Below, one piece after another: positions 1 through 64,000 of a DNA stretch of 64,000 nt. The position numbers were made by a program, and so were the translations under genes. Below the pieces are notes generated by a model that was not told the DNA's origin, did not search any database, and saw only the letters and a list, made by a program, of their open reading frames with translations. Positions within the stretch are counted from its first letter, which is position 1. Every line of letters begins with the position of its first letter. Where the stretch lies: positions 143,922 to 207,921 of the forward strand of contig CAZBOU010000001.1 in assembly GCA_964493625.1 (NCBI GenBank), read 5' to 3'. This DNA is from an uncultured Caldisericota bacterium. GTDB lineage: Bacteria > Caldisericota > Caldisericia > UBA6126.

Positions 1-3000
1 TTATTACCGAAATTCTCCTACTTTTGCAATCGGTACTGGCGTATCCAATGTAAAAGTGACACCTTCTCCTTCCACTGACGATACTGAAAATGTTCAATAT
101 GTTGTCGAGTTTAAACTGGGGCAAAGTGGTGCTCTGTACAAAAATACAGGGAAAATTTTTGTGGAGATGTTTCTTGGAAACGATCCAATCACATTTGATG
201 GAGTTACCTTGTCAAATGGTTCGGTTTTCTTTGGAACCGGACAATACACCACTATTCCAACCGAAGTAGAGAGCGTTGGCGGAGGGCTTTTTAAGCTTAC
301 AATTTCTCCTCCACAAGATCTCAATGCAGGAGCTACAGTTAAAATAACATTCAAACCTTCTGCAGGGTTGATCAATCCGGATGCAGGTACATACAACGCT
401 GTTGTATATACGAGCTCCGAGATGCTAGAGTCGGAATCCGAATCCTACGAAATTCATGATGCTATTATGGTGAATACCGTGGATGTAGATCCCACAGCTG
501 CTAATGTAGAAGCTGAATACACACTCAACGTAACCATTGATGATTCCTTAACAAAAAATATCGACACCATCTCCGTAGCGTTTCCTCAGGGTCAACGGCT
601 TCCAACAACCATTACACCAGGGGATATTTCGGTCGATGGAACCAATGTCATCCTATCTCCTTCTGTTTCATCCAATGTTCTCACCTTTCATGTTCCAAAT
701 GATATCCCTGCAGGAACTACTTTTGATATTCTGATCAAAAAATCAGCGAAAATTAAGAACCCAACAACCGCTGGCATTTATAGACTGCAAGTGAATACAT
801 CCAAACAAACATCCTATCGATTGTCTCCTCCCTTTTATATCGGAACCTCTGTAACCGGAATTGAAGTTATTCCCTCTCCTGATACAGCCAACAGTACAAA
901 TGTACAATACACGGTAAAATTTAAAATCGGCAACAATGGAGCTTTAACAGCCAATTCAGGCGACTTTATTTCCATCCAGATGCCACTAGGGGAATTGCCA
1001 ACATCGGGAGCTTCTTCAATTACTGTAAACAACGATCGATGTATTGAAAATCCTACCATTACAGATGTTGGAGGAGGATTGTACGAATTTGAAGTCTATC
1101 CCCCCAAAGACCTTCGATCCGGTGCTCAAGTTACAGTTGTATTTACCACCTCTGCAGGACTTAAAAACCCAGCAGAAGGAAATTATCGAATTACGGTCTT
1201 TACGAACAAAGAACCTATTCCTATGCAATCCGATATTTATTTAATCAAGAATGCAGTTGTGATCAATTCTGTCGATGTAAATCCTCCAGCTACAAGTGCT
1301 GAAGCTGAATATACAATTAGCATTGATATTGGTAAAAAATTAACCAAAGATATAGACACAATCGCCATCTCCCTTCCTCGAGAATCCCGAATACCATCTT
1401 CCATCAACAAAGGAAGTGTTTCGATTGAGAACGATGGAATTGTCACCGACCTAACTCTTCCCCCAACCGTGTCAGGGAGTACTATTACACTAAAAGTTCC
1501 CAAAACATATGACCCAACTCTTCCCGGGGCAGATCCTACACTCATTATTGTTGTAAAACAATCAGCAAAAGTACAAAACCCTACAAGTGCAGGCATATAT
1601 ACATTGCAAGTAATGACGTCTTCACAACCTTACTACCGAGTATCTCCCAATTATGCAATTGGTACCTCTGTAACAGGTTTTAAGATTATGCCGAATCCAA
1701 AATCCAAAAATACAGTCGACGTACAATATACATATGAATTTAAGGTAGGCGCTAGTGGAGGTCTTACGAAGAATTCAGACGAAATCCACATTATCCAACA
1801 AGTTGGAACCAGTGGACCTCTCCCTATGTTGCTACCAACATCGTCTGTAACTGTGAATGGAAAATACACTCAAGTTGCTACGGGAATTGTCGACCCCGTC
1901 GACCCCCTCTATCCTCCCGGCGCAGGATGGGTAGAAATCATCATTCAAGTCCCAGAAGATATCCGCAATAGCGGAACGGTTAAAATTGTAATCTTATCCT
2001 CTGCAGGCCTTGTTAACCCAGCAGCTGGTAATTACAAAGGTGTTATATGGACAGATCAGGAACCAATTTCTGTTGAATCTGAGTATTATCAAATTGAAGA
2101 TACGGTACTTTTCTTAGGTCCTGTTGTTGTGACACCTCCCTCGGTGGGACAAGTTGCTGAATACGAAGTAAACCTTCAATTGGACTTGGGTTTGCAAGCA
2201 AATCAAGGAACTATTACGATTGCCTTCCCAAGTGGAACTAGATTAAACCGCACAATCCCCACGACAGGAATTACAATACAAATTGGAGCAGCCCCTGAGC
2301 AAAACCTTAATATTGCCCCGCAAATATCAGGGAACAACGTCATTATAACCGCACCTGTCAACATCCCAGATGGATCCGATATTATCATACGGTTTCAAAA
2401 GAATGCAGGTGTAACCAACCCTACCACCGCAGGACTATATCGATTGCAAGCAATGACATCTTCACAACCTTATTATGCCTTATCTGATTATTATGCAATC
2501 GGTAGCTCTATTACACTTTTTGAAATTACGCCTATGCCTAACAACATTGGTGAAGAGAGAGTTGTATACGTAGTAAAAATGAAAATTGGAGCCAATGGAT
2601 TAACAGCAAATGAAGACCAAATATACCTGAGTTTGCCATTAGACGCTCCTGCTGGGCCTGGTACTTTACAACCTAGCACAATTACAGTAAACGGCGAATT
2701 TACAACCTTATCCACCAATTACCAAATTGATCCTACGTACGGCCCTCCCTATATTCAGTTTGAAATACCTGTTCCTGTGGATGTGAAAGCGAATTCAGAG
2801 CTGAATGTCGTATTCCTCGAATCTTGTGCCTTGCAAAATCCTTCTACAGAGGGCATCAAGTTTGGCTATGCGCATACTTCTCAAGAGGATATTGAGATCA
2901 AATCAAAACTGTACAATATTGTTGATTCGGTTGCATTTCCGGGCATCAATCCACCTTTGGATATGCGATCCGTAATTCCAAAATCCAACGGGATTTCTTT

Positions 3001-5620
3001 GCCAGCTCAATATATGGTTCATTTTGTAACATCTGCTACAAAACCACAATTAACGCAAAACTTAGATCGTATAAGCATTGTTTTCCCTGACGGTACCACC
3101 GTACCATCAAGTATTTCACCTGGATCCATCTATATTTCTACTGCACCAATTTGGGGAGCAGGAGATCCTGATTCTTTAACATGTCCTCCGCCCGTTGGAA
3201 CCATCTTGAATCAATCCGTTACAATTATAGGACAAGAAGTATCTTTCCCAGTTCCTATAACCATTCCTTCTGGATCCAACGTTTATATACTCTTTTGTAA
3301 AGATGCAGGATTAGAGAATCCATCCAAACCTACGATTTACAACCTTTTAGTGAAAACATCTACACAGCCCAATTACGGTATTTCCCGCAATTACATTATT
3401 CGTTCCACCGTATCTTCTGCCGAAGTTGTAGTAGATCCACCCGTTATTAATCAAAATGCAGAATATACAGTCCAGTTTACACTTGGAGAAACTGGTGCCA
3501 TTACTGCAAACAATAGTGATCTGTACGTAGGTTTCAACGGAGATGATTATACAACTCCTGCTGCAAATCTAGCTCCCTCTTCCATTAAAGTGAATGGTGT
3601 ATACTGTACAACATTTTCCACTGTCAATGCAGGACCTGCTCTGCCTGGAAATGTGGACAACGCACCTGGCTGGAATCTATACAGATGGATTCAAATCCAA
3701 TCCCCTGTAAATATTGATGCAGGTTCACAAGTAACCATTGAGTTCTTACAAAGTGCGGGATTTGTAAATCCTGCAGATTCTGGCAACTATACATGTATTG
3801 TTTGGACAAACAAAGAACCAATAGCGATCGAATCGTATCAATATACAATTGGGGATGCCGTTCAGAATCTAGAAGTACCTGCTACGCATCCCAATCCAAA
3901 AACAACAGGATCCTTTGCAGAGTATTTGATTGAATTTGACCTAGGAGTCGATCCATCGTCCCAACTCTATGCAAATACAAGTTCTATCTCTGTTACATTT
4001 CCTGAAGGTACAACGGTACCTTCCTATATCAATCCTGCGAACATCAAAGTTGGTTTTGGAGCCGTGTGCAATCCCACCTTTTCCTCTGTACCTCCCATTA
4101 CTGTGGAGGATAATACAGTTACTTTCCGCGTTCCAATTGCTATACCTGCCGGAGAACACGTTTGTATAAAATTTGAAAAAGGTGCTCAAATAGCGAACCC
4201 GCAAGACCCAGGATCGTACCAACTCAAATTAAACACCTCTTCACAACCTATCGCTGCCATTTCCAATTACTACTCGATTCTATCGACAAGTAGTATTCCA
4301 AGGGTTTCTGCAGAACCACCTGCTATCAATGCAAAGAATACTGCCTATGAAATCCGTTTTAATACAGGCATTAATGGTAATATGCTGCAGGATACAGAAG
4401 AAATTGTGATCGTATTCGACCCATCCTATGTAGGGGACTATACTGTTGGTTTTGACCCCAATCCTTCTGCTTATCCAGAGCTAACAACATCCATTCCGCA
4501 GAACTCGGTGTTTGTAAATGGAGTTGTTTTAAGCTCCATTCCTACGGTTGTCAATGATGCAGGGGAATTGAAGTATATTAAGCTGATCACTCCTGTTGAT
4601 ATAGATGCAGAATCCGAAGTAGTGGTAAAAATATCCAATATTGCTGGAATCAAAAACCCGCCAACTGTGGGACTTTATCGTTTGGCAGTTCTGACTTCGG
4701 TTGAGCCAACCCCTGTTGAGTCTCATGCATTTAGCTTGTTCTCCTCCGTTGGTGCTATTTCTGTCGAGTTGGCCAAGGACGGTTTTGTCGAACCTGCATT
4801 CCCGCCTCCTCCAGATCCTAGAGGGGCCACACCTAACACCAATGCAGAATACATTATTGAGTTCACTACCGGACCTTCCGGTAACCTTATAAAAGATTTG
4901 GGAACGATTACAGTAGCTTTCCCTTACGATACAAAGCTTCCTTCTTCTATTCTTGCCGGTTCTGTACGATGCAAGATCACCAATACCATTCTTGGAGTTA
5001 CGTATGACGGAACCCTTTCAAAAGCTCCGGTCATAAATCAAGAAACCAACGAAGTGGTTATTAGCGTTCCCGACGATGTGGAAGCCACAGACACCATTGA
5101 AATTCGTTTTACGGAGCTTGCTGGTATTCAAAACCCAACGCAATCGGGCACCTATACTCTGGAAGTTTCAACTTCATCAGAGCCATTGCTAGTTCGATCC
5201 GATCCATACTCCATCCTTGGTTTGTCTGCTGCAGAAGTAACTGTTGAGCCTTGCTTGCAGCAACTTACAGGGGCTGAAGTCAGTATTTCCTTTACAACAG
5301 TGAATGCCCTAGCCATAGGGGATGTTATTGATATCGAGTTTCCGTTTGGTACTCGCTTACCCTCTGTAATTGAGGGCGATTTTGTCATTGTAAACAATCA
5401 TCCTGCAAATGTTGGAGCTTTCCCCCAAGTCCAAGTCGACAAACAAATCGTTTCTATTAAAGTTCCAGAAATCATTCAAGCTTTATCCACAGTGCGCATT
5501 GTCTTTACAGAGAAGGCTCGCATTCAAAATCCTTCCACGGGAATGTATTCCCTGAAGATAAAAGCTGGTACACTCGAGCCAGACCACCGATGGGTGGAAT
5601 CAAAAGAGTATTTTATTTGT
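1..5620 (+). repeat. Coding tandem array of 13 ~130-aa modules in alternating A/B subtypes (~820-840 bp super-period)
   Basis: The N-P signature codons of consecutive B-type units lie at nt 758, 1577 and 2417 (spacing 819 and 840 bp). Nt 1581-1670 and 2421-2510 align gap-free with a near-identical 34-nt core. Confidence 0.8.
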
Positions 5621-8600
5621 GGGGATTTTACGCTGGCTACTGCCGAAATGATTCCCGATAGCGCAACAATGGCCAAAGGTCAAAGAAAAGAACTTGAAGT
5701 AGTATCATATGATGAAAACGGCAATACCATACCACCTGCCGGACTGTCGTATTACTGGACAACACAGGGCAATATAGGAAGTTTAACCGATATTACTAAA
5801 AACAAAGCGACCCTTGTTGCTTCTCAAACATCTGGTAGCGGAACCGTTCAGTGTGCCGTAACATTCGGAAACACAACTATACAGGTCAGTTCTTCTATCA
5901 CTGTTTCTTCTACAACGGCTCAACTGGTTGTGAATCCTACAAATAGCTCATTGTCTGTAGGAGATACACAGTCATTTACTGCAGGGGCTTACAAACAAGA
6001 CGGTAGCCCTATTAACCTTACCTATAGCTGGAGATTAGAAGGAGATTCAACAGGTTCCTTGTCTCCTATGACCGGTAAAACAACTACATTCACAGCTTCT
6101 TCCGCTGGAACATCTAAGATTATTGTTTCTGCAACCTATGAAGGAGAAAATCTCGAAGCTACAGCCAATGTCTCTGTTTCAGACAATGGTGGTCCAGGAC
6201 CAGGCCCAGGGGATGGTGCTCCTGTTCAAGCCACTATCACTCCCACAAGAGTGAATGTGAACCAGGGAGATATTTCTTTTAATTTCACCTTCACCTCTGT
6301 AGCAGAAATGTCCAACGGAATCATTGAGATCACAATTCCATCGGGCTTCCCAGAACCTACGATTGCTCCTGGATCGCAAGGCTACATCACGGCACTGGCG
6401 GGAACAGGTGTGAACATTTCGAATCCTCCCAATATCCAAGGTAGAAAAATTATCTTTAATGTCATGAGTATGGCCAATCGAAAGACCTTTACGATGACCT
6501 ATTCAAAAGTATCTGCTCCTTCAACTCCGGGCGAATATATATTCCAGATCCAAGCGAAGCAAAACCAAGACGCCGACCTTTTATCTGTTGATGAACTACC
6601 CGAAGTACTTGTTGTTTCCGTTGCTGATGGTAGTGGCAGAGCCAGTATCAACCCGAATCAAGCCTCCTCTGGGGCTACCGGACAGCGATTTGAAATTTCT
6701 TATACTGCAGATGCAGCAATGAATAGCGGAGCAATACAAATTATTGTTCCTCAAGGTTTTTCTAGACCATCTCTATCCTCTACTGCCGAGGGATATGTTC
6801 GTCTAAAAGAAGACTCTCTTGAATTTGCCAATTCACCAGAGGTACTAGGAAACATTATTACTGTTCCTATCATGACAATGGGTGTCAATGATAAACTAAC
6901 AATCATCTATGAAGACGTACGAATTCCTGCTCAGCCAAATGTATACACCTTTGTGGTAAAAAGCAAAGGAATGGGGGGTAGTTTTGTAGAAATACCCTCT
7001 AGCCCATCGGTTAACGTCAGCAATACTAGAATCTCGGATGCCAAAGTAGAGGTAGACCCAAATCAAACATCGATGTCTGCAGAGTATACCATATCGTTCA
7101 GAACCTCCGGCACTGGCTCTTTACTGAGCGGCAAAGGGACAATTGAATTCATCTACCCTGCCCAAACGATGCTTCCCGATTCTATAAAAAGCAGTAATAT
7201 TACAGTAAATGGCGAAGTCGTTACATTGCCACCAAACGTTGAAGCTGTTCGAAGCAAAGTTACTATCACGGTGCCAAAAGATATTCCTTCCAATAGTTTA
7301 GCAATTGTACAGTTTAGCAAAGAAGCCAATATTGTGAATCCAGCAACACCAAAAGACGATTACAAAATTTCAATTACTACGTCTTCTGATACAATACAAA
7401 CGTCTACGGATCCCTATACAATTGTGGTTTCAGAGCTTCGCGATATTCAAGTCGAAGTTTCTCCTATACAACCTGCAGCTATCGCAGATTACACGATTCG
7501 GATGAAAGTTGGAGGCGCAGGAGCTTTAAGCGTAAACCAAGATTCTATTACTGTCATTTTCCCATCCGACACAGAATTGCCTTCTTCCATTCCTGCCAAT
7601 GCAATCCTCATTAACAGCACTCCTCTAATGACAAGACCTCAGGTTGACCTTGCTCAGCGAAAAATCATCATGGCCCTTCCTGTTCGAATTGAAAACGATA
7701 CAGAGGTAATCATCGAAATAAAAACCGCCGCAAAAATTAAGAATCCTACCAGAGACGGCATGTACAAATTGAAAGTGTTTACATCCAAAGAAACAACACA
7801 AACAGAATCGGAAGCCTATCAAATTGGAACCTCACTATTGGGTGATATTAGCGTTTCTCTCTCTTCGTCATTGGTTGATGAACAAAATGTTACCTATACT
7901 GTTCAGTTTAGAACAGGTGGATATGGACGCATTGAAGTGGGTGAAACCATTACCATATCATTTGATAGTCGCTACAACCTAGGCACCATTCAAGCCCATC
8001 ATGTTACAGTGAACGGTGTTGTATGTTCCATTACCCCAGAAGTGTCTGAAGGGGTTTCTGTTATCATTAAATCCCCCATTGCAATTGATGGTGAAAGCAA
8101 TGTAACAGTCACTATTAGCAATATGCGCAACCCTTCAACATCCGGAGAATACACTGTATCTGTATCAACGCAAGCGGAACCTATGCCCGTTGTTTCCACT
8201 CCTTATACGGTGGGTATGATTCTTACTACTGAAATTACAGTGAACCCATCCTCACCAAATGGACTTTCTGGATGGTATAAAATTGCTCCCAACATTCTAT
8301 TCAATAATGATGTAGCAAGTGCAAAGATTTTCTATTCCTGGGACGAAGAACCCTTCCAGCGGTATACTGGTACAGCCATCACAGCTCCAGAAGGTATCCA
8401 TATATTGAACTGGTACTCTGTTGCAGAAGGTTTTTCCGATGAAACCAAGCAAGATATGCAGTTTAAAGTAGACACAAAAGCTCCTGAAGTTTTCGTAAGT
8501 GAACCCAAAGATGGGGCAGTGTTGAATGAACCACAAGTGAAGGTATCTGGTGAAGTATACGAGAACAATGCATTTACTGTTACGATAAATGATAGACCAG

Positions 8601-9433
8601 CAACTCTTACTGAAAAACGTTTTACTTCCATTGTTTCCTTAAATCCAGGAGACAATTTGATTGATATCATTGCTATTGATGAAGCTGGAAATCGAAGTGT
8701 TACTCCTAGAATACGTGTAAAATATGTACAACCGTCGGATATTAAGTTTAATATTCAATCACCTCAAAGCTTGTCCTCTGTTTATCCCGTTTTAGAAACA
8801 ACCGACGAGGGCTCGCGGCTTGTTGCAACGATACCCATTGAAGGAAAAATTAATCCAGCCACAGCGGATACGGTAAACATTATCATCATGGATGTAATGG
8901 AACAACCTGTATCCCTGCCTATTGATGAAGCTGGAATCTTCAAGGGTGAAGTTAAGATGCCAGTCATTGCTGGGTTAAACGGTATTGTGTTTTCCGTCAA
9001 GGATCGCATAACAGGAAAAGAATATTCCTCTTCTTCCACCGTTATTGCAAAGGTCATGATTGAACTTCAAATTGGCAATTCATTGGCTTTTGTGAACGAA
9101 CAAGAAAACAAGCTAGATGCTCCTCCCTACATTAAAGATGGAAGAACCATGCTACCTATGCGATTTATTGGAGAAGCCATTGGAGCTACAGTAGGATGGA
9201 TACCTGAAGGCAAAACGGTTGTATATGACTTTGATACGATTCATATCGAGCTTCAAATTGGAAGCAAAGAAGCTCTTGTAAAGCGAGGAGAAACATCCGA
9301 AACTATAGAAATGGATGTTGCTCCTGAAATTAAGAGTGGTCGAACTTTTGTTCCATTGCGTTTTGTAACAGAGACCTTAGGAGCTGAAGTTGAGTGGATT
9401 CCAGAAACGAAAACCATTAAGGTTTCCAAATGA
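1..9433 (+). CDS. Giant secreted repeat-module surface protein, 5' end off-window (>3,140 aa)
   Basis: The frame is open from nt 2. Nt 2-55 translate to YYRNSPTFAIGTGVSNVKV, the tail of a preceding module, so the true start is upstream of the window. Hand count: 16 modules with signature [AG]-[GK]-[ILV]-x-N-P-x(2-5)-G-x-Y-x-[ILV]-x-[ILV]-x-T-S. Also two Big_2-like Ig domains (~5630-6180), a GGPGPGPGDG linker (6188-6223), two 'type-C' units, and a C-terminal GWY domain / Ig / 2x copper-amine-oxidase-N-like cassette. Confidence 0.85.
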   Translation, partial: YYRNSPTFAIGTGVSNVKVTPSPSTDDTENVQYVVEFKLGQSGALYKNTGKIFVEMFLGNDPITFDGVTLSNGSVFFGTGQYTTIPTEVESVGGGLFKLTISPPQDLNAGATVKITFKPSAGLINPDAGTYNAVVYTSSEMLESESESYEIHDAIMVNTVDVDPTAANVEAEYTLNVTIDDSLTKNIDTISVAFPQGQRLPTTITPGDISVDGTNVILSPSVSSNVLTFHVPNDIPAGTTFDILIKKSAKIKNPTTAGIYRLQVNTSKQTSYRLSPPFYIGTSVTGIEVIPSPDTANSTNVQYTVKFKIGNNGALTANSGDFISIQMPLGELPTSGASSITVNNDRCIENPTITDVGGGLYEFEVYPPKDLRSGAQVTVVFTTSAGLKNPAEGNYRITVFTNKEPIPMQSDIYLIKNAVVINSVDVNPPATSAEAEYTISIDIGKKLTKDIDTIAISLPRESRIPSSINKGSVSIENDGIVTDLTLPPTVSGSTITLKVPKTYDPTLPGADPTLIIVVKQSAKVQNPTSAGIYTLQVMTSSQPYYRVSPNYAIGTSVTGFKIMPNPKSKNTVDVQYTYEFKVGASGGLTKNSDEIHIIQQVGTSGPLPMLLPTSSVTVNGKYTQVATGIVDPVDPLYPPGAGWVEIIIQVPEDIRNSGTVKIVILSSAGLVNPAAGNYKGVIWTDQEPISVESEYYQIEDTVLFLGPVVVTPPSVGQVAEYEVNLQLDLGLQANQGTITIAFPSGTRLNRTIPTTGITIQIGAAPEQNLNIAPQISGNNVIITAPVNIPDGSDIIIRFQKNAGVTNPTTAGLYRLQAMTSSQPYYALSDYYAIGSSITLFEITPMPNNIGEERVVYVVKMKIGANGLTANEDQIYLSLPLDAPAGPGTLQPSTITVNGEFTTLSTNYQIDPTYGPPYIQFEIPVPVDVKANSELNVVFLESCALQNPSTEGIKFGYAHTSQEDIEIKSKLYNIVDSVAFPGINPPLDMRSVIPKSNGISLPAQYMVHFVTSATKPQLTQNLDRISIVFPDGTTVPSSISPGSIYISTAPIWGAGDPDSLTCPPPVGTILNQSVTIIGQEVSFPVPITIPSGSNVYILFCKDAGLENPSKPTIYNLLVKTSTQPNYGISRNYIIRSTVSSAEVVVDPPVINQNAEYTVQFTLGETGAITANNSDLYVGFNGDDYTTPAANLAPSSIKVNGVYCTTFSTVNAGPALPGNVDNAPGWNLYRWIQIQSPVNIDAGSQVTIEFLQSAGFVNPADSGNYTCIVWTNKEPIAIESYQYTIGDAVQNLEVPATHPNPKTTGSFAEYLIEFDLGVDPSSQLYANTSSISVTFPEGTTVPSYINPANIKVGFGAVCNPTFSSVPPITVEDNTVTFRVPIAIPAGEHVCIKFEKGAQIANPQDPGSYQLKLNTSSQPIAAISNYYSILSTSSIPRVSAEPPAINAKNTAYEIRFNTGINGNMLQDTEEIVIVFDPSYVGDYTVGFDPNPSAYPELTTSIPQNSVFVNGVVLSSIPTVVNDAGELKYIKLITPVDIDAESEVVVKISNIAGIKNPPTVGLYRLAVLTSVEPTPVESHAFSLFSSVGAISVELAKDGFVEPAFPPPPDPRGATPNTNAEYIIEFTTGPSGNLIKDLGTITVAFPYDTKLPSSILAGSVRCKITNTILGVTYDGTLSKAPVINQETNEVVISVPDDVEATDTIEIRFTELAGIQNPTQSGTYTLEVSTSSEPLLVRSDPYSILGLSAAEVTVEPCLQQLTGAEVSISFTTVNALAIGDVIDIEFPFGTRLPSVIEGDFVIVNNHPANVGAFPQVQVDKQIVSIKVPEIIQALSTVRIVFTEKARIQNPSTGMYSLKIKAGTLEPDHRWVESKEYFICGDFTLATAEMIPDSATMAKGQRKELEVVSYDENGNTIPPAGLSYYWTTQGNIGSLTDITKNKATLVASQTSGSGTVQCAVTFGNTTIQVSSSITVSSTTAQLVVNPTNSSLSVGDTQSFTAGAYKQDGSPINLTYSWRLEGDSTGSLSPMTGKTTTFTASSAGTSKIIVSATYEGENLEATANVSVSDNGGPGPGPGDGAPVQATITPTRVNVNQGDISFNFTFTSVAEMSNGIIEITIPSGFPEPTIAPGSQGYITALAGTGVNISNPPNIQGRKIIFNVMSMANRKTFTMTYSKVSAPSTPGEYIFQIQAKQNQDADLLSVDELPEVLVVSVADGSGRASINPNQASSGATGQRFEISYTADAAMNSGAIQIIVPQGFSRPSLSSTAEGYVRLKEDSLEFANSPEVLGNIITVPIMTMGVNDKLTIIYEDVRIPAQPNVYTFVVKSKGMGGSFVEIPSSPSVNVSNTRISDAKVEVDPNQTSMSAEYTISFRTSGTGSLLSGKGTIEFIYPAQTMLPDSIKSSNITVNGEVVTLPPNVEAVRSKVTITVPKDIPSNSLAIVQFSKEANIVNPATPKDDYKISITTSSDTIQTSTDPYTIVVSELRDIQVEVSPIQPAAIADYTIRMKVGGAGALSVNQDSITVIFPSDTELPSSIPANAILINSTPLMTRPQVDLAQRKIIMALPVRIENDTEVIIEIKTAAKIKNPTRDGMYKLKVFTSKETTQTESEAYQIGTSLLGDISVSLSSSLVDEQNVTYTVQFRTGGYGRIEVGETITISFDSRYNLGTIQAHHVTVNGVVCSITPEVSEGVSVIIKSPIAIDGESNVTVTISNMRNPSTSGEYTVSVSTQAEPMPVVSTPYTVGMILTTEITVNPSSPNGLSGWYKIAPNILFNNDVASAKIFYSWDEEPFQRYTGTAITAPEGIHILNWYSVAEGFSDETKQDMQFKVDTKAPEVFVSEPKDGAVLNEPQVKVSGEVYENNAFTVTINDRPATLTEKRFTSIVSLNPGDNLIDIIAIDEAGNRSVTPRIRVKYVQPSDIKFNIQSPQSLSSVYPVLETTDEGSRLVATIPIEGKINPATADTVNIIIMDVMEQPVSLPIDEAGIFKGEVKMPVIAGLNGIVFSVKDRITGKEYSSSSTVIAKVMIELQIGNSLAFVNEQENKLDAPPYIKDGRTMLPMRFIGEAIGATVGWIPEGKTVVYDFDTIHIELQIGSKEALVKRGETSETIEMDVAPEIKSGRTFVPLRFVTETLGAEVEWIPETKTIKVSK

Positions 9434-9476
9434 TGACTTGTTGTAAAGTTTACTCCTACAACGAAGGAGGAAGGAC

Positions 9477-12400
9477 ATGAGCGCTAAAAAGATCATTAGC
9501 TTGTTGTTAGGATTTATGGTAATGTTCTCCATTGTTTCGGTTGGGTATTCAAGAATCACTACATTTGTAAACGAACCCAATCCAAACACAGCAGGAACTC
9601 CTGCTAATCATACGTTAAAGTTTACCAATACAGAAACGATTCCGCAGGGGGGCCGTATTGAGATAGAGTTTCCTTCTGCTTTTAATTTGTCTACTTTATC
9701 CATGGGAGCCCCTTTTGACGAGACGGATTTTGTGGTTACCTTGCAAAAGCCAGCCGCTTCTCCAGCCCCTCCCGTTGTAAAGCCTGGATCTGTTATGCGA
9801 GATGGAAAAAAATTGTCATTTGAAATTGGCGATTCTGACGTTGCACCAGGTTTTCAGAGAATAGAAATTACCAACACCAAAATTCTGAATCCTCCTACGC
9901 CAGGAAACTATACCATTCAGTTACGAACCTACGATACGGCTGCGAATAATCAAAGACAAATTGAGTATGCAACGTCTTCGCAGTTTGAAATTGTTACAGA
10001 AATGAGCCGTGCCTCTGTGTATCCAGACCCAAACAGGGCTGGAGAAAGGGCCAAGTATACCATACGGTTTAAACTAGGAACCGGAACCAGCAGGAGTCTG
10101 TTTGCCGGAGACCGTATTCGCATTCAATGGGATGCCAATCTTGTACCCGGTGCTGACCCTACTAACGCTACTTTTATTCAAGCTCCCATTCCGAAAGAAT
10201 CTGTTACTGTAAACGGTATTCACCCTCAAATAGATCCTCAATTTATATCAGAAGGTATACCAGAGCCTAATCCTACTGGAAGCTTTTGCGAAATGGACAT
10301 TATCCTTCCGAATAATATAAGCACTACCTCTTCCTATGCTCCTGAAGTCTCGATTGTGTTTGATCAGTCTGCAGGCATCATCAACCCCGATGGAGAATTG
10401 GACAATCGTACTATTACAGTAGGTATTTATAGAAGTGATGGGGTTACAGTAGTTGAACCCGCTCTTGAATCCAATGCCTATTCTCTCAAAACATCTCTTT
10501 TTGTTCCTGCCGTTTTTGTTCAACCAGACAAAACGAATGCAATTGCAGAATATCATGTGGCTTTCAAAGTAGGAGAACAAGGTAAGCTTATTGCAAATTC
10601 TGGAAGAGTGAGCGTAGAATTTCCTTCAGAAACAGGAGTACCTTCTACAATATCTGCTTTCAGTATCAAAACTGCTTCCCCTCCTCCAGCTGCAGAACCA
10701 CCACTGCCGTATGCTGGTGCAACCACAAACGCTCCTTACGATCCTCAAATTGTAGGGAACAAAGTCTCGTTTGTCGTACCAGAGACTGTTATGCCAGGAC
10801 AATATGTTTGTTTCATCTTTAAAACCGATGCTGGGATACGCAACCCCGACAGAGAAGGAATTTATCACTTAAAACTATCAACATCAGCAGAGCCTTCCGT
10901 TGTAACATCTCAGAACTACAGAATCCAAGGCTATAGTACAACAGGCGTCACGGTTGTCCCAAACAAATCAGAAGAAGAGGCAGAATGGAACATCCGTTTT
11001 AAACTTGGATCTTCTGCTGGATTGTATACGTTCAATAACGATACGATTGCTATTACCTTCCCCCAAGGGACAGGTCTACCTGCCATTGATATTCCAGCAG
11101 GCGATATTGCAGTCAATGGCGTTGCAACCACCGCACCTGCTGTAGTGAACCCTGCTACTAGACAAGTGACTATTTTAGTCCCCCAGTCCATCGAACAAGG
11201 AGCAAATGTAGTAGTTCGTATCAAGAAACAAGCAAAAATTAACGTCCCGACCATTGACGTCACTCCCAAATATTTTACGTTGAAAATAGAGGTTTCTTCA
11301 GAAACAGATCCGTATATCTCAGACCCATTTGAAGTATATACCTCTATAGATAACCTAACGGTACTTTTAAACGACCCAGGTGTGGGCGTGGTATCTCAAC
11401 AAGAAATAAGCTTTACATTAGGGGATGTTGATGAAGGATTGAAAGCAAACGAGAGTATTTCATTGGAGTATCCTGCAGGAACCAATGTACCCTCGTTCAT
11501 TAATGCAGGCAACATTCGAATCCTGAACGTAGCCTCTGCTGTCGAAATGAACCCCTCTTCAGTCCAAGTTAGCGGTCAAAGAGTTAAAATGACCCTACCG
11601 TCCACGTTCCCAACAATCTTAGAAAAAAATGCTGTAAAAGTTACGTTTTTATCAAGTTGTGGAATTTCGAACCCTACGGAACCTGGATCTTACACTCTTA
11701 CTGCTTATACTTCGAAAGAGACCACACCGGTTCAATCTGAATTCTATACGATTGGAACTGTTTCAGGTGCTGTACAAATATCGGTTGAACCAAAGGCCTC
11801 TGGTTATTGTATCCCACAACCTGTTGTACCAAAAAATGACAAGGGTGCTGTGTATACAATTCAATTTTTGACAGGCTCTAGTGGAGGGTTGTCCACAGGT
11901 CAATTTGTAACGGTTGTATTCCCCCCATCCTATGCAGCAATATTTAACAACAACTATCCGATTCCAACCAATACCATCCCTCCAGGCAATATTATGGTGA
12001 ATGATCAACCCGTAACCATGGGATCTACCATAACAGATGCCCCAGCATCGTATCCTGCGGGTTCCAAAATGGTGCAAATACCCCTGCCTGTTTCGATTGG
12101 TGCTACCGAAAAAGTGTCTATTCGATTTTTGGAATCAGCGGATATCGACAACCCCGTAGTTACCATTACTCCGCAGCCCTTTACTTTACATGTCTTTACT
12201 GCTACAGAATCCTCCGCAGTATCGGGTACTTTTTATTTGTATTCTCAAATAGAAGGTATTGGCGGAGCCCCTATCAATAGTAATTTGCCCATTAATGTGA
12301 CTTTATCAAACTATACAGCCGGACGAGATTGCGGCATTGAGTTTGGTTTTAAAACCGGTCCCATTGGAGCTCTCAAGGCAAACTCTGATACAGTTTCCGT

Positions 12401-15400
12401 AATGCTTCCACAAGGAACAAGGCTTCCTTCTTACATAGCTTCTGGCACCATATTGGTGGATCAAGATGGCGTGATTGACGGCAATGAAGTATCTGTTCTG
12501 AATCCAAAAATTGATCACAACATTGTTACTTTTACCGTTCCAATCGATGTTGGCAATCTTGACAACCTGTATGTGTACTTCACCGAGCAAGTAGGCATGT
12601 TAAACCCCAGTGCACCCGGAAATTATCAGATATTTGCCAAAACTTCTTCTGAAGAAAACTATATAGGGTCTTTGGAATACACCATCAATCCTGTTTCTTA
12701 CACCATTCCTACAGTCAGTGTAAAACCTGCATTTATTGGTGTGGATGGTTTGTATACCATTCGTTTTCAAACCGGTTCGTATGGAAACTTGAATATGGGA
12801 GACACGATCAATCTGCGATTTCCCTTAGACACTACCATCCCAGCTTCCATGAATTCTTCCTACGTTCGAGTAAACAATGTCCGGTGTTCTATCAATCCAT
12901 TGACGAATCCAGCGGATCGAACCATACAAATTTACAGTCCCGTTGCTATCAATGGAAACTCTACCATTGAAATCACCATCCACGAAGATGCAAAAGTGAC
13001 GAACCCAACAATTGCTGACAAATACAATATGGAAATATGGACTTTGCGCGAAGGTTCTAAGAATAATCCTCTTATCTCCAATGAATATGAAATTTATGCC
13101 AACACCAGCCCTTTGCACATCACAACTGAAATTTCTCCTTGCACCCCCTATACCAATGCGGAATATGGTATTGAGTTTTATACCCCCGAAGCCATTGTTG
13201 CCAATACAACAGAAGTGAAGATAACCTTTCCCAATGGCACCTTCATTCCCTCTACCCTAGATTCCTATACCATTATGTTTGGTTCCACATACTGCAGGAC
13301 AACGCCAACTGTTGCGCAATATACGGTAACCCTTGTTTCTCCTATTGCAATCAGCAAAAATGATCCTGTGAAAATTACCTTTACCAAAGATGCTGATATT
13401 CAGAATACAAGCGAAGGAACGCACAAGATGTATTTTGAAGTTGTAGGACCCGGTCTGGTCCGAAGAGATCGTGATGTATACATTTGTCCTGATTTGGATT
13501 TACACCGCATCGAAATAACTCCAAGCGACGTACGAATATCAGAAGGCAAATCGCAAACCTTTACTGCGTTTGCCTATGATGCCAACGGAAATAGAATTTC
13601 TCGGGGCGTTGTATATCACTGGAGTTTGTCTGGTGGTATTGGTTGGTTAAGTAGCTTTAAAGATGAAAGAACCGAATTTTATGCCAGTGATATTGGCAAA
13701 GGAAGCGTGACGGTTACAGTTTCCTATGGATCCCAATCTTCGATCACAGTGTCTTCCATGGTAACCGTTGTGGGGCCTTTGGATCGCATTGTGCTATCTC
13801 CCGATTCAATTACAACATCCCGCGGAAAAAAGACCCGATTCATGGTAACCGCCTATGATGGACAAGGCGAAATGATAGAGGACGTTTCCTATACCTGGAC
13901 GGTGGAACCGTCATTGGGAAAAATTGACAAGCTAACGAATCCCAATGAAATTGATTTCTTAGCGGAATCCGAAGGACGATGTACCCTACAGGTAACTGTT
14001 AAACAGCAGGATGTCTATCGAGAAGCCACAGCGGATATTGATATTCGCAACGGCGTCAATGATTTACGTTTTGAACCTTCTTCGTATCCTAGTCCTTTTG
14101 AACCATCCGAAATCATTGGACCCATTGTGGTAAAAATGGTGGATCAAAGCGGGAATCCAATTGTACAGAATACGGCCTACACCATTACATTAAAATCTTC
14201 TTCCACAACCACACGGTTTTCATTGGATGGAGCGACATGGACAGAGCAACATACTATTGACGTCCAAGTAGCACCAAATTTCTCTGAATCCATGCCGTTT
14301 TTTGTTTCTGATTTGGAACAAGGCAATATTTCGGTTACGGCTACATCAAAAGATTACAATGCTGCCATTATGACGCTTAGCATACGAGGAATCAAAAAAC
14401 AATTGATGTTTAGAACGCCTCCTAGACTTTTACGCATCAACAAGCCATCCGATCCTATTATGGTTCAATTGGTAGATATTTTCGGGAACTCTTTCAAAAT
14501 GAACAGAGACATCTTGATAAATGTCAAAGCAGATTCTCATACGGCAACATTTTCAACGTTTTCTTCCGCAGAAGAATGGCTACCCCAAAGCAGCATATTG
14601 TTAAAAGCAGAAGAACAGCATGTAGAGTTTTATTGTATGGATACCCGAGAAGGATCATTTAACATCACGGTATCCCATCCATTGTTTGGTAGCATCACCC
14701 AGATGGAAATGGTTGCTTCTCCCGGTTCCGTTAGCATGCCCGAAGTAACAGTAAACCCATCCACTGTGGACGCAGTTGCAACTTACGGTATAGCTTTCAC
14801 TTTAGGTCTTGACGGAAGCTTGGGAACAATATCAGACACCATTACCATCCAATTTCCAAAAGAAACCACTCTTCCCAACTATCTATCCGCCCAAGATGTT
14901 CTAGTGAACGATAATCCGATGTTTACAACGCCATACATTGATGCTGCAAAGAAATTTATCCGCCTTGTACCCCCTGTAGAATTGAACGGTGGGCAAAAGA
15001 TAAATATTGTAATTAAAGGCATTACCAACCCTTCCACAGAAAATGATTATCATATTACGGTATTTACCTCGAAACAGACTACACCATCTTTGTCGGCAGG
15101 ATACCATATTGGAGTTTCCTCCGTTACCGACGTGATTGTATCGCCAAATCCTGTCATTACAGGAGAAATTGCCACCTATGAAATTGGATTTCGTACAGGT
15201 GTTTCAGGGGATCTCATGCAAGGTGATACCATTGTTGTATTGTTTGACTACAATTTCACATTGCCCAAGAAAATTGGTAGAAATACCGTGATGGTCAACG
15301 GAGTGATACCTTCTTCTGACCCCATAGTATCTGGAAAATCGGTCATCATAAAAGTCGATCGAAAAATTGGATCCAATTCCAAAGTAGAACTTGTTCTTAC

Positions 15401-17117
15401 AAAAGAAGCAGGTATTGCAAATCCTGAGTTTCCTGGAATGTATCAGTGCAGGCTTTATACTTCGAAGGAAGAATCAAGTGTGGAATCGGAACCATTCCAA
15501 ATTGTTGACCGTTCCACCTTACAACGAGTTAAGGTGCAGCTGAAACCAGCTAGCATTGCTTCTGAAACGCAAATTACCATTACAGGAAATCTTGGCCCTT
15601 ATGGTGCTTTAACACGTGGAGAAAACATCTATGTTTCCTTGCATCCATTTGTGTTGCCAGAGACCTTACACGGATCATATGCAGCCGTGAATGGTATTCG
15701 GTTGAGTGGAACTCTTGAAGTCAAAAAGAAAGTGGTGACCCTACCTCTTTCCATGAATCTTGCCAATGGGGAAGACTTGACAATTATTTTCTACAGCCAG
15801 GCTGGTATCATTAATCCCACCACCCCTGGCTATGACTACAGAATTAGTATATGGAGTGACAAAGAACCTGCTCAGGTTATGTCCGAACCCTTTACTGTAG
15901 AGCCTTCCTTGGAAATTGATTGCTTGTTAACACCCGATTCACCCGATGGATTGTCTGGCTGGTATATAACAGCACCTACTGCAATTTTCACTTCCAATGT
16001 GATTGGTACTTTCTACTATCGTATTGATAACAACCTGGAAAAAGAGTATACGAATCCAGTGGAACTGAATATGCCCGGGAAACACACATTGTACTATCGT
16101 TTGGTAACAAAAATGGGAACTGAATCCGATGAATACAAAGTTGAATTTTCCTATGACGGAGAGGGACCAGAAATCCTTACCAATATTGAATCCGAAGTCC
16201 TTTATACACGAGATCAGACATATCCTTTGTCCATACGTATCAACGATATTTCACCAGTGAAGGTAACTGTGAACCAAAAACCTATCACGCTCATAGAAAA
16301 TACATATTCAGCGCTTTTGAATTTACAAAATGGTGAGAATACTATTCAAATAAAGGCAGAAGATGAAGCTGGAAACATTACGTATGCAACCTACCGAATC
16401 ATTGTGAAAGTGAACCCACCCATTCTTGTGCTTTCTTCTCCACAGTTGTACCAAACAGTAGAAGACGTGTACTTCTCTACCACACCCGATGGAAATGCAT
16501 TGTATGCCAACATACGAATTCGAGGAACCACAGAAATTGGAATCCAGAAAGTGCAAGTGGTTTCTTCCACAAAACCAGACGAAACGATAACTTTGGATGT
16601 GGATCATATGGGAACATTTGATCGAGTTGTGGGAATGTCTGTACTGGCTGGCGATAACATCTTAAAAGTTGAAGTAGAAGATGCCGTAGGAAATAAAAAC
16701 AGTGTCACTATTTCCTTTATTGTAAGGTGCACATTGCGACTTCGCATTGGTGTTGAAACCGGGTATTTAAATGCAACGTCCCTTACCTTGGATGCAGCTC
16801 CGTATTTGAAGTACAACATGCACACCATGATCCCCTTCCGCTTAGTAGCTGAATCCTTTGGTGCTAAGGTAGGATGGGATCACACAGAACGAAAAGTTTC
16901 TTACGATTTCCGAGGGGTCCATATTGATCTATGGATTGATCAGTTAAAAGCTGTTATTACTCATCCAGATGGACGCAAAGAAACGAAAAATATGCCAGCA
17001 GAACCCGAATTAAAAAATGGAAGAACTATGATTCCATTGCGGTTTGTTGCTGAATCGATGGGTATGAAAGTTGGCTGGGATGCCAAATTATGGGAAGCTT
17101 CATTGACCTATCCGTAA
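9477..17117 (+). CDS. Giant secreted repeat-module surface protein (2,546 aa)
   Basis: RBS AAGGAGGAAGG precedes the ATG at 9477, 43 nt after the upstream stop. Signal peptide MSAKKIISLLLGFMVMFSIVSVGYS. Hand count of 12 modules with the same signature, Big_2-like domains (~13500-14040), and Big_1/invasin-like units (~14040-14700). C-terminal GWY domain (DSPDGLSGWY), Ig unit (AEDEAGN) and 2x CuAO-N-like repeats (GRTMIPLRFVAESMGMKVGW). Confidence 0.9.
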   Translation: MSAKKIISLLLGFMVMFSIVSVGYSRITTFVNEPNPNTAGTPANHTLKFTNTETIPQGGRIEIEFPSAFNLSTLSMGAPFDETDFVVTLQKPAASPAPPVVKPGSVMRDGKKLSFEIGDSDVAPGFQRIEITNTKILNPPTPGNYTIQLRTYDTAANNQRQIEYATSSQFEIVTEMSRASVYPDPNRAGERAKYTIRFKLGTGTSRSLFAGDRIRIQWDANLVPGADPTNATFIQAPIPKESVTVNGIHPQIDPQFISEGIPEPNPTGSFCEMDIILPNNISTTSSYAPEVSIVFDQSAGIINPDGELDNRTITVGIYRSDGVTVVEPALESNAYSLKTSLFVPAVFVQPDKTNAIAEYHVAFKVGEQGKLIANSGRVSVEFPSETGVPSTISAFSIKTASPPPAAEPPLPYAGATTNAPYDPQIVGNKVSFVVPETVMPGQYVCFIFKTDAGIRNPDREGIYHLKLSTSAEPSVVTSQNYRIQGYSTTGVTVVPNKSEEEAEWNIRFKLGSSAGLYTFNNDTIAITFPQGTGLPAIDIPAGDIAVNGVATTAPAVVNPATRQVTILVPQSIEQGANVVVRIKKQAKINVPTIDVTPKYFTLKIEVSSETDPYISDPFEVYTSIDNLTVLLNDPGVGVVSQQEISFTLGDVDEGLKANESISLEYPAGTNVPSFINAGNIRILNVASAVEMNPSSVQVSGQRVKMTLPSTFPTILEKNAVKVTFLSSCGISNPTEPGSYTLTAYTSKETTPVQSEFYTIGTVSGAVQISVEPKASGYCIPQPVVPKNDKGAVYTIQFLTGSSGGLSTGQFVTVVFPPSYAAIFNNNYPIPTNTIPPGNIMVNDQPVTMGSTITDAPASYPAGSKMVQIPLPVSIGATEKVSIRFLESADIDNPVVTITPQPFTLHVFTATESSAVSGTFYLYSQIEGIGGAPINSNLPINVTLSNYTAGRDCGIEFGFKTGPIGALKANSDTVSVMLPQGTRLPSYIASGTILVDQDGVIDGNEVSVLNPKIDHNIVTFTVPIDVGNLDNLYVYFTEQVGMLNPSAPGNYQIFAKTSSEENYIGSLEYTINPVSYTIPTVSVKPAFIGVDGLYTIRFQTGSYGNLNMGDTINLRFPLDTTIPASMNSSYVRVNNVRCSINPLTNPADRTIQIYSPVAINGNSTIEITIHEDAKVTNPTIADKYNMEIWTLREGSKNNPLISNEYEIYANTSPLHITTEISPCTPYTNAEYGIEFYTPEAIVANTTEVKITFPNGTFIPSTLDSYTIMFGSTYCRTTPTVAQYTVTLVSPIAISKNDPVKITFTKDADIQNTSEGTHKMYFEVVGPGLVRRDRDVYICPDLDLHRIEITPSDVRISEGKSQTFTAFAYDANGNRISRGVVYHWSLSGGIGWLSSFKDERTEFYASDIGKGSVTVTVSYGSQSSITVSSMVTVVGPLDRIVLSPDSITTSRGKKTRFMVTAYDGQGEMIEDVSYTWTVEPSLGKIDKLTNPNEIDFLAESEGRCTLQVTVKQQDVYREATADIDIRNGVNDLRFEPSSYPSPFEPSEIIGPIVVKMVDQSGNPIVQNTAYTITLKSSSTTTRFSLDGATWTEQHTIDVQVAPNFSESMPFFVSDLEQGNISVTATSKDYNAAIMTLSIRGIKKQLMFRTPPRLLRINKPSDPIMVQLVDIFGNSFKMNRDILINVKADSHTATFSTFSSAEEWLPQSSILLKAEEQHVEFYCMDTREGSFNITVSHPLFGSITQMEMVASPGSVSMPEVTVNPSTVDAVATYGIAFTLGLDGSLGTISDTITIQFPKETTLPNYLSAQDVLVNDNPMFTTPYIDAAKKFIRLVPPVELNGGQKINIVIKGITNPSTENDYHITVFTSKQTTPSLSAGYHIGVSSVTDVIVSPNPVITGEIATYEIGFRTGVSGDLMQGDTIVVLFDYNFTLPKKIGRNTVMVNGVIPSSDPIVSGKSVIIKVDRKIGSNSKVELVLTKEAGIANPEFPGMYQCRLYTSKEESSVESEPFQIVDRSTLQRVKVQLKPASIASETQITITGNLGPYGALTRGENIYVSLHPFVLPETLHGSYAAVNGIRLSGTLEVKKKVVTLPLSMNLANGEDLTIIFYSQAGIINPTTPGYDYRISIWSDKEPAQVMSEPFTVEPSLEIDCLLTPDSPDGLSGWYITAPTAIFTSNVIGTFYYRIDNNLEKEYTNPVELNMPGKHTLYYRLVTKMGTESDEYKVEFSYDGEGPEILTNIESEVLYTRDQTYPLSIRINDISPVKVTVNQKPITLIENTYSALLNLQNGENTIQIKAEDEAGNITYATYRIIVKVNPPILVLSSPQLYQTVEDVYFSTTPDGNALYANIRIRGTTEIGIQKVQVVSSTKPDETITLDVDHMGTFDRVVGMSVLAGDNILKVEVEDAVGNKNSVTISFIVRCTLRLRIGVETGYLNATSLTLDAAPYLKYNMHTMIPFRLVAESFGAKVGWDHTERKVSYDFRGVHIDLWIDQLKAVITHPDGRKETKNMPAEPELKNGRTMIPLRFVAESMGMKVGWDAKLWEASLTYP

Positions 17118-17150
17118 AGGATTTCCTACTGGTAGAACAAAAAGAAAAAA

Positions 17151-17181
17151 AAGACCGCTTATGCAAGCGGTCTTTTTTTTT
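17151..17181 (+). terminator. Rho-independent terminator after the giant-gene pair
   Basis: Perfect hairpin AAGACCGCTT-atgc-AAGCGGTCTT followed by a run of 9 T. Confidence 0.85.
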
Positions 17182-17185
17182 AATC

Positions 17186-17213
17186 TTGTAAAAAATGCAT
17201 GAAATGATAAAAT
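17186..17213 (+). promoter_or_regulatory. Candidate sigma-70-type promoter for trxA
   Basis: TTGTAA, 16-nt spacer, TAAAAT, with a TG at the extended -10 position (TGaTAAAAT). Lies ~25 nt upstream of the trxA start. The region is AT-rich, so specificity is limited. Confidence 0.4.
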
Positions 17214-17238
17214 TAATAAAAATGATTAGGAGTTTTTT

Positions 17239-17565
17239 ATGAGTAATTATGTTGAAATAAAGTCGATGGATGATTTTCAGACACAGGTATTGGAATCAGA
17301 CAAACCTGTTTTAGTTGATTTTTGGGCCCCATGGTGCGGACCTTGTCGCATGGTTGCCCCTGTTCTTGAAGAACTTGCGGCAGAATCCGATGGAAAATAC
17401 GCAATTGCCAAAGTGAACACCGATGAAGTACCCGACATCGCTACAAAGTATTCCATTGTGAGCATTCCTACTTTAATTCTATTTAAAAATGGAGCTGCTG
17501 TAGATAAAGTTATTGGAGCATTGCCAAAAGAACAACTAAAGGCCTTTGTCGATAAAAACTCATAA
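17239..17565 (+). CDS. trxA: Thioredoxin
   Basis: 108 aa with active site FWAPWCGPCR. GGAG sits 6 nt upstream of the ATG. Confidence 0.95.
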   Translation: MSNYVEIKSMDDFQTQVLESDKPVLVDFWAPWCGPCRMVAPVLEELAAESDGKYAIAKVNTDEVPDIATKYSIVSIPTLILFKNGAAVDKVIGALPKEQLKAFVDKNS

Positions 17566-17568
17566 TTA

Positions 17569-18006
17569 ATGGATAAAAAAACCTTTATGGAGAATATCCA
17601 GTCTTTTGTTTTAAAGACTGGATATTCTCCATTGGATATGAAAGTCCAAGTGAAAAACGATACTTTAAGAGTGTCTTTTTGCATTTATAAAAAAGATAGA
17701 TCGATTTCTTTGGACGATTGCTCAAAGGTAACATTGGTTGTTCGCGATTTTTTAAATATGTTACTTGGCAAAGAAGCAGATTTTATTGTAGATGTTTCTT
17801 CTCCTGGAGCAGATAGAAAACTGAAATCATGGCAAGAGTTTTCATTGTTTACCGGGAAAAAGGTTCGTTTCACTCGAAAAGATGAACCTCCTATTGAAGG
17901 AACGCTACAGAGCGTTATAGAGCCCGATAAAGTTGTTTTTCTGTGTGACAATAAGGAAGTTATTGTTCCCTATGGTAGTATTGTTTGTTGCCAATTAGTT
18001 TTGTAG
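17569..18006 (+). CDS. rimP: Ribosome maturation factor RimP
   Basis: VDVSSPGADRKL motif typical of RimP/DUF150, and conserved position upstream of nusA. Confidence 0.85.
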   Translation: MDKKTFMENIQSFVLKTGYSPLDMKVQVKNDTLRVSFCIYKKDRSISLDDCSKVTLVVRDFLNMLLGKEADFIVDVSSPGADRKLKSWQEFSLFTGKKVRFTRKDEPPIEGTLQSVIEPDKVVFLCDNKEVIVPYGSIVCCQLVL

Positions 18007-18018
18007 TAGGAGTAAAAA

Positions 18019-19086
18019 GTGCCAGCTGGTAAAATTTTTCAAGCCATTGATATTTATTGTAAAGAACGCGAGATTAAGAAAAAAGATGCAATATATCATG
18101 CTATAGAACAGGGAATTTTGGCAGCCTATAAACGGGCCTTTGGAAATATTGACAATCTTCGCGTTGTCATGAATCCCCATATGCGTCTTTTAAAAGTGTA
18201 TGAGGGGAAAAAAGTAGTGATTACTCCTCAAAACTCAATGACCGAAATTTCGGTAGAAGAAGCTCAAAAAATAAAGCCAACTGCCCAACTTGGAGATACC
18301 GTTGAAATTGAGTTAAATTTACAGAAACTGGATCGTATTCTTGCAGATGTTGTAAAACAAGTGGTAATGCAACATATACACAAGAATTACCAAGACGAAA
18401 TATTTGATGAGTTTAAAACTAGAGAACACACAATGGTCATAGGGGAAGTTTCAAAAGTTACACCCTCTCGCATCTATGTAAAGATTAACAAGGCAGAAGG
18501 AATTCTCCCACAAGATGAACAAATACCTACTGAACACTACCAGATAGGGGAACAGATCCACTGCTACATATTTTATGTTTACCGATCAAAACGCGAGCCC
18601 ATTATCATGTTGTCACGAACTCATCCCAATTTGTTAAAAACTCTTATGGAACTTGAAATACCAGAACTTGCACAAGGATTGATTGAAGTAAAAAAAATAG
18701 TAAGAGAAGCCGGAGTTCGAGCAAAAGTTTCTGTTTTTTCCTCCGAACCTAAAATTGATCCTGTGGGAACTTGCATTGGAACTAAAGGATCAAGAATAAA
18801 CGCAGTAGGAAAAAGACTATATGGAGAAAAAATTGATGTAATCCGGTGGAGCGACGATATTACAGCCTATATTGCCAACTCTCTGAGTCCAGCAAAAGTA
18901 GAGCAAGCAGATGTTACAATAGACCAAAACAATCATATGGCGACTGTTTTGGTAAAACCTCAGTACTTTTCATTGGCCATTGGACAAAAAGGCTTAAATG
19001 TCAAATTAGCTGCTCGTTTAACCAGTTTCAAACTGGATGTTTTACAAAAGAATGAATCGCATGAACAGGAGAATGTATCTTTATGA
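18019..19086 (+). CDS. nusA: Transcription termination/antitermination factor NusA
   Basis: 355 aa with N-terminal NusA domain, S1-like segment and KH-type segments (GTCIGTKGSRI, AIGQKGLNVKLA). rimP-nusA-infB synteny and a GTG start. Confidence 0.93.
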   Translation: MPAGKIFQAIDIYCKEREIKKKDAIYHAIEQGILAAYKRAFGNIDNLRVVMNPHMRLLKVYEGKKVVITPQNSMTEISVEEAQKIKPTAQLGDTVEIELNLQKLDRILADVVKQVVMQHIHKNYQDEIFDEFKTREHTMVIGEVSKVTPSRIYVKINKAEGILPQDEQIPTEHYQIGEQIHCYIFYVYRSKREPIIMLSRTHPNLLKTLMELEIPELAQGLIEVKKIVREAGVRAKVSVFSSEPKIDPVGTCIGTKGSRINAVGKRLYGEKIDVIRWSDDITAYIANSLSPAKVEQADVTIDQNNHMATVLVKPQYFSLAIGQKGLNVKLAARLTSFKLDVLQKNESHEQENVSL

Positions 19087-21083
19087 GTGATAAGAAAGTT
19101 CGAGTGTACGAACTAGCAAAAGAATTGGGTGTTACCTCCCAAGCTTTAATGGTGATTTTAAAAGATTTAGGGGAGTCTGTCAAAAGCTACTTGTCAACAA
19201 TTGAGCAAGAAACAGCTGAAGCAGTACAAGAGATTGTACATTCTCAAAATGAAGAAAGAAAAAAGAAAAAACAAGAAGAAGCCCTAAAAAAAGGGATTCC
19301 TATTACAGCAACTGAGAAATCTACTCAAAAAGAAACACAAGAAGCAAGTCAAGAAGAAGCTCAAAAAGAGCAAAAAGCAAACGAGGAAGTTGTTTATTTC
19401 AATGCAGACCAAATGTGCCGATTGCTTCATATTGAATACCCCGTGTTGCAAACTAGGCTATTGAAATATGGGATTGTTTCCTATTCTCCCAAAGACCCCG
19501 TCCCTGGTTTTGCTGTCAAATCCTTGTGTGAAATATACGAAATACCCCTAGAATACAACGTTGACGAAACTATTGACCATCGTTTTTTCAAGCCAAGAGC
19601 TCCTGTTATTACCATTATGGGCCATGTTGACCATGGAAAAACAACTCTTTTGGATTATATTCGTAAAACCCGCGTAGCCGATAAGGAATTGGGCGGAATT
19701 ACACAAGCTATTGGTGCATATAGCGTTGCATGCAATGAAAAGCAGATTGTTTTTATTGACACTCCTGGTCACGAAGCTTTTACCGCTATGCGTGCAAAAG
19801 GTTCTGAAATTACAGATATTGTTGTACTCATCGTTGCAGCAGAAGATGGCATTAAAGAAACAACTCTTGAGGCTATTGATCATGCAAGAGCAGCCAAGGT
19901 CCCCATTATTGTTGCCATTAATAAAATTGATTTGGACAACGCAAACATTGAAAGAGTAAAAACGCAATTGGCAGAACATGGCTTGAATCCAGAAGAGTGG
20001 GGCGGGGACACCATTGTTGTTCCCATATCAGCCAAAAAAGGAATTGGAGTGGATGATCTTTTGGAGATGATTCTTCTAAAAGCCGAAATGATTGAGCTGT
20101 ATACAAGCACATTGGCTGATTTTGCAGGAACGGTCATTGAATCCAATATAACAAAAACATTTGGATCGCAAGCTACCATTATTGTTCAAACGGGCACTCT
20201 TCGAAGAGGAGATGTGATGACAATTGATGGAGAAACAGAATACAAAATTCGCGTTTTAAATGACGATCTTGGTACAACTATTAAAAAGGCAGCTGCCCTT
20301 ACGCCTGTGAACGTAAAAGGCTTGCCCGAAATACTCAAGCCAGGTTCTGTTGTTCATGCTGCGAAGAATTTTATACCCTACGAAGAAAAAGAAGTTCCTA
20401 CGAAAACAGAAGAACCTGTTTCTCAAGAAGAGGAAGCAGATTGGGCCGAAGATTTCTTATCAGAAAAAGAAACAGTGGAACAGTTCAATATTATTATCAA
20501 AGCAGATGGAGACGGTACCCTTGATGCTTTGCAAGTAGCTCTTGATAAGATCAAAGTAGAGGGTGTTGAACTGAATATCGTTCGGCAGGGCGTTGGTATC
20601 ATTACAGAAGACGATATTCTTTTGGCTTCTGTCAGCAATGCAAACATTTATGGCTTCAATAGCACAGCTAGCCCGGGAGCACGAGCAGAAGCCAAAAACA
20701 AGTCTATTCGACTAAAAACGTACCGGATTATTTTTGAGCTTCTAGACGACATCAAAGCTGGCATGAAAGGTGTTCTTGCCCCCGAAGAAACAGAAGAAGT
20801 GCTTGGAACAGCTGAAGTGAAACAAGTGTTTAAGGTACCTAGAGCTGGTTCCATTGCCGGGTGTATTGTTCGATCAGGTATCATCAGAAGAAATGCCAAA
20901 GCTCGTATTATTCGAGATCGTGCCATCATTTTTGAATCAAAAGTTTCTTCGCTAAAACGCTTTAAAGAGGATGCCAAAGAAGTTCGTGAAGGATATGAAT
21001 GCGGCATTGGCATAGAAAACTTTAACGACGTGAAAGCAGGCGATACAATTGAGGTTTTCCAAATGGTGGAAAAACCACAATAA
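19083..21083 (+). CDS. infB: Translation initiation factor IF-2
   Basis: G-domain motifs GHVDHGKTTLLD, DTPGHEAF, NKID. N-terminal VRVYELAKELG. 4-nt overlap with nusA. Confidence 0.97.
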   Translation: MSDKKVRVYELAKELGVTSQALMVILKDLGESVKSYLSTIEQETAEAVQEIVHSQNEERKKKKQEEALKKGIPITATEKSTQKETQEASQEEAQKEQKANEEVVYFNADQMCRLLHIEYPVLQTRLLKYGIVSYSPKDPVPGFAVKSLCEIYEIPLEYNVDETIDHRFFKPRAPVITIMGHVDHGKTTLLDYIRKTRVADKELGGITQAIGAYSVACNEKQIVFIDTPGHEAFTAMRAKGSEITDIVVLIVAAEDGIKETTLEAIDHARAAKVPIIVAINKIDLDNANIERVKTQLAEHGLNPEEWGGDTIVVPISAKKGIGVDDLLEMILLKAEMIELYTSTLADFAGTVIESNITKTFGSQATIIVQTGTLRRGDVMTIDGETEYKIRVLNDDLGTTIKKAAALTPVNVKGLPEILKPGSVVHAAKNFIPYEEKEVPTKTEEPVSQEEEADWAEDFLSEKETVEQFNIIIKADGDGTLDALQVALDKIKVEGVELNIVRQGVGIITEDDILLASVSNANIYGFNSTASPGARAEAKNKSIRLKTYRIIFELLDDIKAGMKGVLAPEETEEVLGTAEVKQVFKVPRAGSIAGCIVRSGIIRRNAKARIIRDRAIIFESKVSSLKRFKEDAKEVREGYECGIGIENFNDVKAGDTIEVFQMVEKPQ

Positions 21084-21084
21084 T

Positions 21085-21372
21085 ATGGCCACCGAGATTG
21101 CTCTTCTCACTATAGAGATGAGATTGCCTGGAGTGCAAAGTTTAAAAGAAAAAAGAAGAATTCTTCAGTCCATGATACGAAAACTGAAGTCGAAGTTTAA
21201 TGTGGCAATAAGCGAAACAGATTTGCATGATACATGGCAAAGAGCTGAATTATCTATTGTGTCAATCAACACCCAATGGAATGAGCTGCAGCGCACAATT
21301 GGTTACATACAAAACTGGATTCAAAGCCAATATGAAGTTGAAGTGATTGAAGATAGGATTGAGAGATTATGA
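21085..21372 (+). CDS. DUF503 (YlxP-like) protein
   Basis: MATEIALLTIEMRLPGVQSLKEKRR matches the DUF503 pattern, and the gene has the conserved infB-rbfA position. The start is moved to ATG 21085, one nt after the infB stop; the track start at 21049 lies inside infB. Confidence 0.8.
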   Translation: MATEIALLTIEMRLPGVQSLKEKRRILQSMIRKLKSKFNVAISETDLHDTWQRAELSIVSINTQWNELQRTIGYIQNWIQSQYEVEVIEDRIERL

Positions 21373-21785
21373 AAAGTTATCATAAAGAAAAATTAGAAAA
21401 ACGAATCCGAGAAGCACTGAGTCAAATTTTAGTATATGATATTGAAGATCCAAGATTGCAGTCCTGTTTAGTGAATCGCGTGGTGTGTTCAAGAGATTTT
21501 CGCCTTGCAAAAATATACATTAGCTTTTTTGGTGGACCGGAAGCAGAAAAATCTGGACTTCAAGCCCTTCGGAGTGCCTCGAAATTCATCCAAACCAATC
21601 TAGCTTCCAAAATCCAAGTACGATTTGTACCCCTGTTATCCTTTTTTGTTGAAGAAGATCCAGACAAAAGTTTGCAATCTATGAAACGAGTATCGAAAGT
21701 ATTGGAGGAAGAATCAAACCTGTCTTCCCAAAAGACTGATGAATTGGGAAGCGAAGAGGATGAGATTCAAGAGGATTCACCCTAA
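21369..21785 (+). CDS. rbfA: Ribosome-binding factor A
   Basis: RbfA-like N-terminus (KLEKRIREALSQIL..DPRL), synteny, and an ATGA overlap with the DUF503 gene. Confidence 0.88.
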   Translation: MKSYHKEKLEKRIREALSQILVYDIEDPRLQSCLVNRVVCSRDFRLAKIYISFFGGPEAEKSGLQALRSASKFIQTNLASKIQVRFVPLLSFFVEEDPDKSLQSMKRVSKVLEEESNLSSQKTDELGSEEDEIQEDSP

Positions 21786-21789
21786 CGAT

Positions 21790-22752
21790 ATGTTTCGATT
21801 TTTTTCCACCATAGACCCTTCTACTCATATTCTTCTATGCACACACGAAAATCCTGATATTGATGGAGTAAGCTCATTAGGAGTTTTATTTCACTGGCTT
21901 ACATCCAAAGGCTTTTCAGTGCAAAGTATTATTCAACCTCCCATACCAGGAGAACAATATCTTCATGGTGTTTCTACAGCCTCAACGGATCCTTCCTTGT
22001 TGCAATTGCAAAAAACTCCTGTAGTCGTTTCACTAGATTGTGCTACGTCTGAAAGAATATGGCCCCAATCGATTCTCTCCAATGCAAATATGTGCGTGAA
22101 TATAGATCATCATATTGACAATCCTATGTTTGGTGATCAGAATTACGTAGATCCCGCCTTATGTTCCACTGCTGAACTAATGTATACAGAATTAAAAAAA
22201 GTAGAATCTGAGCTACCTCTGGAGATACTAGAAAACTGCTATGCAGGTATTTTATTTGATACCGGGGGATTTCGTTATAGCAATACAACCGCATCGACCC
22301 TTCAACATGCAAAAGAGTTGGTACAACGGGGTGTTCATCCTGCTATCATGGCACAAAATGTATTTCAGTCCTATACAAGTCAAACATTCCAGGCATTACA
22401 GTGTGCTTTGCAAAATTGTATGTACGAGAAACAGACGCCTTCTTATGTTTTTACCTATGTATCCAATCACATGATTCAAGAGCATCAGCTAGCTTCCCAT
22501 GATTTTGAAGGAGTTATTGATATTCTACGGTTGCACCAAAGCACCGATATCGTTGTTCTTGTAAGAGAATTGGAACCAAATCAATGGAGAGGAAGCATCC
22601 GAAGCGTTGAACGCTATTCCATACTTGGCATTGCACACTCTTTTCTTGGAGGTGGACACCACAATGCTGCAGGATTTTCTTTCCAGGGAACATTGCCCGA
22701 ACTACAGAAACGAATACTAACTCAAATTTCATCTCTTCCCAATTACGACTGA
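21790..22752 (+). CDS. nrnA: DHH-family phosphoesterase (NrnA-like oligoribonuclease/pAp phosphatase)
   Basis: DHH motifs HENPDIDGVSS, NIDHH and GGGHHNAAG. The start is set at ATG 21790, just after the rbfA stop; the track start at 21739 overlaps rbfA. Confidence 0.8.
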   Translation: MFRFFSTIDPSTHILLCTHENPDIDGVSSLGVLFHWLTSKGFSVQSIIQPPIPGEQYLHGVSTASTDPSLLQLQKTPVVVSLDCATSERIWPQSILSNANMCVNIDHHIDNPMFGDQNYVDPALCSTAELMYTELKKVESELPLEILENCYAGILFDTGGFRYSNTTASTLQHAKELVQRGVHPAIMAQNVFQSYTSQTFQALQCALQNCMYEKQTPSYVFTYVSNHMIQEHQLASHDFEGVIDILRLHQSTDIVVLVRELEPNQWRGSIRSVERYSILGIAHSFLGGGHHNAAGFSFQGTLPELQKRILTQISSLPNYD

Positions 22753-22762
22753 AAGGAACCGG

Positions 22763-23485
22763 ATGAAATCTATCTATTTTCCAACCCCTCATCCAAACGT
22801 TTCCGGACTCCTACTTGTCAACAAACCCAAAGGAATCACTTCCTTTGATGTCATTCGAATCCTGCGATCGAGGACGGGTCTTTCAAAAATGGGACATGGA
22901 GGAGTGTTAGACAAAAATGCAACAGGTCTTCTTGTTGTAGGGGTGGGAAAAGCAACCAAAAAAATGGCACTTCTATTAGAAGGATCCAAAAGTTACACCT
23001 GTTCAATCGTCATAGGAGCAGGTTCCGATACACATGATTGGCGAGGGCATCGTTGGACGTTTAAGCCTGTACCCGCAGATATTACCCCTCTCCGCGTCAA
23101 AGAGCTTTTGGCGGAAAAATTTACAGGCACTATTCAACAGAAACCACCCCTATATGCAGCCTTGAAAAAAAATGGTAAAAAATATTATCAATATGCTCTT
23201 TCTGGAGAATCCTTGGATATTGAAGAGAGAGAAGTGACTATTTCCTCCCTTCGGTTTGTTTCCTATATCCATACCTCCTATCAAGCACAAATGGTTCTCT
23301 CTGTTACATGCTCCAAAGGAACCTATATACGATCCCTGGCCCGTGATATTGGATTGGCATTAGGATCTGTTGGCGTTGTAAAAGATTTGTGCAGAACGCA
23401 TATTGGAAACTATTCACTTGCTCAGGCTATTCCACTTTCTCATCTTACTTCCTTAGAAGATGTACAGAAAGCCGTAATATCATGA
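22763..23485 (+). CDS. truB: tRNA pseudouridine-55 synthase
   Basis: GLLLVNKPKGITSFDV and GHGGVLDKNATGLL (catalytic Asp context), plus synteny. Confidence 0.93.
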   Translation: MKSIYFPTPHPNVSGLLLVNKPKGITSFDVIRILRSRTGLSKMGHGGVLDKNATGLLVVGVGKATKKMALLLEGSKSYTCSIVIGAGSDTHDWRGHRWTFKPVPADITPLRVKELLAEKFTGTIQQKPPLYAALKKNGKKYYQYALSGESLDIEEREVTISSLRFVSYIHTSYQAQMVLSVTCSKGTYIRSLARDIGLALGSVGVVKDLCRTHIGNYSLAQAIPLSHLTSLEDVQKAVIS

Positions 23486-24405
23486 TCCAGAAACAAATTG
23501 GGTGCATTGGTAATTTTGATGGGGTTCATTTGGGTCATCAAGAACTGATCCGAACGACGCAATGCATTGCAGAAAAAGAGCAATTAAAACCCATCCTTAT
23601 TACATTTCAAACCCATACAAAAATGCAAGATGAGGGTTCCTACCTGACTACATCCAATGAAAAAAGCCATATTATTCACAATATAGGTATTGAGAAGGTT
23701 GTCCAACTTGATTTCCCTGGCATCATAGCCAATATGACTCCCGACGAATTTGTAGAGCATATTTTAATACATTCCTTGCAAATGACACATGTAATTGTCG
23801 GAGAAAATTTCTGTTTTGGGAAAAATCGCTCTGGAAATAGTTCTACCTTGCAAAAGATTGGAAAAGAGAGAAACATTGGAGTTACAATCGTTCCTTTGGC
23901 AACCTACCAAGATTCACCTATTAGTAGTACCAATATTCGCAAAGCAATTGATGAAGGGAATATGGAGAAATCCAATGCTATGTTGGGGTATCCTTTTTTT
24001 AATCAAGGCATTATAGTACCAGGCAAAAAGAGGGGTCGAACGATGGGAATTCCTACTGCGAATTTGCATCCTCGCAACGCAATGAAGAAGAATCCAAAAG
24101 AAGGAGTGTATATTACTCAAATACTCCTAAACGACCAGTTGTTCCCGTCCATTACGCATAGTGGACCAAAGCCCACATTTCAAGAAACGGATGCCGGGAT
24201 TGAAACGTTTCTTCTTTCTCATAGTGGTAACTTTTATTCTCAACGATTTGTGGTTCTATGGCTCAAACGATTGCGAGATGTATGTTGCTTTGATTCGGAA
24301 AAAGAATTGGTGCAACAAATCCAAAAGGATATCCAAATGACAAAAGATTATTTTGCCGCCAATGAATCGCTTTCCGAACTGCCTACGATTCTGAAAAGGT
24401 TGTAA
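23482..24405 (+). CDS. ribF: Bifunctional riboflavin kinase / FAD synthetase
   Basis: GNFDGVHLGHQ (adenylyltransferase) and GRTMGIPTANL (kinase). The start is at the ATGA overlap with the truB stop; the track start at 23389 is an in-truB extension. Confidence 0.93.
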   Translation: MIQKQIGCIGNFDGVHLGHQELIRTTQCIAEKEQLKPILITFQTHTKMQDEGSYLTTSNEKSHIIHNIGIEKVVQLDFPGIIANMTPDEFVEHILIHSLQMTHVIVGENFCFGKNRSGNSSTLQKIGKERNIGVTIVPLATYQDSPISSTNIRKAIDEGNMEKSNAMLGYPFFNQGIIVPGKKRGRTMGIPTANLHPRNAMKKNPKEGVYITQILLNDQLFPSITHSGPKPTFQETDAGIETFLLSHSGNFYSQRFVVLWLKRLRDVCCFDSEKELVQQIQKDIQMTKDYFAANESLSELPTILKRL

Positions 24406-24451
24406 TTATCTTTCGTTATTCATCCTGACAATTCTTACGGTAGTTAGTTAA

Positions 24452-26920
24452 TTACCTATCATCCTGATGGTCTAGCAGGTCTTTTTCTACTTCAAGTTCT
24501 TCCTCGGTATAGGACTGTTTCCCCTTGTTGTTTTTTGATGCTGTACTGTCCTTTTTGGGGGGAGAGGTTTTCTTTGCTGGATTCTGATCATTCCCTTCAT
24601 CCTTTGGGGTGTTTGTAGAATCTTTATCGCTAGGATCTTTTTTTTCTGTATCTGGCCAAAACTTTTTTTCAAGAGTAGGTATAAGTGTTTTCTCTAAAAA
24701 CCGTTTGTTTATCTGTTTGTTGGAGTCGTAGATGATCTGTCCTTTAGAGACAGCAATTTGAATATCTTCATCGGTAGGAAAACCATTCACAAAATGATCA
24801 CCAGCGATGGGGTAGGGATCAATACCTGGAAAAGGAAGATCTTTTTGTTTTTGAAAGGAATTCTTTTGCTGATCTTTTTCAGGAGCCTCTTTTGGAGGTG
24901 CATCTTGTGTAGGGGTAGGGGATGTAGAAGCTTGACTAGAAGCTGCATTTTCTTTTTCCTTCTTTTCTTTTTCTTCCCTTTCTTCTCTTTCCTTCGTTTG
25001 TTTAATAGTGTATTCTTCAAACAAAGGATTCTTGGACTTTTCTTCGGGGGTTAATTCTCGAATTTGACTCAAAATTTTTTCTAATTCCATTCCACTCACC
25101 GTTTCTTTCTCAATCAGCATTTCAGCAATGATTTTAATTTCTTTGTGTTTTTCTTCAACAATCTTTTTGGCATTTTCATATGCTTCGTCAATTAAAACTT
25201 TTATTTCTTGATCAATAGATTGACCTGTTTCCTCGCTATAATCTCTTTCAGAGGTGAGTGACTTACCAAGGAAAATGGCTCCCCCCTCTTTGCCAAAAGT
25301 ACGTTGTCCAAGTTTCGAACTCATACCAAATTTCGTAACCATGTTTGTAGCTACTTCTGTAACTTTTTCTAGATCGTTAGCTGCACCAGTAGAAACATCG
25401 TGTAAAAAGAACTCTTCCGAAGCTCTTCCGCCAAGTAAACCAGATAGTGTGTGAATAAGCTCGGTTCGAGTTCGCAAGAAGCGATCTTCGATAGGAAGCT
25501 GCATTGTATAGCCCAATGCTCTTCCCCTAGACACTATCGAAATCTTATGAACAGGTTCGAGCTCTTTGTAATATCGAAGAACAGCCGCATGACCTGTTTC
25601 GTGTAATGCAATAGCCCATTTTTCTGGAGGTGTGATCTGACGACTTCTCTTTTCAGGACCCGCCACAATGCGGTCTATGGAATCTTCAATCTCATCGTGG
25701 TGGATATACTCTTTGCTTCTCCGAGCAGCCAATATGGCTGCTTCATTGAGTAGGTTTTCCAGGTCTGCTCCTGTAAAGCCGGCTGTTTGTTTTGAAATAA
25801 TGGGAATATTCACATCTTTTCCCAGAGGTTTGTTTCGTGCATGAAGGGTGAGAATATCTTGTCTTTCAGAGGCATCTGGGAGATCAATGAACATTTGTCG
25901 ATCAAAGCGACCAGGTCGCAGAAGTGCAGGGTCTAGAATATCGGGTCTGTTTGTGGCTGCAATAATAATAACACCTGAGTTAGCAGCAAAACCATCCATC
26001 TCTACCAAAATCTGGTTCAGGGTTTGTTCTCTTTCATCGTGTCCACCCCCAAGGCCAGCTCCTCTTTGTCTGCCTACTGCATCGATTTCATCGATAAAAA
26101 TAATGGCAGGAGCGAATTTTTTTGCTTGGGTAAACAAATCTCGCACTCGAGATGCGCCAACTCCAACAAACATTTCAACAAATTCAGATCCAGAAACCGT
26201 AAAGAAGGGTGCTTTTGCTTCTCCCGAAATGGCTCGTGCAAGCAATGTTTTGCCACACCCAGGAGGCCCTACCAGCAGGATCCCTTTTGGTATTTTAGCG
26301 CCAATCTTTTTAAATTTGTCGGGACTCTTCAAAAAGTCAATAATTTCCTGTACTTCCGTTTTTACTTCATTGAGGCCGGCAACATCCTTTAATGTAACGC
26401 GAGGATGATTGTCCATAAATAGCTTTGCAGTACTTTTGCCAAAATTGAATACTTGTCCCCCACCACCACTTTGCATACTTCTGCTAAGCAAAATCCAGAA
26501 GAGAAAAATGATTAAAATTGTGGATCCAAAATTGAGTACATATCCCCATATTTCAGAATTGTTTGGAATCACCATGTTGGTGGGAATATCATTTTCCACA
26601 AGAATAGAGGTAACATCTTCAATTTGAGAGGGAAAAATGACCACTTTGAACTGCACACTACCTTCTACGGTGGCAGGTTTCAAAACGCCAATAATTTCGG
26701 TTTCGTGAACTTTTGCAGATTCAATTTTTTGTTCTGTAGCAAATTGTTGAAATTCGTTGATTGTAAGTTCGGTTGGGGAAGGTGCATTGACAGAGTTAAA
26801 AAAGAAAGAAGACAAAAGAATGACAAGAAAAATGCCAACAATCCACATAAAACTAAAATTGGGAGCTCCCTTGCGAGGATCTTTTTTATAAGGGGGTCTG
26901 GAGTATTTTTGTTCTGGCAT
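24452..26920 (-). CDS. ftsH: ATP-dependent zinc metalloprotease FtsH with long C-terminal low-complexity extension
   Basis: GPPGCGKT (Walker A), IIFIDEID (Walker B), HETGHA zinc site and two N-terminal TM segments. 822 aa, of which the last ~200 aa are E/K- then P/T/S/K-rich. Confidence 0.97.
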
Positions 26921-26922
26921 AG

Positions 26923-27465
26923 TTAATCCTTTTCTTCATGAATTTTTGCAATATAGGGAAGGCATCGATACTGTTCTTTTGCATCGAGTCCATATCCAAC
27001 AACAAAATAATTGGGAATTGCATACCCACAAAAATCTATTTTCAATGGCACTTCTCTTCGATCTTTTTTATCCAAAAAAGTACAGACATATATTTTTTTA
27101 GCACCTTTCAGAGCAAAATAGTTTTTTACATAAACCATCGAATGACCTGAGTCGATGATATCTTCCACAATAATAATTGTGCGTCCTGTCACAGACAAAG
27201 AAATATCTTTCTTAATGGAAATATTCCCAGAACTACGGAGATTACGCCCATAACTTGAAATTTGAATGAAGTCAATGGCGATATCTCTTGGTATCTTGCG
27301 GCACAAATCAGACAGGAACACGAAAGCACCATTTAAAACACCTACCATAAGCAGTTTTTCATTGGCAGGAAATGTGTCTGCTATTTCTAATGCGACGCGT
27401 TCCACACCACTTTTTATTTGCTCCTCGTTTAAAAGAATATCCGAGGGTTCGATGTTCCATGGCAT
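26923..27465 (-). CDS. hpt: Hypoxanthine phosphoribosyltransferase
   Basis: PRPP-binding loop IIIVEDIIDSGHS and tilS-hpt-ftsH synteny. ATG 27465 (GAGG ~10 nt upstream, 1 nt after the tilS stop) is preferred over 27480. Confidence 0.9.
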   Translation of the reverse strand: MPWNIEPSDILLNEEQIKSGVERVALEIADTFPANEKLLMVGVLNGAFVFLSDLCRKIPRDIAIDFIQISSYGRNLRSSGNISIKKDISLSVTGRTIIIVEDIIDSGHSMVYVKNYFALKGAKKIYVCTFLDKKDRREVPLKIDFCGYAIPNYFVVGYGLDAKEQYRCLPYIAKIHEEKD

Positions 27466-27466
27466 A

Positions 27467-28465
27467 TTAAAAAACCTCATTGATTCTAAAATTGATAACG
27501 TTGTCCTCTCGTTCTACATTCATTTTTGGATCCGTGTATAAGATACCATTCTTTGAGGGATGTGAAAGGATAGCCATTCGAATGGTTTCGACGCAGGCAA
27601 AAGAGAAATCGACTCGATGCCCTTGAAGGAGGCTATGGATCTGAAGAATGGATCTTCTTTGCAGAGCTTTGTGCAAAGAGCAAAACAAGGCCTGCGGAAC
27701 GCGAATTCTATGCGATGTAATGTCCCATGATTTCATGGTATCCTGCAATGTTTTTTCAATCCAGTCATTTTCCGTCGATAAAATGTCTTGAAAACGAAGA
27801 ATAGAAGAAGCAAAAGCAGGATTTATTTTGGCAATTTCGGGAAGGATGTTATTTCGCAAGCGATTTCTGGAAAACTGCGTATCCTGATTGGTGGCATCGT
27901 CTCGAAAAGGAATATGGTATTGAGAAGCATAGTCTCGTATCCTTTGTCTAGAAAAACAAAGAAGGGGTCTGAAAATTCTGTTTGTTGGATCCCACATAGG
28001 AAGAATAGAAGACAATTTTTCAGGGCTTGAACCCCGAATAAAATTAAACAAGAAAGTTTCGCTTAAATCGTTTTGACTGTGTCCAATAACACATACATCT
28101 AGGGAAAGCTCTTGGCGGGTTTTTTCAAGGGCGCGTTTTCGAAGTTTTCTAGCTTTTTCTTCCAGACCAGTACCTGTAACCGATTCCCAATCGGGGGGGC
28201 GAAAGTGGACAATGTCATACGGGATCGAGTGATGGCTGCAAAAAGACGAGACAACTTGTTCGTCTTGATCGCTATCCAAACCACGCAAGTGATGATTCAT
28301 GTGAAGGACAGAAAAGGAATGCTTTAAAAGGGCTTGGGTTGAAAGGAAGAGATGGAGCATAACCATAGAATCAGCTCCCCCAGAAACAGATAGTAAAAAT
28401 GTTGTGGAGGATGGAAAAGGAAAAGTTCTGTAATGTGTAATAAATTGCTGTGTTATTTTATTCAT
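27467..28465 (-). CDS. tilS: tRNA(Ile)-lysidine synthase
   Basis: PP-loop motif LSVSGGADSMVM, 332 aa, and synteny with hpt/ftsH. Confidence 0.92.
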   Translation of the reverse strand: MNKITQQFITHYRTFPFPSSTTFLLSVSGGADSMVMLHLFLSTQALLKHSFSVLHMNHHLRGLDSDQDEQVVSSFCSHHSIPYDIVHFRPPDWESVTGTGLEEKARKLRKRALEKTRQELSLDVCVIGHSQNDLSETFLFNFIRGSSPEKLSSILPMWDPTNRIFRPLLCFSRQRIRDYASQYHIPFRDDATNQDTQFSRNRLRNNILPEIAKINPAFASSILRFQDILSTENDWIEKTLQDTMKSWDITSHRIRVPQALFCSLHKALQRRSILQIHSLLQGHRVDFSFACVETIRMAILSHPSKNGILYTDPKMNVEREDNVINFRINEVF

Positions 28466-28473
28466 AAAAAAAG

Positions 28474-28547
28474 TAGCGGCACAGGGATTCGAACCCCGGA
28501 CAACACGGGTATGAGCCGTGTGCTCTGACCAACTGAGCTATACCGCC
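28474..28547 (-). tRNA. tRNA with CAU anticodon (elongator Met or Ile2; not initiator-like)
   Basis: Hand-folded cloverleaf: GGCGGTA-TA-GCTC-AGTTGGTCA-GAGC-A-CACGG-CTCATAC-CCGTG-TTGTC-CGGGG-TTCGAAT-CCCTG-TGCCGCT-A. 74 nt, no encoded CCA. No three G-C pairs in the anticodon stem, so it is unlikely to be the initiator. Confidence 0.85.
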
Positions 28548-28554
28548 AAATGGA

Positions 28555-28836
28555 TTATTTAGACGTAAACTTTATAACAAAATCTCCTGGTTTTGCAAGG
28601 TCCGATTCTTCTCTCGCCATTTTTTCAATGAAGAAATCGGTCTCAGCATATTGAATCTTATCTTGCAATTCTTCAATATGCTCCTGGAAGATTCTCTGGT
28701 CTCTTTCAAGGGATTTTAACTGGGCAGAAAGGTGATAGTATTGAATCAATTTAACACTCATAAAAACAAGGACACAAACTACTACAATGCGGACAACAAT
28801 CGTCAGTAAATCGGGTCTTTTTCGAGTTGATTTCAT
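28555..28836 (-). CDS. ftsB: Septum formation initiator (FtsB/DivIC family)
   Basis: 93 aa: a single N-terminal TM segment (LLTIVVRIVVVCVLVFMSV), a coiled coil, and a C-terminal EKMAREESDLAKPGDFVI motif. Confidence 0.75.
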   Translation of the reverse strand: MKSTRKRPDLLTIVVRIVVVCVLVFMSVKLIQYYHLSAQLKSLERDQRIFQEHIEELQDKIQYAETDFFIEKMAREESDLAKPGDFVIKFTSK

Positions 28837-28837
28837 A

Positions 28838-29416
28838 TCATTGTCGCGCTTTCAAAACTTCTTTCACAATTTCTTCTGCTGTGGAAGCAGTATTCCCTTG
28901 GAGTCGAAGTCGCTTTAAAATAGTCTTGCTTTCAATGGGTGTTAGGCCCATTTCCAACAACAGATCATGTGCTTCTTCATAACAAGAGGGTTCCTTTTCC
29001 ATGTCTTGCATCGGAATTTCATCTTTCCATTTTTCGCTCAAGTAGAGATGGATTTTTTTGGCTGTTGTAGCTCCAATACCAGGCGTTTTCGATAGAGCCT
29101 CTGGAACACCTTCAGAAATGGTTTGAAACAGATCCTGCAAGGAAAATGCAGACAAAATGCTAAGAGCCATTTTGGCACCCACTTTGGGAATCGATAGAAG
29201 AGTGATAAAAACTTTCTCGTGCGAAACAGTGGGAAAACCATATAGAGAAATGTTGTTCTCTCGCACTACCATGTGGGTATATAAGCGAACCGAATCGTCA
29301 ATAGTATATTCACTAGGCGTCGGAACAAATACTTGCAAACCAATGCCTTTAACAGCCTCTATTACAATAAATTGCTCCGAAGTACTAACAATGGTTCCTT
29401 CAAGTTGTTTGATCAT
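28838..29416 (-). CDS. ruvA: Holliday junction DNA helicase RuvA
   Basis: MIKQLEGTIV N-terminus, HhH motifs (LLSIPKVGAKMAL, LSKTPGIGATTAKKI), and adjacency with overlap to ruvC. Confidence 0.92.
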   Translation of the reverse strand: MIKQLEGTIVSTSEQFIVIEAVKGIGLQVFVPTPSEYTIDDSVRLYTHMVVRENNISLYGFPTVSHEKVFITLLSIPKVGAKMALSILSAFSLQDLFQTISEGVPEALSKTPGIGATTAKKIHLYLSEKWKDEIPMQDMEKEPSCYEEAHDLLLEMGLTPIESKTILKRLRLQGNTASTAEEIVKEVLKARQ

Positions 29417-29904
29417 AAAATATCACCCCAATCACAATTATAAGCATGACAAAGGCTAACCGCAACTGCATCGCAAGCATCATCCGAAGTAGGCAGCGTC
29501 ATATTCAAAAGGGATTCCGATACAAGCTTCACTTCCATTTTGGATGCTTGTCCATAATGGGTCAGTGTTTTTTTTATCTGAAGCGGTGTGTACTGAATAA
29601 ACTGTAAATCTTGTTGGGCAGAAAGGAGCATCAGAGAACCTCGAACTTCTTCTACAGCAAGGGCTGTTTTTACATTTTTGGAAAAAAACAAACGTTCCAT
29701 CGCCATCCAATCGGGATGATATGTAAAAATAAGCTGTTGGAAAAACTCATAAATCTTTTTGATGCGATGTTCAGGAGGGCCTTTTTTGGTAATAAAAACA
29801 CCCGCATCCAATAAGCGAAACGTGTCTTCTACGCATAGAAGACACGCATATCCTGTATTGGCTATACCAGGATCAACGCCTAGAATGATGGTGTTGTCTT
29901 TCAC
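29413..29904 (-). CDS. ruvC: Crossover junction endodeoxyribonuclease RuvC
   Basis: ILGVDPGIANTGYA N-terminal catalytic Asp motif, 163 aa, C-terminal DACDAVAVSLCH. Confidence 0.92.
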   Translation of the reverse strand: MKDNTIILGVDPGIANTGYACLLCVEDTFRLLDAGVFITKKGPPEHRIKKIYEFFQQLIFTYHPDWMAMERLFFSKNVKTALAVEEVRGSLMLLSAQQDLQFIQYTPLQIKKTLTHYGQASKMEVKLVSESLLNMTLPTSDDACDAVAVSLCHAYNCDWGDIL

Positions 29905-29910
29905 AAGAAA

Positions 29911-30666
29911 TTAACTATTTAAGAAAGTTTCAAATTCTTCATCCGCAATGTCGTAATTAGAGAATAGTTTGGTGACGTCATCGCTATCTTCCAATTCATT
30001 TAACAGGCGAAGCATTTTCTGTGCTTTATCACCAACCAATTTTACGTACGTATTGGGTACTTTGTCGAGTTCTGCATTCTCGATTTCAACCCCTTCTTTT
30101 TCAAGTATTTCTTTGGCAGCATATAGCGATTTAGGTTCTACTGTAAGGATCCATCCGTTCTCATCTTTCACGAAATCTTCTGCTTCGCATTTTGTTGCAA
30201 TTTCAAAAACTTCATCTTCAGAGAGATCAGAATCTTTCAGAGTAATGTTTCCTACTGTTTTGAACATCCAGGAAACGCAGCCCTGTTCTCCCATACTTCC
30301 CCCAAATTTGCTGAAAATTTTCCGAATTTCAGCAGAGGTACGATTCTTGTTATCGGTCGCTACTTCAACTAAGATGGCTGTTCCCTCAGGACCATATCCT
30401 TCATACACGAGTTCAAGGATTTCAAACCCATCTTTTAGTTCTCCAGTACCTCGCTTCACAGCTCTATCGATATTGTTGTTTGGCATACCGCCAGCTTTTG
30501 CTTTTTCAATAGCACTTCGAAGGCGTGGGTTGGAATCTATATTCCCCCCTCCTTCTCGAGCAGCTATTGTTAATTCTTTGCCTAATTTTGTAAACAGTTT
30601 TCCTCTTTTTGCATCTTCAGCTTGTTTTTTACCTTTAATATTGTGCCATTTAGAGTGTCCGGACAT
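29911..30666 (-). CDS. yebC: YebC/PmpR-family transcriptional regulator
   Basis: MSGHSKWHNIKGKKQAEDAKRGK signature N-terminus; 251 aa. Confidence 0.95.
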   Translation of the reverse strand: MSGHSKWHNIKGKKQAEDAKRGKLFTKLGKELTIAAREGGGNIDSNPRLRSAIEKAKAGGMPNNNIDRAVKRGTGELKDGFEILELVYEGYGPEGTAILVEVATDNKNRTSAEIRKIFSKFGGSMGEQGCVSWMFKTVGNITLKDSDLSEDEVFEIATKCEAEDFVKDENGWILTVEPKSLYAAKEILEKEGVEIENAELDKVPNTYVKLVGDKAQKMLRLLNELEDSDDVTKLFSNYDIADEEFETFLNS

Positions 30667-30677
30667 ACTACTTCCTC

Positions 30678-31244
30678 CTAGGTTATAGATTGAATAAACA
30701 TGGAATGAATACGATCATCATTGCCAATTTCTGGATGAAACGTCAGACCAAATATATTTTTTTGTCGTATAAAGATAGGATTGCTTTTGCTATCTTGAGA
30801 CAAAACAGAAATGTTTGTTTCTAATGAGCGGACAATGGGGGCTCGTATGAAAACCGCTCGAAATGCCTTCGTAAAGCCTTCAATGGTTACCTCCTCTACA
30901 AAACTATAATAGTGTGGACCATAGCCATTTCTAGAAACAACAATGTCTAAAAGGCGCATGGTCTCTTGCTCTGTATTATCTATTGCTTGGGAAAGTAAAA
31001 CCACTCCTGCGCAAGTAGCGAAGGTAGGTAAACCTTCCTGAATCTTTATTCGAAGAGGGTCCCATAGACGATTAAAGTGGAGCAATCGAAGCATATGCGT
31101 GCTTTCTCCACCAGGTAGAACAATCCCGTCAATATCCTCTAAATCTTGCGGTGTTTTCACACGTACAGTTGAAACAGAAAGTTTTCTAAATACACACTCA
31201 TGTTCTTCAATAGAACCCTGGAATCCCAGGATACCAATTTTCAC
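30678..31244 (-). CDS. pdxT: Pyridoxal 5'-phosphate synthase glutaminase subunit
   Basis: KIGILGFQG..H and ATCAGVVLL (catalytic Cys context), immediately downstream of pdxS. Confidence 0.93.
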   Translation of the reverse strand: MKIGILGFQGSIEEHECVFRKLSVSTVRVKTPQDLEDIDGIVLPGGESTHMLRLLHFNRLWDPLRIKIQEGLPTFATCAGVVLLSQAIDNTEQETMRLLDIVVSRNGYGPHYYSFVEEVTIEGFTKAFRAVFIRAPIVRSLETNISVLSQDSKSNPIFIRQKNIFGLTFHPEIGNDDRIHSMFIQSIT

Positions 31245-31247
31245 TAA

Positions 31248-32129
31248 TTATATACCTCTATCAGAAAGTCTATCTTTATCTGCGATAAGATGAATGTCCA
31301 AGCCTTTCATGGCATCCCCAAGACCCATAGAGACCTTGGCAATAATACCCGGTTCTGTCCAATGGGCGACGGCTTCAACAATTGCTTTTGCCATGACAGA
31401 GGGGTTCTGGGATTTAAAAATGCCAGATCCTACGAATACTCCGTCTGCACCTAGATGCATCATGAGAGCAGCATCAGAAGGGGTTGCAACACCACCAGCG
31501 GCAAAATTAACGACAGGTAACTTTCCATTGTCTTTCACTTCTCGTAGCAAACTAGCAGGAACTTGCCACTCTTTTGCGGCCGTGTATAGTTCGTCATCTG
31601 CCATTGATACAATTTGACGAATCTGAGCTTGTACTTTTCGCATGTGTCGAACAGCTTCAACAACATTTCCCGTACCAGCCTCTCCCTTGGTTCGAATCAT
31701 AGAGGCACCTTCGGATACTCTTCGAAGAGCTTCCCCAATGTCTCTACAACCACATACGAAGGGAATTTGAAAAGTTGTTTTGTCAATATGGTTTTCTTCA
31801 TCAGCGGGAGTTAACACTTCACTTTCGTCGATATAATCAACGTGAAGAGATTCCAATACTCGAGCTTCTATGATGTGACCAATGCGACATTTTGCCATCA
31901 CTGGTATCGTTACTGCTTCTTGTATTTCTTTTACTTTTAAGGGATCGCACATTCGAGCTACACCGCCAGATTTTCGAATGTCTGATGGTACGCGTTCTAG
32001 AGCCATCACGGCAACAGCACCTGCTTCTTGTGCTATGGCTGCCTGCTGAGCAGTAGTAACATCCATAATTACCCCGCCTTTTAACATTTGGGCAAGCCCT
32101 CGATTTGTAATAACTCTGTCTTTATCCAT
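31248..32129 (-). CDS. pdxS: Pyridoxal 5'-phosphate synthase lyase subunit
   Basis: [24 protein letters not shown] and [20 protein letters not shown] are highly conserved PdxS motifs. Confidence 0.97.
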
Positions 32130-32161
32130 GCACGTACACTCCTAAATGGATTTTTATAAAT

Positions 32162-32190
32162 AGTATAACACCAAAATAGAATAGTATTAA
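32162..32190 (-). promoter_or_regulatory. Candidate extended -10 promoter for pdxST
   Basis: The minus strand reads TTAATA, 17 nt, TATACT, with TG upstream (TGtTATACT). The -10 element lies ~33 nt upstream of the pdxS ATG. Confidence 0.35.
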
Positions 32191-32235
32191 AAATTTTAAC
32201 AAAAGCGCAATATCTTGATTCATTTCCTTGCCATT

Positions 32236-33708
32236 TTAATTCTTCTTGATCCATTCTTCTGCTTCTTGTTTCGATGTTATATTTCCCACGCCTTGTTCTT
32301 CTAGAATTTTTTTCTGTAGATCGCCTACTTGTTTCCCTGGCGATAGACCTGTAATAGCCATAATTGCATGCCCATCCAAAAGAGGTGTTTGCTGATAAAT
32401 CCCGGGGGTGAAGATATATTGTAACATATTCTTGATAAAATCTTCATATTGAGGAAGCTCTTGCAAGGGAACCATACGGGTTGCATAGGCATCTGCTAAC
32501 GCAATAAGAAGGATGGGGATAGAGTTTGGCGAGGTGTCTCGGAAAAAACGATATTGAGCTCGCTTTGATAAATTTTCTACAGAGGATAAATTGTGAGGAC
32601 GCATATGCCATTGAATGCAATCGGCTATAAAACGAACTTCTTTGCTCGAAAAATGCATTGAATGAAGATATTCCTTGGCCGCTTTTACGCCTACATTTTC
32701 ATGTTCGAAAAACCGTAGACGATCTTTCATCAATCGAAGAGTATCTGGCTTGCCAATATCATGAAGAAGAATCGCAATTTTCATAGAAACTTCTACTGTA
32801 CAGTCTCCAGCAAGAGGGGTTTTTAAAATGGACTGCAACTCTCTTGCATACGGAAAATCTCCTTGATGAATACGCTGAAAAATACCTTCCAGATAATACA
32901 ATCCAGCCTTTACATGATCTTTAAGCTGCAACCAGGATGTATAACACTGGTCCACTTCCACAAACCACTCAAAAAAAGGAAAGATTTGTGAAAAAATTCC
33001 TGCTTCTTCCATGGCAAAAATATAGTGGTGGCTTTTCTCATGGGATGCTATTTTTATAAATTCTTCTCGGATTCTCTCTTGAGCACATTGATGCAAATCT
33101 TGTTTCGAATCTATCATCAGCTGGTATGTGGCAGGATCAATGGTTCCTTCAATTTGAGAAGCAATGCGGTATGCTCTCAATATCCGTAGCGGATCTTCTT
33201 GAAAAGTGGCTGGGTTGTGAGCACGAATGTTTTTATGGATCAAATCGGAATACCCTTGAAACAAGTCAATGACAGGTATTTGTGCTGCATTCAAAGGAGC
33301 ATAGTGTAGAAATTCCGACAAGGGCACGTACAACGAGTTCATAGAAAAATCTCTTTGAAAGATATCGTCAATGATTTCTTTTCCCCTCATGCCATTGATA
33401 TCACATTGTAGAGCCCCTGTATGAATCCGGTAGATCGATCGTTCTTCATCCAACGGGAAAAAATGACTGTCAAATAGGTCAGACAAATACTGTGTTGCCA
33501 TTTTTGTTTTTTCGAAAGGCTGAATAATAAAGTCTAGATCAATTTGAGGTTTGGATACAAAAAGAGCAGCATCCCGCAAGCACCCTCCTACAAGATGTGG
33601 TTCTATGTTGGCATTGGTGCAACGCTCAAGCCATTTTTGAAGGCATTCAAGGCCATGCATGCTGGACAAAGCAGCGGTTAATTGTGTACAATTGATGGTT
33701 GTTTTCAT
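32236..33708 (-). CDS. CCA-adding enzyme / poly(A) polymerase-family nucleotidyltransferase with C-terminal HD domain
   Basis: GGCLRD nucleotidyltransferase motif, RAYRIASQ, and HD motif LLHDIGKP. The start is set at ATG 33708, which forms an ATGA overlap with the upstream radical-SAM stop and has GGAG 7 nt upstream. Confidence 0.8.
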   Translation of the reverse strand: MKTTINCTQLTAALSSMHGLECLQKWLERCTNANIEPHLVGGCLRDAALFVSKPQIDLDFIIQPFEKTKMATQYLSDLFDSHFFPLDEERSIYRIHTGALQCDINGMRGKEIIDDIFQRDFSMNSLYVPLSEFLHYAPLNAAQIPVIDLFQGYSDLIHKNIRAHNPATFQEDPLRILRAYRIASQIEGTIDPATYQLMIDSKQDLHQCAQERIREEFIKIASHEKSHHYIFAMEEAGIFSQIFPFFEWFVEVDQCYTSWLQLKDHVKAGLYYLEGIFQRIHQGDFPYARELQSILKTPLAGDCTVEVSMKIAILLHDIGKPDTLRLMKDRLRFFEHENVGVKAAKEYLHSMHFSSKEVRFIADCIQWHMRPHNLSSVENLSKRAQYRFFRDTSPNSIPILLIALADAYATRMVPLQELPQYEDFIKNMLQYIFTPGIYQQTPLLDGHAIMAITGLSPGKQVGDLQKKILEEQGVGNITSKQEAEEWIKKN

Positions 33709-34619
33709 TCCAACTCCTGTATCCATCCATTTGAAAAACCAAGTGAATCAAGACTTGTTCGAACGCGACTCCATTCTTCTATAGAAATAGTTCGGTCCAA
33801 GGGAGGGTTTTCAAACGATTTCCATGTAGGGAAGTATTGGCTCATAAGACTAATCAAAGTCTCATTTCCCAGGATTGTATGGATGGTATGCAACAGATCA
33901 ATACATTCATCAGCAAGCCCGGGCAATACAAGCAAGCGAATGATAAGGCCTTTTTGAAGCAGATCATTCTCCCAACAATCGTGAGGTTGAATCTCTCTGG
34001 CCATGTGTAGTATCTGTTGATTGATTGAGGTGTACTGGGTTGCACAGGAGTATCGAGACGCTGTATCATCTTTACTGTAACGTGCATCCAATAAAAAAAT
34101 ATCACAAAAATAGCGGGATTGCTCGAAAATGAAAGGACTTTCCCATCCACTAGAATTCCATACAACGGGCAAGCGAAGACCTTTTTCTCGTGCGATCAAA
34201 AGGGCTTCAAAAGCTTGCGGAAGGAATTGTGTGGGACTTACCCAATTGAGGTTGTGACATCCTTGTTGTTGAAGCCACAAATAGATAGAGGCTAATTCGT
34301 TGGGGGTATAGTATTTCCCATTGTGTTCTTGTGAAAAAGGGAAATTTTGACAATAACAACACCGTAGCGTGCAATGAGCAAAAAACACTGTGCCAGAACC
34401 TTTTGTACCCGAAATAGGAGGTTCTTCTCCTGTATGAACCATGTAGTTGCCAAGCTTACACTGCAACCCTGCTTGGCAGAAACCTTTTTCACCTTTGTTC
34501 CGATTTACATTGCAACTGCGGGGGCATAACTGGCAATGTTGAAGCTGTTCTGTAAGGGTTTGTTGAATGTGTTGTAATTCCTGGAGAGTATAGGAGAGAT
34601 AATTAGGCAGGTTTTTCAA
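33705..34619 (-). CDS. Radical SAM protein, PflX-like (COG1313 type)
   Basis: CQLCPRSCNVNR N-terminal Cys cluster, HTGEEPPISGTKGSGTVFF, and radical-SAM CTLRCCYCQN (CxxxCxxC). Confidence 0.8.
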   Translation of the reverse strand: MKNLPNYLSYTLQELQHIQQTLTEQLQHCQLCPRSCNVNRNKGEKGFCQAGLQCKLGNYMVHTGEEPPISGTKGSGTVFFAHCTLRCCYCQNFPFSQEHNGKYYTPNELASIYLWLQQQGCHNLNWVSPTQFLPQAFEALLIAREKGLRLPVVWNSSGWESPFIFEQSRYFCDIFLLDARYSKDDTASRYSCATQYTSINQQILHMAREIQPHDCWENDLLQKGLIIRLLVLPGLADECIDLLHTIHTILGNETLISLMSQYFPTWKSFENPPLDRTISIEEWSRVRTSLDSLGFSNGWIQELE

Positions 34620-35220
34620 GAGAATCGGCTACACTTCTAAACAAGGATGAAAGCGTTTCTACAGAGTTGGTTTGCATTTGTTTTGCTTCGCGAACTAGTT
34701 TTTTTGAAAATTCTTCATCTTTAATAGAGTTTGCATTGATGATTACATTGAGGTAGGCACTGTTAATGGCAGAGGAAAGGAGAGTACTTGCTGCACCAAG
34801 ATCACTGATCATGCTTTCTTTCACATCGTCTTTTAGCATCACCATGTACTTTGTACCAATGCTACAGGCTTGTAATGTTTGAAAAGGCACGTCTGCAGCT
34901 TTTTTTAATGCGTCCTGCATGGCTTCTTTTCGCACTTTCTTTTCTTCTGGAGTTGTTTTTGGCATTTTCATTGCTTTCATAAATGCATTAAAAGATTCAG
35001 CATCTTCATCAATAAGGGAAATCAATTTGTTTTTTTCTTCTTTTAAAGCATCCAAAATGGACTGTAATTTGTCTTGATCTTCTGCATAATTACCAACCAT
35101 TAATACAAGGCTTAAACCTAATGCACCAGAAGCTGCAGCAGCAGAACCACCACCGGGTGTTGGGTTTTTGGAAGCTAGCTCTTTGCAAAATTCATGAATA
35201 GAAAGATCTTTTAGATTCAT
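34603..35220 (-). CDS. Cyclodeaminase/cyclohydrolase family protein (FTCD C-terminal-like)
   Basis: FCKELASKNPTPGGGSAAAASGALGLSL motif. The start is set at ATG 35220 (GGAG 6 nt upstream) rather than the track's 35265. 17-nt overlap with the radical-SAM gene. Confidence 0.8.
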   Translation of the reverse strand: MNLKDLSIHEFCKELASKNPTPGGGSAAAASGALGLSLVLMVGNYAEDQDKLQSILDALKEEKNKLISLIDEDAESFNAFMKAMKMPKTTPEEKKVRKEAMQDALKKAADVPFQTLQACSIGTKYMVMLKDDVKESMISDLGAASTLLSSAINSAYLNVIINANSIKDEEFSKKLVREAKQMQTNSVETLSSLFRSVADSLEKPA

Positions 35221-35294
35221 CGTTAACTCCAATTTATTTGGTATACTCTTCATGGAACGTTTCATTTATTATAACGAAAGAAGAGAACAATAAA

Positions 35295-36596
35295 ATGGTA
35301 AAGATATTTTTGATCGGACGATACTCCGTTGGTAAATCATCGTTGTTTAATAGTATTACGAAGCAGAGAAACATTGTGCTAGAAGAAAAAGCTACAACTC
35401 GAGATATCATTCGATACGAAATGGAATGGGGTCAAAAGAGTATACGGGTAGCCGATTCAGCAGGCCTAGAAGAAGTTTCTTCTCTGCGAGAATTAGACGA
35501 GCAACAGAAGTTAATGGTAGAGGAAATGCAAAAATCGGATGTTATTCTGATGGTTGTGGATGGTGCGCATGGCGTTCACCCTCAAGACGAACAACTTGTG
35601 TCATTTCTTCGTAAAATTGGACTGTTTGAAAGAACACTTCTGGTTGTGAATAAAGCGGATAAAAAAAGACAATTTGATGAAAATGATTTTTATCGACTGG
35701 GTTTTCAGGACATCTATCCTGTCTCTGCGGTATCCAATTATGGAGTTTACGAGCTTCTAGATGCTTGTGTTGAGAAAGCTCAAGAATCTCCTGTTCCTGA
35801 AGAAGAACCGGAAGAATTTCCTGCCATTGCTCTGCTAGGTAAACCAAATGTAGGAAAATCGACACTTTTTAATAGAGTATTGGGTCAAATACGATCGTAT
35901 GTTCAAGATCAAGAATTTACAACGCGCGATCCCATACAAGAACGAACCATTTATAAAGGGCAGGAGTATAAGTTTATTGATACGGCAGGAATCCGATCGA
36001 AGTGGATGCACGAATTTGGACCTATTTATTTGAGCATGAAACGCGCCGAAGGCATTGTAAAAACAGCCGATATTGCCTTGCTGATGTTGGATGGAACCGA
36101 AGCGATCAGCAGAGAAGATCAAAAAATAGCACAAACCATCCAATCCAATGGAAAAGCCTGTGTTATTTTGGTCAACAAAAAAGACCAGATACACGATCCT
36201 CATGAAGTATTGTGGAATATTCGAACGCGCCTTCGTTTTTTGGCCTACTCTCCCGTCGTTTTTATTTCTGCTAAAAGCGGGGTAGGAATGGACGAGATGT
36301 TTGCCATGATTCAAAAAACATATACTTCCTATACGACGCGGCTAACCACACACGAAGTAAACAAAATGATTCGCAGGATTATTGTAGACCACCCTATTCA
36401 AATGGGAGAACGAAAAATCCTATACGTGACTCAATATGCTTCTAGGCCACCACGGTTTGTGTTTTTTGTGAATCGACCCAAAATGTTTACACAACCCTAC
36501 ATCAATTTTTTCAAAAACAAAATCATTGACACCATGAAACTTACAGGAACACCCGTCGTGGTTAGGATACGAAACCGAAAAGGTGAAAATGAATGA
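35295..36596 (+). CDS. der: Ribosome-associated GTPase Der (EngA)
   Basis: Two tandem GTPase domains (GRYSVGKSSLFN..NKAD and GKPNVGKSTLFN..NKKD) plus a KH-like C-terminus. The start is set at ATG 35295 (MVKIFLIGR). Confidence 0.93.
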   Translation: MVKIFLIGRYSVGKSSLFNSITKQRNIVLEEKATTRDIIRYEMEWGQKSIRVADSAGLEEVSSLRELDEQQKLMVEEMQKSDVILMVVDGAHGVHPQDEQLVSFLRKIGLFERTLLVVNKADKKRQFDENDFYRLGFQDIYPVSAVSNYGVYELLDACVEKAQESPVPEEEPEEFPAIALLGKPNVGKSTLFNRVLGQIRSYVQDQEFTTRDPIQERTIYKGQEYKFIDTAGIRSKWMHEFGPIYLSMKRAEGIVKTADIALLMLDGTEAISREDQKIAQTIQSNGKACVILVNKKDQIHDPHEVLWNIRTRLRFLAYSPVVFISAKSGVGMDEMFAMIQKTYTSYTTRLTTHEVNKMIRRIIVDHPIQMGERKILYVTQYASRPPRFVFFVNRPKMFTQPYINFFKNKIIDTMKLTGTPVVVRIRNRKGENE

Positions 36597-37597
36597 AGCC
36601 CTCCTCTATTTCTGTTTTAGGGGCCGGTGCATGGGGTACTACTATGGGCCGGTTGTTAGCCAAAAAGCAGAGCTCCATCACTTTATGGTCCTTCGAAGAA
36701 GCAGTTGAAAAGGATATCCATCAGTGTCATGAAAATACAAGGTATCTCCCAGGGGTTCCGTTACCCCTACATATGGATTGCACCACATCGATCGAAAAGG
36801 CTGTAAAAAATAAAGACTTACTACTCATTGCCCAGCCATCGAAACATATTCCTGCCCTTGTTTCTCAGATAAGACCTTTTCTTTCCCCTCACACCTGTAT
36901 CACAATCCTTACCAAAGGGTTGATTCAAGGCGAGAAAGTACAGCTACTCTCTGATTATTTTGTTTCCCAAACATCGCTACCTTGCGAACAGATGTTTGTT
37001 CTTTCGGGGCCAAATTTTGCAGTCGAAATTGCTCAGGATCTCCCTGCTTGCACTACTTTGGCAGGGGTTGATCAGGCACGGTTGGAAGAATTGCAAGAAC
37101 TCTTTTCTCAACCTCAGTTTCGTGTGTATGCAAATACCGATATGATTGGAGTTCAACTAGGCGGACCCATGAAAAATGTCATTGCGGTTGTGGCTGGCAT
37201 TCTTGCGGGTATGAATATTGGGCAAAATATCCATGCAGCCCTTCTTATTCGGGGAACGCAAGAAATGAAAAGACTTCTGAGTGCTGTTGGAGCAAGAGAT
37301 GATACTATCTATGGGTTGGCGTGTTTGGGCGATTTGATATTGACAAGTTCCTCCCCAAAGAGTCGAAACTACTGGGCAGGCCTTCAATTAGCCAAAGGAA
37401 TGTCACCTGCATACCTTCTTGGTGAGTCTGGAAAAACCATTGAGGGAATTGACAATTTGGAGGCTCTTATTGCACTGGCAAAAACAAATCATGTAGAAAT
37501 GCCCATATCGATGATGTTACAACGCGTTCTTTTCCAGGGGAAAAACCCACAGGAAGGCATATACGAGTTAATGAATCGACAGTTGAAATACGAGTGA
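36593..37597 (+). CDS. gpsA: NAD(P)H-dependent glycerol-3-phosphate dehydrogenase
   Basis: ISVLGAGAWGTT Rossmann motif, GPNFAVEIA, NVIAVVAGI, and an ATGA overlap with der. Confidence 0.93.
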   Translation: MKPSSISVLGAGAWGTTMGRLLAKKQSSITLWSFEEAVEKDIHQCHENTRYLPGVPLPLHMDCTTSIEKAVKNKDLLLIAQPSKHIPALVSQIRPFLSPHTCITILTKGLIQGEKVQLLSDYFVSQTSLPCEQMFVLSGPNFAVEIAQDLPACTTLAGVDQARLEELQELFSQPQFRVYANTDMIGVQLGGPMKNVIAVVAGILAGMNIGQNIHAALLIRGTQEMKRLLSAVGARDDTIYGLACLGDLILTSSSPKSRNYWAGLQLAKGMSPAYLLGESGKTIEGIDNLEALIALAKTNHVEMPISMMLQRVLFQGKNPQEGIYELMNRQLKYE

Positions 37598-37600
37598 TAT

Positions 37601-37627
37601 TTGCTTTTTTAACGTTTTGGATATAAT
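37601..37627 (+). promoter_or_regulatory. Candidate promoter for the tRNA-Pro pair
   Basis: Perfect TATAAT at 37622-37627, ~29 nt before the first tRNA. The -35-like TTGCTT sits at a suboptimal 15-nt spacing. Confidence 0.35.
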
Positions 37628-37655
37628 GAAATACGTATTTTTCAACAACCAACTT

Positions 37656-37733
37656 CGGAGCGTGGCGCAGTTTGGCTAGCGCACCAGCATGGGGTGCTGG
37701 GGGTCGGAAGTTCGAATCTTCTCGCTCCGACCA
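37656..37733 (+). tRNA. tRNA-Pro (GGG), CCA encoded
   Basis: Hand fold: CGGAGCG-TG-GCGC-AGTTTGGCTA-GCGC-A-CCAGC-ATGGGGT-GCTGG-GGGTC-GGAAG-TTCGAAT-CTTCT-CGCTCCG-A-CCA. Confidence 0.9.
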
Positions 37734-37753
37734 TCTTTCTTCCATTACTTTTT

Positions 37754-37827
37754 CGGGGAGTGGCTCAGCTTGGTAGAGCGCTTGGTTCGGGATCAAGAGG
37801 TCGGAAGTTCAAATCTTCTCTCCCCGA
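37754..37827 (+). tRNA. tRNA-Pro (CGG), no encoded CCA
   Basis: Hand fold: CGGGGAG-TG-GCTC-AGCTTGGTA-GAGC-G-CTTGG-TTCGGGA-TCAAG-AGGTC-GGAAG-TTCAAAT-CTTCT-CTCCCCG-A. Confidence 0.9.
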
Positions 37828-37928
37828 TATCTTCTCCGAGTTTTCCTTTTGCAACCACTGATTTTTTTGCATTTTCGTCTATACTATTCCATAGTGAATT
37901 TTGTCTCTATGACTGAAAGGAGATTGGC

Positions 37929-39686
37929 ATGAGCACAAAAAATCATTCTTTAGAAGCATTGCGCCATTCTGCTTCCCATATATTGGCGCAGGCAGTAAAA
38001 CGTTTGTATCCGGAGGTGAAATTGGGCATTGGCCCTTCCACAGATACAGGCTTCTATTATGATTTTGATCGAGATATCTCCTTTGTTCCCGAAGATCTGG
38101 AAACGATTCAGGAAGAAATGAAAAAAATCGTCCAAGAAAATTTGCCCATTGAGCGACATGAGATGTCGCGAGAAGAAGTGAAAAAACAATTGGAAGAGCA
38201 AGGGGAAACCTACAAATTAGAGCTTCTTGCGGAGATTCCAGAAGAAGAGACAATTGGGATGTATTCACAAGGGGACTTTATGGATATGTGTAAAGGACCT
38301 CATGTATCTTCTACCGGGGACGTGCGCTTTTTTCAATTGTTATCGCTTGCAGGAGCGTATTGGAGAGGCAAAGAAACCAATCCAATGTTGCAACGCATAT
38401 ATGGCACAGCTTTTTTTGATAAAAAAGAATTAAAGCACTATTTAGCGATGCTAGAGGAAGCTAAAAAACGCGACCACCGAAAAGTAGGGAAAGAACTCAA
38501 AATATTTACTTTTGAAGAACAAGTTGGAGCCGGATTTCCGATATGGCTCCCCAAAGGAGCTTCTTTGCTAGGGATGATCGAAGAGTACGACAAGAAAAAG
38601 CATCGAGAAGCCGGGTATGAAGAAATCCGAACTCCGCATCTGGGACTTGTAGATTTATGGAAAACATCGGGTCATTACGATCACTATTTGGACACCATGT
38701 TTCCCCCTATGCAGCGAGACAACCAGACGTTCATGGTCAAGCCTATGAATTGCCCTTTTCACTTGACTGTGTACAAAACTGAGCTTCGAAGCTATCGCGA
38801 ACTACCCATCCGGTATTTCGAGTTAGCCAATGTGTACCGGTATGAAAAATCCGGCGTTTTGCATGGACTTCTTCGCGTTCGAAGCTTTGAACAAGACGAT
38901 GCTCATGTGTTTTGCACTCCAGACCAACTAGAATCAGAACTGAACAATATTCGCAAGTTTTCGATTGACCTTTTCAAAGATTTTGGTTTTACAGACCTTG
39001 AAATCTTCGTTAGTATTCGAGATCAAGAGCATATTGATGCAGGGAAATATACAGGCGATCCTGCAAGATGGGATCATATTGAGAAGGAATTCATATCCAT
39101 TGTTCAGCGCATGGGAATTCCCTATCAAATTGACCCAGGAGAAGCAAAGTTTTATGGTCCTGCCATCGATATTAAAGTAAAAGATGCCCTAGGACGATTG
39201 TGGCAATGTACCACCATTCAAGTAGACTTTAACCTTCCCCAAAAGTTTGGCCTTACCTACATTGGAGAAGATGGACAAGAACATGTACCTTACATGTTGC
39301 ATACAGCTACCTTAGGATCTATGGAGCGTTTTATTGCGATTCTTCTAGAACAATATGCAGGCAATCTTCCTTTGTGGATTTCTCCCCAGCAAGTTCGGAT
39401 TGTTCCTATTTCAGATGACCTACTTCCGTATGCCAATCAAGTTTGCAAGGATCTCTGCAGCCATTCAATTCGTGCTAGCGTCGACAAAGACAACGAAAGA
39501 ATGAGTGCAAAAATCCGTAAGGGTGAAATGGAAAAAATACCCTACTTACTGATAGTAGGAAAAAAGGAAGAAGAAGATCAAACCGTTTCGGTACGGAAGC
39601 GTCATCGAAACAATCTTGGAACGATGCCCGTAGAAGAGATCGTAAAAAAAATACGTCACGAAATAGACGAAAAAGATATTTCCTAA
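37929..39686 (+). CDS. thrS: Threonine--tRNA ligase (short form lacking the N-terminal TGS domain)
   Basis: Starts at the editing-domain motif LRHSASHILAQA. Class II motifs are present (FRVRSFEQDDAHVFC, GSMERFIAILLE) with an anticodon-binding C-terminus. AAGGAG RBS before the ATG. Confidence 0.95.
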   Translation: MSTKNHSLEALRHSASHILAQAVKRLYPEVKLGIGPSTDTGFYYDFDRDISFVPEDLETIQEEMKKIVQENLPIERHEMSREEVKKQLEEQGETYKLELLAEIPEEETIGMYSQGDFMDMCKGPHVSSTGDVRFFQLLSLAGAYWRGKETNPMLQRIYGTAFFDKKELKHYLAMLEEAKKRDHRKVGKELKIFTFEEQVGAGFPIWLPKGASLLGMIEEYDKKKHREAGYEEIRTPHLGLVDLWKTSGHYDHYLDTMFPPMQRDNQTFMVKPMNCPFHLTVYKTELRSYRELPIRYFELANVYRYEKSGVLHGLLRVRSFEQDDAHVFCTPDQLESELNNIRKFSIDLFKDFGFTDLEIFVSIRDQEHIDAGKYTGDPARWDHIEKEFISIVQRMGIPYQIDPGEAKFYGPAIDIKVKDALGRLWQCTTIQVDFNLPQKFGLTYIGEDGQEHVPYMLHTATLGSMERFIAILLEQYAGNLPLWISPQQVRIVPISDDLLPYANQVCKDLCSHSIRASVDKDNERMSAKIRKGEMEKIPYLLIVGKKEEEDQTVSVRKRHRNNLGTMPVEEIVKKIRHEIDEKDIS

Positions 39687-39706
39687 TTTTAGGAAAAGAC
39701 GATCTC

Positions 39707-39735
39707 TTGACTTTATAATGAACTTTTTGTAAAAC
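39707..39735 (+). promoter_or_regulatory. Candidate promoter for infC-rpmI-rplT
   Basis: TTGACT, 17 nt, TAAAAC. A TATAAT hexamer also lies inside the spacer. AT-rich context. Confidence 0.3.
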
Positions 39736-39766
39736 TATTAAGAATTTGTTTGTATGGAGGTATTAT

Positions 39767-40285
39767 ATTAAACATCAGCATAGAATTAATGGTAGTATTG
39801 GCGCAAGACAGGTCCGGTTAATCGATGAAGACGGTGGCCAAGTCGGAATCGTAGATACAATATCCGCGCTAAATATGGCTAGAAATCGAGGGTATGATCT
39901 TGTTGAGATTGCACCAGATGCAAGGCCTCCCGTTTGCAAAATTATGGATTACGGCAAATATGTCTATGATTTAGCCAAGAAAAATCGGGAAGCGAAGAAA
40001 AAACAAGTTCACAACGATTTAAAAATTTGCAAAATTGGATTAAACATTGCAGAAGGAGACTTTGACGTCAGAATGAAGCGTGTTTCCAAATTTCTCCAAA
40101 ATGGAGATAAGGTGAAACTCATTGTGATGTTCAGAGGAAGAGAAATAATCTACAAGAAGCAAGGTTTTCAAATGATCGAAAGAATTACCGAGATTGTAGA
40201 TGAATTTGGCAAACTAGAAGGACCTCCCAAAATGGAGGGAAAAAACATTATTGCCATTCTTGCTCCTGTCTCCAAGAAAGGATAA
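39767..40285 (+). CDS. infC: Translation initiation factor IF-3 (AUU start)
   Basis: IKHQHRINGSIGARQVRLIDEDGGQVGIV matches the IF-3 N-terminus. The in-frame ATT at 39767 lies 6 nt after GGAGG (39756-39760). The track's TTG at 39746 has no RBS. Confidence 0.88.
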   Translation: MKHQHRINGSIGARQVRLIDEDGGQVGIVDTISALNMARNRGYDLVEIAPDARPPVCKIMDYGKYVYDLAKKNREAKKKQVHNDLKICKIGLNIAEGDFDVRMKRVSKFLQNGDKVKLIVMFRGREIIYKKQGFQMIERITEIVDEFGKLEGPPKMEGKNIIAILAPVSKKG

Positions 40286-40289
40286 CAAT

Positions 40290-40502
40290 ATGAAACACAA
40301 AATACGATCTTCCAAAACAGCTATGAAACGATTTAAGATAACAGGTACAGGAAAAATTATGTTTCTTCGATCTGGTCACAACCATATGTTAAGTAAAAAA
40401 AACACAGTGACTCGAAAAAAACTGAATAAACAACAAGAAGTACCAAAAGACAAATTACGTGTTGTACGGTTTCTAATACCGAATGTAAAAATTAACAAAT
40501 AG
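40290..40502 (+). CDS. rpmI: 50S ribosomal protein L35
   Basis: MKHKIRSSKTAMKRFKITGTGKI is an L35 signature. ATG 40290 follows the infC stop; the track start at 40251 lies inside infC. Confidence 0.92.
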   Translation: MKHKIRSSKTAMKRFKITGTGKIMFLRSGHNHMLSKKNTVTRKKLNKQQEVPKDKLRVVRFLIPNVKINK

Positions 40503-40539
40503 AAAACGTTTGTAACAAAAATCAGTAAGGAGAATTATT

Positions 40540-40899
40540 ATGCGAGTTAAAGGTGGATTCACTCGTCGCCGTAGAGTAAAAAAGCTCATGAAGAAAGCGA
40601 AAGGTTACCAAGGATCTGCAAGTCGTAGATTCCGAGCGGCCAAAGAACGAGTTATGCACGCAGAACGAAATGCTTATGTTAGTAGAAGGCTGGTGAAGCG
40701 AGACATTCGAGCTCTCTGGATTCAGCGTATTAATATTGCTGTTAGAATCTCTGACCCAGAGATGAATTATTCAAGATTTATCAACGGGCTTAAAAAATCA
40801 GAGATTGCATTGAATCGTAAAGTTCTTGCTCAAATTGCTGTTGAGCATAAAGAAAACTTCTCTCAGCTTGTAGGAGTATCAAAACAAGCATTAGCATAA
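40540..40899 (+). CDS. rplT: 50S ribosomal protein L20
   Basis: MRVKGGFTRRRRVKKLMKKAKGY..RALWIQRIN; AAGGAG RBS. Confidence 0.96.
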   Translation: MRVKGGFTRRRRVKKLMKKAKGYQGSASRRFRAAKERVMHAERNAYVSRRLVKRDIRALWIQRINIAVRISDPEMNYSRFINGLKKSEIALNRKVLAQIAVEHKENFSQLVGVSKQALA

Positions 40900-42242
40900 T
40901 GAAATATTTTGGAACAGATGGTATTCGGGATCTAGCCAACAAAGGTCTAGGTCCCGAATTCGTTTTACAAGTCGGAAAATCGATTGGGGCCTATCTAAAA
41001 GAATCCTATCCTCAAGAGGATGTTCATGTTTGTATTGGGCGAGATCCACGCCCTAGTGGTGTTCGCATTGAACAGAATCTTGTGGAAGGACTGCAATCGG
41101 TGGGGGTGCATTGCCATATTTTTGGCATTCTCCCAACGCCTGCCGTATCAAGACTCTGTAAAAACAAACACTACCATATGGGTATTGTAATTTCTGCTTC
41201 CCACAACCCTGCCCCATACAATGGTATCAAGTTGTTTCAAAGAAACGGGGAAAAGGCAAGTGAAGAAGCCGAAGAGCGCATTGAAGTCTTGCTTGATTGC
41301 CCTTGGCTCATTCAAGAAACGCCCGGTCTTCCTGGTTCCTATATTGAAGAACCAAGAGCCATTCATGAATATGTCTCTGATATCGTAGCGCAGTATTCTT
41401 TTCTACCGCTCTCTTCAATAAACATTCTTGTGGATTGTGCCAACGGGGCTACTTCCTTTACCACGCCAAAAGTTTTTTCAAAATTGGGGGCTCGCGTCAC
41501 TGCCATTTCTACTCAAACCGATGGAGATTCTATCAACCATCAATGTGGATCTCTTCATCCTGAAGCCATTCAGCAGTATTTGCAGTCCACTCAAACAACC
41601 TTTGATTTTATTTTCTCCCACGATGGCGATGGCGATCGAGTATTGGCATTCACGCCCGATGGCAAAATGGTAAATGGCGATCAAATGTTAACAACGGTTG
41701 CCCTTGCCAGGGAACAACTGCATACTCTATCCAAAAAAACCGTTGTCGGCACCGTGATGACCAATGAAGGAATAATTGAATTTTTAAAAAATAGAAACAT
41801 TGAGTTTTATCGTTCCAATGTCGGAGACAAATATGTCTATCGAGATATGATTCGATTGTCAGCACAAATTGGTGGTGAACAATCGGGACATTTATTATTT
41901 CTTGACAAAAGCCCAACAGGAGATGGCCTTGTATCAGCCCTAGAGTACATCCATGCCATCACAACCTTAAGCAAACCAGTGCAAGATTCAATTCACCACA
42001 TCCCGCTTTATGTGCAAAACTTAACCAACTTGCGGGTGCATGATAAGAACCGAATTTTATCTTCCTCACAGTTTTGTGAAACAATGGAGCAAATTCAAGC
42101 CCAAAATCCTGATGCTAGAATGATTGTCAGGCCTTCCGGTACAGAACCTTTGTTTCGCGTCCTTGTGGAAACTCCTACCCAGGAAAAAACAACACAATTA
42201 ACGCAGCAAATTGTTCGCTTTATCGAAACAATGGAAGACTAG
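40899..42242 (+). CDS. glmM: Phosphoglucosamine mutase
   Basis: MKYFGTDGIRD, active-site ISASHNPAPYNGIK, GDGDR and GGEQSGH motifs. TAATG overlap with rplT. Confidence 0.95.
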   Translation: MKYFGTDGIRDLANKGLGPEFVLQVGKSIGAYLKESYPQEDVHVCIGRDPRPSGVRIEQNLVEGLQSVGVHCHIFGILPTPAVSRLCKNKHYHMGIVISASHNPAPYNGIKLFQRNGEKASEEAEERIEVLLDCPWLIQETPGLPGSYIEEPRAIHEYVSDIVAQYSFLPLSSINILVDCANGATSFTTPKVFSKLGARVTAISTQTDGDSINHQCGSLHPEAIQQYLQSTQTTFDFIFSHDGDGDRVLAFTPDGKMVNGDQMLTTVALAREQLHTLSKKTVVGTVMTNEGIIEFLKNRNIEFYRSNVGDKYVYRDMIRLSAQIGGEQSGHLLFLDKSPTGDGLVSALEYIHAITTLSKPVQDSIHHIPLYVQNLTNLRVHDKNRILSSSQFCETMEQIQAQNPDARMIVRPSGTEPLFRVLVETPTQEKTTQLTQQIVRFIETMED

Positions 42243-42244
42243 CT

Positions 42245-45200
42245 GTGTCTTTTGTTCATCTTCACAATCATTCAGAATACAGTCTTTTGGATGGCCTGAG
42301 CAAAACAAAAGAAATGGCAGAACATGCCCTGGCACTTGGTCAAAAAGCTATTGCTCTGACCGACCACGGGACCATGTTTGGGGCGATCGAGTTTTACAAA
42401 ACCTGCCTAGATGTTGGCATCAAGCCCATTGTAGGTTGTGAAGTTTACGTTGCTCCAGAGAGCCTTCATAAAAAAGATGAAAAGCGCCATGGAACAAATT
42501 TGTTCCATCTGCTGTTGCTAGCAAAAAACAACCAAGGGTATCAGAATCTATGCAATATAGTCTCGCGCTCCTATACAGAAGGGTTTTATTACAAACCTCG
42601 CATTGATTTTGACTTGTTGTCTTCTTTGGGAAACGATTTAATTGTCAGTACGGGGTGTATCCAGGGACAACTTCCGCGATTGTTGCTAGCCGGCCAAACC
42701 ACTGAAGCCGAAGACCTTGCACGGCAGTATAAGGAGAGGTTTGGTTCCGATTTTTACATCGAAATCATGAATCATGGATTGGCAGAAGAAATGAGAGTAA
42801 ACCCTCTTTTGGTCTCCTTGGCAAACAAAGTAGAGATTCCTTTGATTGCTACCCACGATTCTCATTATGTCCACAAAGAAGATGCATATGCTCACGATAT
42901 TCTGTTGTGTATTCAGCAGCTAAAAGATTTTGACGATCCAAAGCGGATGCGCTTTACAGGAGATAGCTTTTACTTGAAAAGCGAAGAGGAAATGAAGCAG
43001 CTTTTTCCGGAACTACCCCAGGCCCTCGAGAATACCTCACAAGTAGCCGAGAAATGCAACCTAGAATTTGATTTTGAAACCAAACACCTTCCCAAATATC
43101 GTTCTCCCGAGCATGGCGTTGCTTCCAAAGAAGAACGGATTCAATATCTTCGCCACTTGTGCGAGGAAAATCTACCACTGCGATATGGAAATACTATTGA
43201 TAAAGACATTCGAGATCGACTGGAATACGAGCTTGGCGTCATCGAATCCATGGATTTTGTGGACTATTTTTTAGTAGTACAAGACTTTATTCGGTACGCA
43301 CGAGAAAACAATATTGCCGTTGGACCCGGAAGAGGCTCTGCTGCAGGAAGTATTGTGAGTTACCTTTTGCGAATAACTGACATTGATCCTCTACGTTACA
43401 ATTTGTATTTTGAAAGGTTTCTAAACCCGCAGCGCTTTTCAATGCCAGATATCGATATTGATTTTGAAGATGCAAGGCGAGAAGAAATCATTGATTATGT
43501 AAAAAGAACGTATGGCGAAGATTGCGTTTCTCAAATAGGAACGTTTGGAAAGTTGGAATCGCGAGCAGCCTTTCGAGATGTAGCTCGGGCTTTTAAAATA
43601 TCCCCTACCGAAATAAACCTGCAATCCAAAAAAATACCTGCTGGCCAGAGTCTAGCATCTGCCTATAAGCATAGCGAATCATTTAAGAAGCTCGTGGACG
43701 AAAACGAAACCTATACAAAAATATACGAAACAGCTTCGCGCTTAGAACACGCAGTCCGCAATTTTTCCACACATGCTTGTGGCATTTTAATTACCGACGA
43801 ACCTCTTTGGAATTATGTTCCACTGGCTATCGACAAAAATAAAAAACGCGTTTCGATGTACGAGAAAAATACGGTTGAAAAGTTGGGCCTGCTGAAAATG
43901 GATTTTTTAGGACTAAAAAATCTAACCATTATTAAGGATTGTTGCGAACTAGTTCAAAAGCAACAAAACAAGGCGATTGATTTAGATGCATTACCCCTCG
44001 ACGATGCGACCACTTACGAGCTGTACAAAAAAGGACAAACCAAGGGTGTATTTCAAGTGGAAAGCCCTGGTATGCAGAAATGGCTCAAGGAATTGAAGCC
44101 AGACTCTATAGAAGATATTATCGCTATGGTGGCTTTGTATAGGCCAGGACCAATGCAAAATATACCAGACTTTATTGAAAACAAACAAAACCAATCTACT
44201 ATCCAGTATCTAGATGCTTGCTTAGAGCCTGTACTTAAAAATACGTACGGTATTTGTATATACCAAGAACAAGTGATGAGCATTGCCCAAGTGATGAGCG
44301 GTTTTTCCATGGCAGATGCTGACAAGCTTCGCAAAGCAATGGGAAAAAAGATCCCAGAGCTTATGGAGAAGCAGCATGAAAAATTTGTGAAGGGCGCTAT
44401 TGAAAAAGGGTTTACGCAAGACCTTGCAGAAACTGTATTTGCCATGCTTGAGAAGTTTGCGGAATATGGCTTTAATAGAGCCCATGCTGCATGCTACGGT
44501 CTGTTATCGTATCAAACCGCCTATCTCAAAGCAAACTATCCAGCAGAATACATGTGCTCTTTAATGAATACATTTCGATCGGACGAAAAGAGAATAGAAA
44601 GCTATATTGATGAATGCCGGGCCATGAATATTCCCATTCTTCCTCCCGATATCAACAAAAGCCACATTTTATTTTCCCTTGAAACCATGCCCTCCTCAAA
44701 AGAAGGCGAAGAGAAACAGGAAACACCAAGCGAGATCGGTATTCGTTTTGGCCTTTCTGCGATCAAAAATGTTGGAGAAGCAGCCTTAGAAAGCGTTCTC
44801 GAAGATCGTACAACCAACGGTCTCTATATAGGCGTGAAAGACTTTAAAACACGCAACAAAACAAACAAGGTGACCAAAAGAACTATTGAATTTCTCATAA
44901 AAGCAGGAGCATTCGATTTTTATCAGAACAATCGAACCGACTTGCTAGATACACTAAACAATGTCCGGGCCGAGGGGCTATCTTTGTTCGACTCTTCCCC
45001 AGAATCCAGTTCAGAGGCTCCCAAAGCTGCACCTACTAGTTCTATTGAGACCAATCTTTTGTTTGAAAAAGAAGCCCTTGGTTTCTATATCACTACCAAT
45101 CCTATGGTCCAGTTTCTAGAAGCTTTTCCATCCTTGGAATTTACGACCCTAGAAGCACTGCAAGGGATACATGCTGAAACAGAAGTGCAGGTGTTTTGCA

Positions 45201-45709
45201 TGATTGATTCAATCCGTAGTCCTCGAAAAAAGACCAAAAACACCGTACGAATGTGTACCCTTTCTGATCTATCCGGGTCTATGGAGCTCCTTGCCTTCGG
45301 GCAAGCTGCAAATGATATTGATGCGGTCATGCAGGAAGAAAATTCAGATGCCATTATGGCTTTTTTGTGCACCGCAAAAGTAGCCTTTCGAAACGATGGA
45401 TTTCAATACCTTATTAAAAAAGTCGATCGCTGCTATACTCTGTCGGATGTACACCGCCAACTTAAAAAACCTTCCCGGTTGTATTTAAATATCAATTTGG
45501 ATATCATTTCAAAAACCAAATTATCGGAGATCACTCATCTCCTATCGAAACATACAGGACCGTCCGATGTCATCCTCCATATTCATTTCAGAGGCTATCG
45601 CATTGAAACTCACCCTTCGATGGACTACCATGTAACCCGTAGCATGGAGTTAACTACAGAATTACAGCACTTATTATCACCAGAAAATGTGTGGTGGAGG
45701 CAATGTTAA
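42245..45709 (+). CDS. dnaE: DNA polymerase III alpha subunit
   Basis: PHP domain FVHLHNHSEYSLLDG, GPGRGSAAGS, MPDIDIDF, FNRAHAACY. 1,154 aa with a GTG start. Confidence 0.96.
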   Translation: MSFVHLHNHSEYSLLDGLSKTKEMAEHALALGQKAIALTDHGTMFGAIEFYKTCLDVGIKPIVGCEVYVAPESLHKKDEKRHGTNLFHLLLLAKNNQGYQNLCNIVSRSYTEGFYYKPRIDFDLLSSLGNDLIVSTGCIQGQLPRLLLAGQTTEAEDLARQYKERFGSDFYIEIMNHGLAEEMRVNPLLVSLANKVEIPLIATHDSHYVHKEDAYAHDILLCIQQLKDFDDPKRMRFTGDSFYLKSEEEMKQLFPELPQALENTSQVAEKCNLEFDFETKHLPKYRSPEHGVASKEERIQYLRHLCEENLPLRYGNTIDKDIRDRLEYELGVIESMDFVDYFLVVQDFIRYARENNIAVGPGRGSAAGSIVSYLLRITDIDPLRYNLYFERFLNPQRFSMPDIDIDFEDARREEIIDYVKRTYGEDCVSQIGTFGKLESRAAFRDVARAFKISPTEINLQSKKIPAGQSLASAYKHSESFKKLVDENETYTKIYETASRLEHAVRNFSTHACGILITDEPLWNYVPLAIDKNKKRVSMYEKNTVEKLGLLKMDFLGLKNLTIIKDCCELVQKQQNKAIDLDALPLDDATTYELYKKGQTKGVFQVESPGMQKWLKELKPDSIEDIIAMVALYRPGPMQNIPDFIENKQNQSTIQYLDACLEPVLKNTYGICIYQEQVMSIAQVMSGFSMADADKLRKAMGKKIPELMEKQHEKFVKGAIEKGFTQDLAETVFAMLEKFAEYGFNRAHAACYGLLSYQTAYLKANYPAEYMCSLMNTFRSDEKRIESYIDECRAMNIPILPPDINKSHILFSLETMPSSKEGEEKQETPSEIGIRFGLSAIKNVGEAALESVLEDRTTNGLYIGVKDFKTRNKTNKVTKRTIEFLIKAGAFDFYQNNRTDLLDTLNNVRAEGLSLFDSSPESSSEAPKAAPTSSIETNLLFEKEALGFYITTNPMVQFLEAFPSLEFTTLEALQGIHAETEVQVFCMIDSIRSPRKKTKNTVRMCTLSDLSGSMELLAFGQAANDIDAVMQEENSDAIMAFLCTAKVAFRNDGFQYLIKKVDRCYTLSDVHRQLKKPSRLYLNINLDIISKTKLSEITHLLSKHTGPSDVILHIHFRGYRIETHPSMDYHVTRSMELTTELQHLLSPENVWWRQC

Positions 45710-47478
45710 AGTTTTTTGGATCGGTACGATTTCAAGTCGTTATCTTCACCATTTTGGTGGTTGTATCCGGAAATGTAGTGTTAAACTATTTTCTGACTCA
45801 AAATGCAAAAGAAATGCTGATTGTAGAAAAACAAGAAAAAATTGAAAATGTTGGCCATTACCTTGTGAAAGAATACAACCGATATTTTGTAGGAGAACAA
45901 AGCCAAGTCTATCAGTTGGCCAAAGAACAGCATGCAAGATATACAGGGACAGAGCCAAAAACAGTCGAAGATATTTACCACAACTTATTGAAACAAAAAA
46001 TTCGCCCTACCCTGCATGGCATCATCGAAACTTCTTCTTCTCTTTTCAGTGAAGAAGGGGGCGCAGGATTTTATATCCGAAGCCAAAATCGCGTGTATGG
46101 ATTTCTCGAAAAAACCGAATTGTACTCCTATGATAAAATTATTGCCACCGTTCCTATCAGTAACGATGGATCGTTTGTTTGGGTGGAAGAATCGACACGG
46201 AATCTTGATCAAAAAGTAGCTTTGTTGCAGCACAGAACGAATTCAATTACCATTGTTGTGATTGGAATCATCTTGCTGTTTGCCTTTCTTTTTAGTTTTT
46301 CCTTTGCGGGACGCATTAAAAGAATTCTTCGGGGTTTAAAAATACTCGAACAAGATTTGCATGTCCCTTTGCCATCTATGAATGGAGAATTAGGAATTCT
46401 CTCCGAGGGCATCAACCAATTGGCGCAAAGCCTGATTTTATCTAGAACGCGATCTGATTTAATCCTAAACAATGCATCCACGGCCATGATATCTCTAGAT
46501 CAGAACCACAATATCCTTTTCTACAACAAAGCAGCTCTTGAGCTTTTGCAGATCCAAGAAAAGCAGTTACACATCCAAACAATCTACTCGCTTCTGGGAC
46601 CCGTTTTAGAAAATGCTGTCACTAGAGCATTTGAGAATAAGCATACCTTTTCTTTTGATAATTTTCCTGTCCGCCTTCCTTCCATGCAAAAGTATTTTCA
46701 TATTGTAGTAGCGTGTCATTTTGACCCTGAAAATAAGAGAACTGTTTTGATTACACTGGACGATGTCACTGAAAATGTGAAGCTCATACGAGAGGCTGAA
46801 AAGAACGAATCTCTACGCATGCTTGGAATGTTTACCACAGGCATAGCCCATGAAATACGAAATCCCTTAACATCTGTGAAAGGATTTGTGCAGCTACTCG
46901 GTAAAAAAGTATCCAATGAGCCTGGCAATCAAAGAATGATTCAATTGATCGGTAGAGAAATTGACCGATTGGAAGACTTGCTCAAAGATTTAATCACCTA
47001 TGCCCGTCCCTCGAAAACGAACAACGAATGGATTCCTTTGCCAGATCTTGTAGGAATTATTGAAAATTTACTTAAAGAGAGAGTTCAACAACGGAAAGTC
47101 GAGTTTCAAATTGAAGGAATGGAATCCATCGAATTGTTTGCCGACCAAAGAAAAGTACATCAAGTTTTGTTTAATCTTGTACTCAATGCGATTCAAGCAG
47201 TTCGCATTGGAGAGGGTGTTATCAAGTTGTACGGCGTTGCTGAGCCGGATGCATTTTGGATTTGTGTACAAGACAATGGATATGGAATTCGAGAAGAAGA
47301 TGTAGGAAAAATTTTCACACCCTTCTTTACAACCAAAGATAAGGGTACCGGATTGGGGCTGGCTATTTCCCGTAGAATGATGGAAGATATGGAGGGTGTC
47401 ATTGACTTTACAAGTGATCCAGACCAGCATGTTACCGTCTTCCGCATTGGATTTACGAACTGGAGAAAAGCGCACTAG
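45691..47478 (+). CDS. Sensor histidine kinase (TM-periplasmic-TM, HAMP-like, PAS, HisKA, HATPase)
   Basis: H-box HEIRNPLTSVKGF, N-box LNAIQA, G1 VQDNGYGI, G2 GTGLGLAISR, and two predicted TM segments. The start is uncertain (GTG 45691 or ATG 45703). Overlaps the dnaE end. Confidence 0.88.
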   Translation: MVEAMLKFFGSVRFQVVIFTILVVVSGNVVLNYFLTQNAKEMLIVEKQEKIENVGHYLVKEYNRYFVGEQSQVYQLAKEQHARYTGTEPKTVEDIYHNLLKQKIRPTLHGIIETSSSLFSEEGGAGFYIRSQNRVYGFLEKTELYSYDKIIATVPISNDGSFVWVEESTRNLDQKVALLQHRTNSITIVVIGIILLFAFLFSFSFAGRIKRILRGLKILEQDLHVPLPSMNGELGILSEGINQLAQSLILSRTRSDLILNNASTAMISLDQNHNILFYNKAALELLQIQEKQLHIQTIYSLLGPVLENAVTRAFENKHTFSFDNFPVRLPSMQKYFHIVVACHFDPENKRTVLITLDDVTENVKLIREAEKNESLRMLGMFTTGIAHEIRNPLTSVKGFVQLLGKKVSNEPGNQRMIQLIGREIDRLEDLLKDLITYARPSKTNNEWIPLPDLVGIIENLLKERVQQRKVEFQIEGMESIELFADQRKVHQVLFNLVLNAIQAVRIGEGVIKLYGVAEPDAFWICVQDNGYGIREEDVGKIFTPFFTTKDKGTGLGLAISRRMMEDMEGVIDFTSDPDQHVTVFRIGFTNWRKAH

Positions 47479-47559
47479 TTCAATGAATGCATAGTAGCGT
47501 TCCGGGTTCTTGATGAACGACACTATTGCATTTTATGACTTTCCCTTTACATTTGTAAC

Positions 47560-48858
47560 ATGATAAAATACAAAGTTTTAATTGCCGACGATGAAGAAGG
47601 TGTACGAGATCTCTGTACTGCCATTGCAGAAGATGAGGGTTACGAAGTCATCACTGCAGTTGACGGGATTGATGCCTTGCAGAAAATCCGAGAAGAAATT
47701 CCCGATGTTATCCTATTGGACGTTCGAATGCCCGATATGGATGGCATGGAAGTTTTTCAAAAGGTAAAGGAAGACTATATCGATGCACCAGTTGTATTCG
47801 TAACAGCGTTTGGCTCTTCCGATCTGGCCATTGAAGCCATGAAACAGGGCGCGTATGATTATATTACGAAACCATTTGATATAGATGAAATCCGCATTGT
47901 CTTAAAAAAAGCTCTCTATGTAAAACAATTAACAAAAGAGATTACCAACCTACGATCGAATCATAATACAGCCTACCCAAGCACAGTTGACTTAGTCGGT
48001 TCCTCGCATGTTATGCAGGATGTTTTTAAAAGCATCGGCATGGTAGCTAAAAACACAGCCTCTGTTTTGATCGAAGGAGAAGCAGGTACAGAAACCGATC
48101 AAGTAGCACATACCCTGCATGAAAAATCTGCGATGTCCGAAGAACCCTTTTGCGAGATATCTTGTTACGAAGACGTCGATGCCTTCCAAGAGGAATGTTC
48201 CAACTTTCCTACAGGTTCTACCGCAACGGTATATATAAAAAATATCCAACTTCTTTCAAATAAAGGGCAGGAAATTCTATTTCAAAAGATTTCGAAGGAC
48301 ACCTCCTCCCGCTTTGTATCTTCTAGCACTGTTGATATTTCCGACAAAGTAACGCAAGGGCACTTTCATGAACAATTGTTTTTTAAACTGTCTACGGTAC
48401 GCATTCATCTACCCCCTTTGCGGGAACGAATAGAAGATATCGAAGAAGTTGGACTTCATTTAATAGAACCTTTGAATGCACAATACAAAAAAAATGTGAA
48501 GGGTTTTTCTTCCGATGCAATCGACATTTTCAAAGCATATTCGTGGCCTGGTAATGTGGAAGAATTTAAAAATGTATTGACGCATAGCATTATTTCCACA
48601 AAAAGTAATTTCATTACTAAAGAGAATTTACCCGCATTTCTTTTTCATAAGTCCACTGAACAAAAAGTAAATCCAGATGATATATATCTCGGTTTAACCC
48701 TCTCAGAGGCAACAAAAAAATTTGAAGCGGAGTATATAAAGCGAATTTTGCAGATGCAGGGAGGGAATAAAACCAAAACAGCTGAAATTTTGGGCATATC
48801 TCGCCGCTCCTTGTTCAACAAACTTAGATCCTATGAGCTTCTATCACCCTCAAAATAA
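47560..48858 (+). CDS. NtrC-family response regulator with degenerate AAA+ core and Fis-type HTH
   Basis: Intact receiver (ADDEEG..ILLDVRMPDMDG..KP) and HTH (GGNKTKTAEILGISRRSLFNKL). The central domain keeps LPPLRERIEDI and WPGNVEEF, but Walker A reads GEAGTETD, the GAFTGA segment is absent, and Walker B reads VYIKNI. Confidence 0.88.
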   Translation: MIKYKVLIADDEEGVRDLCTAIAEDEGYEVITAVDGIDALQKIREEIPDVILLDVRMPDMDGMEVFQKVKEDYIDAPVVFVTAFGSSDLAIEAMKQGAYDYITKPFDIDEIRIVLKKALYVKQLTKEITNLRSNHNTAYPSTVDLVGSSHVMQDVFKSIGMVAKNTASVLIEGEAGTETDQVAHTLHEKSAMSEEPFCEISCYEDVDAFQEECSNFPTGSTATVYIKNIQLLSNKGQEILFQKISKDTSSRFVSSSTVDISDKVTQGHFHEQLFFKLSTVRIHLPPLRERIEDIEEVGLHLIEPLNAQYKKNVKGFSSDAIDIFKAYSWPGNVEEFKNVLTHSIISTKSNFITKENLPAFLFHKSTEQKVNPDDIYLGLTLSEATKKFEAEYIKRILQMQGGNKTKTAEILGISRRSLFNKLRSYELLSPSK

Positions 48859-48942
48859 AAAAGGCTCTGTTGTGAACCTTTTAATTCCGAAAGATTATTT
48901 TCTATAAAAAACAGAAAAAACCTAAAAAAAAGGTGTTTTTTC

Positions 48943-48971
48943 TTGATTTTTTAAAAAACTTTTGTTTAAAT
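48943..48971 (+). promoter_or_regulatory. Candidate sigma-70-type promoter for the third giant gene
   Basis: TTGATT, 17 nt, TTAAAT within a very AT-rich 222-nt intergenic region. Many alternative hexamers are possible. Confidence 0.25.
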
Positions 48972-49080
48972 ACTTTTATAGAAAAGTAGTATTTTGTAGT
49001 ACCTAGTGTAATGTTAATTTTACAGTAAGTTTAATTTTTAGGCCCTTTAACCTACAATTAACTTTAAAGGGGGGTAGGTT

Positions 49081-52000
49081 ATGAAAAAGACAATTCGATT
49101 TGTAGCTAGTTTAATTGCAGTAACCTTAGTGGTTTCTGTATTTGCCAGTGTTGAAATGACCCGGGCAGATGCTCAGAACATACAGGTTACACCGTACCCT
49201 AAAACGGCAGGAACACAAGCATCCTACCAAGTAAAGTTTAATGTAAATTCGGCACTTCAAGCGGGAAAAGATTCAATTTCAATCATTTTCCCCAAAGAAA
49301 CGAATTTGGATTCGACGATTTCTTCTGGAAACATTTGTGTTAATCCAAAAGAGTTAATAGGTGCTGATTTTGAACTTGATTACCGCACGGGTACTGTTCG
49401 TTTAATGAATCCTCTTCGCAAAGGGGATCGTGTTGTTGTGGACTATCGTTATCAACCTGGTCCAGACTACACACAGCTACCGCGAAACGTTAAATTTTAT
49501 GATTTAACCTATGGTGCTGGCAATGTCCGTTCCGGCAACGGCCGACTGGATGCTGGTGAATGGATCTATGAAGACCGTGATAACGACAGTAAGATTTCTG
49601 TGGGTGACCGCAGATTATGCATTGTCGCTGTTGGTGGTGTTACCTACCGCCAAGGATCCTTGGTTCAAGTCGGTGACAACGACTTTGGAGCCGGAGCTGA
49701 TCCAACAAGACCTTTAACGTCTTTCTCTTCCACCAACCTAACGTTTGTTGACAACAACAACGATGGTATCTTCAACGAAAACGATTGGCTAGTGGATGAT
49801 CGCAATCAAAACAACTATTTAGACCGCAACGATGTTTTGATTGCTGGTATTTTCGATTACCAGGCAGGGTCCATTGTAGAAGGGACCAATTTGGATATAG
49901 CCAATGTTGTCACTCGTTTGGGCAATGATCCTATTGTTGGTAACGATTATGTGTTTGCAGATACCGTATCTGCCAATGGAACCTATGATTTTGGTGAATA
50001 CATTTATGAGAAAACCACCCTGCTTGCTCTTAACAAAGAAGTTCAGGTTGGCGATACTCGCTGGAGCTGGGTTGTTGCTGGAACCAATTTGTATCCACCC
50101 CAAACCATTGTTGTAGCAGGCGACACCGATATTGGCACGCCTGTCAATATCTTCCCATGGTCTGCCACATCCTATTCCGAAGGGTATACAAACAACGTTA
50201 CCCCTCCACTACCCGCCCCACCACTATTCAATGGATGGCGCATTTATCGATTGGCAAACAATACGACACCAGCTGTTTCAGCTGGGAATTATCGAAAAAC
50301 CGATGTGCGATATGGGCAGTATGCACCTACTCTTCTTGTTACCCCCATCGACGCTGACATCGGAAAACCATTGTTTCCTTTTGCCACCAATGAAAAGTTC
50401 CACGACACCGATGGAGATACCAATTATTGGGAGACCGATCCTGTTTACCGCGATCTAGACAACAACAGTACGGTAAGTGAGGGCGATGTTCGTCTCACCG
50501 ATTTTACTGTATGGGATGGTTCGCATCGCATCCACTACACAGCTGGTTCCATTGTACGCAATTGTGAAAAAGATGTGGGCCTTGCATTGTCTACGTTCCA
50601 ATCCGCTGCAAATCGATATCGCCATATGGAAAATGGAATTCCTAATAACATTTTTGAACCTGGCGAAATGATTGTTCGAGATGCAGATGCAACCAATTCT
50701 ATTACAGCTGGCGATACTCGTTTTGATTATTATGGCGTTATGTCTGCCAATGTTTCGATCATGAATGACCAATATTCTGACTATGGAAAAACCCTTACCA
50801 AGGGTTGGACCGACATTAATGGCGAAGTATTGGTGAATTATGCTGACGGCGGGGAGCAAATCCTGAAATTGTCTCATTACCCCGTTATTGCACCTGTCAT
50901 TCCCATAGACAACGATGTCAATTATCGAGTAATGCCCATACAATTAGCAAGCAATCCTACCAATTTCAAGAACACTGGAAAATGGTACTATATTGTAACA
51001 GCCCTCAGTGATACCTTGAATGAAGAATCTCCTCCATGGCCAGAACGCATGGTCGATTTTACTTCTGGGAATATGAATGCTGTCCATTTAAACTGGTCTC
51101 CTGTACCCAATGCCAGCAAGTATAAGGTATATCGAACAAAAGATGCTGGAACGTATAGTGAAGATTCTTTAGTCGCCGTTGTCAAAGCTCCCTATACATC
51201 GTATATCGATGTTGGATGCGATGCATTAACCGGAGCTCCACGGCCAGAGTATCGATCTTCCTTTACAAAAATTATGATCGAAAGACCTACCAATGGCGGT
51301 TCTTATACCACCCGCCAAATGAATGAATACGAGTTGTCGGATTACAAGATTGATTGCAAAACCGGACTCATTACATTCCGTAAATCCTTAAAACAACTCG
51401 ATACTGTTGTGGCCGACTATGATGTTGCTCAGAGCATTACCAATGAAAAAATTATCATTGATACCATCTCTGGTCGCGGTCAACTTCGCCATGGCGAAAT
51501 CATTGACCCCGATTTATTCGGCGAAGAAGAATACAAACTTGAACTTCGCAAGGTAAGTGCATCCAATCCAAACTACCCCACAGTTCTTGTTCGCGGTGTA
51601 GATTATCAATTTATGGATTCTAACAATGATATTGTCGAAGGCTTGAAGAATGGTTCCATTGTCTTCTATACCCAAATAAGCGATGGAGATTCTGTATATG
51701 CCGACTATTATTACAGAGACAAAGTGCGCGGTGATTTAGTGGCCGTTGCAAATGGCAACGAAACACAACTAAGAACTCACCAAAGCAATATTGTTCCCGG
51801 AACATACACAGTGTACAAAGGAAAAACCTTATCCTCTGCTCCTGTCATCAATGTTATGAACAGCGAAAGAGGACCCTTGGTTACCTTTACCACACCCGTT
51901 AATGTCATTCCTGATCCCGCCTACAGAGTGAACCCAACCCCCGAATCCAAGCGAGATATTACGATAGTCTTTTCACTCCAAACCGGCATTCGCAACCCAA

Positions 52001-53901
52001 GCAAAGCTGGAAACTATCAGCTATATGTCAAAACATCTCAAGAACAAACTGAAATTCTTTCAACACCTTATGTTATTGAAGCCGGCAGCGAAGCCCAGCA
52101 GCTGATCAAGCTAACACAAGACCAATCCATATCTGCTGGACAAACCATTGCCTTAACATGTGCCGTACAAGACAATTTAGGAAATATGATACCGAATACT
52201 TCCATTAAATATACTATTGTCAGTTCTCCGAATAGCGAAGGTATCTTAAACAAAGAGAATTTTGTTACCGATTCTTCGGGTAACGCCGTAGCCATGTATA
52301 CAACTTCCAAAACTCCTGGCCTGAATACAATAAGGGCCCATATCGTTGGAACTACACAAAGCGTTACTTTCAAGATTAATGGACTCTCTTCTCAACCCAT
52401 CACGCGCATTGGCATATCTCCTAAAGATGCGCGCGTGCTACCAAACGGCACACAATTGTTTACAGCCATTGGATATAACTCCGCTGGTGAAAATGTACCC
52501 AATATTAAGTTCAACTGGTCTGTAAGCCCACCTAGTATAGGAACTATTACCAGCGATGGAAACTTCACTGCAGGTTCTTCCAATGCAACCGGAACAATTA
52601 TAGCAGAGGCTTATGGCGTGCGCGCCACCGCCAATGTAACCATTGCGTCGGGTCAAACAAAGGTTTCCAACATTGTATTGAATCCATCCCAAGCGGAAGT
52701 ATCGGTTGGAAAGACTGTTCAGTTTACCGCCAAAGCTTACGATAAAGACGGAAACGAAGTATCTGTACCCTTTACGTGGTCTATTAGCAATGATGAATTT
52801 GCTTCTATTTCGCAAAGTGGTCTCTTGACTGCAAAAAATCCTGGTACTGTTTTTGTTATTGCAACAGAACCAGGCGGCATGAATCAATATGCTACTGTTA
52901 CCATCACCAAGGGCGAATCCGGAATTAGTTACATAGAGATTCAACCTAGCACCTACCAAATGAATGTTGGCCAATCCGTACAGTTTACAGTTAGTGCCTA
53001 CGACCAAGCTGGCGATCGTTTCACCCCCACCAATGTTACATGGGAAGTTACCAGTGGCACTATTGGCGTCATTACAAATACAGGTGTTTTCACCGCTACC
53101 ACAGTGGGAATTGGTAGAGTAACAGCAAAAGTAGGTACGTTATCATCGAGTGCCGAAGTTACTGTCCACTCCAGCCAAGAAGAAGACAAAGTAGGACCCG
53201 TCATTACGCTTATTAGTCCAAAAGATGGCGATACCATCTCTGACAATACTGTTGTTGTACGCGGAACCGCCGTGGATCCTTCCGGCGTAAAACAAGTACT
53301 GGTCAACAATGTTCCTGCTAATTTGAATGCTGACGGTATCTTTACCTCTCAGCCTGTTGCTATTACCAGCGGAAGCAATGTGATTTCTATCATCGCTACA
53401 GACAACCGAAACAATGTCTCTATGCTTAGCATTACAGTCAAAAAGACGGTACCTGTTATCATTAAGCTTCAAATTGGAAACAAAAATGCCGTCATCATGA
53501 AGAACAATATGCCCCAGTTTGTTACCATTGATCTTGCTCCTTTCACAACCGAAGGCAGAACGATGGTACCGCTGCGCTTTATTACAGAATCCTTTGGTGC
53601 TCTTGTGGACTGGAAACCAGATGTACCTGCTACCGGTGAAGGACAGATTACCATTACACTGGACAAACACAATGGCAGCAGAGTGCAATTGATTATGCAT
53701 ACTGGATCTACCTTCATGAAGAAAATTACCACCAAAGACGGCAGCTCCACAGAAGAAGCTATCAATTACTCTCCTGCTCCCTATATCGTAAAACCGCAAG
53801 GCCGAACAGTTGTTCCTCTTCGATTTATCTCTGAACAATTTGGAGCCACTGTCGATTGGGATGCTACCACACAGGAAATCACCATTACCTATTATCCCTA
53901 A
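49081..53901 (+). CDS. Giant secreted surface protein paralog (1,606 aa) with split module, Ca2+-loop repeats, FN3-like, 4x Big_2, Ig and 2x CuAO-N-like domains
   Basis: RBS AAGGGGGGTAGG. Signal peptide MKKTIRFVASLIAVTLVVSVFASVEMTRA. Module signature TGIRNPSKAGNYQLYVKTSQE. Big_2-like units (~52380-53170). C-terminal GRTMVPLRFITESFGALVDW and GRTVVPLRFISEQFGATVDW. Confidence 0.92.
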   Translation: MKKTIRFVASLIAVTLVVSVFASVEMTRADAQNIQVTPYPKTAGTQASYQVKFNVNSALQAGKDSISIIFPKETNLDSTISSGNICVNPKELIGADFELDYRTGTVRLMNPLRKGDRVVVDYRYQPGPDYTQLPRNVKFYDLTYGAGNVRSGNGRLDAGEWIYEDRDNDSKISVGDRRLCIVAVGGVTYRQGSLVQVGDNDFGAGADPTRPLTSFSSTNLTFVDNNNDGIFNENDWLVDDRNQNNYLDRNDVLIAGIFDYQAGSIVEGTNLDIANVVTRLGNDPIVGNDYVFADTVSANGTYDFGEYIYEKTTLLALNKEVQVGDTRWSWVVAGTNLYPPQTIVVAGDTDIGTPVNIFPWSATSYSEGYTNNVTPPLPAPPLFNGWRIYRLANNTTPAVSAGNYRKTDVRYGQYAPTLLVTPIDADIGKPLFPFATNEKFHDTDGDTNYWETDPVYRDLDNNSTVSEGDVRLTDFTVWDGSHRIHYTAGSIVRNCEKDVGLALSTFQSAANRYRHMENGIPNNIFEPGEMIVRDADATNSITAGDTRFDYYGVMSANVSIMNDQYSDYGKTLTKGWTDINGEVLVNYADGGEQILKLSHYPVIAPVIPIDNDVNYRVMPIQLASNPTNFKNTGKWYYIVTALSDTLNEESPPWPERMVDFTSGNMNAVHLNWSPVPNASKYKVYRTKDAGTYSEDSLVAVVKAPYTSYIDVGCDALTGAPRPEYRSSFTKIMIERPTNGGSYTTRQMNEYELSDYKIDCKTGLITFRKSLKQLDTVVADYDVAQSITNEKIIIDTISGRGQLRHGEIIDPDLFGEEEYKLELRKVSASNPNYPTVLVRGVDYQFMDSNNDIVEGLKNGSIVFYTQISDGDSVYADYYYRDKVRGDLVAVANGNETQLRTHQSNIVPGTYTVYKGKTLSSAPVINVMNSERGPLVTFTTPVNVIPDPAYRVNPTPESKRDITIVFSLQTGIRNPSKAGNYQLYVKTSQEQTEILSTPYVIEAGSEAQQLIKLTQDQSISAGQTIALTCAVQDNLGNMIPNTSIKYTIVSSPNSEGILNKENFVTDSSGNAVAMYTTSKTPGLNTIRAHIVGTTQSVTFKINGLSSQPITRIGISPKDARVLPNGTQLFTAIGYNSAGENVPNIKFNWSVSPPSIGTITSDGNFTAGSSNATGTIIAEAYGVRATANVTIASGQTKVSNIVLNPSQAEVSVGKTVQFTAKAYDKDGNEVSVPFTWSISNDEFASISQSGLLTAKNPGTVFVIATEPGGMNQYATVTITKGESGISYIEIQPSTYQMNVGQSVQFTVSAYDQAGDRFTPTNVTWEVTSGTIGVITNTGVFTATTVGIGRVTAKVGTLSSSAEVTVHSSQEEDKVGPVITLISPKDGDTISDNTVVVRGTAVDPSGVKQVLVNNVPANLNADGIFTSQPVAITSGSNVISIIATDNRNNVSMLSITVKKTVPVIIKLQIGNKNAVIMKNNMPQFVTIDLAPFTTEGRTMVPLRFITESFGALVDWKPDVPATGEGQITITLDKHNGSRVQLIMHTGSTFMKKITTKDGSSTEEAINYSPAPYIVKPQGRTVVPLRFISEQFGATVDWDATTQEITITYYP

Positions 53902-53957
53902 GTTTATTCGTATAGCATATACCGCTTAAACAGCTAAATTCCAACAACACTCGCAAA

Positions 53958-53987
53958 GCCGGGGCCCTCAAAAGCCCCGGTTTTTTT
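53958..53987 (+). terminator. Rho-independent terminator after the third giant gene
   Basis: GCCGGGGC-cctcaaaa-GCCCCGG hairpin followed by TTTTTTT. Confidence 0.85.
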
Positions 53988-54030
53988 ATTCTTTTTTTTG
54001 GGTATATTTATACTGAACGTCATATAGAAA

Positions 54031-55080
54031 GTGAGAACAATAAAAACTATGGGATATATATTAGCCTTACTAGGATTGGCCCTCATTATACTTCTACACG
54101 AATATGGACACTACCTTGCTGCTAAAAAAAGCGGGATTGTTGTGGAGCGTTTTGGCATTGGTATGGGACCCACCATTAAAATTGGTAAGTTTGCAGCTCA
54201 TTGGTATCGAGATGGTACTGAGTTTTGTTTGTGCTGGATCCCCATCGGAGGATTTTGTCAACTAAAAGGGGAAGAAGATGATGAAAAAGGAGAAGGCACA
54301 TACAATTCCGCCTCTCCCCTCGCGAAGTTCTGGGTTTCGTTCAGTGGCCCTTTTGCCAATTTTCTCACTGCTTTCGCAATTCTTTTGATTGTTTTTTCCT
54401 TTTTGGGCAATCCCTTGCAGATGCAAGTCCAGGAAACTATAGACGAGTATCCTGCTATGGAAGCAGGCATCCAACCAGGGGATATCATTATTGGTGTCAA
54501 TGACACTCAAAGCGATGCATGGTCGGACTTACAACCTATCATTTCTGAAAGTGCAGGAAAGCCTGTCACATTAACCATTCAACGAGACAATGATACCTTT
54601 ACCATTAACATTGTTCCCAAAGACGACGATGGGGTAGGCATGTTGGGAGTCATTTTGGCTCCATCTGACCAACCTGTTGGATTTTTACAATCCGTCAAAA
54701 TGTCTCTTACCATGATGAAAGACTTCTTTGTCGAACTGGTACGCTTTGTTGGAAAAGCCATTACAGGCGACCTTGGAGGCGTACAAGTAACAGGTCCTGT
54801 GGGGATTATAAAGATGGCAGGAGAATCTGCCAATGCTTCTGCCGTGGCCTTTTTATTTTTTGTTGCCTTCTTAAGCTTGAATTTGGGGATTTTTAATTTG
54901 TTCCCTATTCCCCCTCTAGATGGTGGCAAAATTGTATTTGCAGCCTATGAAGGCATCACCAAGAGAAGCGTCAATAAAAAAGTTGAAATGACCGTTAGCA
55001 CGATTGGATTTATGCTTTTAATTGGGGTGCTTCTCATTGTTACCTACAAAGATATTGTCGGCTTGTTCTTTTCCGTATAA
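54031..55080 (+). CDS. rseP: RIP metalloprotease RseP (site-2 protease)
   Basis: HEYGHYLAAK (HExxH), a PDZ segment (AGIQPGDIIIGVND), and NLFPIPPLDGG. The start is either GTG 54031 or ATG 54049. Confidence 0.9.
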   Translation: MRTIKTMGYILALLGLALIILLHEYGHYLAAKKSGIVVERFGIGMGPTIKIGKFAAHWYRDGTEFCLCWIPIGGFCQLKGEEDDEKGEGTYNSASPLAKFWVSFSGPFANFLTAFAILLIVFSFLGNPLQMQVQETIDEYPAMEAGIQPGDIIIGVNDTQSDAWSDLQPIISESAGKPVTLTIQRDNDTFTINIVPKDDDGVGMLGVILAPSDQPVGFLQSVKMSLTMMKDFFVELVRFVGKAITGDLGGVQVTGPVGIIKMAGESANASAVAFLFFVAFLSLNLGIFNLFPIPPLDGGKIVFAAYEGITKRSVNKKVEMTVSTIGFMLLIGVLLIVTYKDIVGLFFSV

Positions 55081-55135
55081 CTAGTTCAAAAGCCACGACT
55101 TCTTCTACACCAGGAGGCGACATCTGAAAAAACCA

Positions 55136-55384
55136 ATGCATATTGATGGAAAACGTTTGGTTGAGATATTATCCTCTGGTGCATCAAAGCTCGTTGGACA
55201 CCAACAGTATCTAGACTCCATTAACTACTATCCTGTTCCAGATGCTGATACAGGGACCAATATGCACAAAACTATGATGCCGCTTTCCATCAATCAAGGT
55301 TCTTTCTACCATTCTTCATGGACACACAGTATTTACTCACTCCAAGGCAATCACGCAACCGATTGTTTTTCAATCGGAGTTTGA
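55136..55384 (+). pseudogene. Remnant of a DAK2 (DhaL/FakA-N-like) domain, truncated and frameshifted
   Basis: The first ~45 aa parallel the N-terminus of the neighbouring 625-aa protein (YPVPDADTGTNM vs FPVPDADTGTNM), then similarity is lost. Roughly 170 aa of the DAK2 core have no counterpart. Similarity resumes in another frame at ~55377 (FDFAGATHQYCTEVVIAGE vs FDFEDTTYRFCTEALISGD). Confidence 0.7.
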
Positions 55385-55439
55385 TTTTGCAGGGGCAACC
55401 CACCAGTATTGTACAGAAGTTGTTATTGCCGGAGAAAAA

Positions 55440-56489
55440 TTGCCCCTGGAAGCCCTTAAAAAACAACTCCCCAAAATCGGGGATTCGATTGTCGTGATCG
55501 GCAATTCAAAGAAAGCAAAAATTCATATTCATACAGACCAGCCAGGAGAAGTTTTTTCCATTGTTTCACAAGAGGGAATCATCATCCAAGAGAAAATTGA
55601 TGATATGTACCAGCAAATGCTTGATATGAAGACAGCTGCGCAAAGAAAGATTTGCATTGTTGTCGATTCCACCTTTGATATGGATCCAACCCTCATGGAA
55701 CGATACAATATTCATATTCTTCCTCTTCATGTCAAAATGAATGATATGGATCATCTAGATCCGTTTTCCATCGATACAGACACCTTTTACGCATGGATGA
55801 AAACATCTCCATATCATCCCACAACCTCTCAGGTTTCGCTAGCGGATGCTGAACGAATGTTCAAATGGACATCCAAATTGTATGACCATACCATTGCCCT
55901 TACCATAGCAAAGGTAGATAGCGGGACATACCAAAGCGTTAGCAAGGCAGCAGAATTGGTTTCTCCTGACACCATTACCGTTATTGATACCAAAACAGGG
56001 TCCGGTGCTTCCAGCTTGCTAGCTCTTGAAGCCGCCAAAAGCATTGAACAAGGGAAATCTCACGAAGAAATCATCAAGGATTTGTACGAAAAAAGACCAG
56101 CAGCGGAATTACTGATTGCTATCAAAACCCTACAACATTTGTTTCGAGGGGGTCGTTTATCCAAATCTCTTTTCTATATCGGAAAGGCTTTGGGATTACA
56201 ACCCATAATTACGGCTGATTCAGAAGGAAAACTGATTCCCTTTGCCAAAGTATTGGGCGGACGAAAAAAAGTCCTAAAAAGGCTGCTTTCTGAAGTTTTG
56301 AAAAAAACATCAACGTATGCCAGACCTAAATTTATCATTTCTCATGCCAATGAACCCCAAGAGGCCCAATGGATGAAAAAGGTCCTATCGGAAAAAACGT
56401 CTTCTCCTTTTATTTCTGTTACCACGATGGGGCCAGTACTAGGTTCTCATGGAGGTCCAGGCACCGTTGTTGTGTCTTGGCTCCCATAG
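55440..56489 (+). CDS. DegV-family fatty-acid-binding protein (C-terminal part of a decayed DAK2::DegV paralog)
   Basis: GDSIVVIGNSKKAKIHIHTDQPGEVF followed by a DegV core (ICIVVDSTFDM..HILPLHV..PTTSQVS..RGGRLSK). The open frame extends upstream to ~55278, so the real start is uncertain. Confidence 0.8.
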   Translation: MPLEALKKQLPKIGDSIVVIGNSKKAKIHIHTDQPGEVFSIVSQEGIIIQEKIDDMYQQMLDMKTAAQRKICIVVDSTFDMDPTLMERYNIHILPLHVKMNDMDHLDPFSIDTDTFYAWMKTSPYHPTTSQVSLADAERMFKWTSKLYDHTIALTIAKVDSGTYQSVSKAAELVSPDTITVIDTKTGSGASSLLALEAAKSIEQGKSHEEIIKDLYEKRPAAELLIAIKTLQHLFRGGRLSKSLFYIGKALGLQPIITADSEGKLIPFAKVLGGRKKVLKRLLSEVLKKTSTYARPKFIISHANEPQEAQWMKKVLSEKTSSPFISVTTMGPVLGSHGGPGTVVVSWLP

Positions 56490-56611
56490 TTTTTCCTGTA
56501 GTAGCTCCCATTGCTCGTAGTAGCAAAGCCTTCCCCTATTGCACCCCCCATTCCAATTGTTATAATCTAGAGATAGATCCTTGGCCAAATCTCTTGCATT
56601 AGGAGTGTACT

Positions 56612-58489
56612 ATGAGCGATAACGACAAAATATTATTGATGAATGGTGTTCAATATTCTAGGGTTGTCTCTGCAGGAGCTAGGTGGCTATCGGATCGAAA
56701 AAAACATTTGGATGACATCAATTTGTTTCCTGTACCCGATGCGGATACCGGAACCAACATGAAGGGTACATTGGTTCTTTTAGCAGAGAATCCAGAACAA
56801 TACCAACACGCCAGCATTTCCAAGGCGAGTCAGAAAATTGCTGAAGCTACCATTGTTTCTGCCAAAGGAAATTCCGGGGCTATCCTTGCCCAATTTTTCC
56901 AAGGCATGTCCAAGGGTCTTGCATACTTAGAATCCGCCACTATGGATCAGTTTGCCCATGCCGTGAAAATTGCTTCCACTAGAGCTAGAGAGGCTGTAAG
57001 CGATCCCAAAGAAGGTACCATCCTTACCGTTATCAAGGACTGGTCCGATTATCTAACATCCCTTGATAGTACAGAAAAGGACTTTGCAACCTATTTTAAA
57101 AAGTCTCTTCAAATAGCTCAAAAAAGCCTAGACCATACAAAAGAACAAATGGAGATTTTGCGAAAAGCCAATCTAGTGGATGCCGGAGCACAGGGATTTG
57201 TGTTTTTGTTAGAAGGCATTGTCAATTCCTTGTCTCATGGATCTATCCAAAGGGACCGATGGGCAAAGGCTACAACAGTGGACACAAGATTTCAACAAGA
57301 TTTTGATTTTGAAGATACTACCTATCGGTTTTGCACAGAAGCCTTGATTTCAGGAGATGCACTGGACAAATCCAAAATCAAAGAAATGTTATCTCCCCTA
57401 GGAGACTCTCTTGTCGTTATTGGTTCCGAAACAAAAGCACGCATTCATATCCATACCAACCAGCCAGGCAAAGTCTATTCTATGTTGCGCACCGTGGGAA
57501 CTATTATCCAAGAAAAAATTGACGATATGCAACAGCAAAAAAGAGATGTATATACAAAGTCACAAAGAGATATTGCCCTTATTACAGATACCTGTTGTGA
57601 TGTACCCCAGGAGTACATTGATCAATACAATATCCATCGAATTCCCTTTTCCATCAACGTAGGAGGAATTACTCACTACGACGAACGCACCATTTCCAAT
57701 GAAGAGTTTTATCAGTATATGAAAGAGCATGACGATCTTCCCAAAACATCTCAATTGGGGATTGCCGATACAAAACGAATGCTCCAGTGGACAGACCGCA
57801 ACTTCCAGCATTCCATACTACTTGTTATACCAAGGACTTTAAGTGCCTCTATTGAGAATGTCCAACGTGCAGCAAACGAATTTTCGAATGCCTATCCTAT
57901 CGATTCTAAAAGCATTTGCGTCGGAATGGGTTTGATTGCTATTGAAGCAAGCAAGGCTATCCAAAAAGGTCGTTCTATCGAAGAAGTGTTAGCGATCATT
58001 CAGTGGAGCTCTGAACATATCCAGGAAGTGTTTACCGTGGAAAACCTTCTTTACCTTATGAGAGGGGGAAGAATATCCAAAACGAAAATGCGTATGGCAA
58101 ATTGGTTGCATTTAAAGCCTCTTCTTTATGTAGAAAAAGATGGCTCATTGCATCCACTCAAAAATGCTTTCGGTGGGAGCAAGGGAGCGCAGAAAAAAAT
58201 GATGAAACATATTGCTACCACCACCAAAGGGCAGGAAGCTCTCCAATTTGGGATATGTCACGCCGTCGATGAGGCAAAAGCGAAGTGGTATCAGCAAAGA
58301 ATCCAAGAAAGCTGCCATCCTTCTTCTGTATTTGTTACCGATATGTCCCCTACAATTGGTACGCATGCAGGCCCGGGGGCTATTGCTATTGCGTGGCTAC
58401 CCGATTTTGAAACATGGGAATCGCAAGGAAAAATAGACCTTCGTAAGCAGTATCCACAGTTTTTTGAATCCTCAAACGAGAGGATATAA
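56612..58489 (+). CDS. DAK2 domain::DegV fusion protein (FakA-N::FakB-like)
   Basis: N-terminal DAK2 motifs (PVPDADTGTNM, AKGNSGAILAQF, PKEGTILTV, DAGAQGF). A middle domain (RIHIHTNQPG). C-terminal DegV (IALITDTCCDVP..PKTSQLG..RGGRISK). RBS AGGAG. Confidence 0.88.
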   Translation: MSDNDKILLMNGVQYSRVVSAGARWLSDRKKHLDDINLFPVPDADTGTNMKGTLVLLAENPEQYQHASISKASQKIAEATIVSAKGNSGAILAQFFQGMSKGLAYLESATMDQFAHAVKIASTRAREAVSDPKEGTILTVIKDWSDYLTSLDSTEKDFATYFKKSLQIAQKSLDHTKEQMEILRKANLVDAGAQGFVFLLEGIVNSLSHGSIQRDRWAKATTVDTRFQQDFDFEDTTYRFCTEALISGDALDKSKIKEMLSPLGDSLVVIGSETKARIHIHTNQPGKVYSMLRTVGTIIQEKIDDMQQQKRDVYTKSQRDIALITDTCCDVPQEYIDQYNIHRIPFSINVGGITHYDERTISNEEFYQYMKEHDDLPKTSQLGIADTKRMLQWTDRNFQHSILLVIPRTLSASIENVQRAANEFSNAYPIDSKSICVGMGLIAIEASKAIQKGRSIEEVLAIIQWSSEHIQEVFTVENLLYLMRGGRISKTKMRMANWLHLKPLLYVEKDGSLHPLKNAFGGSKGAQKKMMKHIATTTKGQEALQFGICHAVDEAKAKWYQQRIQESCHPSSVFVTDMSPTIGTHAGPGAIAIAWLPDFETWESQGKIDLRKQYPQFFESSNERI

Positions 58490-58549
58490 AGGAGTTTGCA
58501 TGAACAATTGTTGGAGGTTTTTACGATCCATTTTTCCTAGGCACTATCT

Positions 58550-59533
58550 ATGAAGGGTTTTGTGGTTCGCAACGGACCAACTCCACTGGTATATATGGAA
58601 GACCAAGATAAAATTAGGAAAGCATGGCTAAAAAAAACCCATCGTACCAGCCATGAAAAATCGGTTACATTTATTGCTATAGGCGATTATGTAGAGTGTG
58701 ATTTACAAGTGCAGGCCAACGAGGATATTGCTGTGATTCACGAAGTGTATCCTCCTACCACTATGTTAGTGAGAGAAAGCATTCGGTATCCCAATCGCAA
58801 GAAAATCATTGCCTCCAATCTTGAGCAAGTTTTTATTGTGGTAGCGGTATCGAGCCCTACAACTCCCACCGGGATGATCGATCGAATGACGGTAACAGCT
58901 TTATCGGGCGGTTTGGTTCCTATCATCGTATTTAACAAATGGGATGAAAAACCTACCGATCAGGCAGATTGGGCAGAGATTGAAAGCACCATCAACATGT
59001 ACCAATCTGTGTTCAAAGTTATTACCGTATCGGCAATCAGTGGATATCATATAGAGGAATTGAAAGCCTGCTTGCACAATAAGAAATCTATTTTCATGGG
59101 CAATTCAGGTGTAGGGAAAAGCGCTCTTGTGAAAGTTCTCACGGGCATCGACCTTCGCTTGGGTGAAATCAGTACTTCCAGCGGAAAAGGAAAACACACG
59201 ACCCGCGATTCTGTGATGTACAAGATGGAAGATCATTCCTGGATAGCAGACGTTCCCGGCATCAAGCAGCTAGGGTTTATTCAAACCGACGATCCAATTC
59301 AATATTTTCCAGAGCTTTACAAAGCCTCAGCAAATTGTAAATTTAGTAATTGTAAGCATGACCAAGAGCCTGGTTGTTATGTAAAAGAATGTATTACAAA
59401 AGGTACTATAGATGCAAGGCGACTTGAAAGCTATCAAAAACTCAAAGATGAAATTGAACCAGACTATTTAAAAGAGCGCTCTGCACCAGAAGAGAAACGT
59501 TCTCCTAGACAAAGAACAACAGGAAGAAAATAA
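58550..59533 (+). CDS. rsgA: Ribosome small-subunit-dependent GTPase A
   Basis: Circularly permuted GTPase (NKWD ... GNSGVGKSALV ... DVPG) and zinc finger CKFSNCKHDQEPGC. Confidence 0.92.
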   Translation: MKGFVVRNGPTPLVYMEDQDKIRKAWLKKTHRTSHEKSVTFIAIGDYVECDLQVQANEDIAVIHEVYPPTTMLVRESIRYPNRKKIIASNLEQVFIVVAVSSPTTPTGMIDRMTVTALSGGLVPIIVFNKWDEKPTDQADWAEIESTINMYQSVFKVITVSAISGYHIEELKACLHNKKSIFMGNSGVGKSALVKVLTGIDLRLGEISTSSGKGKHTTRDSVMYKMEDHSWIADVPGIKQLGFIQTDDPIQYFPELYKASANCKFSNCKHDQEPGCYVKECITKGTIDARRLESYQKLKDEIEPDYLKERSAPEEKRSPRQRTTGRK

Positions 59534-59563
59534 TCATATACTGATGAACAGAAAGAAGGTTGT

Positions 59564-60781
59564 ATGAAAAAGCCAAAAGTGGTGATTATGGGATTGGGCT
59601 ACATTGGGCTCCCAACAGGAGCTGTCATTGCTGACAAAGGAATCTCTGTCCGAGGAGTTGATGTCCAAACGCTTGTTGTAGAGACCATTAACCAAGGCCG
59701 GATTCATATTGTAGAACCCGATTTGGCTGCGCTTGTCAAAAAAGTTGTCCAGCAAGGCTGTTTGAAAGCCTATACTACGCCTGCTCCCGCTGATGTTTTC
59801 ATGATCGCCGTACCCACTCCCTTCAAGGGGAGCCATGAACCCGATATAACCTATGTAGAACAAGCGGCCCAGCACATGACTCCTTTCTTAGAACCCGGCA
59901 ACCTTATTCTTATAGAATCTACATCCCCCGTTGGTACCACCCGCATCATTCAAAAACAAATTGAACAAGCACGTCCCGAGCTCCAAAACAAGCTTCATTT
60001 TGCGTATTGCCCCGAACGGGTACTACCAGGCAAGATTTTACAAGAACTACGGTCCAACCCCCGAATCATCGGGGGAATCACAGAAGAAGATGCCCAAAAA
60101 GCCAAAGAATTTTATGCATTGTTTGTAGACGGAGAGCTCTTCACAACCAACGACCACACAGCCGAAATGTGCAAATTGGTTGAGAATTCCTATCGGGACG
60201 TAAACATTGCCTTTGCCAATGAATTGTCCATGATATGCCAATCCATTGATGTGGATGTTATGGAACTGATTCACTTTGCCAACAAGCACCCCCGCGTAAG
60301 TATATTGCAACCTGGTTGCGGCGTAGGAGGTCATTGCATTGCAGTGGATCCTTGGTTTTTGGTACACCAATTTCCCACGCAAGCAAATATGATCCATCAA
60401 GCACGCAAGACAAACGATACCAAGCCTCAATGGGTTTTGTCTCAAGTGGATGAATCCATTCGCTCTTTCCAGCAAACCCACCACCGGTCTCCTCAAATTG
60501 CCTGTTTAGGACTTTCTTTCAAACCCAATATTGATGATTTGCGCGAAAGTCCTGCTTTGCATATTGCCACAAGCATTCATCAGAAATACCCCAAAGTGGT
60601 AGCAGTGGAACCAAATTTGACTCTTCCTTGTGTGCAATCCATTCCCTTGCGTTCCCTAGAAGAAGCTTTGAAAGAAGCAGACATCTTTGTTGTTCTTGTG
60701 GCGCATACCCCTTTTCAAACCATCTCCTATCCTCCCCATGCAATCGTGTTGGACTATACTCATCAGTGCAGGGCTCGTTAG
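59564..60781 (+). CDS. wecC: UDP-N-acetyl-D-mannosamine dehydrogenase
   Basis: VIMGLGYIGLPTGAV..INQGRIHIVEPDL..MIAVPTPF closely follows the WecC/Cap5O N-terminus as I recall it. Catalytic-Cys context GGHCIAVDPWF. Confidence 0.85.
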   Translation: MKKPKVVIMGLGYIGLPTGAVIADKGISVRGVDVQTLVVETINQGRIHIVEPDLAALVKKVVQQGCLKAYTTPAPADVFMIAVPTPFKGSHEPDITYVEQAAQHMTPFLEPGNLILIESTSPVGTTRIIQKQIEQARPELQNKLHFAYCPERVLPGKILQELRSNPRIIGGITEEDAQKAKEFYALFVDGELFTTNDHTAEMCKLVENSYRDVNIAFANELSMICQSIDVDVMELIHFANKHPRVSILQPGCGVGGHCIAVDPWFLVHQFPTQANMIHQARKTNDTKPQWVLSQVDESIRSFQQTHHRSPQIACLGLSFKPNIDDLRESPALHIATSIHQKYPKVVAVEPNLTLPCVQSIPLRSLEEALKEADIFVVLVAHTPFQTISYPPHAIVLDYTHQCRAR

Positions 60782-61495
60782 ATGCTGAAACACATTGCCA
60801 TTAAATATCGACCCACGGATGAAAGACCAAGAGAGAAGCTGCTTCTAAAAGGATCTTCAGAATGTTCTTTGCAAGAACTATTGGCAATCCTTATGGGAAG
60901 CGGTTATAGAAATACATCTGCCTTGCAGTTAGCGGATCAGGTTTTAGGTCACTGCGAATATAGCATTCGTCAATTGGCACAATACTCTGCCCATGAATTG
61001 CAAAAAGATATTAAAGGATTGGGGCCTGCTAAAATTGCACAAATTATGGCAGGAATTGAATTGGGCAAACGATTTCTAAAAGAAGAAAAAAAAGAAGGGG
61101 AGTACCGTTTTCAATCTCCCACAGACATTATCGATTATGTCTATCACTATTTGGGACCAGAATACCAAGACCAAAAGAAAGAATCCTTTTACATCATTTT
61201 GGTCAACAACCGAAACCGACCCATTCATCGAGAGCGATTGACAATAGGAACGATTGACACCTGCCTGGTGGATCCACAAGAAGTGGTACGCCTTGCCCTC
61301 AGACACAATGCTACAGGCGTTGTATTGGTGCACAACCACCCCTCTGGCGAAACGAATCCCTCTCCAGAGGATCTCCAAATTACGAAGCGAATCTACCAAT
61401 GCCTAGAGTCCCTTAGCATTCGCTTGCTTGATCATATTATTATTGGACGAAGCCAAGATCAATATGCAAGTTTTTTGGATCTAAGGCTGTTCTAA
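60782..61495 (+). CDS. radC: RadC-family JAMM-motif protein
   Basis: PRE.LL N-terminus, HhH region, and JAMM motif VHNHPSGETNPSPED. Confidence 0.9.
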   Translation: MLKHIAIKYRPTDERPREKLLLKGSSECSLQELLAILMGSGYRNTSALQLADQVLGHCEYSIRQLAQYSAHELQKDIKGLGPAKIAQIMAGIELGKRFLKEEKKEGEYRFQSPTDIIDYVYHYLGPEYQDQKKESFYIILVNNRNRPIHRERLTIGTIDTCLVDPQEVVRLALRHNATGVVLVHNHPSGETNPSPEDLQITKRIYQCLESLSIRLLDHIIIGRSQDQYASFLDLRLF

Positions 61496-61956
61496 TGAAT
61501 CAAACCTCCTTGCACTCGTATGCAGAAAAATATATGCAAGAAGCTTTGCTTGAGGCAAAAAAAGCAATGGAAATGAAGGAAGTTCCTGTCGGGTGTGTAA
61601 TTGTTCAAAAAGGCAACATTATTGCTGCAGAACACAACACAGTCGAAAAAGACAAAACCATTTTGTCGCATGCAGAGCTAAAAGCAATTCGATCAGCCAG
61701 CCGAGTGCTACGAGATTGGCGGCTGATTGCATGCGATCTTTTTGTTACCATGGAACCCTGCAATATGTGTATGGGGGGCATCTTGTTATCTCGCATTCGA
61801 TCCCTTTATTACGGAATACAGAACCCCAAAATGGGAGCTTTTTGTGGTCCGTATGCAGTATCCAATCAATTGTTTCCTTTTTCTGTCTACAATGGCATTT
61901 TGGAAGAAGAAATTCAAAAACAACTGCAAGATTTCTTTGCACCTAAACGTCTTTAA
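61495..61956 (+). CDS. tadA: tRNA-specific adenosine deaminase
   Basis: HAELKAI and MEPCNMCMGG zinc-binding motifs. 153 aa. TAATG overlap with radC. Confidence 0.92.
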   Translation: MNQTSLHSYAEKYMQEALLEAKKAMEMKEVPVGCVIVQKGNIIAAEHNTVEKDKTILSHAELKAIRSASRVLRDWRLIACDLFVTMEPCNMCMGGILLSRIRSLYYGIQNPKMGAFCGPYAVSNQLFPFSVYNGILEEEIQKQLQDFFAPKRL

Positions 61957-62247
61957 AAAAATCCCTTTTCAAAGATTTTCCTTTTGCAACCTTACTATGT
62001 GTACGCCCCAAGGCAAAAGCTATGGCATTAAGCATTCGCAATTTGTCGCAGCATTTTTATAAAACCCAGGGGTGTTACGACTCCATTTTACGAAAAATCA
62101 TAAAAAACCCATAAATGCATTCTAATGTTCTTATAATGGAGGAAAAGTTATAATAGTTACAAAAGAGTGAAAAAATGAGGCAAAAATGGCTTTAAAAATA
62201 TAAGAAGTTGAAAAGAATAAAATATTACAAAAAAGTAACTAAAAATT

Positions 62248-62276
62248 TTGACATTTTGAGAACGATGTTTTAGAAC
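62248..62276 (+). promoter_or_regulatory. Candidate sigma-70-type promoter for the tusA-mvhD-hdrA locus
   Basis: Consensus TTGACA (62248-62253), 17-nt spacer, TAGAAC (62271-62276). Lies ~100 nt upstream of the tusA ATG. Confidence 0.4.
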
Positions 62277-62374
62277 TAATACAGAAGTTTATACATGGCA
62301 TTTGCTATACTTTTTACCTTCTCCAATATGTTGTCATTAACCATCTTTCCAACCCATTTAGAAAGGGGTACACA

Positions 62375-62629
62375 ATGAATCCAGAAGAACTAAAAAATTT
62401 GAAAGTAGATCGTCTTGTTGATGCACGGGGCACATCTTGTCCTGGCCCTCTACTAGAAGCCAAACGCGGTATGACATCGGTTCCCATGGGCGGCATTATG
62501 GAAGTTTTGTCATCCGACGAAGGGACCTGTGAAGATATCCCGCTTTGGTCGAAAAAAGTGGGCCATGAGTACCTTGGATTCTATGAAGAATCGGGTGTAT
62601 GGCATATTTTTGTTACACGAGGCAAGTAG
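62375..62629 (+). CDS. tusA: TusA/SirA-family sulfur carrier protein
   Basis: LVDARGTSCPGPLLEAKRGM carries the CPxP active-site motif; 84 aa; RBS AAAGGGG. Confidence 0.88.
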   Translation: MNPEELKNLKVDRLVDARGTSCPGPLLEAKRGMTSVPMGGIMEVLSSDEGTCEDIPLWSKKVGHEYLGFYEESGVWHIFVTRGK

Positions 62630-63081
62630 TGTCTCCAGACAGGACTTTACCGCTATCGAAACCTCTCATTTTGATTTTTTCAACCGACACAATCTCTGAC
62701 CTAGGAATCGATTTAGCGGGAAGTTCTCATAAAGAGTATTCCCCCCGCGCTGTTACGATATCCATCCCTTGCTCCAGTGGACTGAACCCACAGTGGGTTA
62801 TTGAAGCGCTAGAACAGGGGTTTGACGGTGTTTTTCTCGCCGCAGATGGATCCGATTGTACCTACGTTTCTGATTGTACAGATCGTACCAGCAAAGTCGT
62901 CGAAAAAACCCAAGAATTAATGAAACAAAAAGGATATGATGTGCAACGGTTAAAAATGGCAGCTGTTTGTTCTGTTTGTGCCGATGCGTTTGTGAACCAT
63001 ATCCAGAAATTTTCTGAAACATTAGTAAAGCTTCAGCAATCAACTGAAGAAAAAGAGTTGGAGTCAATTCATGGACTATGA
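62629..63081 (+). CDS. MvhD/FlpD-like hydrogenase iron-sulfur subunit family protein
   Basis: IPCSSGLNPQWVIEALEQGFDGVFLAADGSDC...RLKMAAVCS follows the MvhD layout. The GTG at 62629 (GAGG 7 nt upstream, TAGTG overlap with tusA) is preferred over the track's ATG at 62599. Confidence 0.75.
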   Translation: MSPDRTLPLSKPLILIFSTDTISDLGIDLAGSSHKEYSPRAVTISIPCSSGLNPQWVIEALEQGFDGVFLAADGSDCTYVSDCTDRTSKVVEKTQELMKQKGYDVQRLKMAAVCSVCADAFVNHIQKFSETLVKLQQSTEEKELESIHGL

Positions 63082-64000
63082 TGTTCTGATTATTGGCGGT
63101 GGTATTGGTGGTATGGAGTCGGCATTAACTCTTGGAGATATGGGCTATCGAGTCGTTCTTGTGGAAAAAGAAGCGAGTATTGGTGGGAAAATGATTTTAC
63201 TTAGCAAAGTGTTTCCTACCTTGGATTGTGCAAGCTGCATTTCAACACCGAAAATGGCAGCCACGGTGAATCATGAAAATATTACGCTCAAAGTGTACTC
63301 GGAAGTTACCAGTATTGCTCCAAATGCTACAGGATTTCAAGTAAAACTATTAAAAAAACCCACTTTTGTTGATTTTGCAAAATGCACCGGATGTTCCGAT
63401 TGTGAAACTGCCTGCACTGTAGCAATTGCAGACGAGTTTAACGCGGGTTTAATTGCCCGACGAAGTGCTCATATAGCATTCCCGCAGGCTGTCCCAAAAA
63501 AAGCAATCATTAGCAAAGAGGGCTCTTCCCCCTGTTCGCATACTTGCCCTGCGGGAGTAAAACCCCATGGTTATGTTTCATTGTTACGGGCTGGGAAATT
63601 TGACGAAGCCTTCCGACAACATTTAGAAGATGCTCCTTTGGTAGGCTGTTTAAGCCGGGCTTGTTATGCTCCTTGTGAACAAGAATGTACTCGCAAATCT
63701 ATCGAAGGCAGCGTCAGTATAAAGAAGCTGAAACGCTTCCTTGTGGATCGTTATTACGAAAAATACAAAGAACCCGAATATGGTCCTCCCGACATACAAA
63801 ATGGCAAAAGAATTGCCGTTGTTGGTTCTGGACCAGCCGGTTTATCCGCTGCCTTTTTTCTGGCCAAAAGTGGGTACACCGTTACTATCTTTGAAGAAGA
63901 GGAAAAACCCGGCGGATTGTTACGATGGGGTATACCGTCCTATCGTTTACCAAAGGCAGTTTTGGATCGGGATATAAAAAACATTACCGCACTGGGAGTA
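63071..64000 (+). CDS. HdrA-like flavoprotein with inserted GltD/NfnB-like module (3' end off-window; absent from the ORF track)
   Basis: My own translation from ATG 63071 stays open to nt 64000 (310 codons): MDYDVLIIGGGIGGMESA..EKEASIGGKM..VFPTLDCASCI (HdrA N-terminus). It continues with CTGCSDCETAC (ferredoxin-type motif), then CPAGV..YV.LLRAGKFDEAF..SRACYAPCEQEC and RIAVVGSGPAGLSAAFFLAKSG..PGGLLRWGIPSYRLP (GltD-like). 11-nt overlap with the upstream gene. Confidence 0.8.
   Translation, partial: MDYDVLIIGGGIGGMESALTLGDMGYRVVLVEKEASIGGKMILLSKVFPTLDCASCISTPKMAATVNHENITLKVYSEVTSIAPNATGFQVKLLKKPTFVDFAKCTGCSDCETACTVAIADEFNAGLIARRSAHIAFPQAVPKKAIISKEGSSPCSHTCPAGVKPHGYVSLLRAGKFDEAFRQHLEDAPLVGCLSRACYAPCEQECTRKSIEGSVSIKKLKRFLVDRYYEKYKEPEYGPPDIQNGKRIAVVGSGPAGLSAAFFLAKSGYTVTIFEEEEKPGGLLRWGIPSYRLPKAVLDRDIKNITALGV

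Follow-up and report, generated by a model that had tools for sequence, protein, structure and literature searches.

The window analysed here is a stretch of 64,000 nucleotides from a Caldisericia metagenome-assembled genome (MAG). It carries two genes for giant, putatively secreted proteins (ORF1 and ORF2) and one for a smaller relative (ORF3), which together occupy ~21.9 kb, and its other genes include housekeeping functions (trx, rimP, nusA, infB, rbfA, truB, ribF, ftsH, ruvAC, thrS, infC and dnaE). The features of the three genes, with positions counted in the window, are as follows:

2-9433, + strand: ORF1, giant secreted module protein; 3,143 codons lie in the window, the 3' 87% of a gene for 3,612 aa
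44-5617, + strand: ORF1 units 1-13, HMM matches
5618-6223, + strand: two generic Ig-like domains interrupting the ORF1 array (Big_2, PKD or Invasin_D3-like, below threshold)
6224-6973, + strand: ORF1 units 14-15, a divergent BslA-like subtype (58-60 bits with the module HMM)
7034-8212, + strand: ORF1 units 16-18, HMM matches; unit 18 is the sole unit over the DUF2808 cut-off
8213-9430, + strand: ORF1 cassette (OmpL47-type small barrel, Glucodextran_B, Ig-like domains, Cu_amine_oxidN1)
9434-9476, + strand: ORF1-ORF2 spacer of 43 nt with a strong ribosome-binding site, GAAGGAGGAAGG
9477-17117, + strand: ORF2, 2,546 aa, ATG start; signal peptide, 12 units, 4 Ig-like domains and cassette
9558-13445, + strand: ORF2 units 1-9, HMM matches
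13446-14732, + strand: ORF2 Ig-like block (Big_2-like plus Big_1/invasin-like, below threshold)
14733-15899, + strand: ORF2 units 10-12, HMM matches
15900-17114, + strand: ORF2 cassette (Glucodextran_B at 16218-16406, Big_13-like, Cu_amine_oxidN1 at 16767-17093)
17145-17180, unstranded: candidate bidirectional intrinsic terminator, a 16-bp GC-cored hairpin between A and T runs
49081-53901, + strand: ORF3, 1,606 aa; signal peptide, one split module, 4 Big_1/Big_2 domains and the same cassette
49180-49353, + strand: N-terminal half of the ORF3 module (aa 34-91, profile positions 1-60, 51 bits)
49354-51774, + strand: insert of ~807 aa within the ORF3 module, no Pfam match (0 families)
51775-52077, + strand: C-terminal half of the ORF3 module (aa 899-999, profile positions 44-129, 59 bits)
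53197-53898, + strand: ORF3 cassette (Glucodextran_B and Cu_amine_oxidN1)

The ORF1 reading frame runs unbroken from base 2 up to its stop codon at 9431-9433, and the GTG at position 56 is merely its first in-frame start. Its full length was taken from the parent contig (ENA ERZ27252306 k141_175403) and from a 90%-identical MAG; the complete gene (loci L001 and L005) encodes a protein of 3,612 aa that starts with a signal peptide of the Sec type. ORF2 and ORF3 have K-rich, hydrophobic N-terminal leaders, judged by eye to be signal peptides. An earlier note on this DNA had described two co-directional genes 43 nt apart (stop at 9433, a ribosome-binding site, ATG at 9477) for proteins of more than 3,140 and 2,546 aa, signal peptides on ORF2 and ORF3, and a third relative at 49081-53901 that brought the total to ~22 kb. 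All of these statements hold, the first gene being cut by the window edge. The same note had placed the genes among core genes, which is correct for the neighbours from trx to dnaE, with no meaning of this placement demonstrated. No terminator was found in the ORF1-ORF2 spacer and we therefore read the two genes as one operon; judged from its sequence, the hairpin at 17145-17180 looks like the element that closes their transcript. The visible part of ORF1 already amounts to 336 kDa, so the full protein would be ~390 kDa, against 277 kDa for ORF2 and 175 kDa for ORF3. The giant proteins of the window are acidic (pI 4.6-5.0), rich in Thr, Ser, Val and Ile and about neutral in hydropathy (GRAVY -0.04 to -0.11). 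Codon bias, used as a proxy for expression, was no different between the giants and their neighbours in effective codon number or GC3.

A module HMM, seeded with 8 hand-cut units and then iterated, located 18 copies of the ~130-aa module in the visible part of ORF1, 12 in ORF2 and one split copy in ORF3, each at a domain E value (about 8e-18 to 9e-41) far beyond chance. A previous count by hand of 16, 12 and 1 (split) was thus right for ORF2 and ORF3, and in ORF1 had missed the two BslA-like units at 6224-6973. Full-length ORF1 contains 21 units. The motifs given earlier for the module agree with our alignment consensus, in which an N-P pair is conserved in at least 90% of units. Pairwise protein identity between copies is 9-47%. 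Units 1-12 of ORF1 follow a strict B-A-B-A alternation of two subtypes, which makes a super-repeat of ~270 aa, and identity between ORF1 units is 36% at lag 2 versus 28% at lag 1. Both in ORF2 and in full-length ORF1 orthologs the modules immediately follow the signal peptide, beginning at aa ~28-40. At the DNA level no tandem repeats were found in the giant genes, and one weak 125-nt family (66-74% identity, spaced ~820-840 nt) was present in the region of ORF1 units 1-13. Inspection of the alignment consensus by eye revealed no conserved Lys/Asn/Asp or Thr/Gln/His set of the kind expected for an isopeptide or ester cross-link. Big_2 and Big_1/invasin-like Ig domains, reported earlier to be mixed with the modules, are borne out for Big_2 in ORF3, the only protein in which it is significant; the Ig domains between the arrays of ORF1 (5618-6223: PKD E 1.4e-4, Invasin_D3 E 6e-3) and ORF2 (Big_1, 27 bits versus a cut-off of 34.9) stay below threshold.

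The three proteins share their C-terminal end, where a copper-amine-oxidase-N-like module had been recognised before. Cu_amine_oxidN1 (PF07833) matched over nearly the full model with 112.5 bits in ORF1, 92.0 in ORF2 and 78.7 in ORF3 (cut-off 24.2), and Glucodextran_B was above its cut-off in all three; in ORF1 these domains lie at 9092-9421 and 8483-8698, respectively. The cassettes of ORF1 and ORF2 are 32% identical over 395 aa. No LPXTG/sortase signal or hydrophobic tail is visible at the three C-termini, which end in ...KTIKVSK, ...EASLTYP and ...ITITYYP. Cu_amine_oxidN1 has been described, on prediction, as a wall-associated or putative wall-binding module (PMC4137172; bioRxiv 10.64898/2026.09.23.753664), and the cassette would therefore hold the protein on peptidoglycan. 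Pfam scans of ORF1, ORF2 and ORF3 matched no enzyme family, in keeping with the lack of a catalytic motif remarked on earlier.

The ~807-aa insert of ORF3 contains several D-x-[DN]-x-[DN]-G loops resembling calcium-binding sites and an Fn3-like stretch. Sigma-54 control of ORF3, through an upstream kinase and NtrC-type regulator, was considered and rejected: no -24/-12 element is present in 48859-49080, and the count of this pattern across the window is at chance level.

AlphaFold predicted an all-beta Ig-like sandwich for a single unit (pLDDT 97.5) and an all-beta Ig-like structure for three units (pLDDT 91.7, pTM 0.68). Foldseek returned no close relative of the unit in the PDB (best TM ~0.6). 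BslA (4bhu, TM 0.56-0.60) was among the best matches, and the other neighbours were PrgB Ig-like domains, antigen I/II C-domains, Cnm/Cna, SdrG, ClfB, pilins, integrin legs and the CLIPPER domain of a fibrillar adhesin. A cohesin-like module (2jh2, TM 0.49) appeared among the weak matches; canonical cohesins were absent from the top and no S-layer structure was among the matches. Compared with multi-Ig proteins, the three-unit model reached a whole-chain TM of ~0.25 only. On these models we are confident that the predicted fold of the module is an ordinary Ig-like beta-sandwich.

In line with the earlier note, the unit has essentially no place in curated libraries: it has marginal or partial matches to DUF2808 and BslA and a weak match to Cnm in the PDB. 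DUF2808 (PF10989) matched 5 of 30 units at E ≤ 0.01 and a single one above the gathering score, namely unit 18 (28.2 bits versus 25.3), which covers only profile positions 87-129 of 146. The consensus unit scored 23.4 bits. Membership, taken as a score above the cut-off over most of the model, is not supported for the module; a distant kinship to DUF2808 is nevertheless likely from the whole-protein sum of ORF1 (66.7 bits). BslA (PF17735) matched two of the 30 units, 14 and 15, and its best score of 25.3 bits falls short of the gathering score of 38.7, so that membership of that family is not supported either. Cohesin had no Pfam match in any unit or whole-protein scan. A PDB sequence search with the consensus unit gave chance-level matches only, and with the unit profile the only weak match was the collagen-binding adhesin Cnm (8jl8, E 2e-4). 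In the literature searched, no functional account came up under the names of DUF2808, the Cu_amine_oxidN1 domain or the 'stalk domain-containing' proteins.

A word-indexed homolog search returned one match with the unit alignment, 11 with three units and 15 with 13 units, mostly unnamed. By exhaustive profile search, the module was found in about 2,600 protein clusters (at 50% identity) from Caldisericota, Bacillota, KSB1 and other lineages. The members are nearly all unnamed metagenome proteins, a useful exception being a homolog from Caldisericum exile. They end in T9SS tails or stalk-domain tails, and one class of ~1,600 aa combines 10 units with a T9SS C-terminal tail. Many distant module proteins in other phyla carry a C-terminal Por/T9SS sorting domain, whereas the window proteins do not. 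The idea of a 'novel system' put forward in the earlier note is an overstatement: the fold is an ordinary Ig-like sandwich, and the module also occurs well outside this genome. No curated library captures this family, and a dedicated module profile would be useful for annotating thousands of 'hypothetical' giant surface proteins.

The giant genes evolve as slowly as core housekeeping genes. Against the 90%-identical ortholog (L005), measured at dS ~1.4-1.5, dN/dS was 0.046 in ORF1 and 0.041 in ORF2, with an even distribution over each gene, compared with 0.025 for nusA, 0.050 for infB, 0.071 for ftsH, 0.077 for nrnA and 0.092 for truB. The alignments contain one gap column in ORF1 and none in ORF2, and the ortholog lengths are identical (3,612 and 2,546 aa) with no change in copy number. 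Orthologs at 45-51% identity are still collinear and nearly equal in length, and the tandem pair with its upstream neighbour is kept in four other loci. ORF2 is also present in identical form (P0018) on 9 contigs, which stem from different samples and different assemblers. Among surface repeat proteins it is unusual to find such housekeeping-level constraint together with a constant number of units and a super-repeat of two alternating modules.

The C. exile homolog (WP_424597401.1, P0101, annotated as 'stalk domain-containing protein') has 1,059 aa (112 kDa, pI 8.6); it carries a signal peptide and 5 units and ends in the cassette of the window giants. It aligns with the C-terminal part of ORF1 at 32% identity over 817 aa and with ORF2 at 29% over 826 aa; by these alignments it is a true homolog, of which the window proteins are N-terminally expanded versions. 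In Caldisericum, BamA and predicted outer-membrane proteins are both missing, yet electron microscopy (EM) reveals a layer that resembles an outer membrane (PMC4104836). LPS genes are missing as well (PMC5007114). Caldisericum is treated as a monoderm, and Caldiserica are reported to keep SLH/CsaB.

We propose, somewhat short of calling it probable, that ORF1 and ORF2 form a constitutive structural surface coat of the S-layer or sheath-like kind. The reading gains from the strong constraint on both genes, from orthologs that are still collinear at 45-51% identity and from a host phylum in which an outer layer is seen but BamA and LPS genes are missing. The operon would supply a pair of exported rods of great length and no enzymatic function. 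Once through the Sec pathway, each would become a string of independently folded Ig-like modules with a few generic Ig domains and no distinct tip domain ahead of the module array; at about 4-5 nm per Ig-like domain we infer a rod length of roughly 100 nm or more. The terminal Cu_amine_oxidN1 'stalk' would attach the protein to the peptidoglycan by non-covalent contacts, in a cell that has no outer membrane. The proteins would thereby act as constitutive blocks of the outermost Caldisericia coat, whether S-layer, sheath-like or dense fibrillar, and not as optional adhesins; ORF3, which shares the mode of anchoring, would play an accessory part in this family. Several traits of S-layer-type proteins are present, namely secretion, a predicted wall-attachment domain, acidity and no enzyme domain. 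The usual S-layer subunit is ~40-200 kDa, a range that ORF3 and the C. exile homolog fit and for which ORF1 (~390 kDa) and ORF2 (277 kDa) are too large. The earlier claim of a surface structure is upheld as regards secreted, non-enzymatic, modular proteins with a shared cassette; a lattice or a sheath is not supported.

Three further observations speak against a coat. The codon usage of the giants is unremarkable among their neighbours, the C. exile homolog is basic while the window proteins are acidic, and the retained SLH/CsaB could anchor another, true S-layer.

Alternatively, the giants could be fibrillar adhesins or spacers, i.e. wall-anchored stalks that hold binding surfaces at a distance from the cell and attach it to particles, syntrophic partners or filament/biofilm neighbours, with no continuous layer being formed. 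We regard this as possible but unlikely. A tandem Ig-like stalk with a C-terminal anchor is a hallmark of fibrillar adhesins and is found here (12-21 modules plus the cassette), the nearest Foldseek neighbours are adhesin and pilin domains, and the profile match to Cnm points the same way, as do the hosts, which come from anaerobic reactor and sediment communities. The large ORF3 insert could be a binding head. However, there is no distinct tip or adhesive domain, as the modules start right after the signal peptide and no other family was matched; ligand binding by one of the modules is conceivable. The repeats are of old origin and share little sequence, their copy number is fixed at 90% identity and protein length is near-constant at 45-51% identity. 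Adhesins usually vary, whereas dN/dS is as low here as in nusA and infB along the whole length, and purifying selection of this strength is more in line with a structural layer than with an adhesin of the usual variable type. Nor is LPXTG, a sortase signal or another covalent anchor visible at the C-termini.

It is highly improbable that the giants are cellulosome-type scaffolds, with each module a cohesin-like docking site for secreted partners on the wall. A wall-anchored protein with a long row of beta-sandwich modules, no two of them identical, does resemble a scaffoldin, 2jh2 was among the weak structural matches, and the D-x-D-x-D-G loops of ORF3 faintly recall dockerin calcium sites. 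But these loops lack the paired 22-residue arrangement of dockerin repeats, no dockerin-bearing genes occur within the window, and the module matches neither the Pfam Cohesin family nor, among the top structural matches, canonical cohesins. Less probable still is a water-repellent, BslA-like hydrophobic film or matrix protein that coats a biofilm or filament. The structural match to 4bhu and the two units that weakly match the BslA model are consistent with it, whereas their 25 bits lie below the cut-off, hydropathy is about neutral, and BslA is a single free domain in contrast to wall-anchored 12-21-mers. That the arrays were misjoined or inflated by an assembler, or that the genes are decaying pseudogenes, we consider next to impossible. 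Orthologs are indeed broken into several ORFs in the MAGs L007 (2,104 + 1,010 + 397 aa etc.) and L011 (2,292 + 498 + 719 aa), but sequencing frameshifts in those assemblies are the simpler explanation. The arrays are not an assembly artefact, because the units are diverged (no pair above 47% identity), the DNA contains no tandem repeat and only the one weak 125-nt family, and assemblies made independently contain these genes too, with identical lengths and a dN/dS of ~0.04 in the 90%-identical ortholog.

The giants, as putative secreted rods that evolve at a housekeeping-slow rate, are candidates for the unexplained outer layer of the phylum. We think it rather doubtful that the module proteins (the giants and the 5-unit C. 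exile homolog) are the material of the 'outer membrane-like' layer seen by EM in Caldisericota, a phylum reported to lack both BamA and LPS genes. Were this true, a wall-anchored protein sheath made of rods of constant length would have taken the place of an outer membrane lost in this lineage. Its lattice period would be given by the strict A/B alternation of modules, and in KSB1-type diderms comparable coats would be made from the module in its T9SS-tailed form. For the puzzle of the Caldisericota envelope, concrete and strongly conserved candidates can now be named, one of them in the only cultured species.

Compared with known systems, DUF2808 is the only curated family with recurrent matches to the module; the two share a C-terminal hairpin motif (...NP...G.Y...V), and some module relatives were pre-annotated with DUF2808 by JGI. 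DUF2808 proteins are, however, secreted cyanobacterial single-domain proteins of unknown function, in contrast to the module arrays seen here. BslA of Bacillus subtilis, a biofilm surface-layer hydrophobin, is the best small-protein structural match, an extracellular Ig-like sandwich of the same size as the unit. It differs in being a free 181-aa protein with a hydrophobic cap and no arrays or wall-anchor cassette. Gram-positive fibrillar adhesins (PrgB, antigen I/II, Cna/Cnm, SasG-type) resemble the giants in their signal peptide, beta-sandwich stalk and C-terminal anchor. These adhesins use LPXTG and sortase, have a distinct head and often carry near-identical repeats of variable copy number, whereas the window giants have a Cu_amine_oxidN1 tail, no head, and old, diverged repeats in fixed number. 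TfsA and TfsB of Tannerella forsythia are large Ig-rich proteins with a T9SS tail, encoded by adjacent genes, that co-assemble into one S-layer. By description they are comparable to the adjacent pair in the window, and their tail to that of the ~1,600-aa, 10-unit module class, although they are ~1,200-1,400 aa long and belong to a diderm cell. Swol_0133 of Syntrophomonas wolfei, which leads the membrane fraction in abundance and is predicted to be an S-layer protein, is likewise described as acidic, and the one domain recognised in it is of the Cu_amine_oxidN1 type and lies at the C-terminus (PMC3582634); at 78 kDa it is far smaller than the 390- and 277-kDa giants. Finally, WP_424597401.1 of C. 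exile is smaller than the window giants and basic, and at 112 kDa has the size of a normal S-layer protein.

ORF1, ORF2 and ORF3, the giant secreted module proteins, are encoded among housekeeping genes (trx, rimP, nusA, infB, rbfA, nrnA, truB, ribF, ftsH, hpt and tilS, together with ruvABC-region genes, pdxST, der, gpsA, thrS, infC and dnaE). The features of the window are as follows.

2-9433, + strand: ORF1, frame open at base 2 and closed by TGA at 9431-9433 (3,143 codons), cut by the window edge
9477-17117, + strand: ORF2, 2,546 aa
17145-17180: 16-bp hairpin with flanking A and T runs, downstream of ORF2
24452-26920, - strand: ftsH, 822 aa
28474-28547, - strand: tRNA gene
37656-37730, + strand: tRNA gene
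37754-37827, + strand: tRNA gene
45691-48858: PAS histidine kinase and sigma-54-type (NtrC-family) response regulator, directly upstream of ORF3
49081-53901, + strand: ORF3, 1,606 aa

The parent metagenome contig (ENA ERZ27252306, k141_175403, 214,680 bp) extends the called ORF1 product to 3,612 aa. The 43-nt spacer between ORF1 and ORF2 contains GAAGGAGGAAGG; no terminator was found in this interval, and we therefore infer that the two genes are co-transcribed as a single transcript. In L005, a 90%-identical locus from another metagenome-assembled genome (MAG), the orthologs have the same lengths (3,612 and 2,546 aa), and the N-terminus of the ORF1 ortholog, MKKGIAFIVAFVLALSQFGFYTAVNA, is a Sec-type leader. 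No -24/-12 promoter was visible in the 222-nt AT-rich spacer before ORF3, and Rfam at gathering thresholds matched nothing in the whole window besides the three tRNA genes. FtsH extends ~200 aa, without assignment, beyond its family model, which stops near residue 612-648; the L005 ortholog has 799 aa (23 gap columns).

A unit profile, seeded with eight hand-cut units and iterated three times on ORF1-3, detected 18 units in the portion of ORF1 inside the window and 12 in ORF2, with E-values per unit of 8e-18 to 9e-41. ORF3 gave two half-matches, at aa 34-91 (profile positions 1-60) and aa 899-999 (positions 44-129), and thus carries one unit split by an insert of ~807 aa. No Pfam family matched this insert (49354-51774, aa ~92-898), which contains seven D-x-[DN]-x-[DN]-type loops resembling calcium-binding sites, a recurring short hairpin motif ('...DY..D..tG.i.f....l..gD.V.adY') and an Fn3-like stretch (NAVHLNWSPVPNASKYKVYRT).

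Pairwise identity in the 30-unit alignment averages 26% (range 9-47%), and the N-P dipeptide alone is nearly invariant. Within ORF1, units at lag 2 share 36% identity compared with 28% at lag 1. With subtype profiles the visible part of ORF1 reads BABABABABABAAA.AAB, and the complete N-terminus of one ortholog reads ABABABABABABAB. Strict A/B alternation spans the first 12-14 ORF1 units (window 44-5617) and is kept in orthologs P0181-P0183 at 48-85% identity; regular alternation was not seen in ORF2. No tandem repeat was found in the arrays at the DNA level, the sole echo being a weak 125-nt family (66-74% identity) at two-unit spacing.

The earlier note could not place the unit in a named family, and for the sequence this stood. 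DUF2808 (Pfam-A) summed to 66.7 bits over ORF1 and matched five of the 30 units at E<=0.01; the only unit above the cut-off (28.2 vs 25.3) is covered at profile positions 87-129 of 146 only. BslA (Pfam) was matched by two divergent units at 6224-6973 with 25 bits against a cut-off of 38.7, and NCBIfam matched nothing in the module. The fold, in contrast, is familiar. A single-unit AlphaFold model, with the 30 units as input alignment, is an eight-strand beta sandwich (pLDDT 97.5, pTM 0.90). Foldseek against the PDB found no close relative of this model; the top matches (TM 0.56-0.60) were integrin alpha leg domains and BslA 4bhu, followed by domains from Gram-positive adhesins and pilins and by the CLIPPER domain found in a fibrillar adhesin. 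Among PDB sequences, the profile matched the Cnm collagen-binding adhesin alone (E 2e-4). A three-unit A-B-A model (pLDDT 91.7, pTM 0.68) loosely resembles multi-Ig proteins, among them PrgB, integrin legs, mastigoneme and antigen I/II (whole-chain TM ~0.25). Structurally the module thus belongs with the ordinary Ig-like sandwiches, in the vicinity of adhesins, BslA and DUF2808, and its sequence family is effectively uncurated.

Generic Ig-like domains occupy the gaps separating the module blocks. The Big_2- and Big_1/invasin-like domains reported previously were only partly recovered: Big_2 is significant in ORF3 only, whereas the inter-block matches in ORF1 and ORF2 (PKD, Invasin_D3, Big_1) all fall below threshold. 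As anticipated, all three proteins end in a copper-amine-oxidase-N-like module, a full Cu_amine_oxidN1 domain (112, 92 and 79 bits in ORF1, ORF2 and ORF3, respectively). It closes a common cassette of an OmpL47-type small barrel (below its own cut-off), Glucodextran_B and more Ig-like domains, 32% identical between ORF1 and ORF2 over 395 aa. In keeping with the reported absence of a catalytic motif, no enzyme family matched anywhere in ORF1-3; the C-termini show neither LPXTG nor a T9SS tail. With a pI of 4.6-5.0 the proteins are acidic, and Thr, Ser, Val and Ile are abundant. Cu_amine_oxidN1 is found on wall hydrolases and is listed as a predicted wall-binding module (PMC4137172; bioRxiv 10.64898/2026.09.23.753664); it also closes a predicted S-layer protein of Syntrophomonas wolfei that is the most abundant protein in that organism's membrane fraction (PMC3582634).

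Scored against 1.84 billion cluster representatives, the unit profile found 2,584 proteins at E<=1e-3, 1,286 at <=1e-10 and 459 at <=1e-30. Two architectures dominate the best 150 of the 2,584: proteins of ~1,600 aa that carry 10 units and end in a T9SS-type tail (larger versions 2,800-3,100 aa), one of them named from candidate division KSB1, and proteins whose 4-25 units precede a Cu_amine_oxidN1 tail. Species named as sources are Brevibacillus marinus, Tepidibacillus sp. and, of particular note, Caldisericum exile and Caldisericum sp. At 1,059 aa (112 kDa), the C. exile protein comprises five units between a signal peptide and the shared cassette, and is 32% identical to ORF1 over 817 aa (the last three units plus cassette) and 29% identical to ORF2 over 826 aa. 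Judged by this homolog, the window giants resemble a wall protein of normal size in this phylum that has been expanded at the N-terminus. Two other Cu_amine_oxidN1-tailed proteins, P0013 (4,405 aa, 25 units) and P0028 (2,740 aa, 11 units), are listed with the same length, 581,167 bp, for their longest NCBI contig and are thus probably encoded on a single contig; another lineage may therefore also have paired giants. Scanning species-representative genomes with ORF2 returned Caldisericia/Caldisericota MAGs at 81-94% identity and one match labelled Calditrichota. A contig with that label (DAIMET010000015.1), which encodes the C-terminus of ORF2 at 85% identity, is probably a mis-binned or mislabelled Caldisericia contig.

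Comparison of the window with L005 placed the constraint on ORF1 and ORF2 at the level of core translation factors, uniformly along both genes (dN/dS 0.025-0.065 in 400-codon windows).

Table. Constraint between the window and L005 (gene: dN/dS; dS; gap columns).
ORF1: 0.046; 1.37; 1 in 3,143 aa
ORF2: 0.041; 1.50; 0 in 2,546 aa
nusA: 0.025; 1.86; 0
infB: 0.050; 1.35; 4
ftsH: 0.071; 1.62; 23
truB: 0.092; 1.51; 6
nrnA: 0.077; 2.12; 18

More distant orthologs are still collinear and differ little in length, ORF2 with P0023 (44.7% identity, 2,564 columns; 2,546 vs 2,518 aa) and ORF1 with P0012 (50.6%, 3,178 columns; 3,612 vs 3,580 aa). Four related loci, L005, L007, L010 and L011, retain the gene order AAA_14/DUF4143 ATPase, ORF1, ORF2. 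In each of them the ATPase gene, which lies outside the window, directly precedes the ORF1 ortholog, even at 48% identity (L005 611-1801; L007 576-1766; L010 8752-9912; L011 8748-9917). Two MAG assemblies break the giant genes into multiple ORFs (L007 1839-20365, L011 10001-20769); since dN/dS is ~0.04 elsewhere, these breaks are probably frameshift errors of those assemblies, and automated annotation will under-report giant genes broken in this way. Upstream of the conserved locus in L011, a distant relative, positions 1-8391 encode a family-2 glycosyltransferase, a subtilase of 1,211 aa and another Cu_amine_oxidN1-tailed protein (>1,153 aa); together they could serve to process or glycosylate surface proteins.

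C. exile is reported to have no BamA and no predicted outer-membrane proteins, yet electron microscopy shows an 'outer membrane-like envelope' (PMC4104836). Caldiserica lack LPS core genes (PMC5007114), and the phylum is treated as monoderm following outer-membrane loss, with SLH/CsaB kept in some members (bioRxiv 10.1101/2021.05.31.446380; PMC12204202). Following Sec export, the cassette would anchor each protein to the wall by its C-terminus, with the rigid Ig-like modules projecting outward as a rod; a domain length of about 4-5 nm would make this rod roughly 100 nm long. Tentatively, and at slightly below even probability, we propose a constitutive structural coat: an S-layer, a sheath-like layer or a dense fibrillar coat. 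It is favoured over a facultative fibrillar adhesin because every position of ORF1 and ORF2 is under housekeeping-level constraint, the number of units is fixed, a tip domain is absent and the outer layer of the host phylum lacks explanation. The first three observations count against the adhesin, which we consider less likely than the coat but still a serious alternative: the fold neighbours are adhesins and both proteins exceed normal S-layer subunits in size. The boldest version of the structural coat, in which the module proteins are the phylum's 'outer membrane-like' layer, is less probable again.

A cohesin-like scaffold is possible in principle and improbable, and a BslA-like hydrophobic film marginally more so, neither having specific support. 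An assembly artefact is excluded for practical purposes by the diverged units, by the lack of a DNA tandem repeat beyond the one weak 125-nt family and by nine contigs, drawn from several samples and several assemblers, that carry an identical ORF2.

There are precedents for giant secreted multi-Ig surface proteins, for the ordinary fold and for the C-terminal domain. What is new is the uncurated module family with its alternating two-subtype super-repeat, the extreme conservation of length and sequence, and a specific, testable tie to the Caldisericota envelope through a homolog in its cultured species.

Follow-up and report, generated by a model that had tools for sequence, protein, structure and literature searches.

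The gene at positions 47560-48858 (plus strand) of the window, by which we mean the whole 64,000-nucleotide stretch of DNA that was analyzed, encodes an NtrC-family response regulator of 432 amino acids whose ancestor was an NtrC/AtoC-type bEBP, an activator of sigma-54. Its open reading frame, Pfam domains, alignments and structural model describe a receiver, an ATPase-dead and loop-stripped AAA+ domain with its lid, and a Fis-type HTH. We consider it probable that this protein is a functional, phosphorylation-controlled regulator which has left sigma-54 behind, no longer hydrolyses ATP, acts at sigma-70-type promoters and has the adjacent surface-protein gene as its likeliest target.

A loop-stripped AAA+ core between an intact receiver and an intact HTH

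The regulator displays the REC - AAA+ - HTH_8 architecture of the NtrC family, and Pfam recognized each of its domains on the plus strand: Response_reg at residues 6-113 (PF00072, 106 bits; 47575-47898), Sigma54_activ_2 over its full length at residues 146-287 (PF14532, 86 bits; 47995-48420), AAA_lid_14 at residues 288-369 (PF25601, 67 bits; 48421-48666) and HTH_8 at residues 387-425 (PF02954, 45 bits; 48718-48834). The receiver retains the acidic pocket D10/D11, the phospho-acceptor D54, T82 and K104; among 83 homologues D10, D11, D54 and K104 were invariant and T82 nearly so, the latter being invariant in a set of 27. The sequence GNKTKTAEILGISRRSLFNK of the HTH was near-identical in the intact long orthologues (motif table). 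The sequence-only reading had described both of these domains as intact, and was right to do so.

The alpha/beta core of the AAA+ domain, by contrast with its intact relatives, is degenerate. Alignment to the stricter profile PF00158 had been proposed along with the sequence-only reading as a means of exposing motifs misaligned by eye; this profile matched the regulator at model positions 1-59 and at the tail only, and recovered no functional GAFTGA or Walker motifs. Walker A, GESGTGKE in the intact relatives, is reduced to GEAGTETD (residues 173-180, 48076-48099), with the P-loop Gly replaced by Glu and the Lys by Thr. GAFTGA lies in the L1 loop, which is inserted in helix 3 and contacts sigma-54 region I; where the intact relatives carry this loop (LLESELFGHEKGAFTDA), the alignments leave the regulator with a gap of 17 residues, at the junction VD/AF (residues 206-209, 48175-48186). 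Walker B, GTIFLDEIG in the intact relatives, has become ATVYIKNIQ, its remnant VYIKNI (residues 224-229, 48229-48246) having Lys-Asn in place of the catalytic Asp-Glu; across the clade of orthologues sharing the deletions this pair reads KN, QN, KD or RN. These three losses had all been read from the letters alone, and all three stand. A second deletion, absent from that reading, removes 12 residues at the junction KD/TS (residues 246-249, 48295-48306) and with them the pre-sensor-I loop (RTYERVGGKEVL), identified as the L2 or RVGG loop, of which the first Gly is found in 99% of bEBPs (PMC2745333).

Further downstream (48310-48393) lie the sensor I region RFVSSSTVD, in which AATN has become SSST with loss of the Asn, and the arginine-finger region FHEQLFFKLS; the replacement of FREDLYYRL by FHEQLFFKL means that both arginine-finger positions are lost. 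LPPLRERIEDI is retained in the lid domain, and the sensor II motif WPGNVRELEN reads WPGNVEEFKN (48544-48573). The landmarks LPPLRERIEDI and WPGNVEEF, which the sequence-only reading had listed as survivors, are thus both present, but the sensor II Arg inside the WPGNV motif is Glu. Judged as a bEBP, the protein is deficient in GAFTGA, RVGG, Walker A, Walker B, the arginine fingers, sensor I and sensor II. As both deletions and the Walker B and sensor II losses recur in every full-length orthologue (12/12, from as many genomes), neither a sequencing artefact nor chance can account for them. The P-loop lysine is gone in all 8 species of the window's genus and retained in 3 sister genera, where ATP might therefore be bound without being hydrolysed; going by these motifs, the label of a dead core applies in full to the window's genus.

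An AF2 model of the regulator (mean pLDDT 86.6) has a complete alpha/beta core of five strands and flanking helices (pLDDT ~90), with template-normalised Foldseek TM-scores (TMt) of 0.75-0.80 against the AAA+ domains of NtrC1, ZraR and PspF. The top Foldseek matches for the model were NtrX, NtrC1, NtrC4, LuxO and VpsR, NtrX being the best. The regulator is predicted by this model to keep the AAA+ fold.

Loss of sigma-54 in the order

A search for rpoN was another check that accompanied the sequence-only reading. The window genome yielded neither Sigma54_DBD nor Sigma54_CBD (PF04552 and PF04963), and nor did any of the order's 15 genomes, whereas PF04552 was found in 74 of the 78 genomes elsewhere in Caldisericota, and tblastn found no rpoN relic in the window genome. 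In four relatives the gene forms the syntenic group rpoN-gap-pgk; in the window genome gap-pgk is assembled on a 25-kb contig without rpoN, whose place is occupied by other genes. The genomes of the order are MAGs of 75-97% completeness (89.6% for the window MAG), values from which the chance of incompleteness hiding rpoN in all 15 genomes amounts to ~1e-15 if independence is assumed. These genomes indicate that the common ancestor of this one Caldisericota order lost rpoN. The sole sub-threshold PF04552 match in the order (22 bits, in genome G079) was considered as an rpoN relic and rejected, as it consists of a generic HTH joined to the C-terminal domain of Lon.

Promoter elements of the -24/-12 type (TGGCAC-N5-TTGC) were likewise sought. 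In the 222-nt spacer between the regulator and the 1,606-aa gene downstream the best score was 7/12, with no site holding both GG and GC; no element was found in ten orthologous spacers (this one and 9 others), and positions 38001-58000 of the window contained none at ≥10/12. Both the spacing of 222 nt and the lack of a good element upstream of 49081 had been reported from the sequence alone, and the scan agrees. In rpoN-positive relatives, which served as a positive control, it did find canonical sites beside intact bEBP genes. Genome-wide counts of -24/-12 matches fail to separate rpoN-positive from rpoN-negative genomes because most matches fall in coding sequence, and intergenic, oriented sites alone are informative.

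The regulator could still be coupled to sigma-54 if rpoN had been missed, through gaps in the MAGs or divergence of the gene, or if another surface of the protein contacted sigma-54. The incompleteness of the MAGs speaks for this, as does contig C323 of G081, a genome of the order, which encodes part of a bEBP whose GSFTGA loop is intact. However, both sigma-54 domains are missing throughout the order, the gap-pgk site is assembled, tblastn was negative, the lost GAFTGA and RVGG loops are those that define sigma-54 engagement and the ten orthologous spacers are devoid of -24/-12 elements, so that the likelihood of such coupling is close to nil. The G081 fragment, considered as an intact bEBP of the order, is LevR-like, and its contig measures 1.6 kb and belongs to a MAG of 340 contigs with 2% contamination; the fragment is most simply explained as a binning contaminant and was treated as probable contamination.

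Ancestry and selection

Short orthologues with the same two deletions were found in 14 of the 15 genomes of the order, one per genome and in 4 genera. They form a single clade (100/100) which is nested (98/97) among intact Caldisericia orthologues of 466-485 aa, at the end of a long stem branch of 0.76 substitutions per site. The loss of rpoN and the loss of the loops are each a single event on one branch, so that their association has n = 1. Degenerate EBP paralogues of the PAS type from family f3, with 23-26% identity to the regulator, were tried as orthologues and set aside as a separate lineage.

The dN/dS ratio was 0.05-0.13 overall; in close, unsaturated pairs it was 0.05-0.07 for the whole regulator gene and 0.06-0.12 for the dead AAA+ core. 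The receiver had 0.02-0.04. The core has the highest dN among the folded domains, and the short linker alone exceeds it. Every domain of the regulator is under purifying selection. A functionless relic, in which an orphaned bEBP drifts towards a pseudogene after the loss of rpoN, would agree with the disappearance of all catalytic motifs, with a degeneration that looks progressive (the Walker A Lys being lost only in the youngest genus), with the long stem branch and with the dN of the core. Such decay is hardly credible, since it is already contradicted by the selection analysis, the open reading frame is intact and single-copy in nearly all genomes of the order, the receiver keeps its catalytic residues, the HTH is conserved, the fold has high confidence in the model and the deletions are in frame and map exactly onto the two loops. 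With sigma-54 lost, the loops and ATPase residues gone and the gene under selection, the protein is most likely an ordinary phosphorylation-controlled DNA-binding regulator. This supports the earlier proposal that it can neither hydrolyse ATP nor engage sigma-54 and acts as a conventional DNA-binding regulator, the catalytic elements, both loops, rpoN and -24/-12 elements all being absent.

Gene neighbourhood and candidate target

A sensor histidine kinase of 595 aa, the presumed partner of the regulator, is encoded at 45691-47478 (plus strand). It consists of two predicted TM segments with an extracytoplasmic domain, followed by PAS, HisKA and HATPase_c domains (Pfam); its H box HEIRNP at residue 387 and its N, G1 and G2 boxes are intact, which confirms the PAS histidine kinase that had been read here. 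Across the order, all 4 genera have it next to the regulator. AtoS and AtoC are merely the best-scoring NCBIfam models for kinase and regulator (the NF008469/NF008468 pair), and both proteins miss the cut-offs (322.2 bits against 646 for AtoS, 296.6 against 714 for the AtoC equivalog); no ato genes lie near the locus.

The gene downstream (49081-53901, plus strand), the presumed target, encodes a secreted or surface protein of 1,606 aa with a signal peptide, Big_1/Big_2 Ig-like domains, Glucodextran_B and two Cu_amine_oxidN1 domains (Pfam). A full-length orthologue of this giant gene (49% identity) lies directly 3' of the regulator in all 4 genera, which all keep the order dnaE, kinase, regulator, giant surface gene. 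Since the whole neighbourhood is syntenic in the order, adjacency by itself is a weak argument, and the sole semi-independent support comes from the rpoN-positive family f6, where a full-length giant homologue lies directly 3' of the intact regulator and the other neighbours differ. Adjacency and conservation suggest that the 1,606-aa surface-protein gene is most likely the direct target, and that the regulator would bind DNA in the spacer at 48859-49080.

The intact orthologue is the only bEBP of f6, in which perfect -24/-12 sites, conserved between two genomes, precede four paralogous secreted-protein genes; homologues of these proteins are encoded on contigs C2, C6, C8 and C9 of the window genome. 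No -24/-12 element precedes the giant gene next to the intact regulator in f6 or f3, and this gene may therefore never have been a sigma-54 target of the regulator. A sigma-54 promoter beside the intact orthologues was also sought in 18-kb loci of f3-f6 and rejected, there being no site at ≥10/12 that contained both GG and GC; upstream of the f6 regulator the best candidates had the wrong spacing or scored only 8/12. In f4 and f5 the intact orthologue adjoins unrelated genes, for an M20 peptidase and an EamA transporter.

The placement of the f6 sites before the secreted-protein paralogues and not before the adjacent giant gene, the presence of their homologues in the window genome and the f4 and f5 neighbourhoods all favor a regulator which is independent of sigma-54 but has other targets than the giant gene, either autoregulating the dnaE-kinase-regulator unit or controlling distant genes. 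An example of the latter would be a family of secreted proteins of 2,200-3,000 aa encoded elsewhere in the window genome, whose f6 homologues carry sigma-54 promoters. We regard other targets of this kind as unlikely, if well worth weighing: the adjacency of regulator and giant gene is kept in f1, f2 and f6 despite otherwise different neighbourhoods, the f3 regulator adjoins a repeat-related giant gene, and the promoter-like block of the spacer described below occurs once in the genome and is conserved from genus to genus. Action on the adjacent gene and action elsewhere are compatible and not mutually exclusive.

Promoter and operator candidates in the spacer

Spacer alignment revealed a promoter-like block, TTTCTTGATTTTTTAAAAAACTTTTGTTTAAAT, at 48939-48971 (plus strand), which is shared by all four genera, unlike any other part of the spacer, and which has a single match in the 2.35-Mb genome, against 0 in the control. 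It can be read as a sigma-70-like promoter with a -35 TTGATT (48943-48948), a 17-nt spacer and an extended -10 TGT-TTAAAT (48963-48971); TTAAAT is a poor fit to the E. coli consensus, and the block was not listed by a consensus scan. A/T-rich inverted repeats abut the -35 in each genus, at variable spacing. An alternative -10-like hexamer, TACAAT, with a poor -35, may be present at 49053-49058 (plus strand); it is TACAGT or TATAGT in congeners, so that TAnAnT is kept.

A dyad, TGTAA-N8-TTACA at 49007-49024 (plus strand), preceded by (T/A)GTGTAAT, is a tentative candidate for the operator of the regulator. Within the genus, 6 species have identical arms and a variable spacer between them; the dyad is absent from the other three genera. 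Among the six congeners no RNA covariation was detected at the dyad or leader, and Rfam gave no match above noise on the leader. In a search for enhancer sites in rpoN-positive f6, the sole mildly enriched motif was ATGTGTA, a 7-mer related to the dyad and found upstream of 6/8 sigma-54 promoters, a count reached in 2 of 100 shuffles; its link to the dyad is marginal and post hoc. Enumeration of dyads upstream of these f6 promoters gave nothing above shuffles, TGTA-N10-TACA occurring in 1/8 sequences.

Proposed mode of action

According to our preferred explanation, rpoN would have been lost in the ancestor of the order and the regulator would, in the same lineage, have shed L1, L2, both acidic residues of Walker B and the sensor II Arg, the Walker A lysine being lost in addition in the window's genus. 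Asp54 would be phosphorylated by the neighbouring PAS histidine kinase, and this would alter the oligomeric state, which the receiver would maintain together with the linker helix and the motor-dead AAA+ scaffold. The conserved Fis-type HTH would bind DNA, and the regulator would modulate ordinary sigma-70-type promoters without ATP hydrolysis, like VpsR or NtrX. Its action on the 1,606-aa gene could be exerted via the block at 48939-48971, the dyad at 49007-49024 or both.

A more far-reaching possibility, which we put forward tentatively, is that of a complete rewiring after the loss of the sigma factor, in which the deletion of the loops, the conversion of the motor into a phospho-gated scaffold and the transfer of the promoter to sigma-70 constitute a general exit route. 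The ancestral protein, the only response-regulator bEBP of its genome, would have driven sigma-54 promoters in front of genes for large secreted or surface proteins, a role that the f6 orthologue apparently still has. The target promoter may even have changed type without moving, the former -12 TTGC now supplying the TG of an extended -10 (TTGCTTAAAT, in two genera). Four uncharacterised metagenomic NtrC-like regulators (P0136, P0153, P0177 and P0205) lack the L1 and pre-sensor-I loops too, with the deletions at the positions seen here; three of them have a degenerate Walker B, and the Walker A Lys is mostly kept. They are less similar to the window regulator (28-32% identity) than are the intact Caldisericia orthologues (37-41%), hence their loop losses are probably independent; a cluster look-up and a scan of genome contigs found no close relative for any of the four. 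If the rewiring is real, the double loop deletion in these unrelated regulators would represent a general and repeatable exit from sigma-54 dependence.

Comparison with known systems

Canonical bEBPs of the NtrC1/AtoC/ZraR type (PF00158) are clear homologues of the regulator with the same domain order, and the intact orthologues in the sister Caldisericia families are of this canonical type. Atypical EBPs include VpsR, NtrX, the NtrC proteins of R. capsulatus and Caulobacter, TyrR, HupR, HsfA and PhhR. To our knowledge, the genomes encoding VpsR, NtrX, Rhodobacter and Caulobacter NtrC and TyrR still possess sigma-54, and most of these proteins keep a usable nucleotide site. The atypical class, defined as sigma-54-independent EBP homologues with an absent or altered GAFTGA, has been described and shown to act at sigma-70 promoters (PMC6158489; bioRxiv 10.1101/2023.06.06.543975). 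Such proteins are thus already known, and the regulator, an EBP homologue devoid of GAFTGA, takes the same departure further, in a lineage free of sigma-54. A practical point concerns public annotation, in which these loop-less proteins are named 'sigma-54-dependent transcriptional regulator' although their genomes have no sigma-54.

Vibrio cholerae VpsR (PDB 7V2B) resembles the regulator in combining REC, AAA+-like and HTH domains without GAFTGA and with a non-catalytic Walker B, and is a structural neighbour of its model (E 4e-21; ~20% identity in the structural alignment). It controls genes of the cell exterior (biofilm matrix), and the presumed target of the regulator is a surface protein. 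It differs in keeping the length of the loop region (an aligned stretch of 229 residues against 207), in being driven by c-di-GMP, to which the regulator has no known link, and in having an rpoN-positive host, unlike the regulator with its sigma-54-free genome. VpsR works on sigma-70 promoters from a position immediately 5' of the -35 and does not need ATP (PMC6158489; bioRxiv 10.1101/2023.06.06.543975).

The stripped AAA+ domain might have been re-used as a sensor of a nucleotide or of a second messenger such as c-di-GMP, and not as a passive oligomerisation scaffold. The purifying selection on a catalytically dead core, the intact P-loop of the three sister genera and the use of this region for c-di-GMP control by the structural neighbours VpsR and FleQ (PMC6158489) are in favor of such a role. 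Its likelihood is nonetheless slim, as the P-loop of the window's genus, with Glu and Asp and without Lys, argues against phosphate binding. What we take to be the Arg-Asn pair that follows Walker A in FleQ is, by eye, His-Thr in the regulator, which also counts against a ligand sensor.

Brucella abortus NtrX (PDB 5M7N/5M7O/5M7P) was both the best sequence match (3.9e-55) and the best fold match (6.6e-34). It is likewise an NtrC-family protein without a canonical GAFTGA and paired with a PAS-containing kinase (NtrY/NtrX). The titles of the entries report crystals with ATP and ADP, so that nucleotide is bound at the NtrX site. The two aligned blocks are separated by 71 residues in NtrX and by 46 in the regulator; NtrX is an alphaproteobacterial protein found alongside rpoN and other bEBPs, whereas the genome of the regulator is without rpoN. 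The NtrX motif is merely shortened by 3 residues (bioRxiv 10.1101/2023.06.06.543975), and the protein acts as a repressor at its own promoter (PMC6158489).

The genomes of Rhodobacter capsulatus and Caulobacter retain rpoN, unlike that of the regulator. In the NtrC proteins of both organisms an L1 deletion removes GAFTGA; they act at sigma-70 promoters and still require phosphorylation of the receiver Asp, and both need the nucleotide site, R. capsulatus NtrC for ATP binding and Caulobacter NtrC through its Walker A Lys and Walker B Asp (bioRxiv 10.1101/2023.06.06.543975). The regulator is devoid of these residues and has also lost its pre-sensor-I loop.

It has been proposed that atypical EBPs link activation through sigma-54 to activation through sigma-70 in evolution (PMC6158489). 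A single tree here holds a series of forms, all under purifying selection: intact proteins in genomes with rpoN, three loop-less and Walker-B-dead genera with a P-loop, and one genus without it. This series offers natural material on the non-motor role of the AAA+ domain in oligomerisation, RNAP contact and signal gating, and bears on which parts of a bEBP are dispensable and on how a regulon is rewired when its sigma factor disappears.

Loss of sigma-54-specific elements from the regulator

Pfam profiles divided the regulator (47560-48858, plus strand, 432 aa) into Response_reg (residues 6-113, 106 bits), Sigma54_activ_2 (residues 146-287, full model, 86 bits), AAA_lid_14 (residues 288-369) and HTH_8 (residues 387-425). 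The best NCBIfam models, AtoC, NtrX and NtrC, all remained far under their cut-offs (AtoC 297 versus 714) and each matched in two pieces, indicating that the middle of the protein is missing. The same break was found by phmmer against PDB sequences, where NtrX, LuxO and NtrC1 align with residues 5 to about 203 and 248 to about 425, leaving 25-29 residues of these subjects with no counterpart in the regulator.

Motifs were compared by alignment with 26 homologues and 34 orthologues cut from genomes. The regulator and its closest relatives measure 430-438 aa, as against 466-485 aa for relatives with an intact AAA+ core. The L1 loop with GAFTGA (LLESELFGHEKGAFTDA in intact relatives) is removed by a 17-residue deletion and the pre-sensor-I insertion (L2, RVGG; RTYERVGGKEVL) by a 12-residue deletion. 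Walker A GESGTGKE is replaced by GEAGTETD, Walker B FLDEI by YIKNI, sensor I AATN by SSST, the arginine finger segment FREDLYYRL by FHEQLFFKL and sensor II WPGNVRELEN by WPGNVEEFKN. The sequence-only reading had claimed the Walker A, GAFTGA and Walker B losses, and the alignment bears them out; the stricter Sigma54_activat profile PF00158, which it had named as a check, likewise matches the regulator only over model positions 1-59 and a tail. The alignment also revealed the L2 deletion and the losses at the sensor and arginine finger positions, which are new. In bacterial enhancer-binding proteins (bEBPs), the sigma-54 contact is made by L1; the pre-sensor-I loop, whose RVGG motif is near-universal, sets the position of L1 and is linked to the ATP site (PMC2745333). 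What was excised, in frame, is thus exactly the pair of bEBP-specific insertions.

The flanking domains are preserved, as had also been proposed: receiver residues D10, D11, D54, T82 and K104 are conserved in the homologue alignments, and the Fis-type HTH (GNKTKTAEILGISRRSLFNK), besides its HTH_8 match, is nearly the same as in intact orthologues. An AlphaFold2 model built on an 83-sequence alignment (mean pLDDT 86.6) contains the five strands and flanking helices of the AAA+ alpha/beta core at pLDDT about 90, and is uncertain only in the tail of the REC-AAA+ linker (132-143) and the lid-HTH linker. Foldseek ranked NtrX (5M7N/O/P), NtrC1 (1NY5), NtrC4, LuxO and VpsR highest, with template-normalised TM-scores of 0.75-0.80 to the isolated AAA+ domains of NtrC1, ZraR, PspF and FleQ. 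The AAA+ fold is thus predicted to persist without the two loops.

Absence of rpoN from the whole order

The named homologues of the regulator come from Caldisericia MAGs; the MAG containing the window amounts to 2.35 Mb in 111 contigs and is 89.6% complete. The Sigma54_DBD model was run on 93 species genomes from across the phylum. It exceeded the cut-off in 74 of the 78 genomes outside the window's order and in not one of the 15 inside it (families f1 and f2, four genera), and the sigma-54 core-binding-domain model also found nothing in these 15. Genome incompleteness would account for all 15 absences with a chance of about 1e-15, as calculated by us from the completeness values assuming independence. 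A tblastn search of the window's genome with five Caldisericota RpoN proteins gave no match. Relatives belonging to three families have rpoN immediately upstream of gap-pgk; in the window's genome, where gap-pgk is on a 25-kb contig, two divergently oriented genes occupy that position. Profiles, tblastn and the gap-pgk site therefore all answer the question of rpoN, raised by the sequence-only reading, with its absence. The order's only sub-threshold rpoN-model match was traced to a 140-aa ORF in G079:C15 (L065 1971-2393), in which an N-terminal HTH (MKHITIKDIAKELNLAVSTISRAF) is joined to a Lon-protease C-terminal catalytic segment.

Elsewhere in the phylum each genome has 1-3 full-length PF00158 matches of about 225-260 bits, whereas the window's order has only the weak partial match to the short regulator (39-68 bits), with one exception. 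This is a LevR-like fragment with intact GESGVGKT, GSFTGA and FLDEVH (G081:C323; L062 265-1368); it comes from a contig of 1.6 kb in a MAG that lacks rpoN and is probably a binning contaminant rather than a genuine bEBP of the order.

Stepwise degeneration under purifying selection

Of the order's 15 genomes, 14 carry one copy each of the short regulator, and the best match in every other family is one intact regulator. In a maximum-likelihood tree, 12 short proteins form one clade (support 100/100) within the Caldisericia regulators (98/97), on a long stem of 0.76 and with a weak sister relation to family f6 (85/73). Both deletions and the Walker B and sensor II losses are common to all four genera and hence arose in the ancestor of the order, on the same branch as the loss of rpoN. 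The Walker A lysine is retained in three genera (GENGTGKE, GESGTGKE, GEHGTGKE) and gone in all eight species of the window's genus; by this distribution, degeneration of the AAA+ core was stepwise.

Nei-Gojobori dN/dS, calculated on unsaturated pairs, was 0.05-0.07 for the whole gene, 0.02-0.04 for the receiver, 0.06-0.12 for the dead AAA+ core, 0.02-0.09 for the lid and mostly 0.02-0.09 for the HTH region (residues 370-432), where one pair reached 0.30 at a dS of only 0.02. The constraint on the core rules out both a pseudogene and a domain that serves as spacer only. Together, the motif and loop losses and the absence of rpoN support what had first been suggested, a protein uncoupled from sigma-54 and probably unable to hydrolyse ATP. 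The regulator is a sigma-54-independent, ATPase-dead bEBP descendant that selection has kept after lineage-wide rpoN loss.

Genomic neighbourhood and the probable ancestral regulon

The upstream PAS histidine kinase (45691-47478) was confirmed by Pfam (PAS/HisKA/HATPase_c) with intact H, N, G1 and G2 boxes, as was the 1,606-aa protein encoded 222 nt downstream (49081-53901), which is secreted and carries Ig-like and Cu_amine_oxidN1 domains. All loci of the order share the arrangement infC-side genes, rplT-like, phosphoglucomutase-family, dnaE, kinase, regulator, giant gene, and the giant protein is orthologous over its full length across genera (49% identity). The kinase ORF begins (GTG 45691) before dnaE ends (stop 45709), an overlap of 19 nt; the dnaE-kinase-regulator order is kept across the order, with a pfk insert in the f3 version, and it is unusual for a two-component system to be coupled in this way to the gene of the replicative polymerase.

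In the rpoN-positive families the gene following the intact regulator is an M20 peptidase (f4), an EamA transporter (f5) or, after dnaE-pfk-kinase-regulator, a 2,674-aa giant with related repeats (f3). In f6 the intact regulator is an orphan located after accD-accA, and the gene immediately downstream of it encodes a homologue of the giant protein over its full length (1,939/1,962 aa). Retention of the regulator-giant pair in this different context is the best evidence, though not proof, for a functional link.

Genomes G066 and G067 of f6 contain no bEBP other than the intact orthologue, on which all their sigma-54 promoters must therefore depend. Four paralogous genes for large proteins with signal peptides are each preceded by a perfect TGGCA(C/T)-N5-TTGCA site in intergenic position and correct orientation. 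All four are matched as orthologous pairs in G067 and G066 (near position 1500-1590 of L072-L075 in G067 and L084-L087 in G066), and a fifth conserved site precedes rapZ (L078, L079). With a single bEBP present, this set looks like its whole regulon and fits the published notion that sigma-54 controls the cell exterior (PMC3162934). The window's genome encodes, outside the window, a multigene family of 2,200-3,010-aa secreted proteins on contigs C2, C6, C8 and C9 (e.g. C2:116943, C2:107988, C2:9785, C2:185867) with 28-38% identity to the sigma-54-driven f6 proteins. Immediately upstream of one f6 sigma-54 promoter, both genomes have a small ORF (<100 aa) with a Fis-type HTH end (...TALGVTRKTLYAMIERYGL...; about 1180-1400 in L074, same position in L086).

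The spacer before the giant gene

No -24/-12 element was detected in 48859-49080 or in nine orthologous spacers (best 8/12, never both GG and GC), in agreement with the sequence-only reading. The scan is valid, since it recovered canonical sites in C. exile-like G017, G007 and G009: TGGCACGATTTTTGCA (12/12; L070 2989-3004, G017), TGGCACAAATTTTGCA (L069 3021-3036, G007) and TGGCATAAATTTTGCA (L071 about 3113-3128, G009), each directly after a second, ~600-aa bEBP gene and in front of a 2-oxoacid/acetoin dehydrogenase-like operon. That operon encodes E1alpha/E1beta/E2 dehydrogenase in an AcoR/aco-like arrangement, and the ~600-aa bEBP type is wholly absent from the window's order.

The sole spacer block kept in all four genera, TTTCTTG(A/C)(T/A)TTTT-N-TTG(T/C)TTAAAT, reads as a putative promoter with -35 TTGATT, a 16-17-nt spacer and an extended -10 TGn-TTAAAT. 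Its exact pattern occurs once in the window's genome, and a generic promoter scan did not list it because TTAAAT lacks A at position 2. An A5-7/T5-7 inverted repeat occurs in every genus (48914-48942 in the window; L044-L047 for the orthologous spacers), with arms 3 to about 15 nt apart (e.g. GAAAATTGATAATTTTC in G070) and the right arm TTTTTC abutting the -35-like TTGATT; it may be an UP element, an operator or a weak terminator.

In the window's genus a leader of ~110 nt is nearly invariant though synonymous sites are saturated. It contains a dyad TGTAA-N8-TTACA (49007-49024), with constant arms and variable spacer, and a -10-like TACAAT/TACAGT/TATAGT (49053-49058); RNA covariation and Rfam matches were not found in it. 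At 49049-49080 a perfect 7-bp inverted repeat, AACCTAC...GTAGGTT, flanks the Shine-Dalgarno AAAGGGGGG just ahead of the giant-gene ATG; within the genus this repeat is conserved apart from one G-U change and one break, and it may influence how translation starts. The 7-mer ATGTGTA, found 100-150 nt upstream of six of eight f6 promoters (a count reached by 2 of 100 shuffles), resembles (T/A)GTGTAAT flanking the dyad, and one congener has a 13-mer in common with an f6 upstream region, a post hoc and weak comparison. The regulator would act through phosphorylation-gated DNA binding at a promoter of the sigma-70 type, which probably drives the adjacent surface-protein gene.

Comparison with known atypical enhancer-binding proteins

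Atypical EBPs are already established as a class. VpsR, without GAFTGA and with Walker B DE changed to ND, works with sigma-70 RNAP from a site just upstream of -35; NtrX is a repressor; and TyrR, PhhR, HupR and HsfA are also atypical (PMC6158489). NtrC of R. capsulatus and Caulobacter has L1 deletions and serves sigma-70 promoters, with the nucleotide site still required. The regulator would belong functionally with this class. The rpoN-positive family f3 has a separate PAS-AAA+-HTH_8 regulator of 424-442 aa without GAFTGA and with Walker B LYLANID (L057 6510-7835 in G007; L058-L061); it is only 23-26% identical to the window's and constitutes a second lineage of atypical EBPs within the phylum, independent of the first.

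The architecture is not unique: when the stripped core was searched against the whole library, four metagenomic regulators turned up that are unrelated (28-32% identity) and carry both deletions. Unlike the known atypical EBPs, the regulator has both bEBP-specific loops deleted and, in the window's genus, every catalytic residue lost; sigma-54 is gone from its whole order, and its lineage displays a graded series of states on one tree. The regulator thus represents a more extreme form of known atypical EBPs.

Follow-up and report, generated by a model that had tools for sequence, protein, structure and literature searches.

A probable split Ig-like host domain, interrupted by a large multi-domain guest, in a predicted surface protein of a Caldisericia bacterium

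The window, that is, the whole stretch of DNA that was analyzed, comprises 64,000 nucleotides and contains three open reading frames (ORF1, ORF2, and ORF3) that share an Ig-like module of about 125 residues. The module is repeated 30 times across ORF1 and ORF2 and occurs as a single copy in ORF3. This single copy is found in two pieces, and the long stretch between them is referred to here as the guest. The features of ORF3 and of its immediate surroundings, with coordinates in the window and residue numbers in ORF3, are as follows.

47560..48858, + strand: NtrC-type response regulator gene (Pfam), immediately upstream of ORF3
49081-53901, + strand: ORF3, 1606 aa
49081..49173, + strand: predicted Sec-type signal peptide, aa 1-31 (MKKTIRF...TRADA, cleaved before Q), preceded by the RBS AAAGGGGGG
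49177..49347, + strand: Ig-like module, N-terminal half, aa 33-89, strands one to four as far as I-C-V-N-P (HMM, hhalign, DSSP)
49348..49464, + strand: DY unit 1, aa 90-128, opening the guest right behind the N-terminal half (hhalign)
49465..50820, + strand: six tandem repeats with EF-hand-like loops, aa ~129-580 (hhalign self-comparison)
50821..51000, + strand: beta-rich linker segment, aa 581-640 (strands in AF2 DSSP)
51001..51246, + strand: FN3-like domain, aa ~641-722 (LNWSPVPNASKYKVYRT motif; weak GH85_C match)
51247..51450, + strand: DY unit 2 region, aa 723-790, with the unit at ~748-788 (hhalign versus DY1 and DY3)
51586..51726, + strand: DY unit 3, aa 836-882 (hhalign versus DY1 and DY2)
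51727..51813, + strand: guest return segment, aa 883-911, with the long strand IVPGTYTVYKGK at its end that leads into the C-terminal half
51814..52083, + strand: Ig-like module, C-terminal half, aa 912-1001, carrying the motif GIRNPSKAGNYQLYVKTSQEQ (HMM, hhalign, DSSP)
52114..53190, + strand: Ig-like stalk of one Big_1-like and three Big_2 domains, aa ~1012-1370 (Pfam)
53197..53898, + strand: C-terminal cassette of a Glucodextran_B-like Ig domain and two Cu_amine_oxidN1 stalk domains, aa 1373-1606 (Pfam)
53955..53984, + strand: terminator-like hairpin after the ORF3 stop (11-bp stem, 7 GC pairs, T run)

The two ends of the ORF3 product point to a secreted, envelope-attached protein. Residues 1 to 31 combine a basic n-region, a hydrophobic core, and an A-x-A-like cleavage site and are predicted to act as a Sec signal. 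Pfam coverage is limited to the C-terminal 600 residues, where Big_2 was matched in three stretches (E = 2.1e-19), Big_1 below its cut-off (E = 2.7e-5), Glucodextran_B once (E = 1.2e-8), and Cu_amine_oxidN1 (PF07833) in two stretches (E = 3.8e-22). ORF1 and ORF2 end in the same C-terminal cassette, and a partial protein that is 90% identical to ORF3 bears the NCBI name "stalk domain-containing protein" (Caldisericia bacterium). By its C-terminal domains, ORF3 can thus be placed with the Cu_amine_oxidN1 stalk-domain surface proteins. The stalk region is present in 54 ORFs of this 2.35-Mb genome and lies at the extreme C terminus in 43 of the 54, a placement that suggests a general envelope-attachment cassette; the cassette of ORF3 is presumed to be an envelope anchor. 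Throughout the class, a response regulator gene also accompanies the ORF3 ortholog. The regulator (35 to 87% identity, tblastn) lies directly upstream of the ortholog at every locus that includes the upstream flank (L002, L003, L006-L008, and L010-L012), in the distant family too, and the downstream RseP-like gene is found at same-genus loci only.

With filters off, we searched ORF3 with an HMM of the regular module, built on the 30 tandem modules in ORF1 and ORF2. Two matches stood above noise, all other stretches having an E value of 0.011 or more: HMM positions 1 to 55 aligned with aa 40-92 (36.5 bits, E = 2.7e-13), and positions 42 to 119 aligned with aa 903-997 (38.8 bits, E = 5.4e-14), at a level far beyond what chance would give. 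An earlier note, made from the DNA itself, had proposed that one module is divided between two such segments, and its quoted segments were recovered where it had placed them (QNIQVTPYPK...SGNICVN at aa 32-88, nt 49174-49344; YKGKTLSSAPVINV...STPYVIE at aa 912-1000, nt 51814-52080), as was its example of an uninterrupted unit from ORF1 (ITVNGEVVTLPPNVEAVRSKVTITVPKDIP...FSKEANIVNP, in the module at window positions 7040-7432).

We also compared sub-alignments of the ORF3 orthologs with a profile of 23 regular modules (hhalign). The profile of the N-terminal half (aa 33-89) matched module columns 1 to 58 (score = 72.8, E = 9.7e-15), and that of the C-terminal half (aa 912-1001) matched columns 56 to 129 (score = 84.6, E = 5.8e-16). 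When the halves were joined in silico, they gave one alignment across columns 1 to 129 (score = 147.7, E = 1.5e-26, probability = 99.7%), a score approximately additive with respect to the two separate ones. Extending the N-terminal half by the adjacent 40 residues of the guest raised its score by 1.7, to 74.5, and extending the C-terminal half by the preceding 77 residues raised its score by 3.0, to 87.6. Because the adjoining insert units add just 2 to 3 score units, neither segment is a complete domain; and because the matched columns are complementary and these gains are tiny, the halves are complementary and meet at the V-N-G position. The profile comparison rules out two complete domains, the outcome against which the earlier note had set its proposal. 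With the junction at module columns 56 to 58, where this comparison puts the V-N-G position, the insert therefore spans approximately aa 90-911, or ~822 residues, in good agreement with the ~810 residues estimated before.

The family motifs A-G-I-x-N-P ... G-x-Y-x-L-x-V-x-T-S-x-E and P-x(5)-A-x-Y-x-I-x-F are carried in ORF3 as TGIRNPSKAGNYQLYVKTSQEQ and PKTAGTQASYQVKF. On its sequence, the split copy can be assigned to the Ig-like tandem module family of ORF1 and ORF2, the full profile length being covered. There are 52 modules in 11 ORFs of this genome, and the copy in ORF3 is the sole split one. The paralogous modules have three loops in which short indels are common, and the one after V-N-G is among them. 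Such an indel hot spot fits exposure, as the earlier note had suggested for this loop, and the hairpin after I-x-V-N can be regarded as the permissive, exposed loop of the module family. In Pfam searches, neither ORF3 nor its isolated halves matched DUF2808 or BslA; the DUF2808 cut-off (25.3 bits) was seen to be reached in ORF1 alone (66.5 bits), and a BslA match stayed below its cut-off (25.4 versus 38.7).

The guest consists of three DY units, six repeats, a beta-rich segment, and an FN3-like domain, and none of these pieces scored above a Pfam or NCBIfam threshold. The DY units, of about 40 residues each, are homologous to one another (hhalign, probability = 94 to 97%; DY1 versus DY2 and DY3, 97% and 97%, E = 4e-11 and 5.5e-10), and one of them lies where the chain leaves the host, the other two close to where it comes back. 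They show similarity to DUF2460 below the curated cut-off (weak in DY1; E = 0.0019 in the DY2 region, Pfam). The return segment forms a strand in the AF2 model (DSSP, model residues 875 to 886), which aligns weakly with the I-x-V-N-G strand of the module. When the insert, the module, or the DY unit served as the query in sequence and profile searches of the PDB, nothing significant was returned; a SPRY-like match to "LDYETG" was dismissed as chance (E = 0.16). Many remote homologs matched the FN3-like stretch, and those checked carry GH85_C/fn3 Pfam domains; the beta-rich linker (aa 581-640) matched no Pfam family.

The six repeats (~66 to 90 residues, typically ~72) were visible with hhalign as shifted self-alignments of the ortholog profile (E = 6e-29 to 3e-6); self-comparison of the guest by blastp gave no output. 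Five canonical EF-hand-like loops of 12 residues, at aa 165, 224, 240, 442, and 458, fit the pattern D-x-[DN]-x-[DNSG]-x6-[DE], and the ligand positions are conserved in the orthologs for four of the five. Judging by this pattern, the loops probably bind Ca2+, and the six-repeat region is a putative Ca2+-stabilized head. No EF-hand or dockerin match was obtained from Pfam in ORF3, the repeats matched nothing in Pfam or NCBIfam, and Pfam found no family at an E value of 1 or less for aa 154-560. Nor did an FG-GAP/integrin-type beta-propeller gain support: besides this last result, a Foldseek search of the whole model returned just low-probability matches containing propellers.

To the extent that structure models bear on the host, they agree with the profiles. 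An AF2 model of a regular module (window positions 10941-11345, own-family alignment) reached a pLDDT of 97.4 and a pTM of 0.90, which indicates that the module would be a single rigid, compact Ig-like sandwich. The best Foldseek matches of this model were Ig-like domains of Gram-positive pilins and adhesins (SpaD, with a TMq of 0.58, BcpA, EbpB, Sgo0707, and Sdr); 125 to 171 columns were aligned to solved chains, with probabilities up to 1.0 and E values of just 2e-3 or weaker. For ORF3 we modeled aa 30-1005 (976 aa, 22 homologs), slightly more than the residues 30 to 990 for which the earlier note had proposed structure prediction. The mean pLDDT was 80.2. As points against co-folding, the pTM reached just 0.52, and two models out of five scored poorly (pLDDT of 58 to 60). 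Per block of 10 residues, the pLDDT was 75 to 86 in the N-terminal half and mostly 80 to 88 in the C-terminal half. Of 125 aligned positions, 109 had the same DSSP assignment in the halves as in the regular module, the agreement extending to strands, short helical turns, and isolated bridges. A Foldseek search of the whole 976-aa model against the PDB gave just low-probability global matches (CD109, C5, A2M, and fructofuranosidases), which were set aside, and one against a viral library gave local matches to phage tail proteins. At the level of profile and secondary structure, the data match the split Ig-like domain design of a discontinuous sandwich with the guest at one loop, and they support the idea of one beta-sandwich as a scaffold from which the insert would be displayed. 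We infer that the two halves co-fold into one sandwich.

We then considered how far the arrangement is kept among relatives. All 21 of the 21 full-length orthologs (46 to 90% identity) fully cover aa 30-1000 and show the same two partial module matches, and the split was also present in four sequences from another family of the class (P0026, P0068, P0070, and L011). Relatives of 1827 to 1943 aa in that other family keep the layout with a guest of ~1050 aa. Furthermore, genome searches found full-length orthologous frames that are open, without internal stops, in the genus, family, and order. Both halves are the most conserved regions of the protein (67% identity each across orthologs), and repeats R2 to R4 are the least conserved part (23 to 43% identity). 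As the most variable repeats, R2 to R4 are the likeliest candidates for an exposed or ligand-contacting surface. A dedicated search for the insert-less orthologs that the earlier note had proposed to compare (query, aa 895-1606, with proteins of ~800 aa eligible) found none; one candidate of 752 aa (P0027) starts inside DY3 and proved to be an N-truncated gene call. No ORF3 ortholog was found in families f3 to f5 of the class.

These observations can be set against other readings of the split. The halves might be remnants, each packing with its guest neighbors (the N-terminal half with DY1, and DY3 with the C-terminal half) as separate domains. Consistent with this, HMM alignments of the N-terminal half extend into DY1 in several orthologs, those of the C-terminal half begin further upstream, and the return strand IVPGTYTVYKG resembles the I-x-V-N-G strand of the module itself. 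However, the extensions into the guest are worth very little in hhalign score (see above), the C-terminal half is without the first three strands and the N-terminal half is without the strands bearing the most conserved motif of the family, both halves have the secondary structure seen in the intact module, and it is these two halves that are best conserved. We consider this reading quite unlikely.

Another reading concerns the partner rather than the halves. The N-terminal half could pair in trans with the C-terminal half of a neighboring molecule by domain swapping, giving a surface fiber or lattice. A spacer of ~822 residues permits pairing in cis or in trans, and prediction of a monomer cannot tell the two apart; moreover, the many giant module proteins and the 54 stalk-domain proteins suggest an elaborate envelope. 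Against pairing in trans, the split Ig-like domains in the literature are presented as intramolecular (PMC10865825), and a closed neck would agree with the homology and conservation of the DY units at the points where the guest leaves and returns. We regard pairing in trans as about as improbable as packing as remnants. Finally, an artifact of insertion (an assembly chimera, a frameshift-fused gene pair, or a mobile element inside the gene) might be suspected in a draft genome of 111 contigs, but it is effectively refuted by an uninterrupted frame of 1570 to 1940 aa that recurs in over 20 independent assemblies, one of them a single-contig genome of 2.17 Mb, by the absence of internal stops, and by the conserved upstream regulator gene, and we give it practically no credence.

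The design itself is already known from the split Ig-like domains of RTX adhesins, so the architecture is less unusual than the earlier note had held. Such domains have been described in MpIBP of Marinomonas primoryensis, FrhA of Vibrio cholerae, and Aeromonas homologs (PMC10865825). Each is a sequence-discontinuous beta-sandwich that the guest leaves and rejoins at one site, with the N and C termini on one side and a ligand-binding guest projected from the stalk, and sequence-based homology tools miss them (PMC10865825). The guests named for RTX adhesins are single domains, namely, PA14, peptide-binding, and sugar-binding domains (PMC10865825). ORF3 shares with these proteins a discontinuous Ig-like host from which a guest would be looped out at one site. 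It differs in its predicted Sec signal peptide and C-terminal stalk-domain cassette, in a host that belongs to a different module family, and in the position of the split domain, which is at the N-terminal tip in ORF3 and mid-chain in the RTX adhesins. In contrast to their single-domain guests, the guest of ORF3 has ~822 residues (~1050 in relatives) and at least ten sub-units, and the organism belongs to the Caldisericia. No RTX beta-roll or type I secretion (T1SS) signal was found in ORF3, and Pfam found no RTX repeats in it. The ORF3 protein would thus work like the split-domain RTX adhesins but falls outside their family. The novelty of ORF3 lies in its lineage and its host module family, in the N-terminal placement of the split, and in how large the guest is and what it is made of.

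In Gram-positive pilus tip adhesins, such as RrgA of Streptococcus pneumoniae, Ig-like domains of the CnaA/CnaB type have a binding domain inserted into them. By Foldseek, the regular module resembles the Ig-like domains of Gram-positive pilins, with E values of only ~2e-3; no sortase signal was seen at the C terminus of ORF3, and a vWA guest is absent among its Pfam hits. Closer to hand, the regular modules of ORF1 and ORF2 belong to the same family as the host in ORF3, but they are continuous, with other domains following linearly. A protein of 2940 aa (P0072) has the module family, the Ca-loop repeats, and the stalk-type C-terminal cassette of ORF1 to ORF3 in common with ORF3; its N-terminal module is intact, and the repeats come further along in linear order.

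Taken together, these results make it quite probable, in our view, that the ORF3 module is a genuine split host domain that co-folds in cis, with the guest looped out from one hairpin. The ORF3 product would be a Sec-secreted protein that is predicted to lie at the surface of this Caldisericia bacterium. In the module, strands one to four (aa 33-89) would join those of the C-terminal half (aa 912-1001) in one beta-sandwich, with the multi-domain guest leaving and coming back by way of the hairpin that follows the conserved I-x-V-N. The neck probably consists of the DY units, and the Ca-loop repeats would make up a distal head, carried by an Ig-like stalk for which the stalk domains would be the anchor. 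The split module would then serve as a base to which the large distal head is tied by two connections of the chain, and binding or adhesion appears to be the likeliest role of the protein.

This reading tells where the domains properly begin and end in a conserved, unannotated protein that is predicted to lie at the surface and comes from a phylum that has been little studied; constructs cut at aa 89 or aa 912 would not be expected to fold. It would also extend split-domain display beyond type I-secreted RTX adhesins to Sec-secreted proteins that are anchored by stalk domains and carry a very large guest, and it flags an unannotated family of Ca-loop repeats as a probable functional head. In an exhaustive search, the guest repeats were found in about a hundred other protein clusters. 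It is conceivable, if unlikely, either that pairing of halves in trans is a polymerization device for a Ca2+-dependent surface lattice or sheath or that the six-repeat head represents an undescribed fold family common to Caldisericia and archaeal PEF-CTERM-like surface proteins. Two short repeat-bearing proteins have C termini that, as read from their sequences, resemble archaeal PEF-CTERM signals.

The split Ig-like module of ORF3 (window 49081-53901, forward strand, 1606 aa) carries, besides the guest inserted between its halves, a further loop of 12 aa in the C-terminal half (PDPAYRVNPTPE). This loop is extra relative to the regular modules, and we identify it as a second enlarged loop of the host module; the orthologs keep it as PDPANKIN-TPDS. 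The relevant features, in window coordinates, are as follows.

45691-47478: sensor kinase, upstream of the response regulator gene
47560-48858: gene for an NtrC-type response regulator, immediately upstream of ORF3
49348-49464, 51322-51444 and 51586-51726: three mutually homologous DY units of ~40 aa
49465-50820 (aa 129-580): ~72-aa EF-hand-loop repeats of ORF3, found also in the proteins P0072, P0105, P0125 and P0139
51901-51936 (aa ~941-952): additional 12-aa loop, after the P-V-N-V strand

The NtrC-type regulator gene and the ORF3 ortholog were syntenic at the levels of genus, family and order, and also in a second family within the class, with identities of 35 to 87%.

We then considered the two repeat types of the guest. 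The ~72-aa EF-hand-loop repeat had no match in Pfam or NCBIfam and is an unannotated family; ~100 further protein clusters contain it. In two short repeat-bearing proteins, the C-termini (…PEF, a TM segment and a basic tail) look like archaeal PEF-CTERM sorting signals, and a high-GC protein of 760 aa is composed nearly wholly of the repeat. The DY units (consensus, ADYxLDYxTGxIxF..PL..GDxVVADYxY) resemble Pfam DUF2460 below threshold. Local matches to phage tail proteins (Foldseek against BFVD, ~140 to 180 columns, 14 to 22% identity, probability 1.0) were obtained with the whole 976-aa AF2 model of ORF3 as the query.

ORF1, a protein with regular modules of the same family (window 2-9433), is cut off by the beginning of the window; the stop-to-stop reading frame that it has in the genome spans 3624 aa and holds 19 modules. 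Because two more module-bearing ORFs (567 and 1162 aa; genome C1:134120-139302) adjoin it just upstream, this contig region is a cluster of module proteins. One further feature line applies to ORF1.

7040-8221 and 6200-7000 (ORF1 aa ~2074-2321): DUF2808 and BslA matches

ORF1 as a whole reached the Pfam DUF2808 threshold (66.5 bits), and one degenerate module matched BslA below threshold; these similarities connect the module family of Caldisericia with the Ig-like BslA/DUF2808 group.

Across the whole source genome, the Cu_amine_oxidN1-type stalk region was present in 54 ORFs, 43 of which have it at their extreme C-terminus, and it looks like the organism's general cassette for surface attachment.
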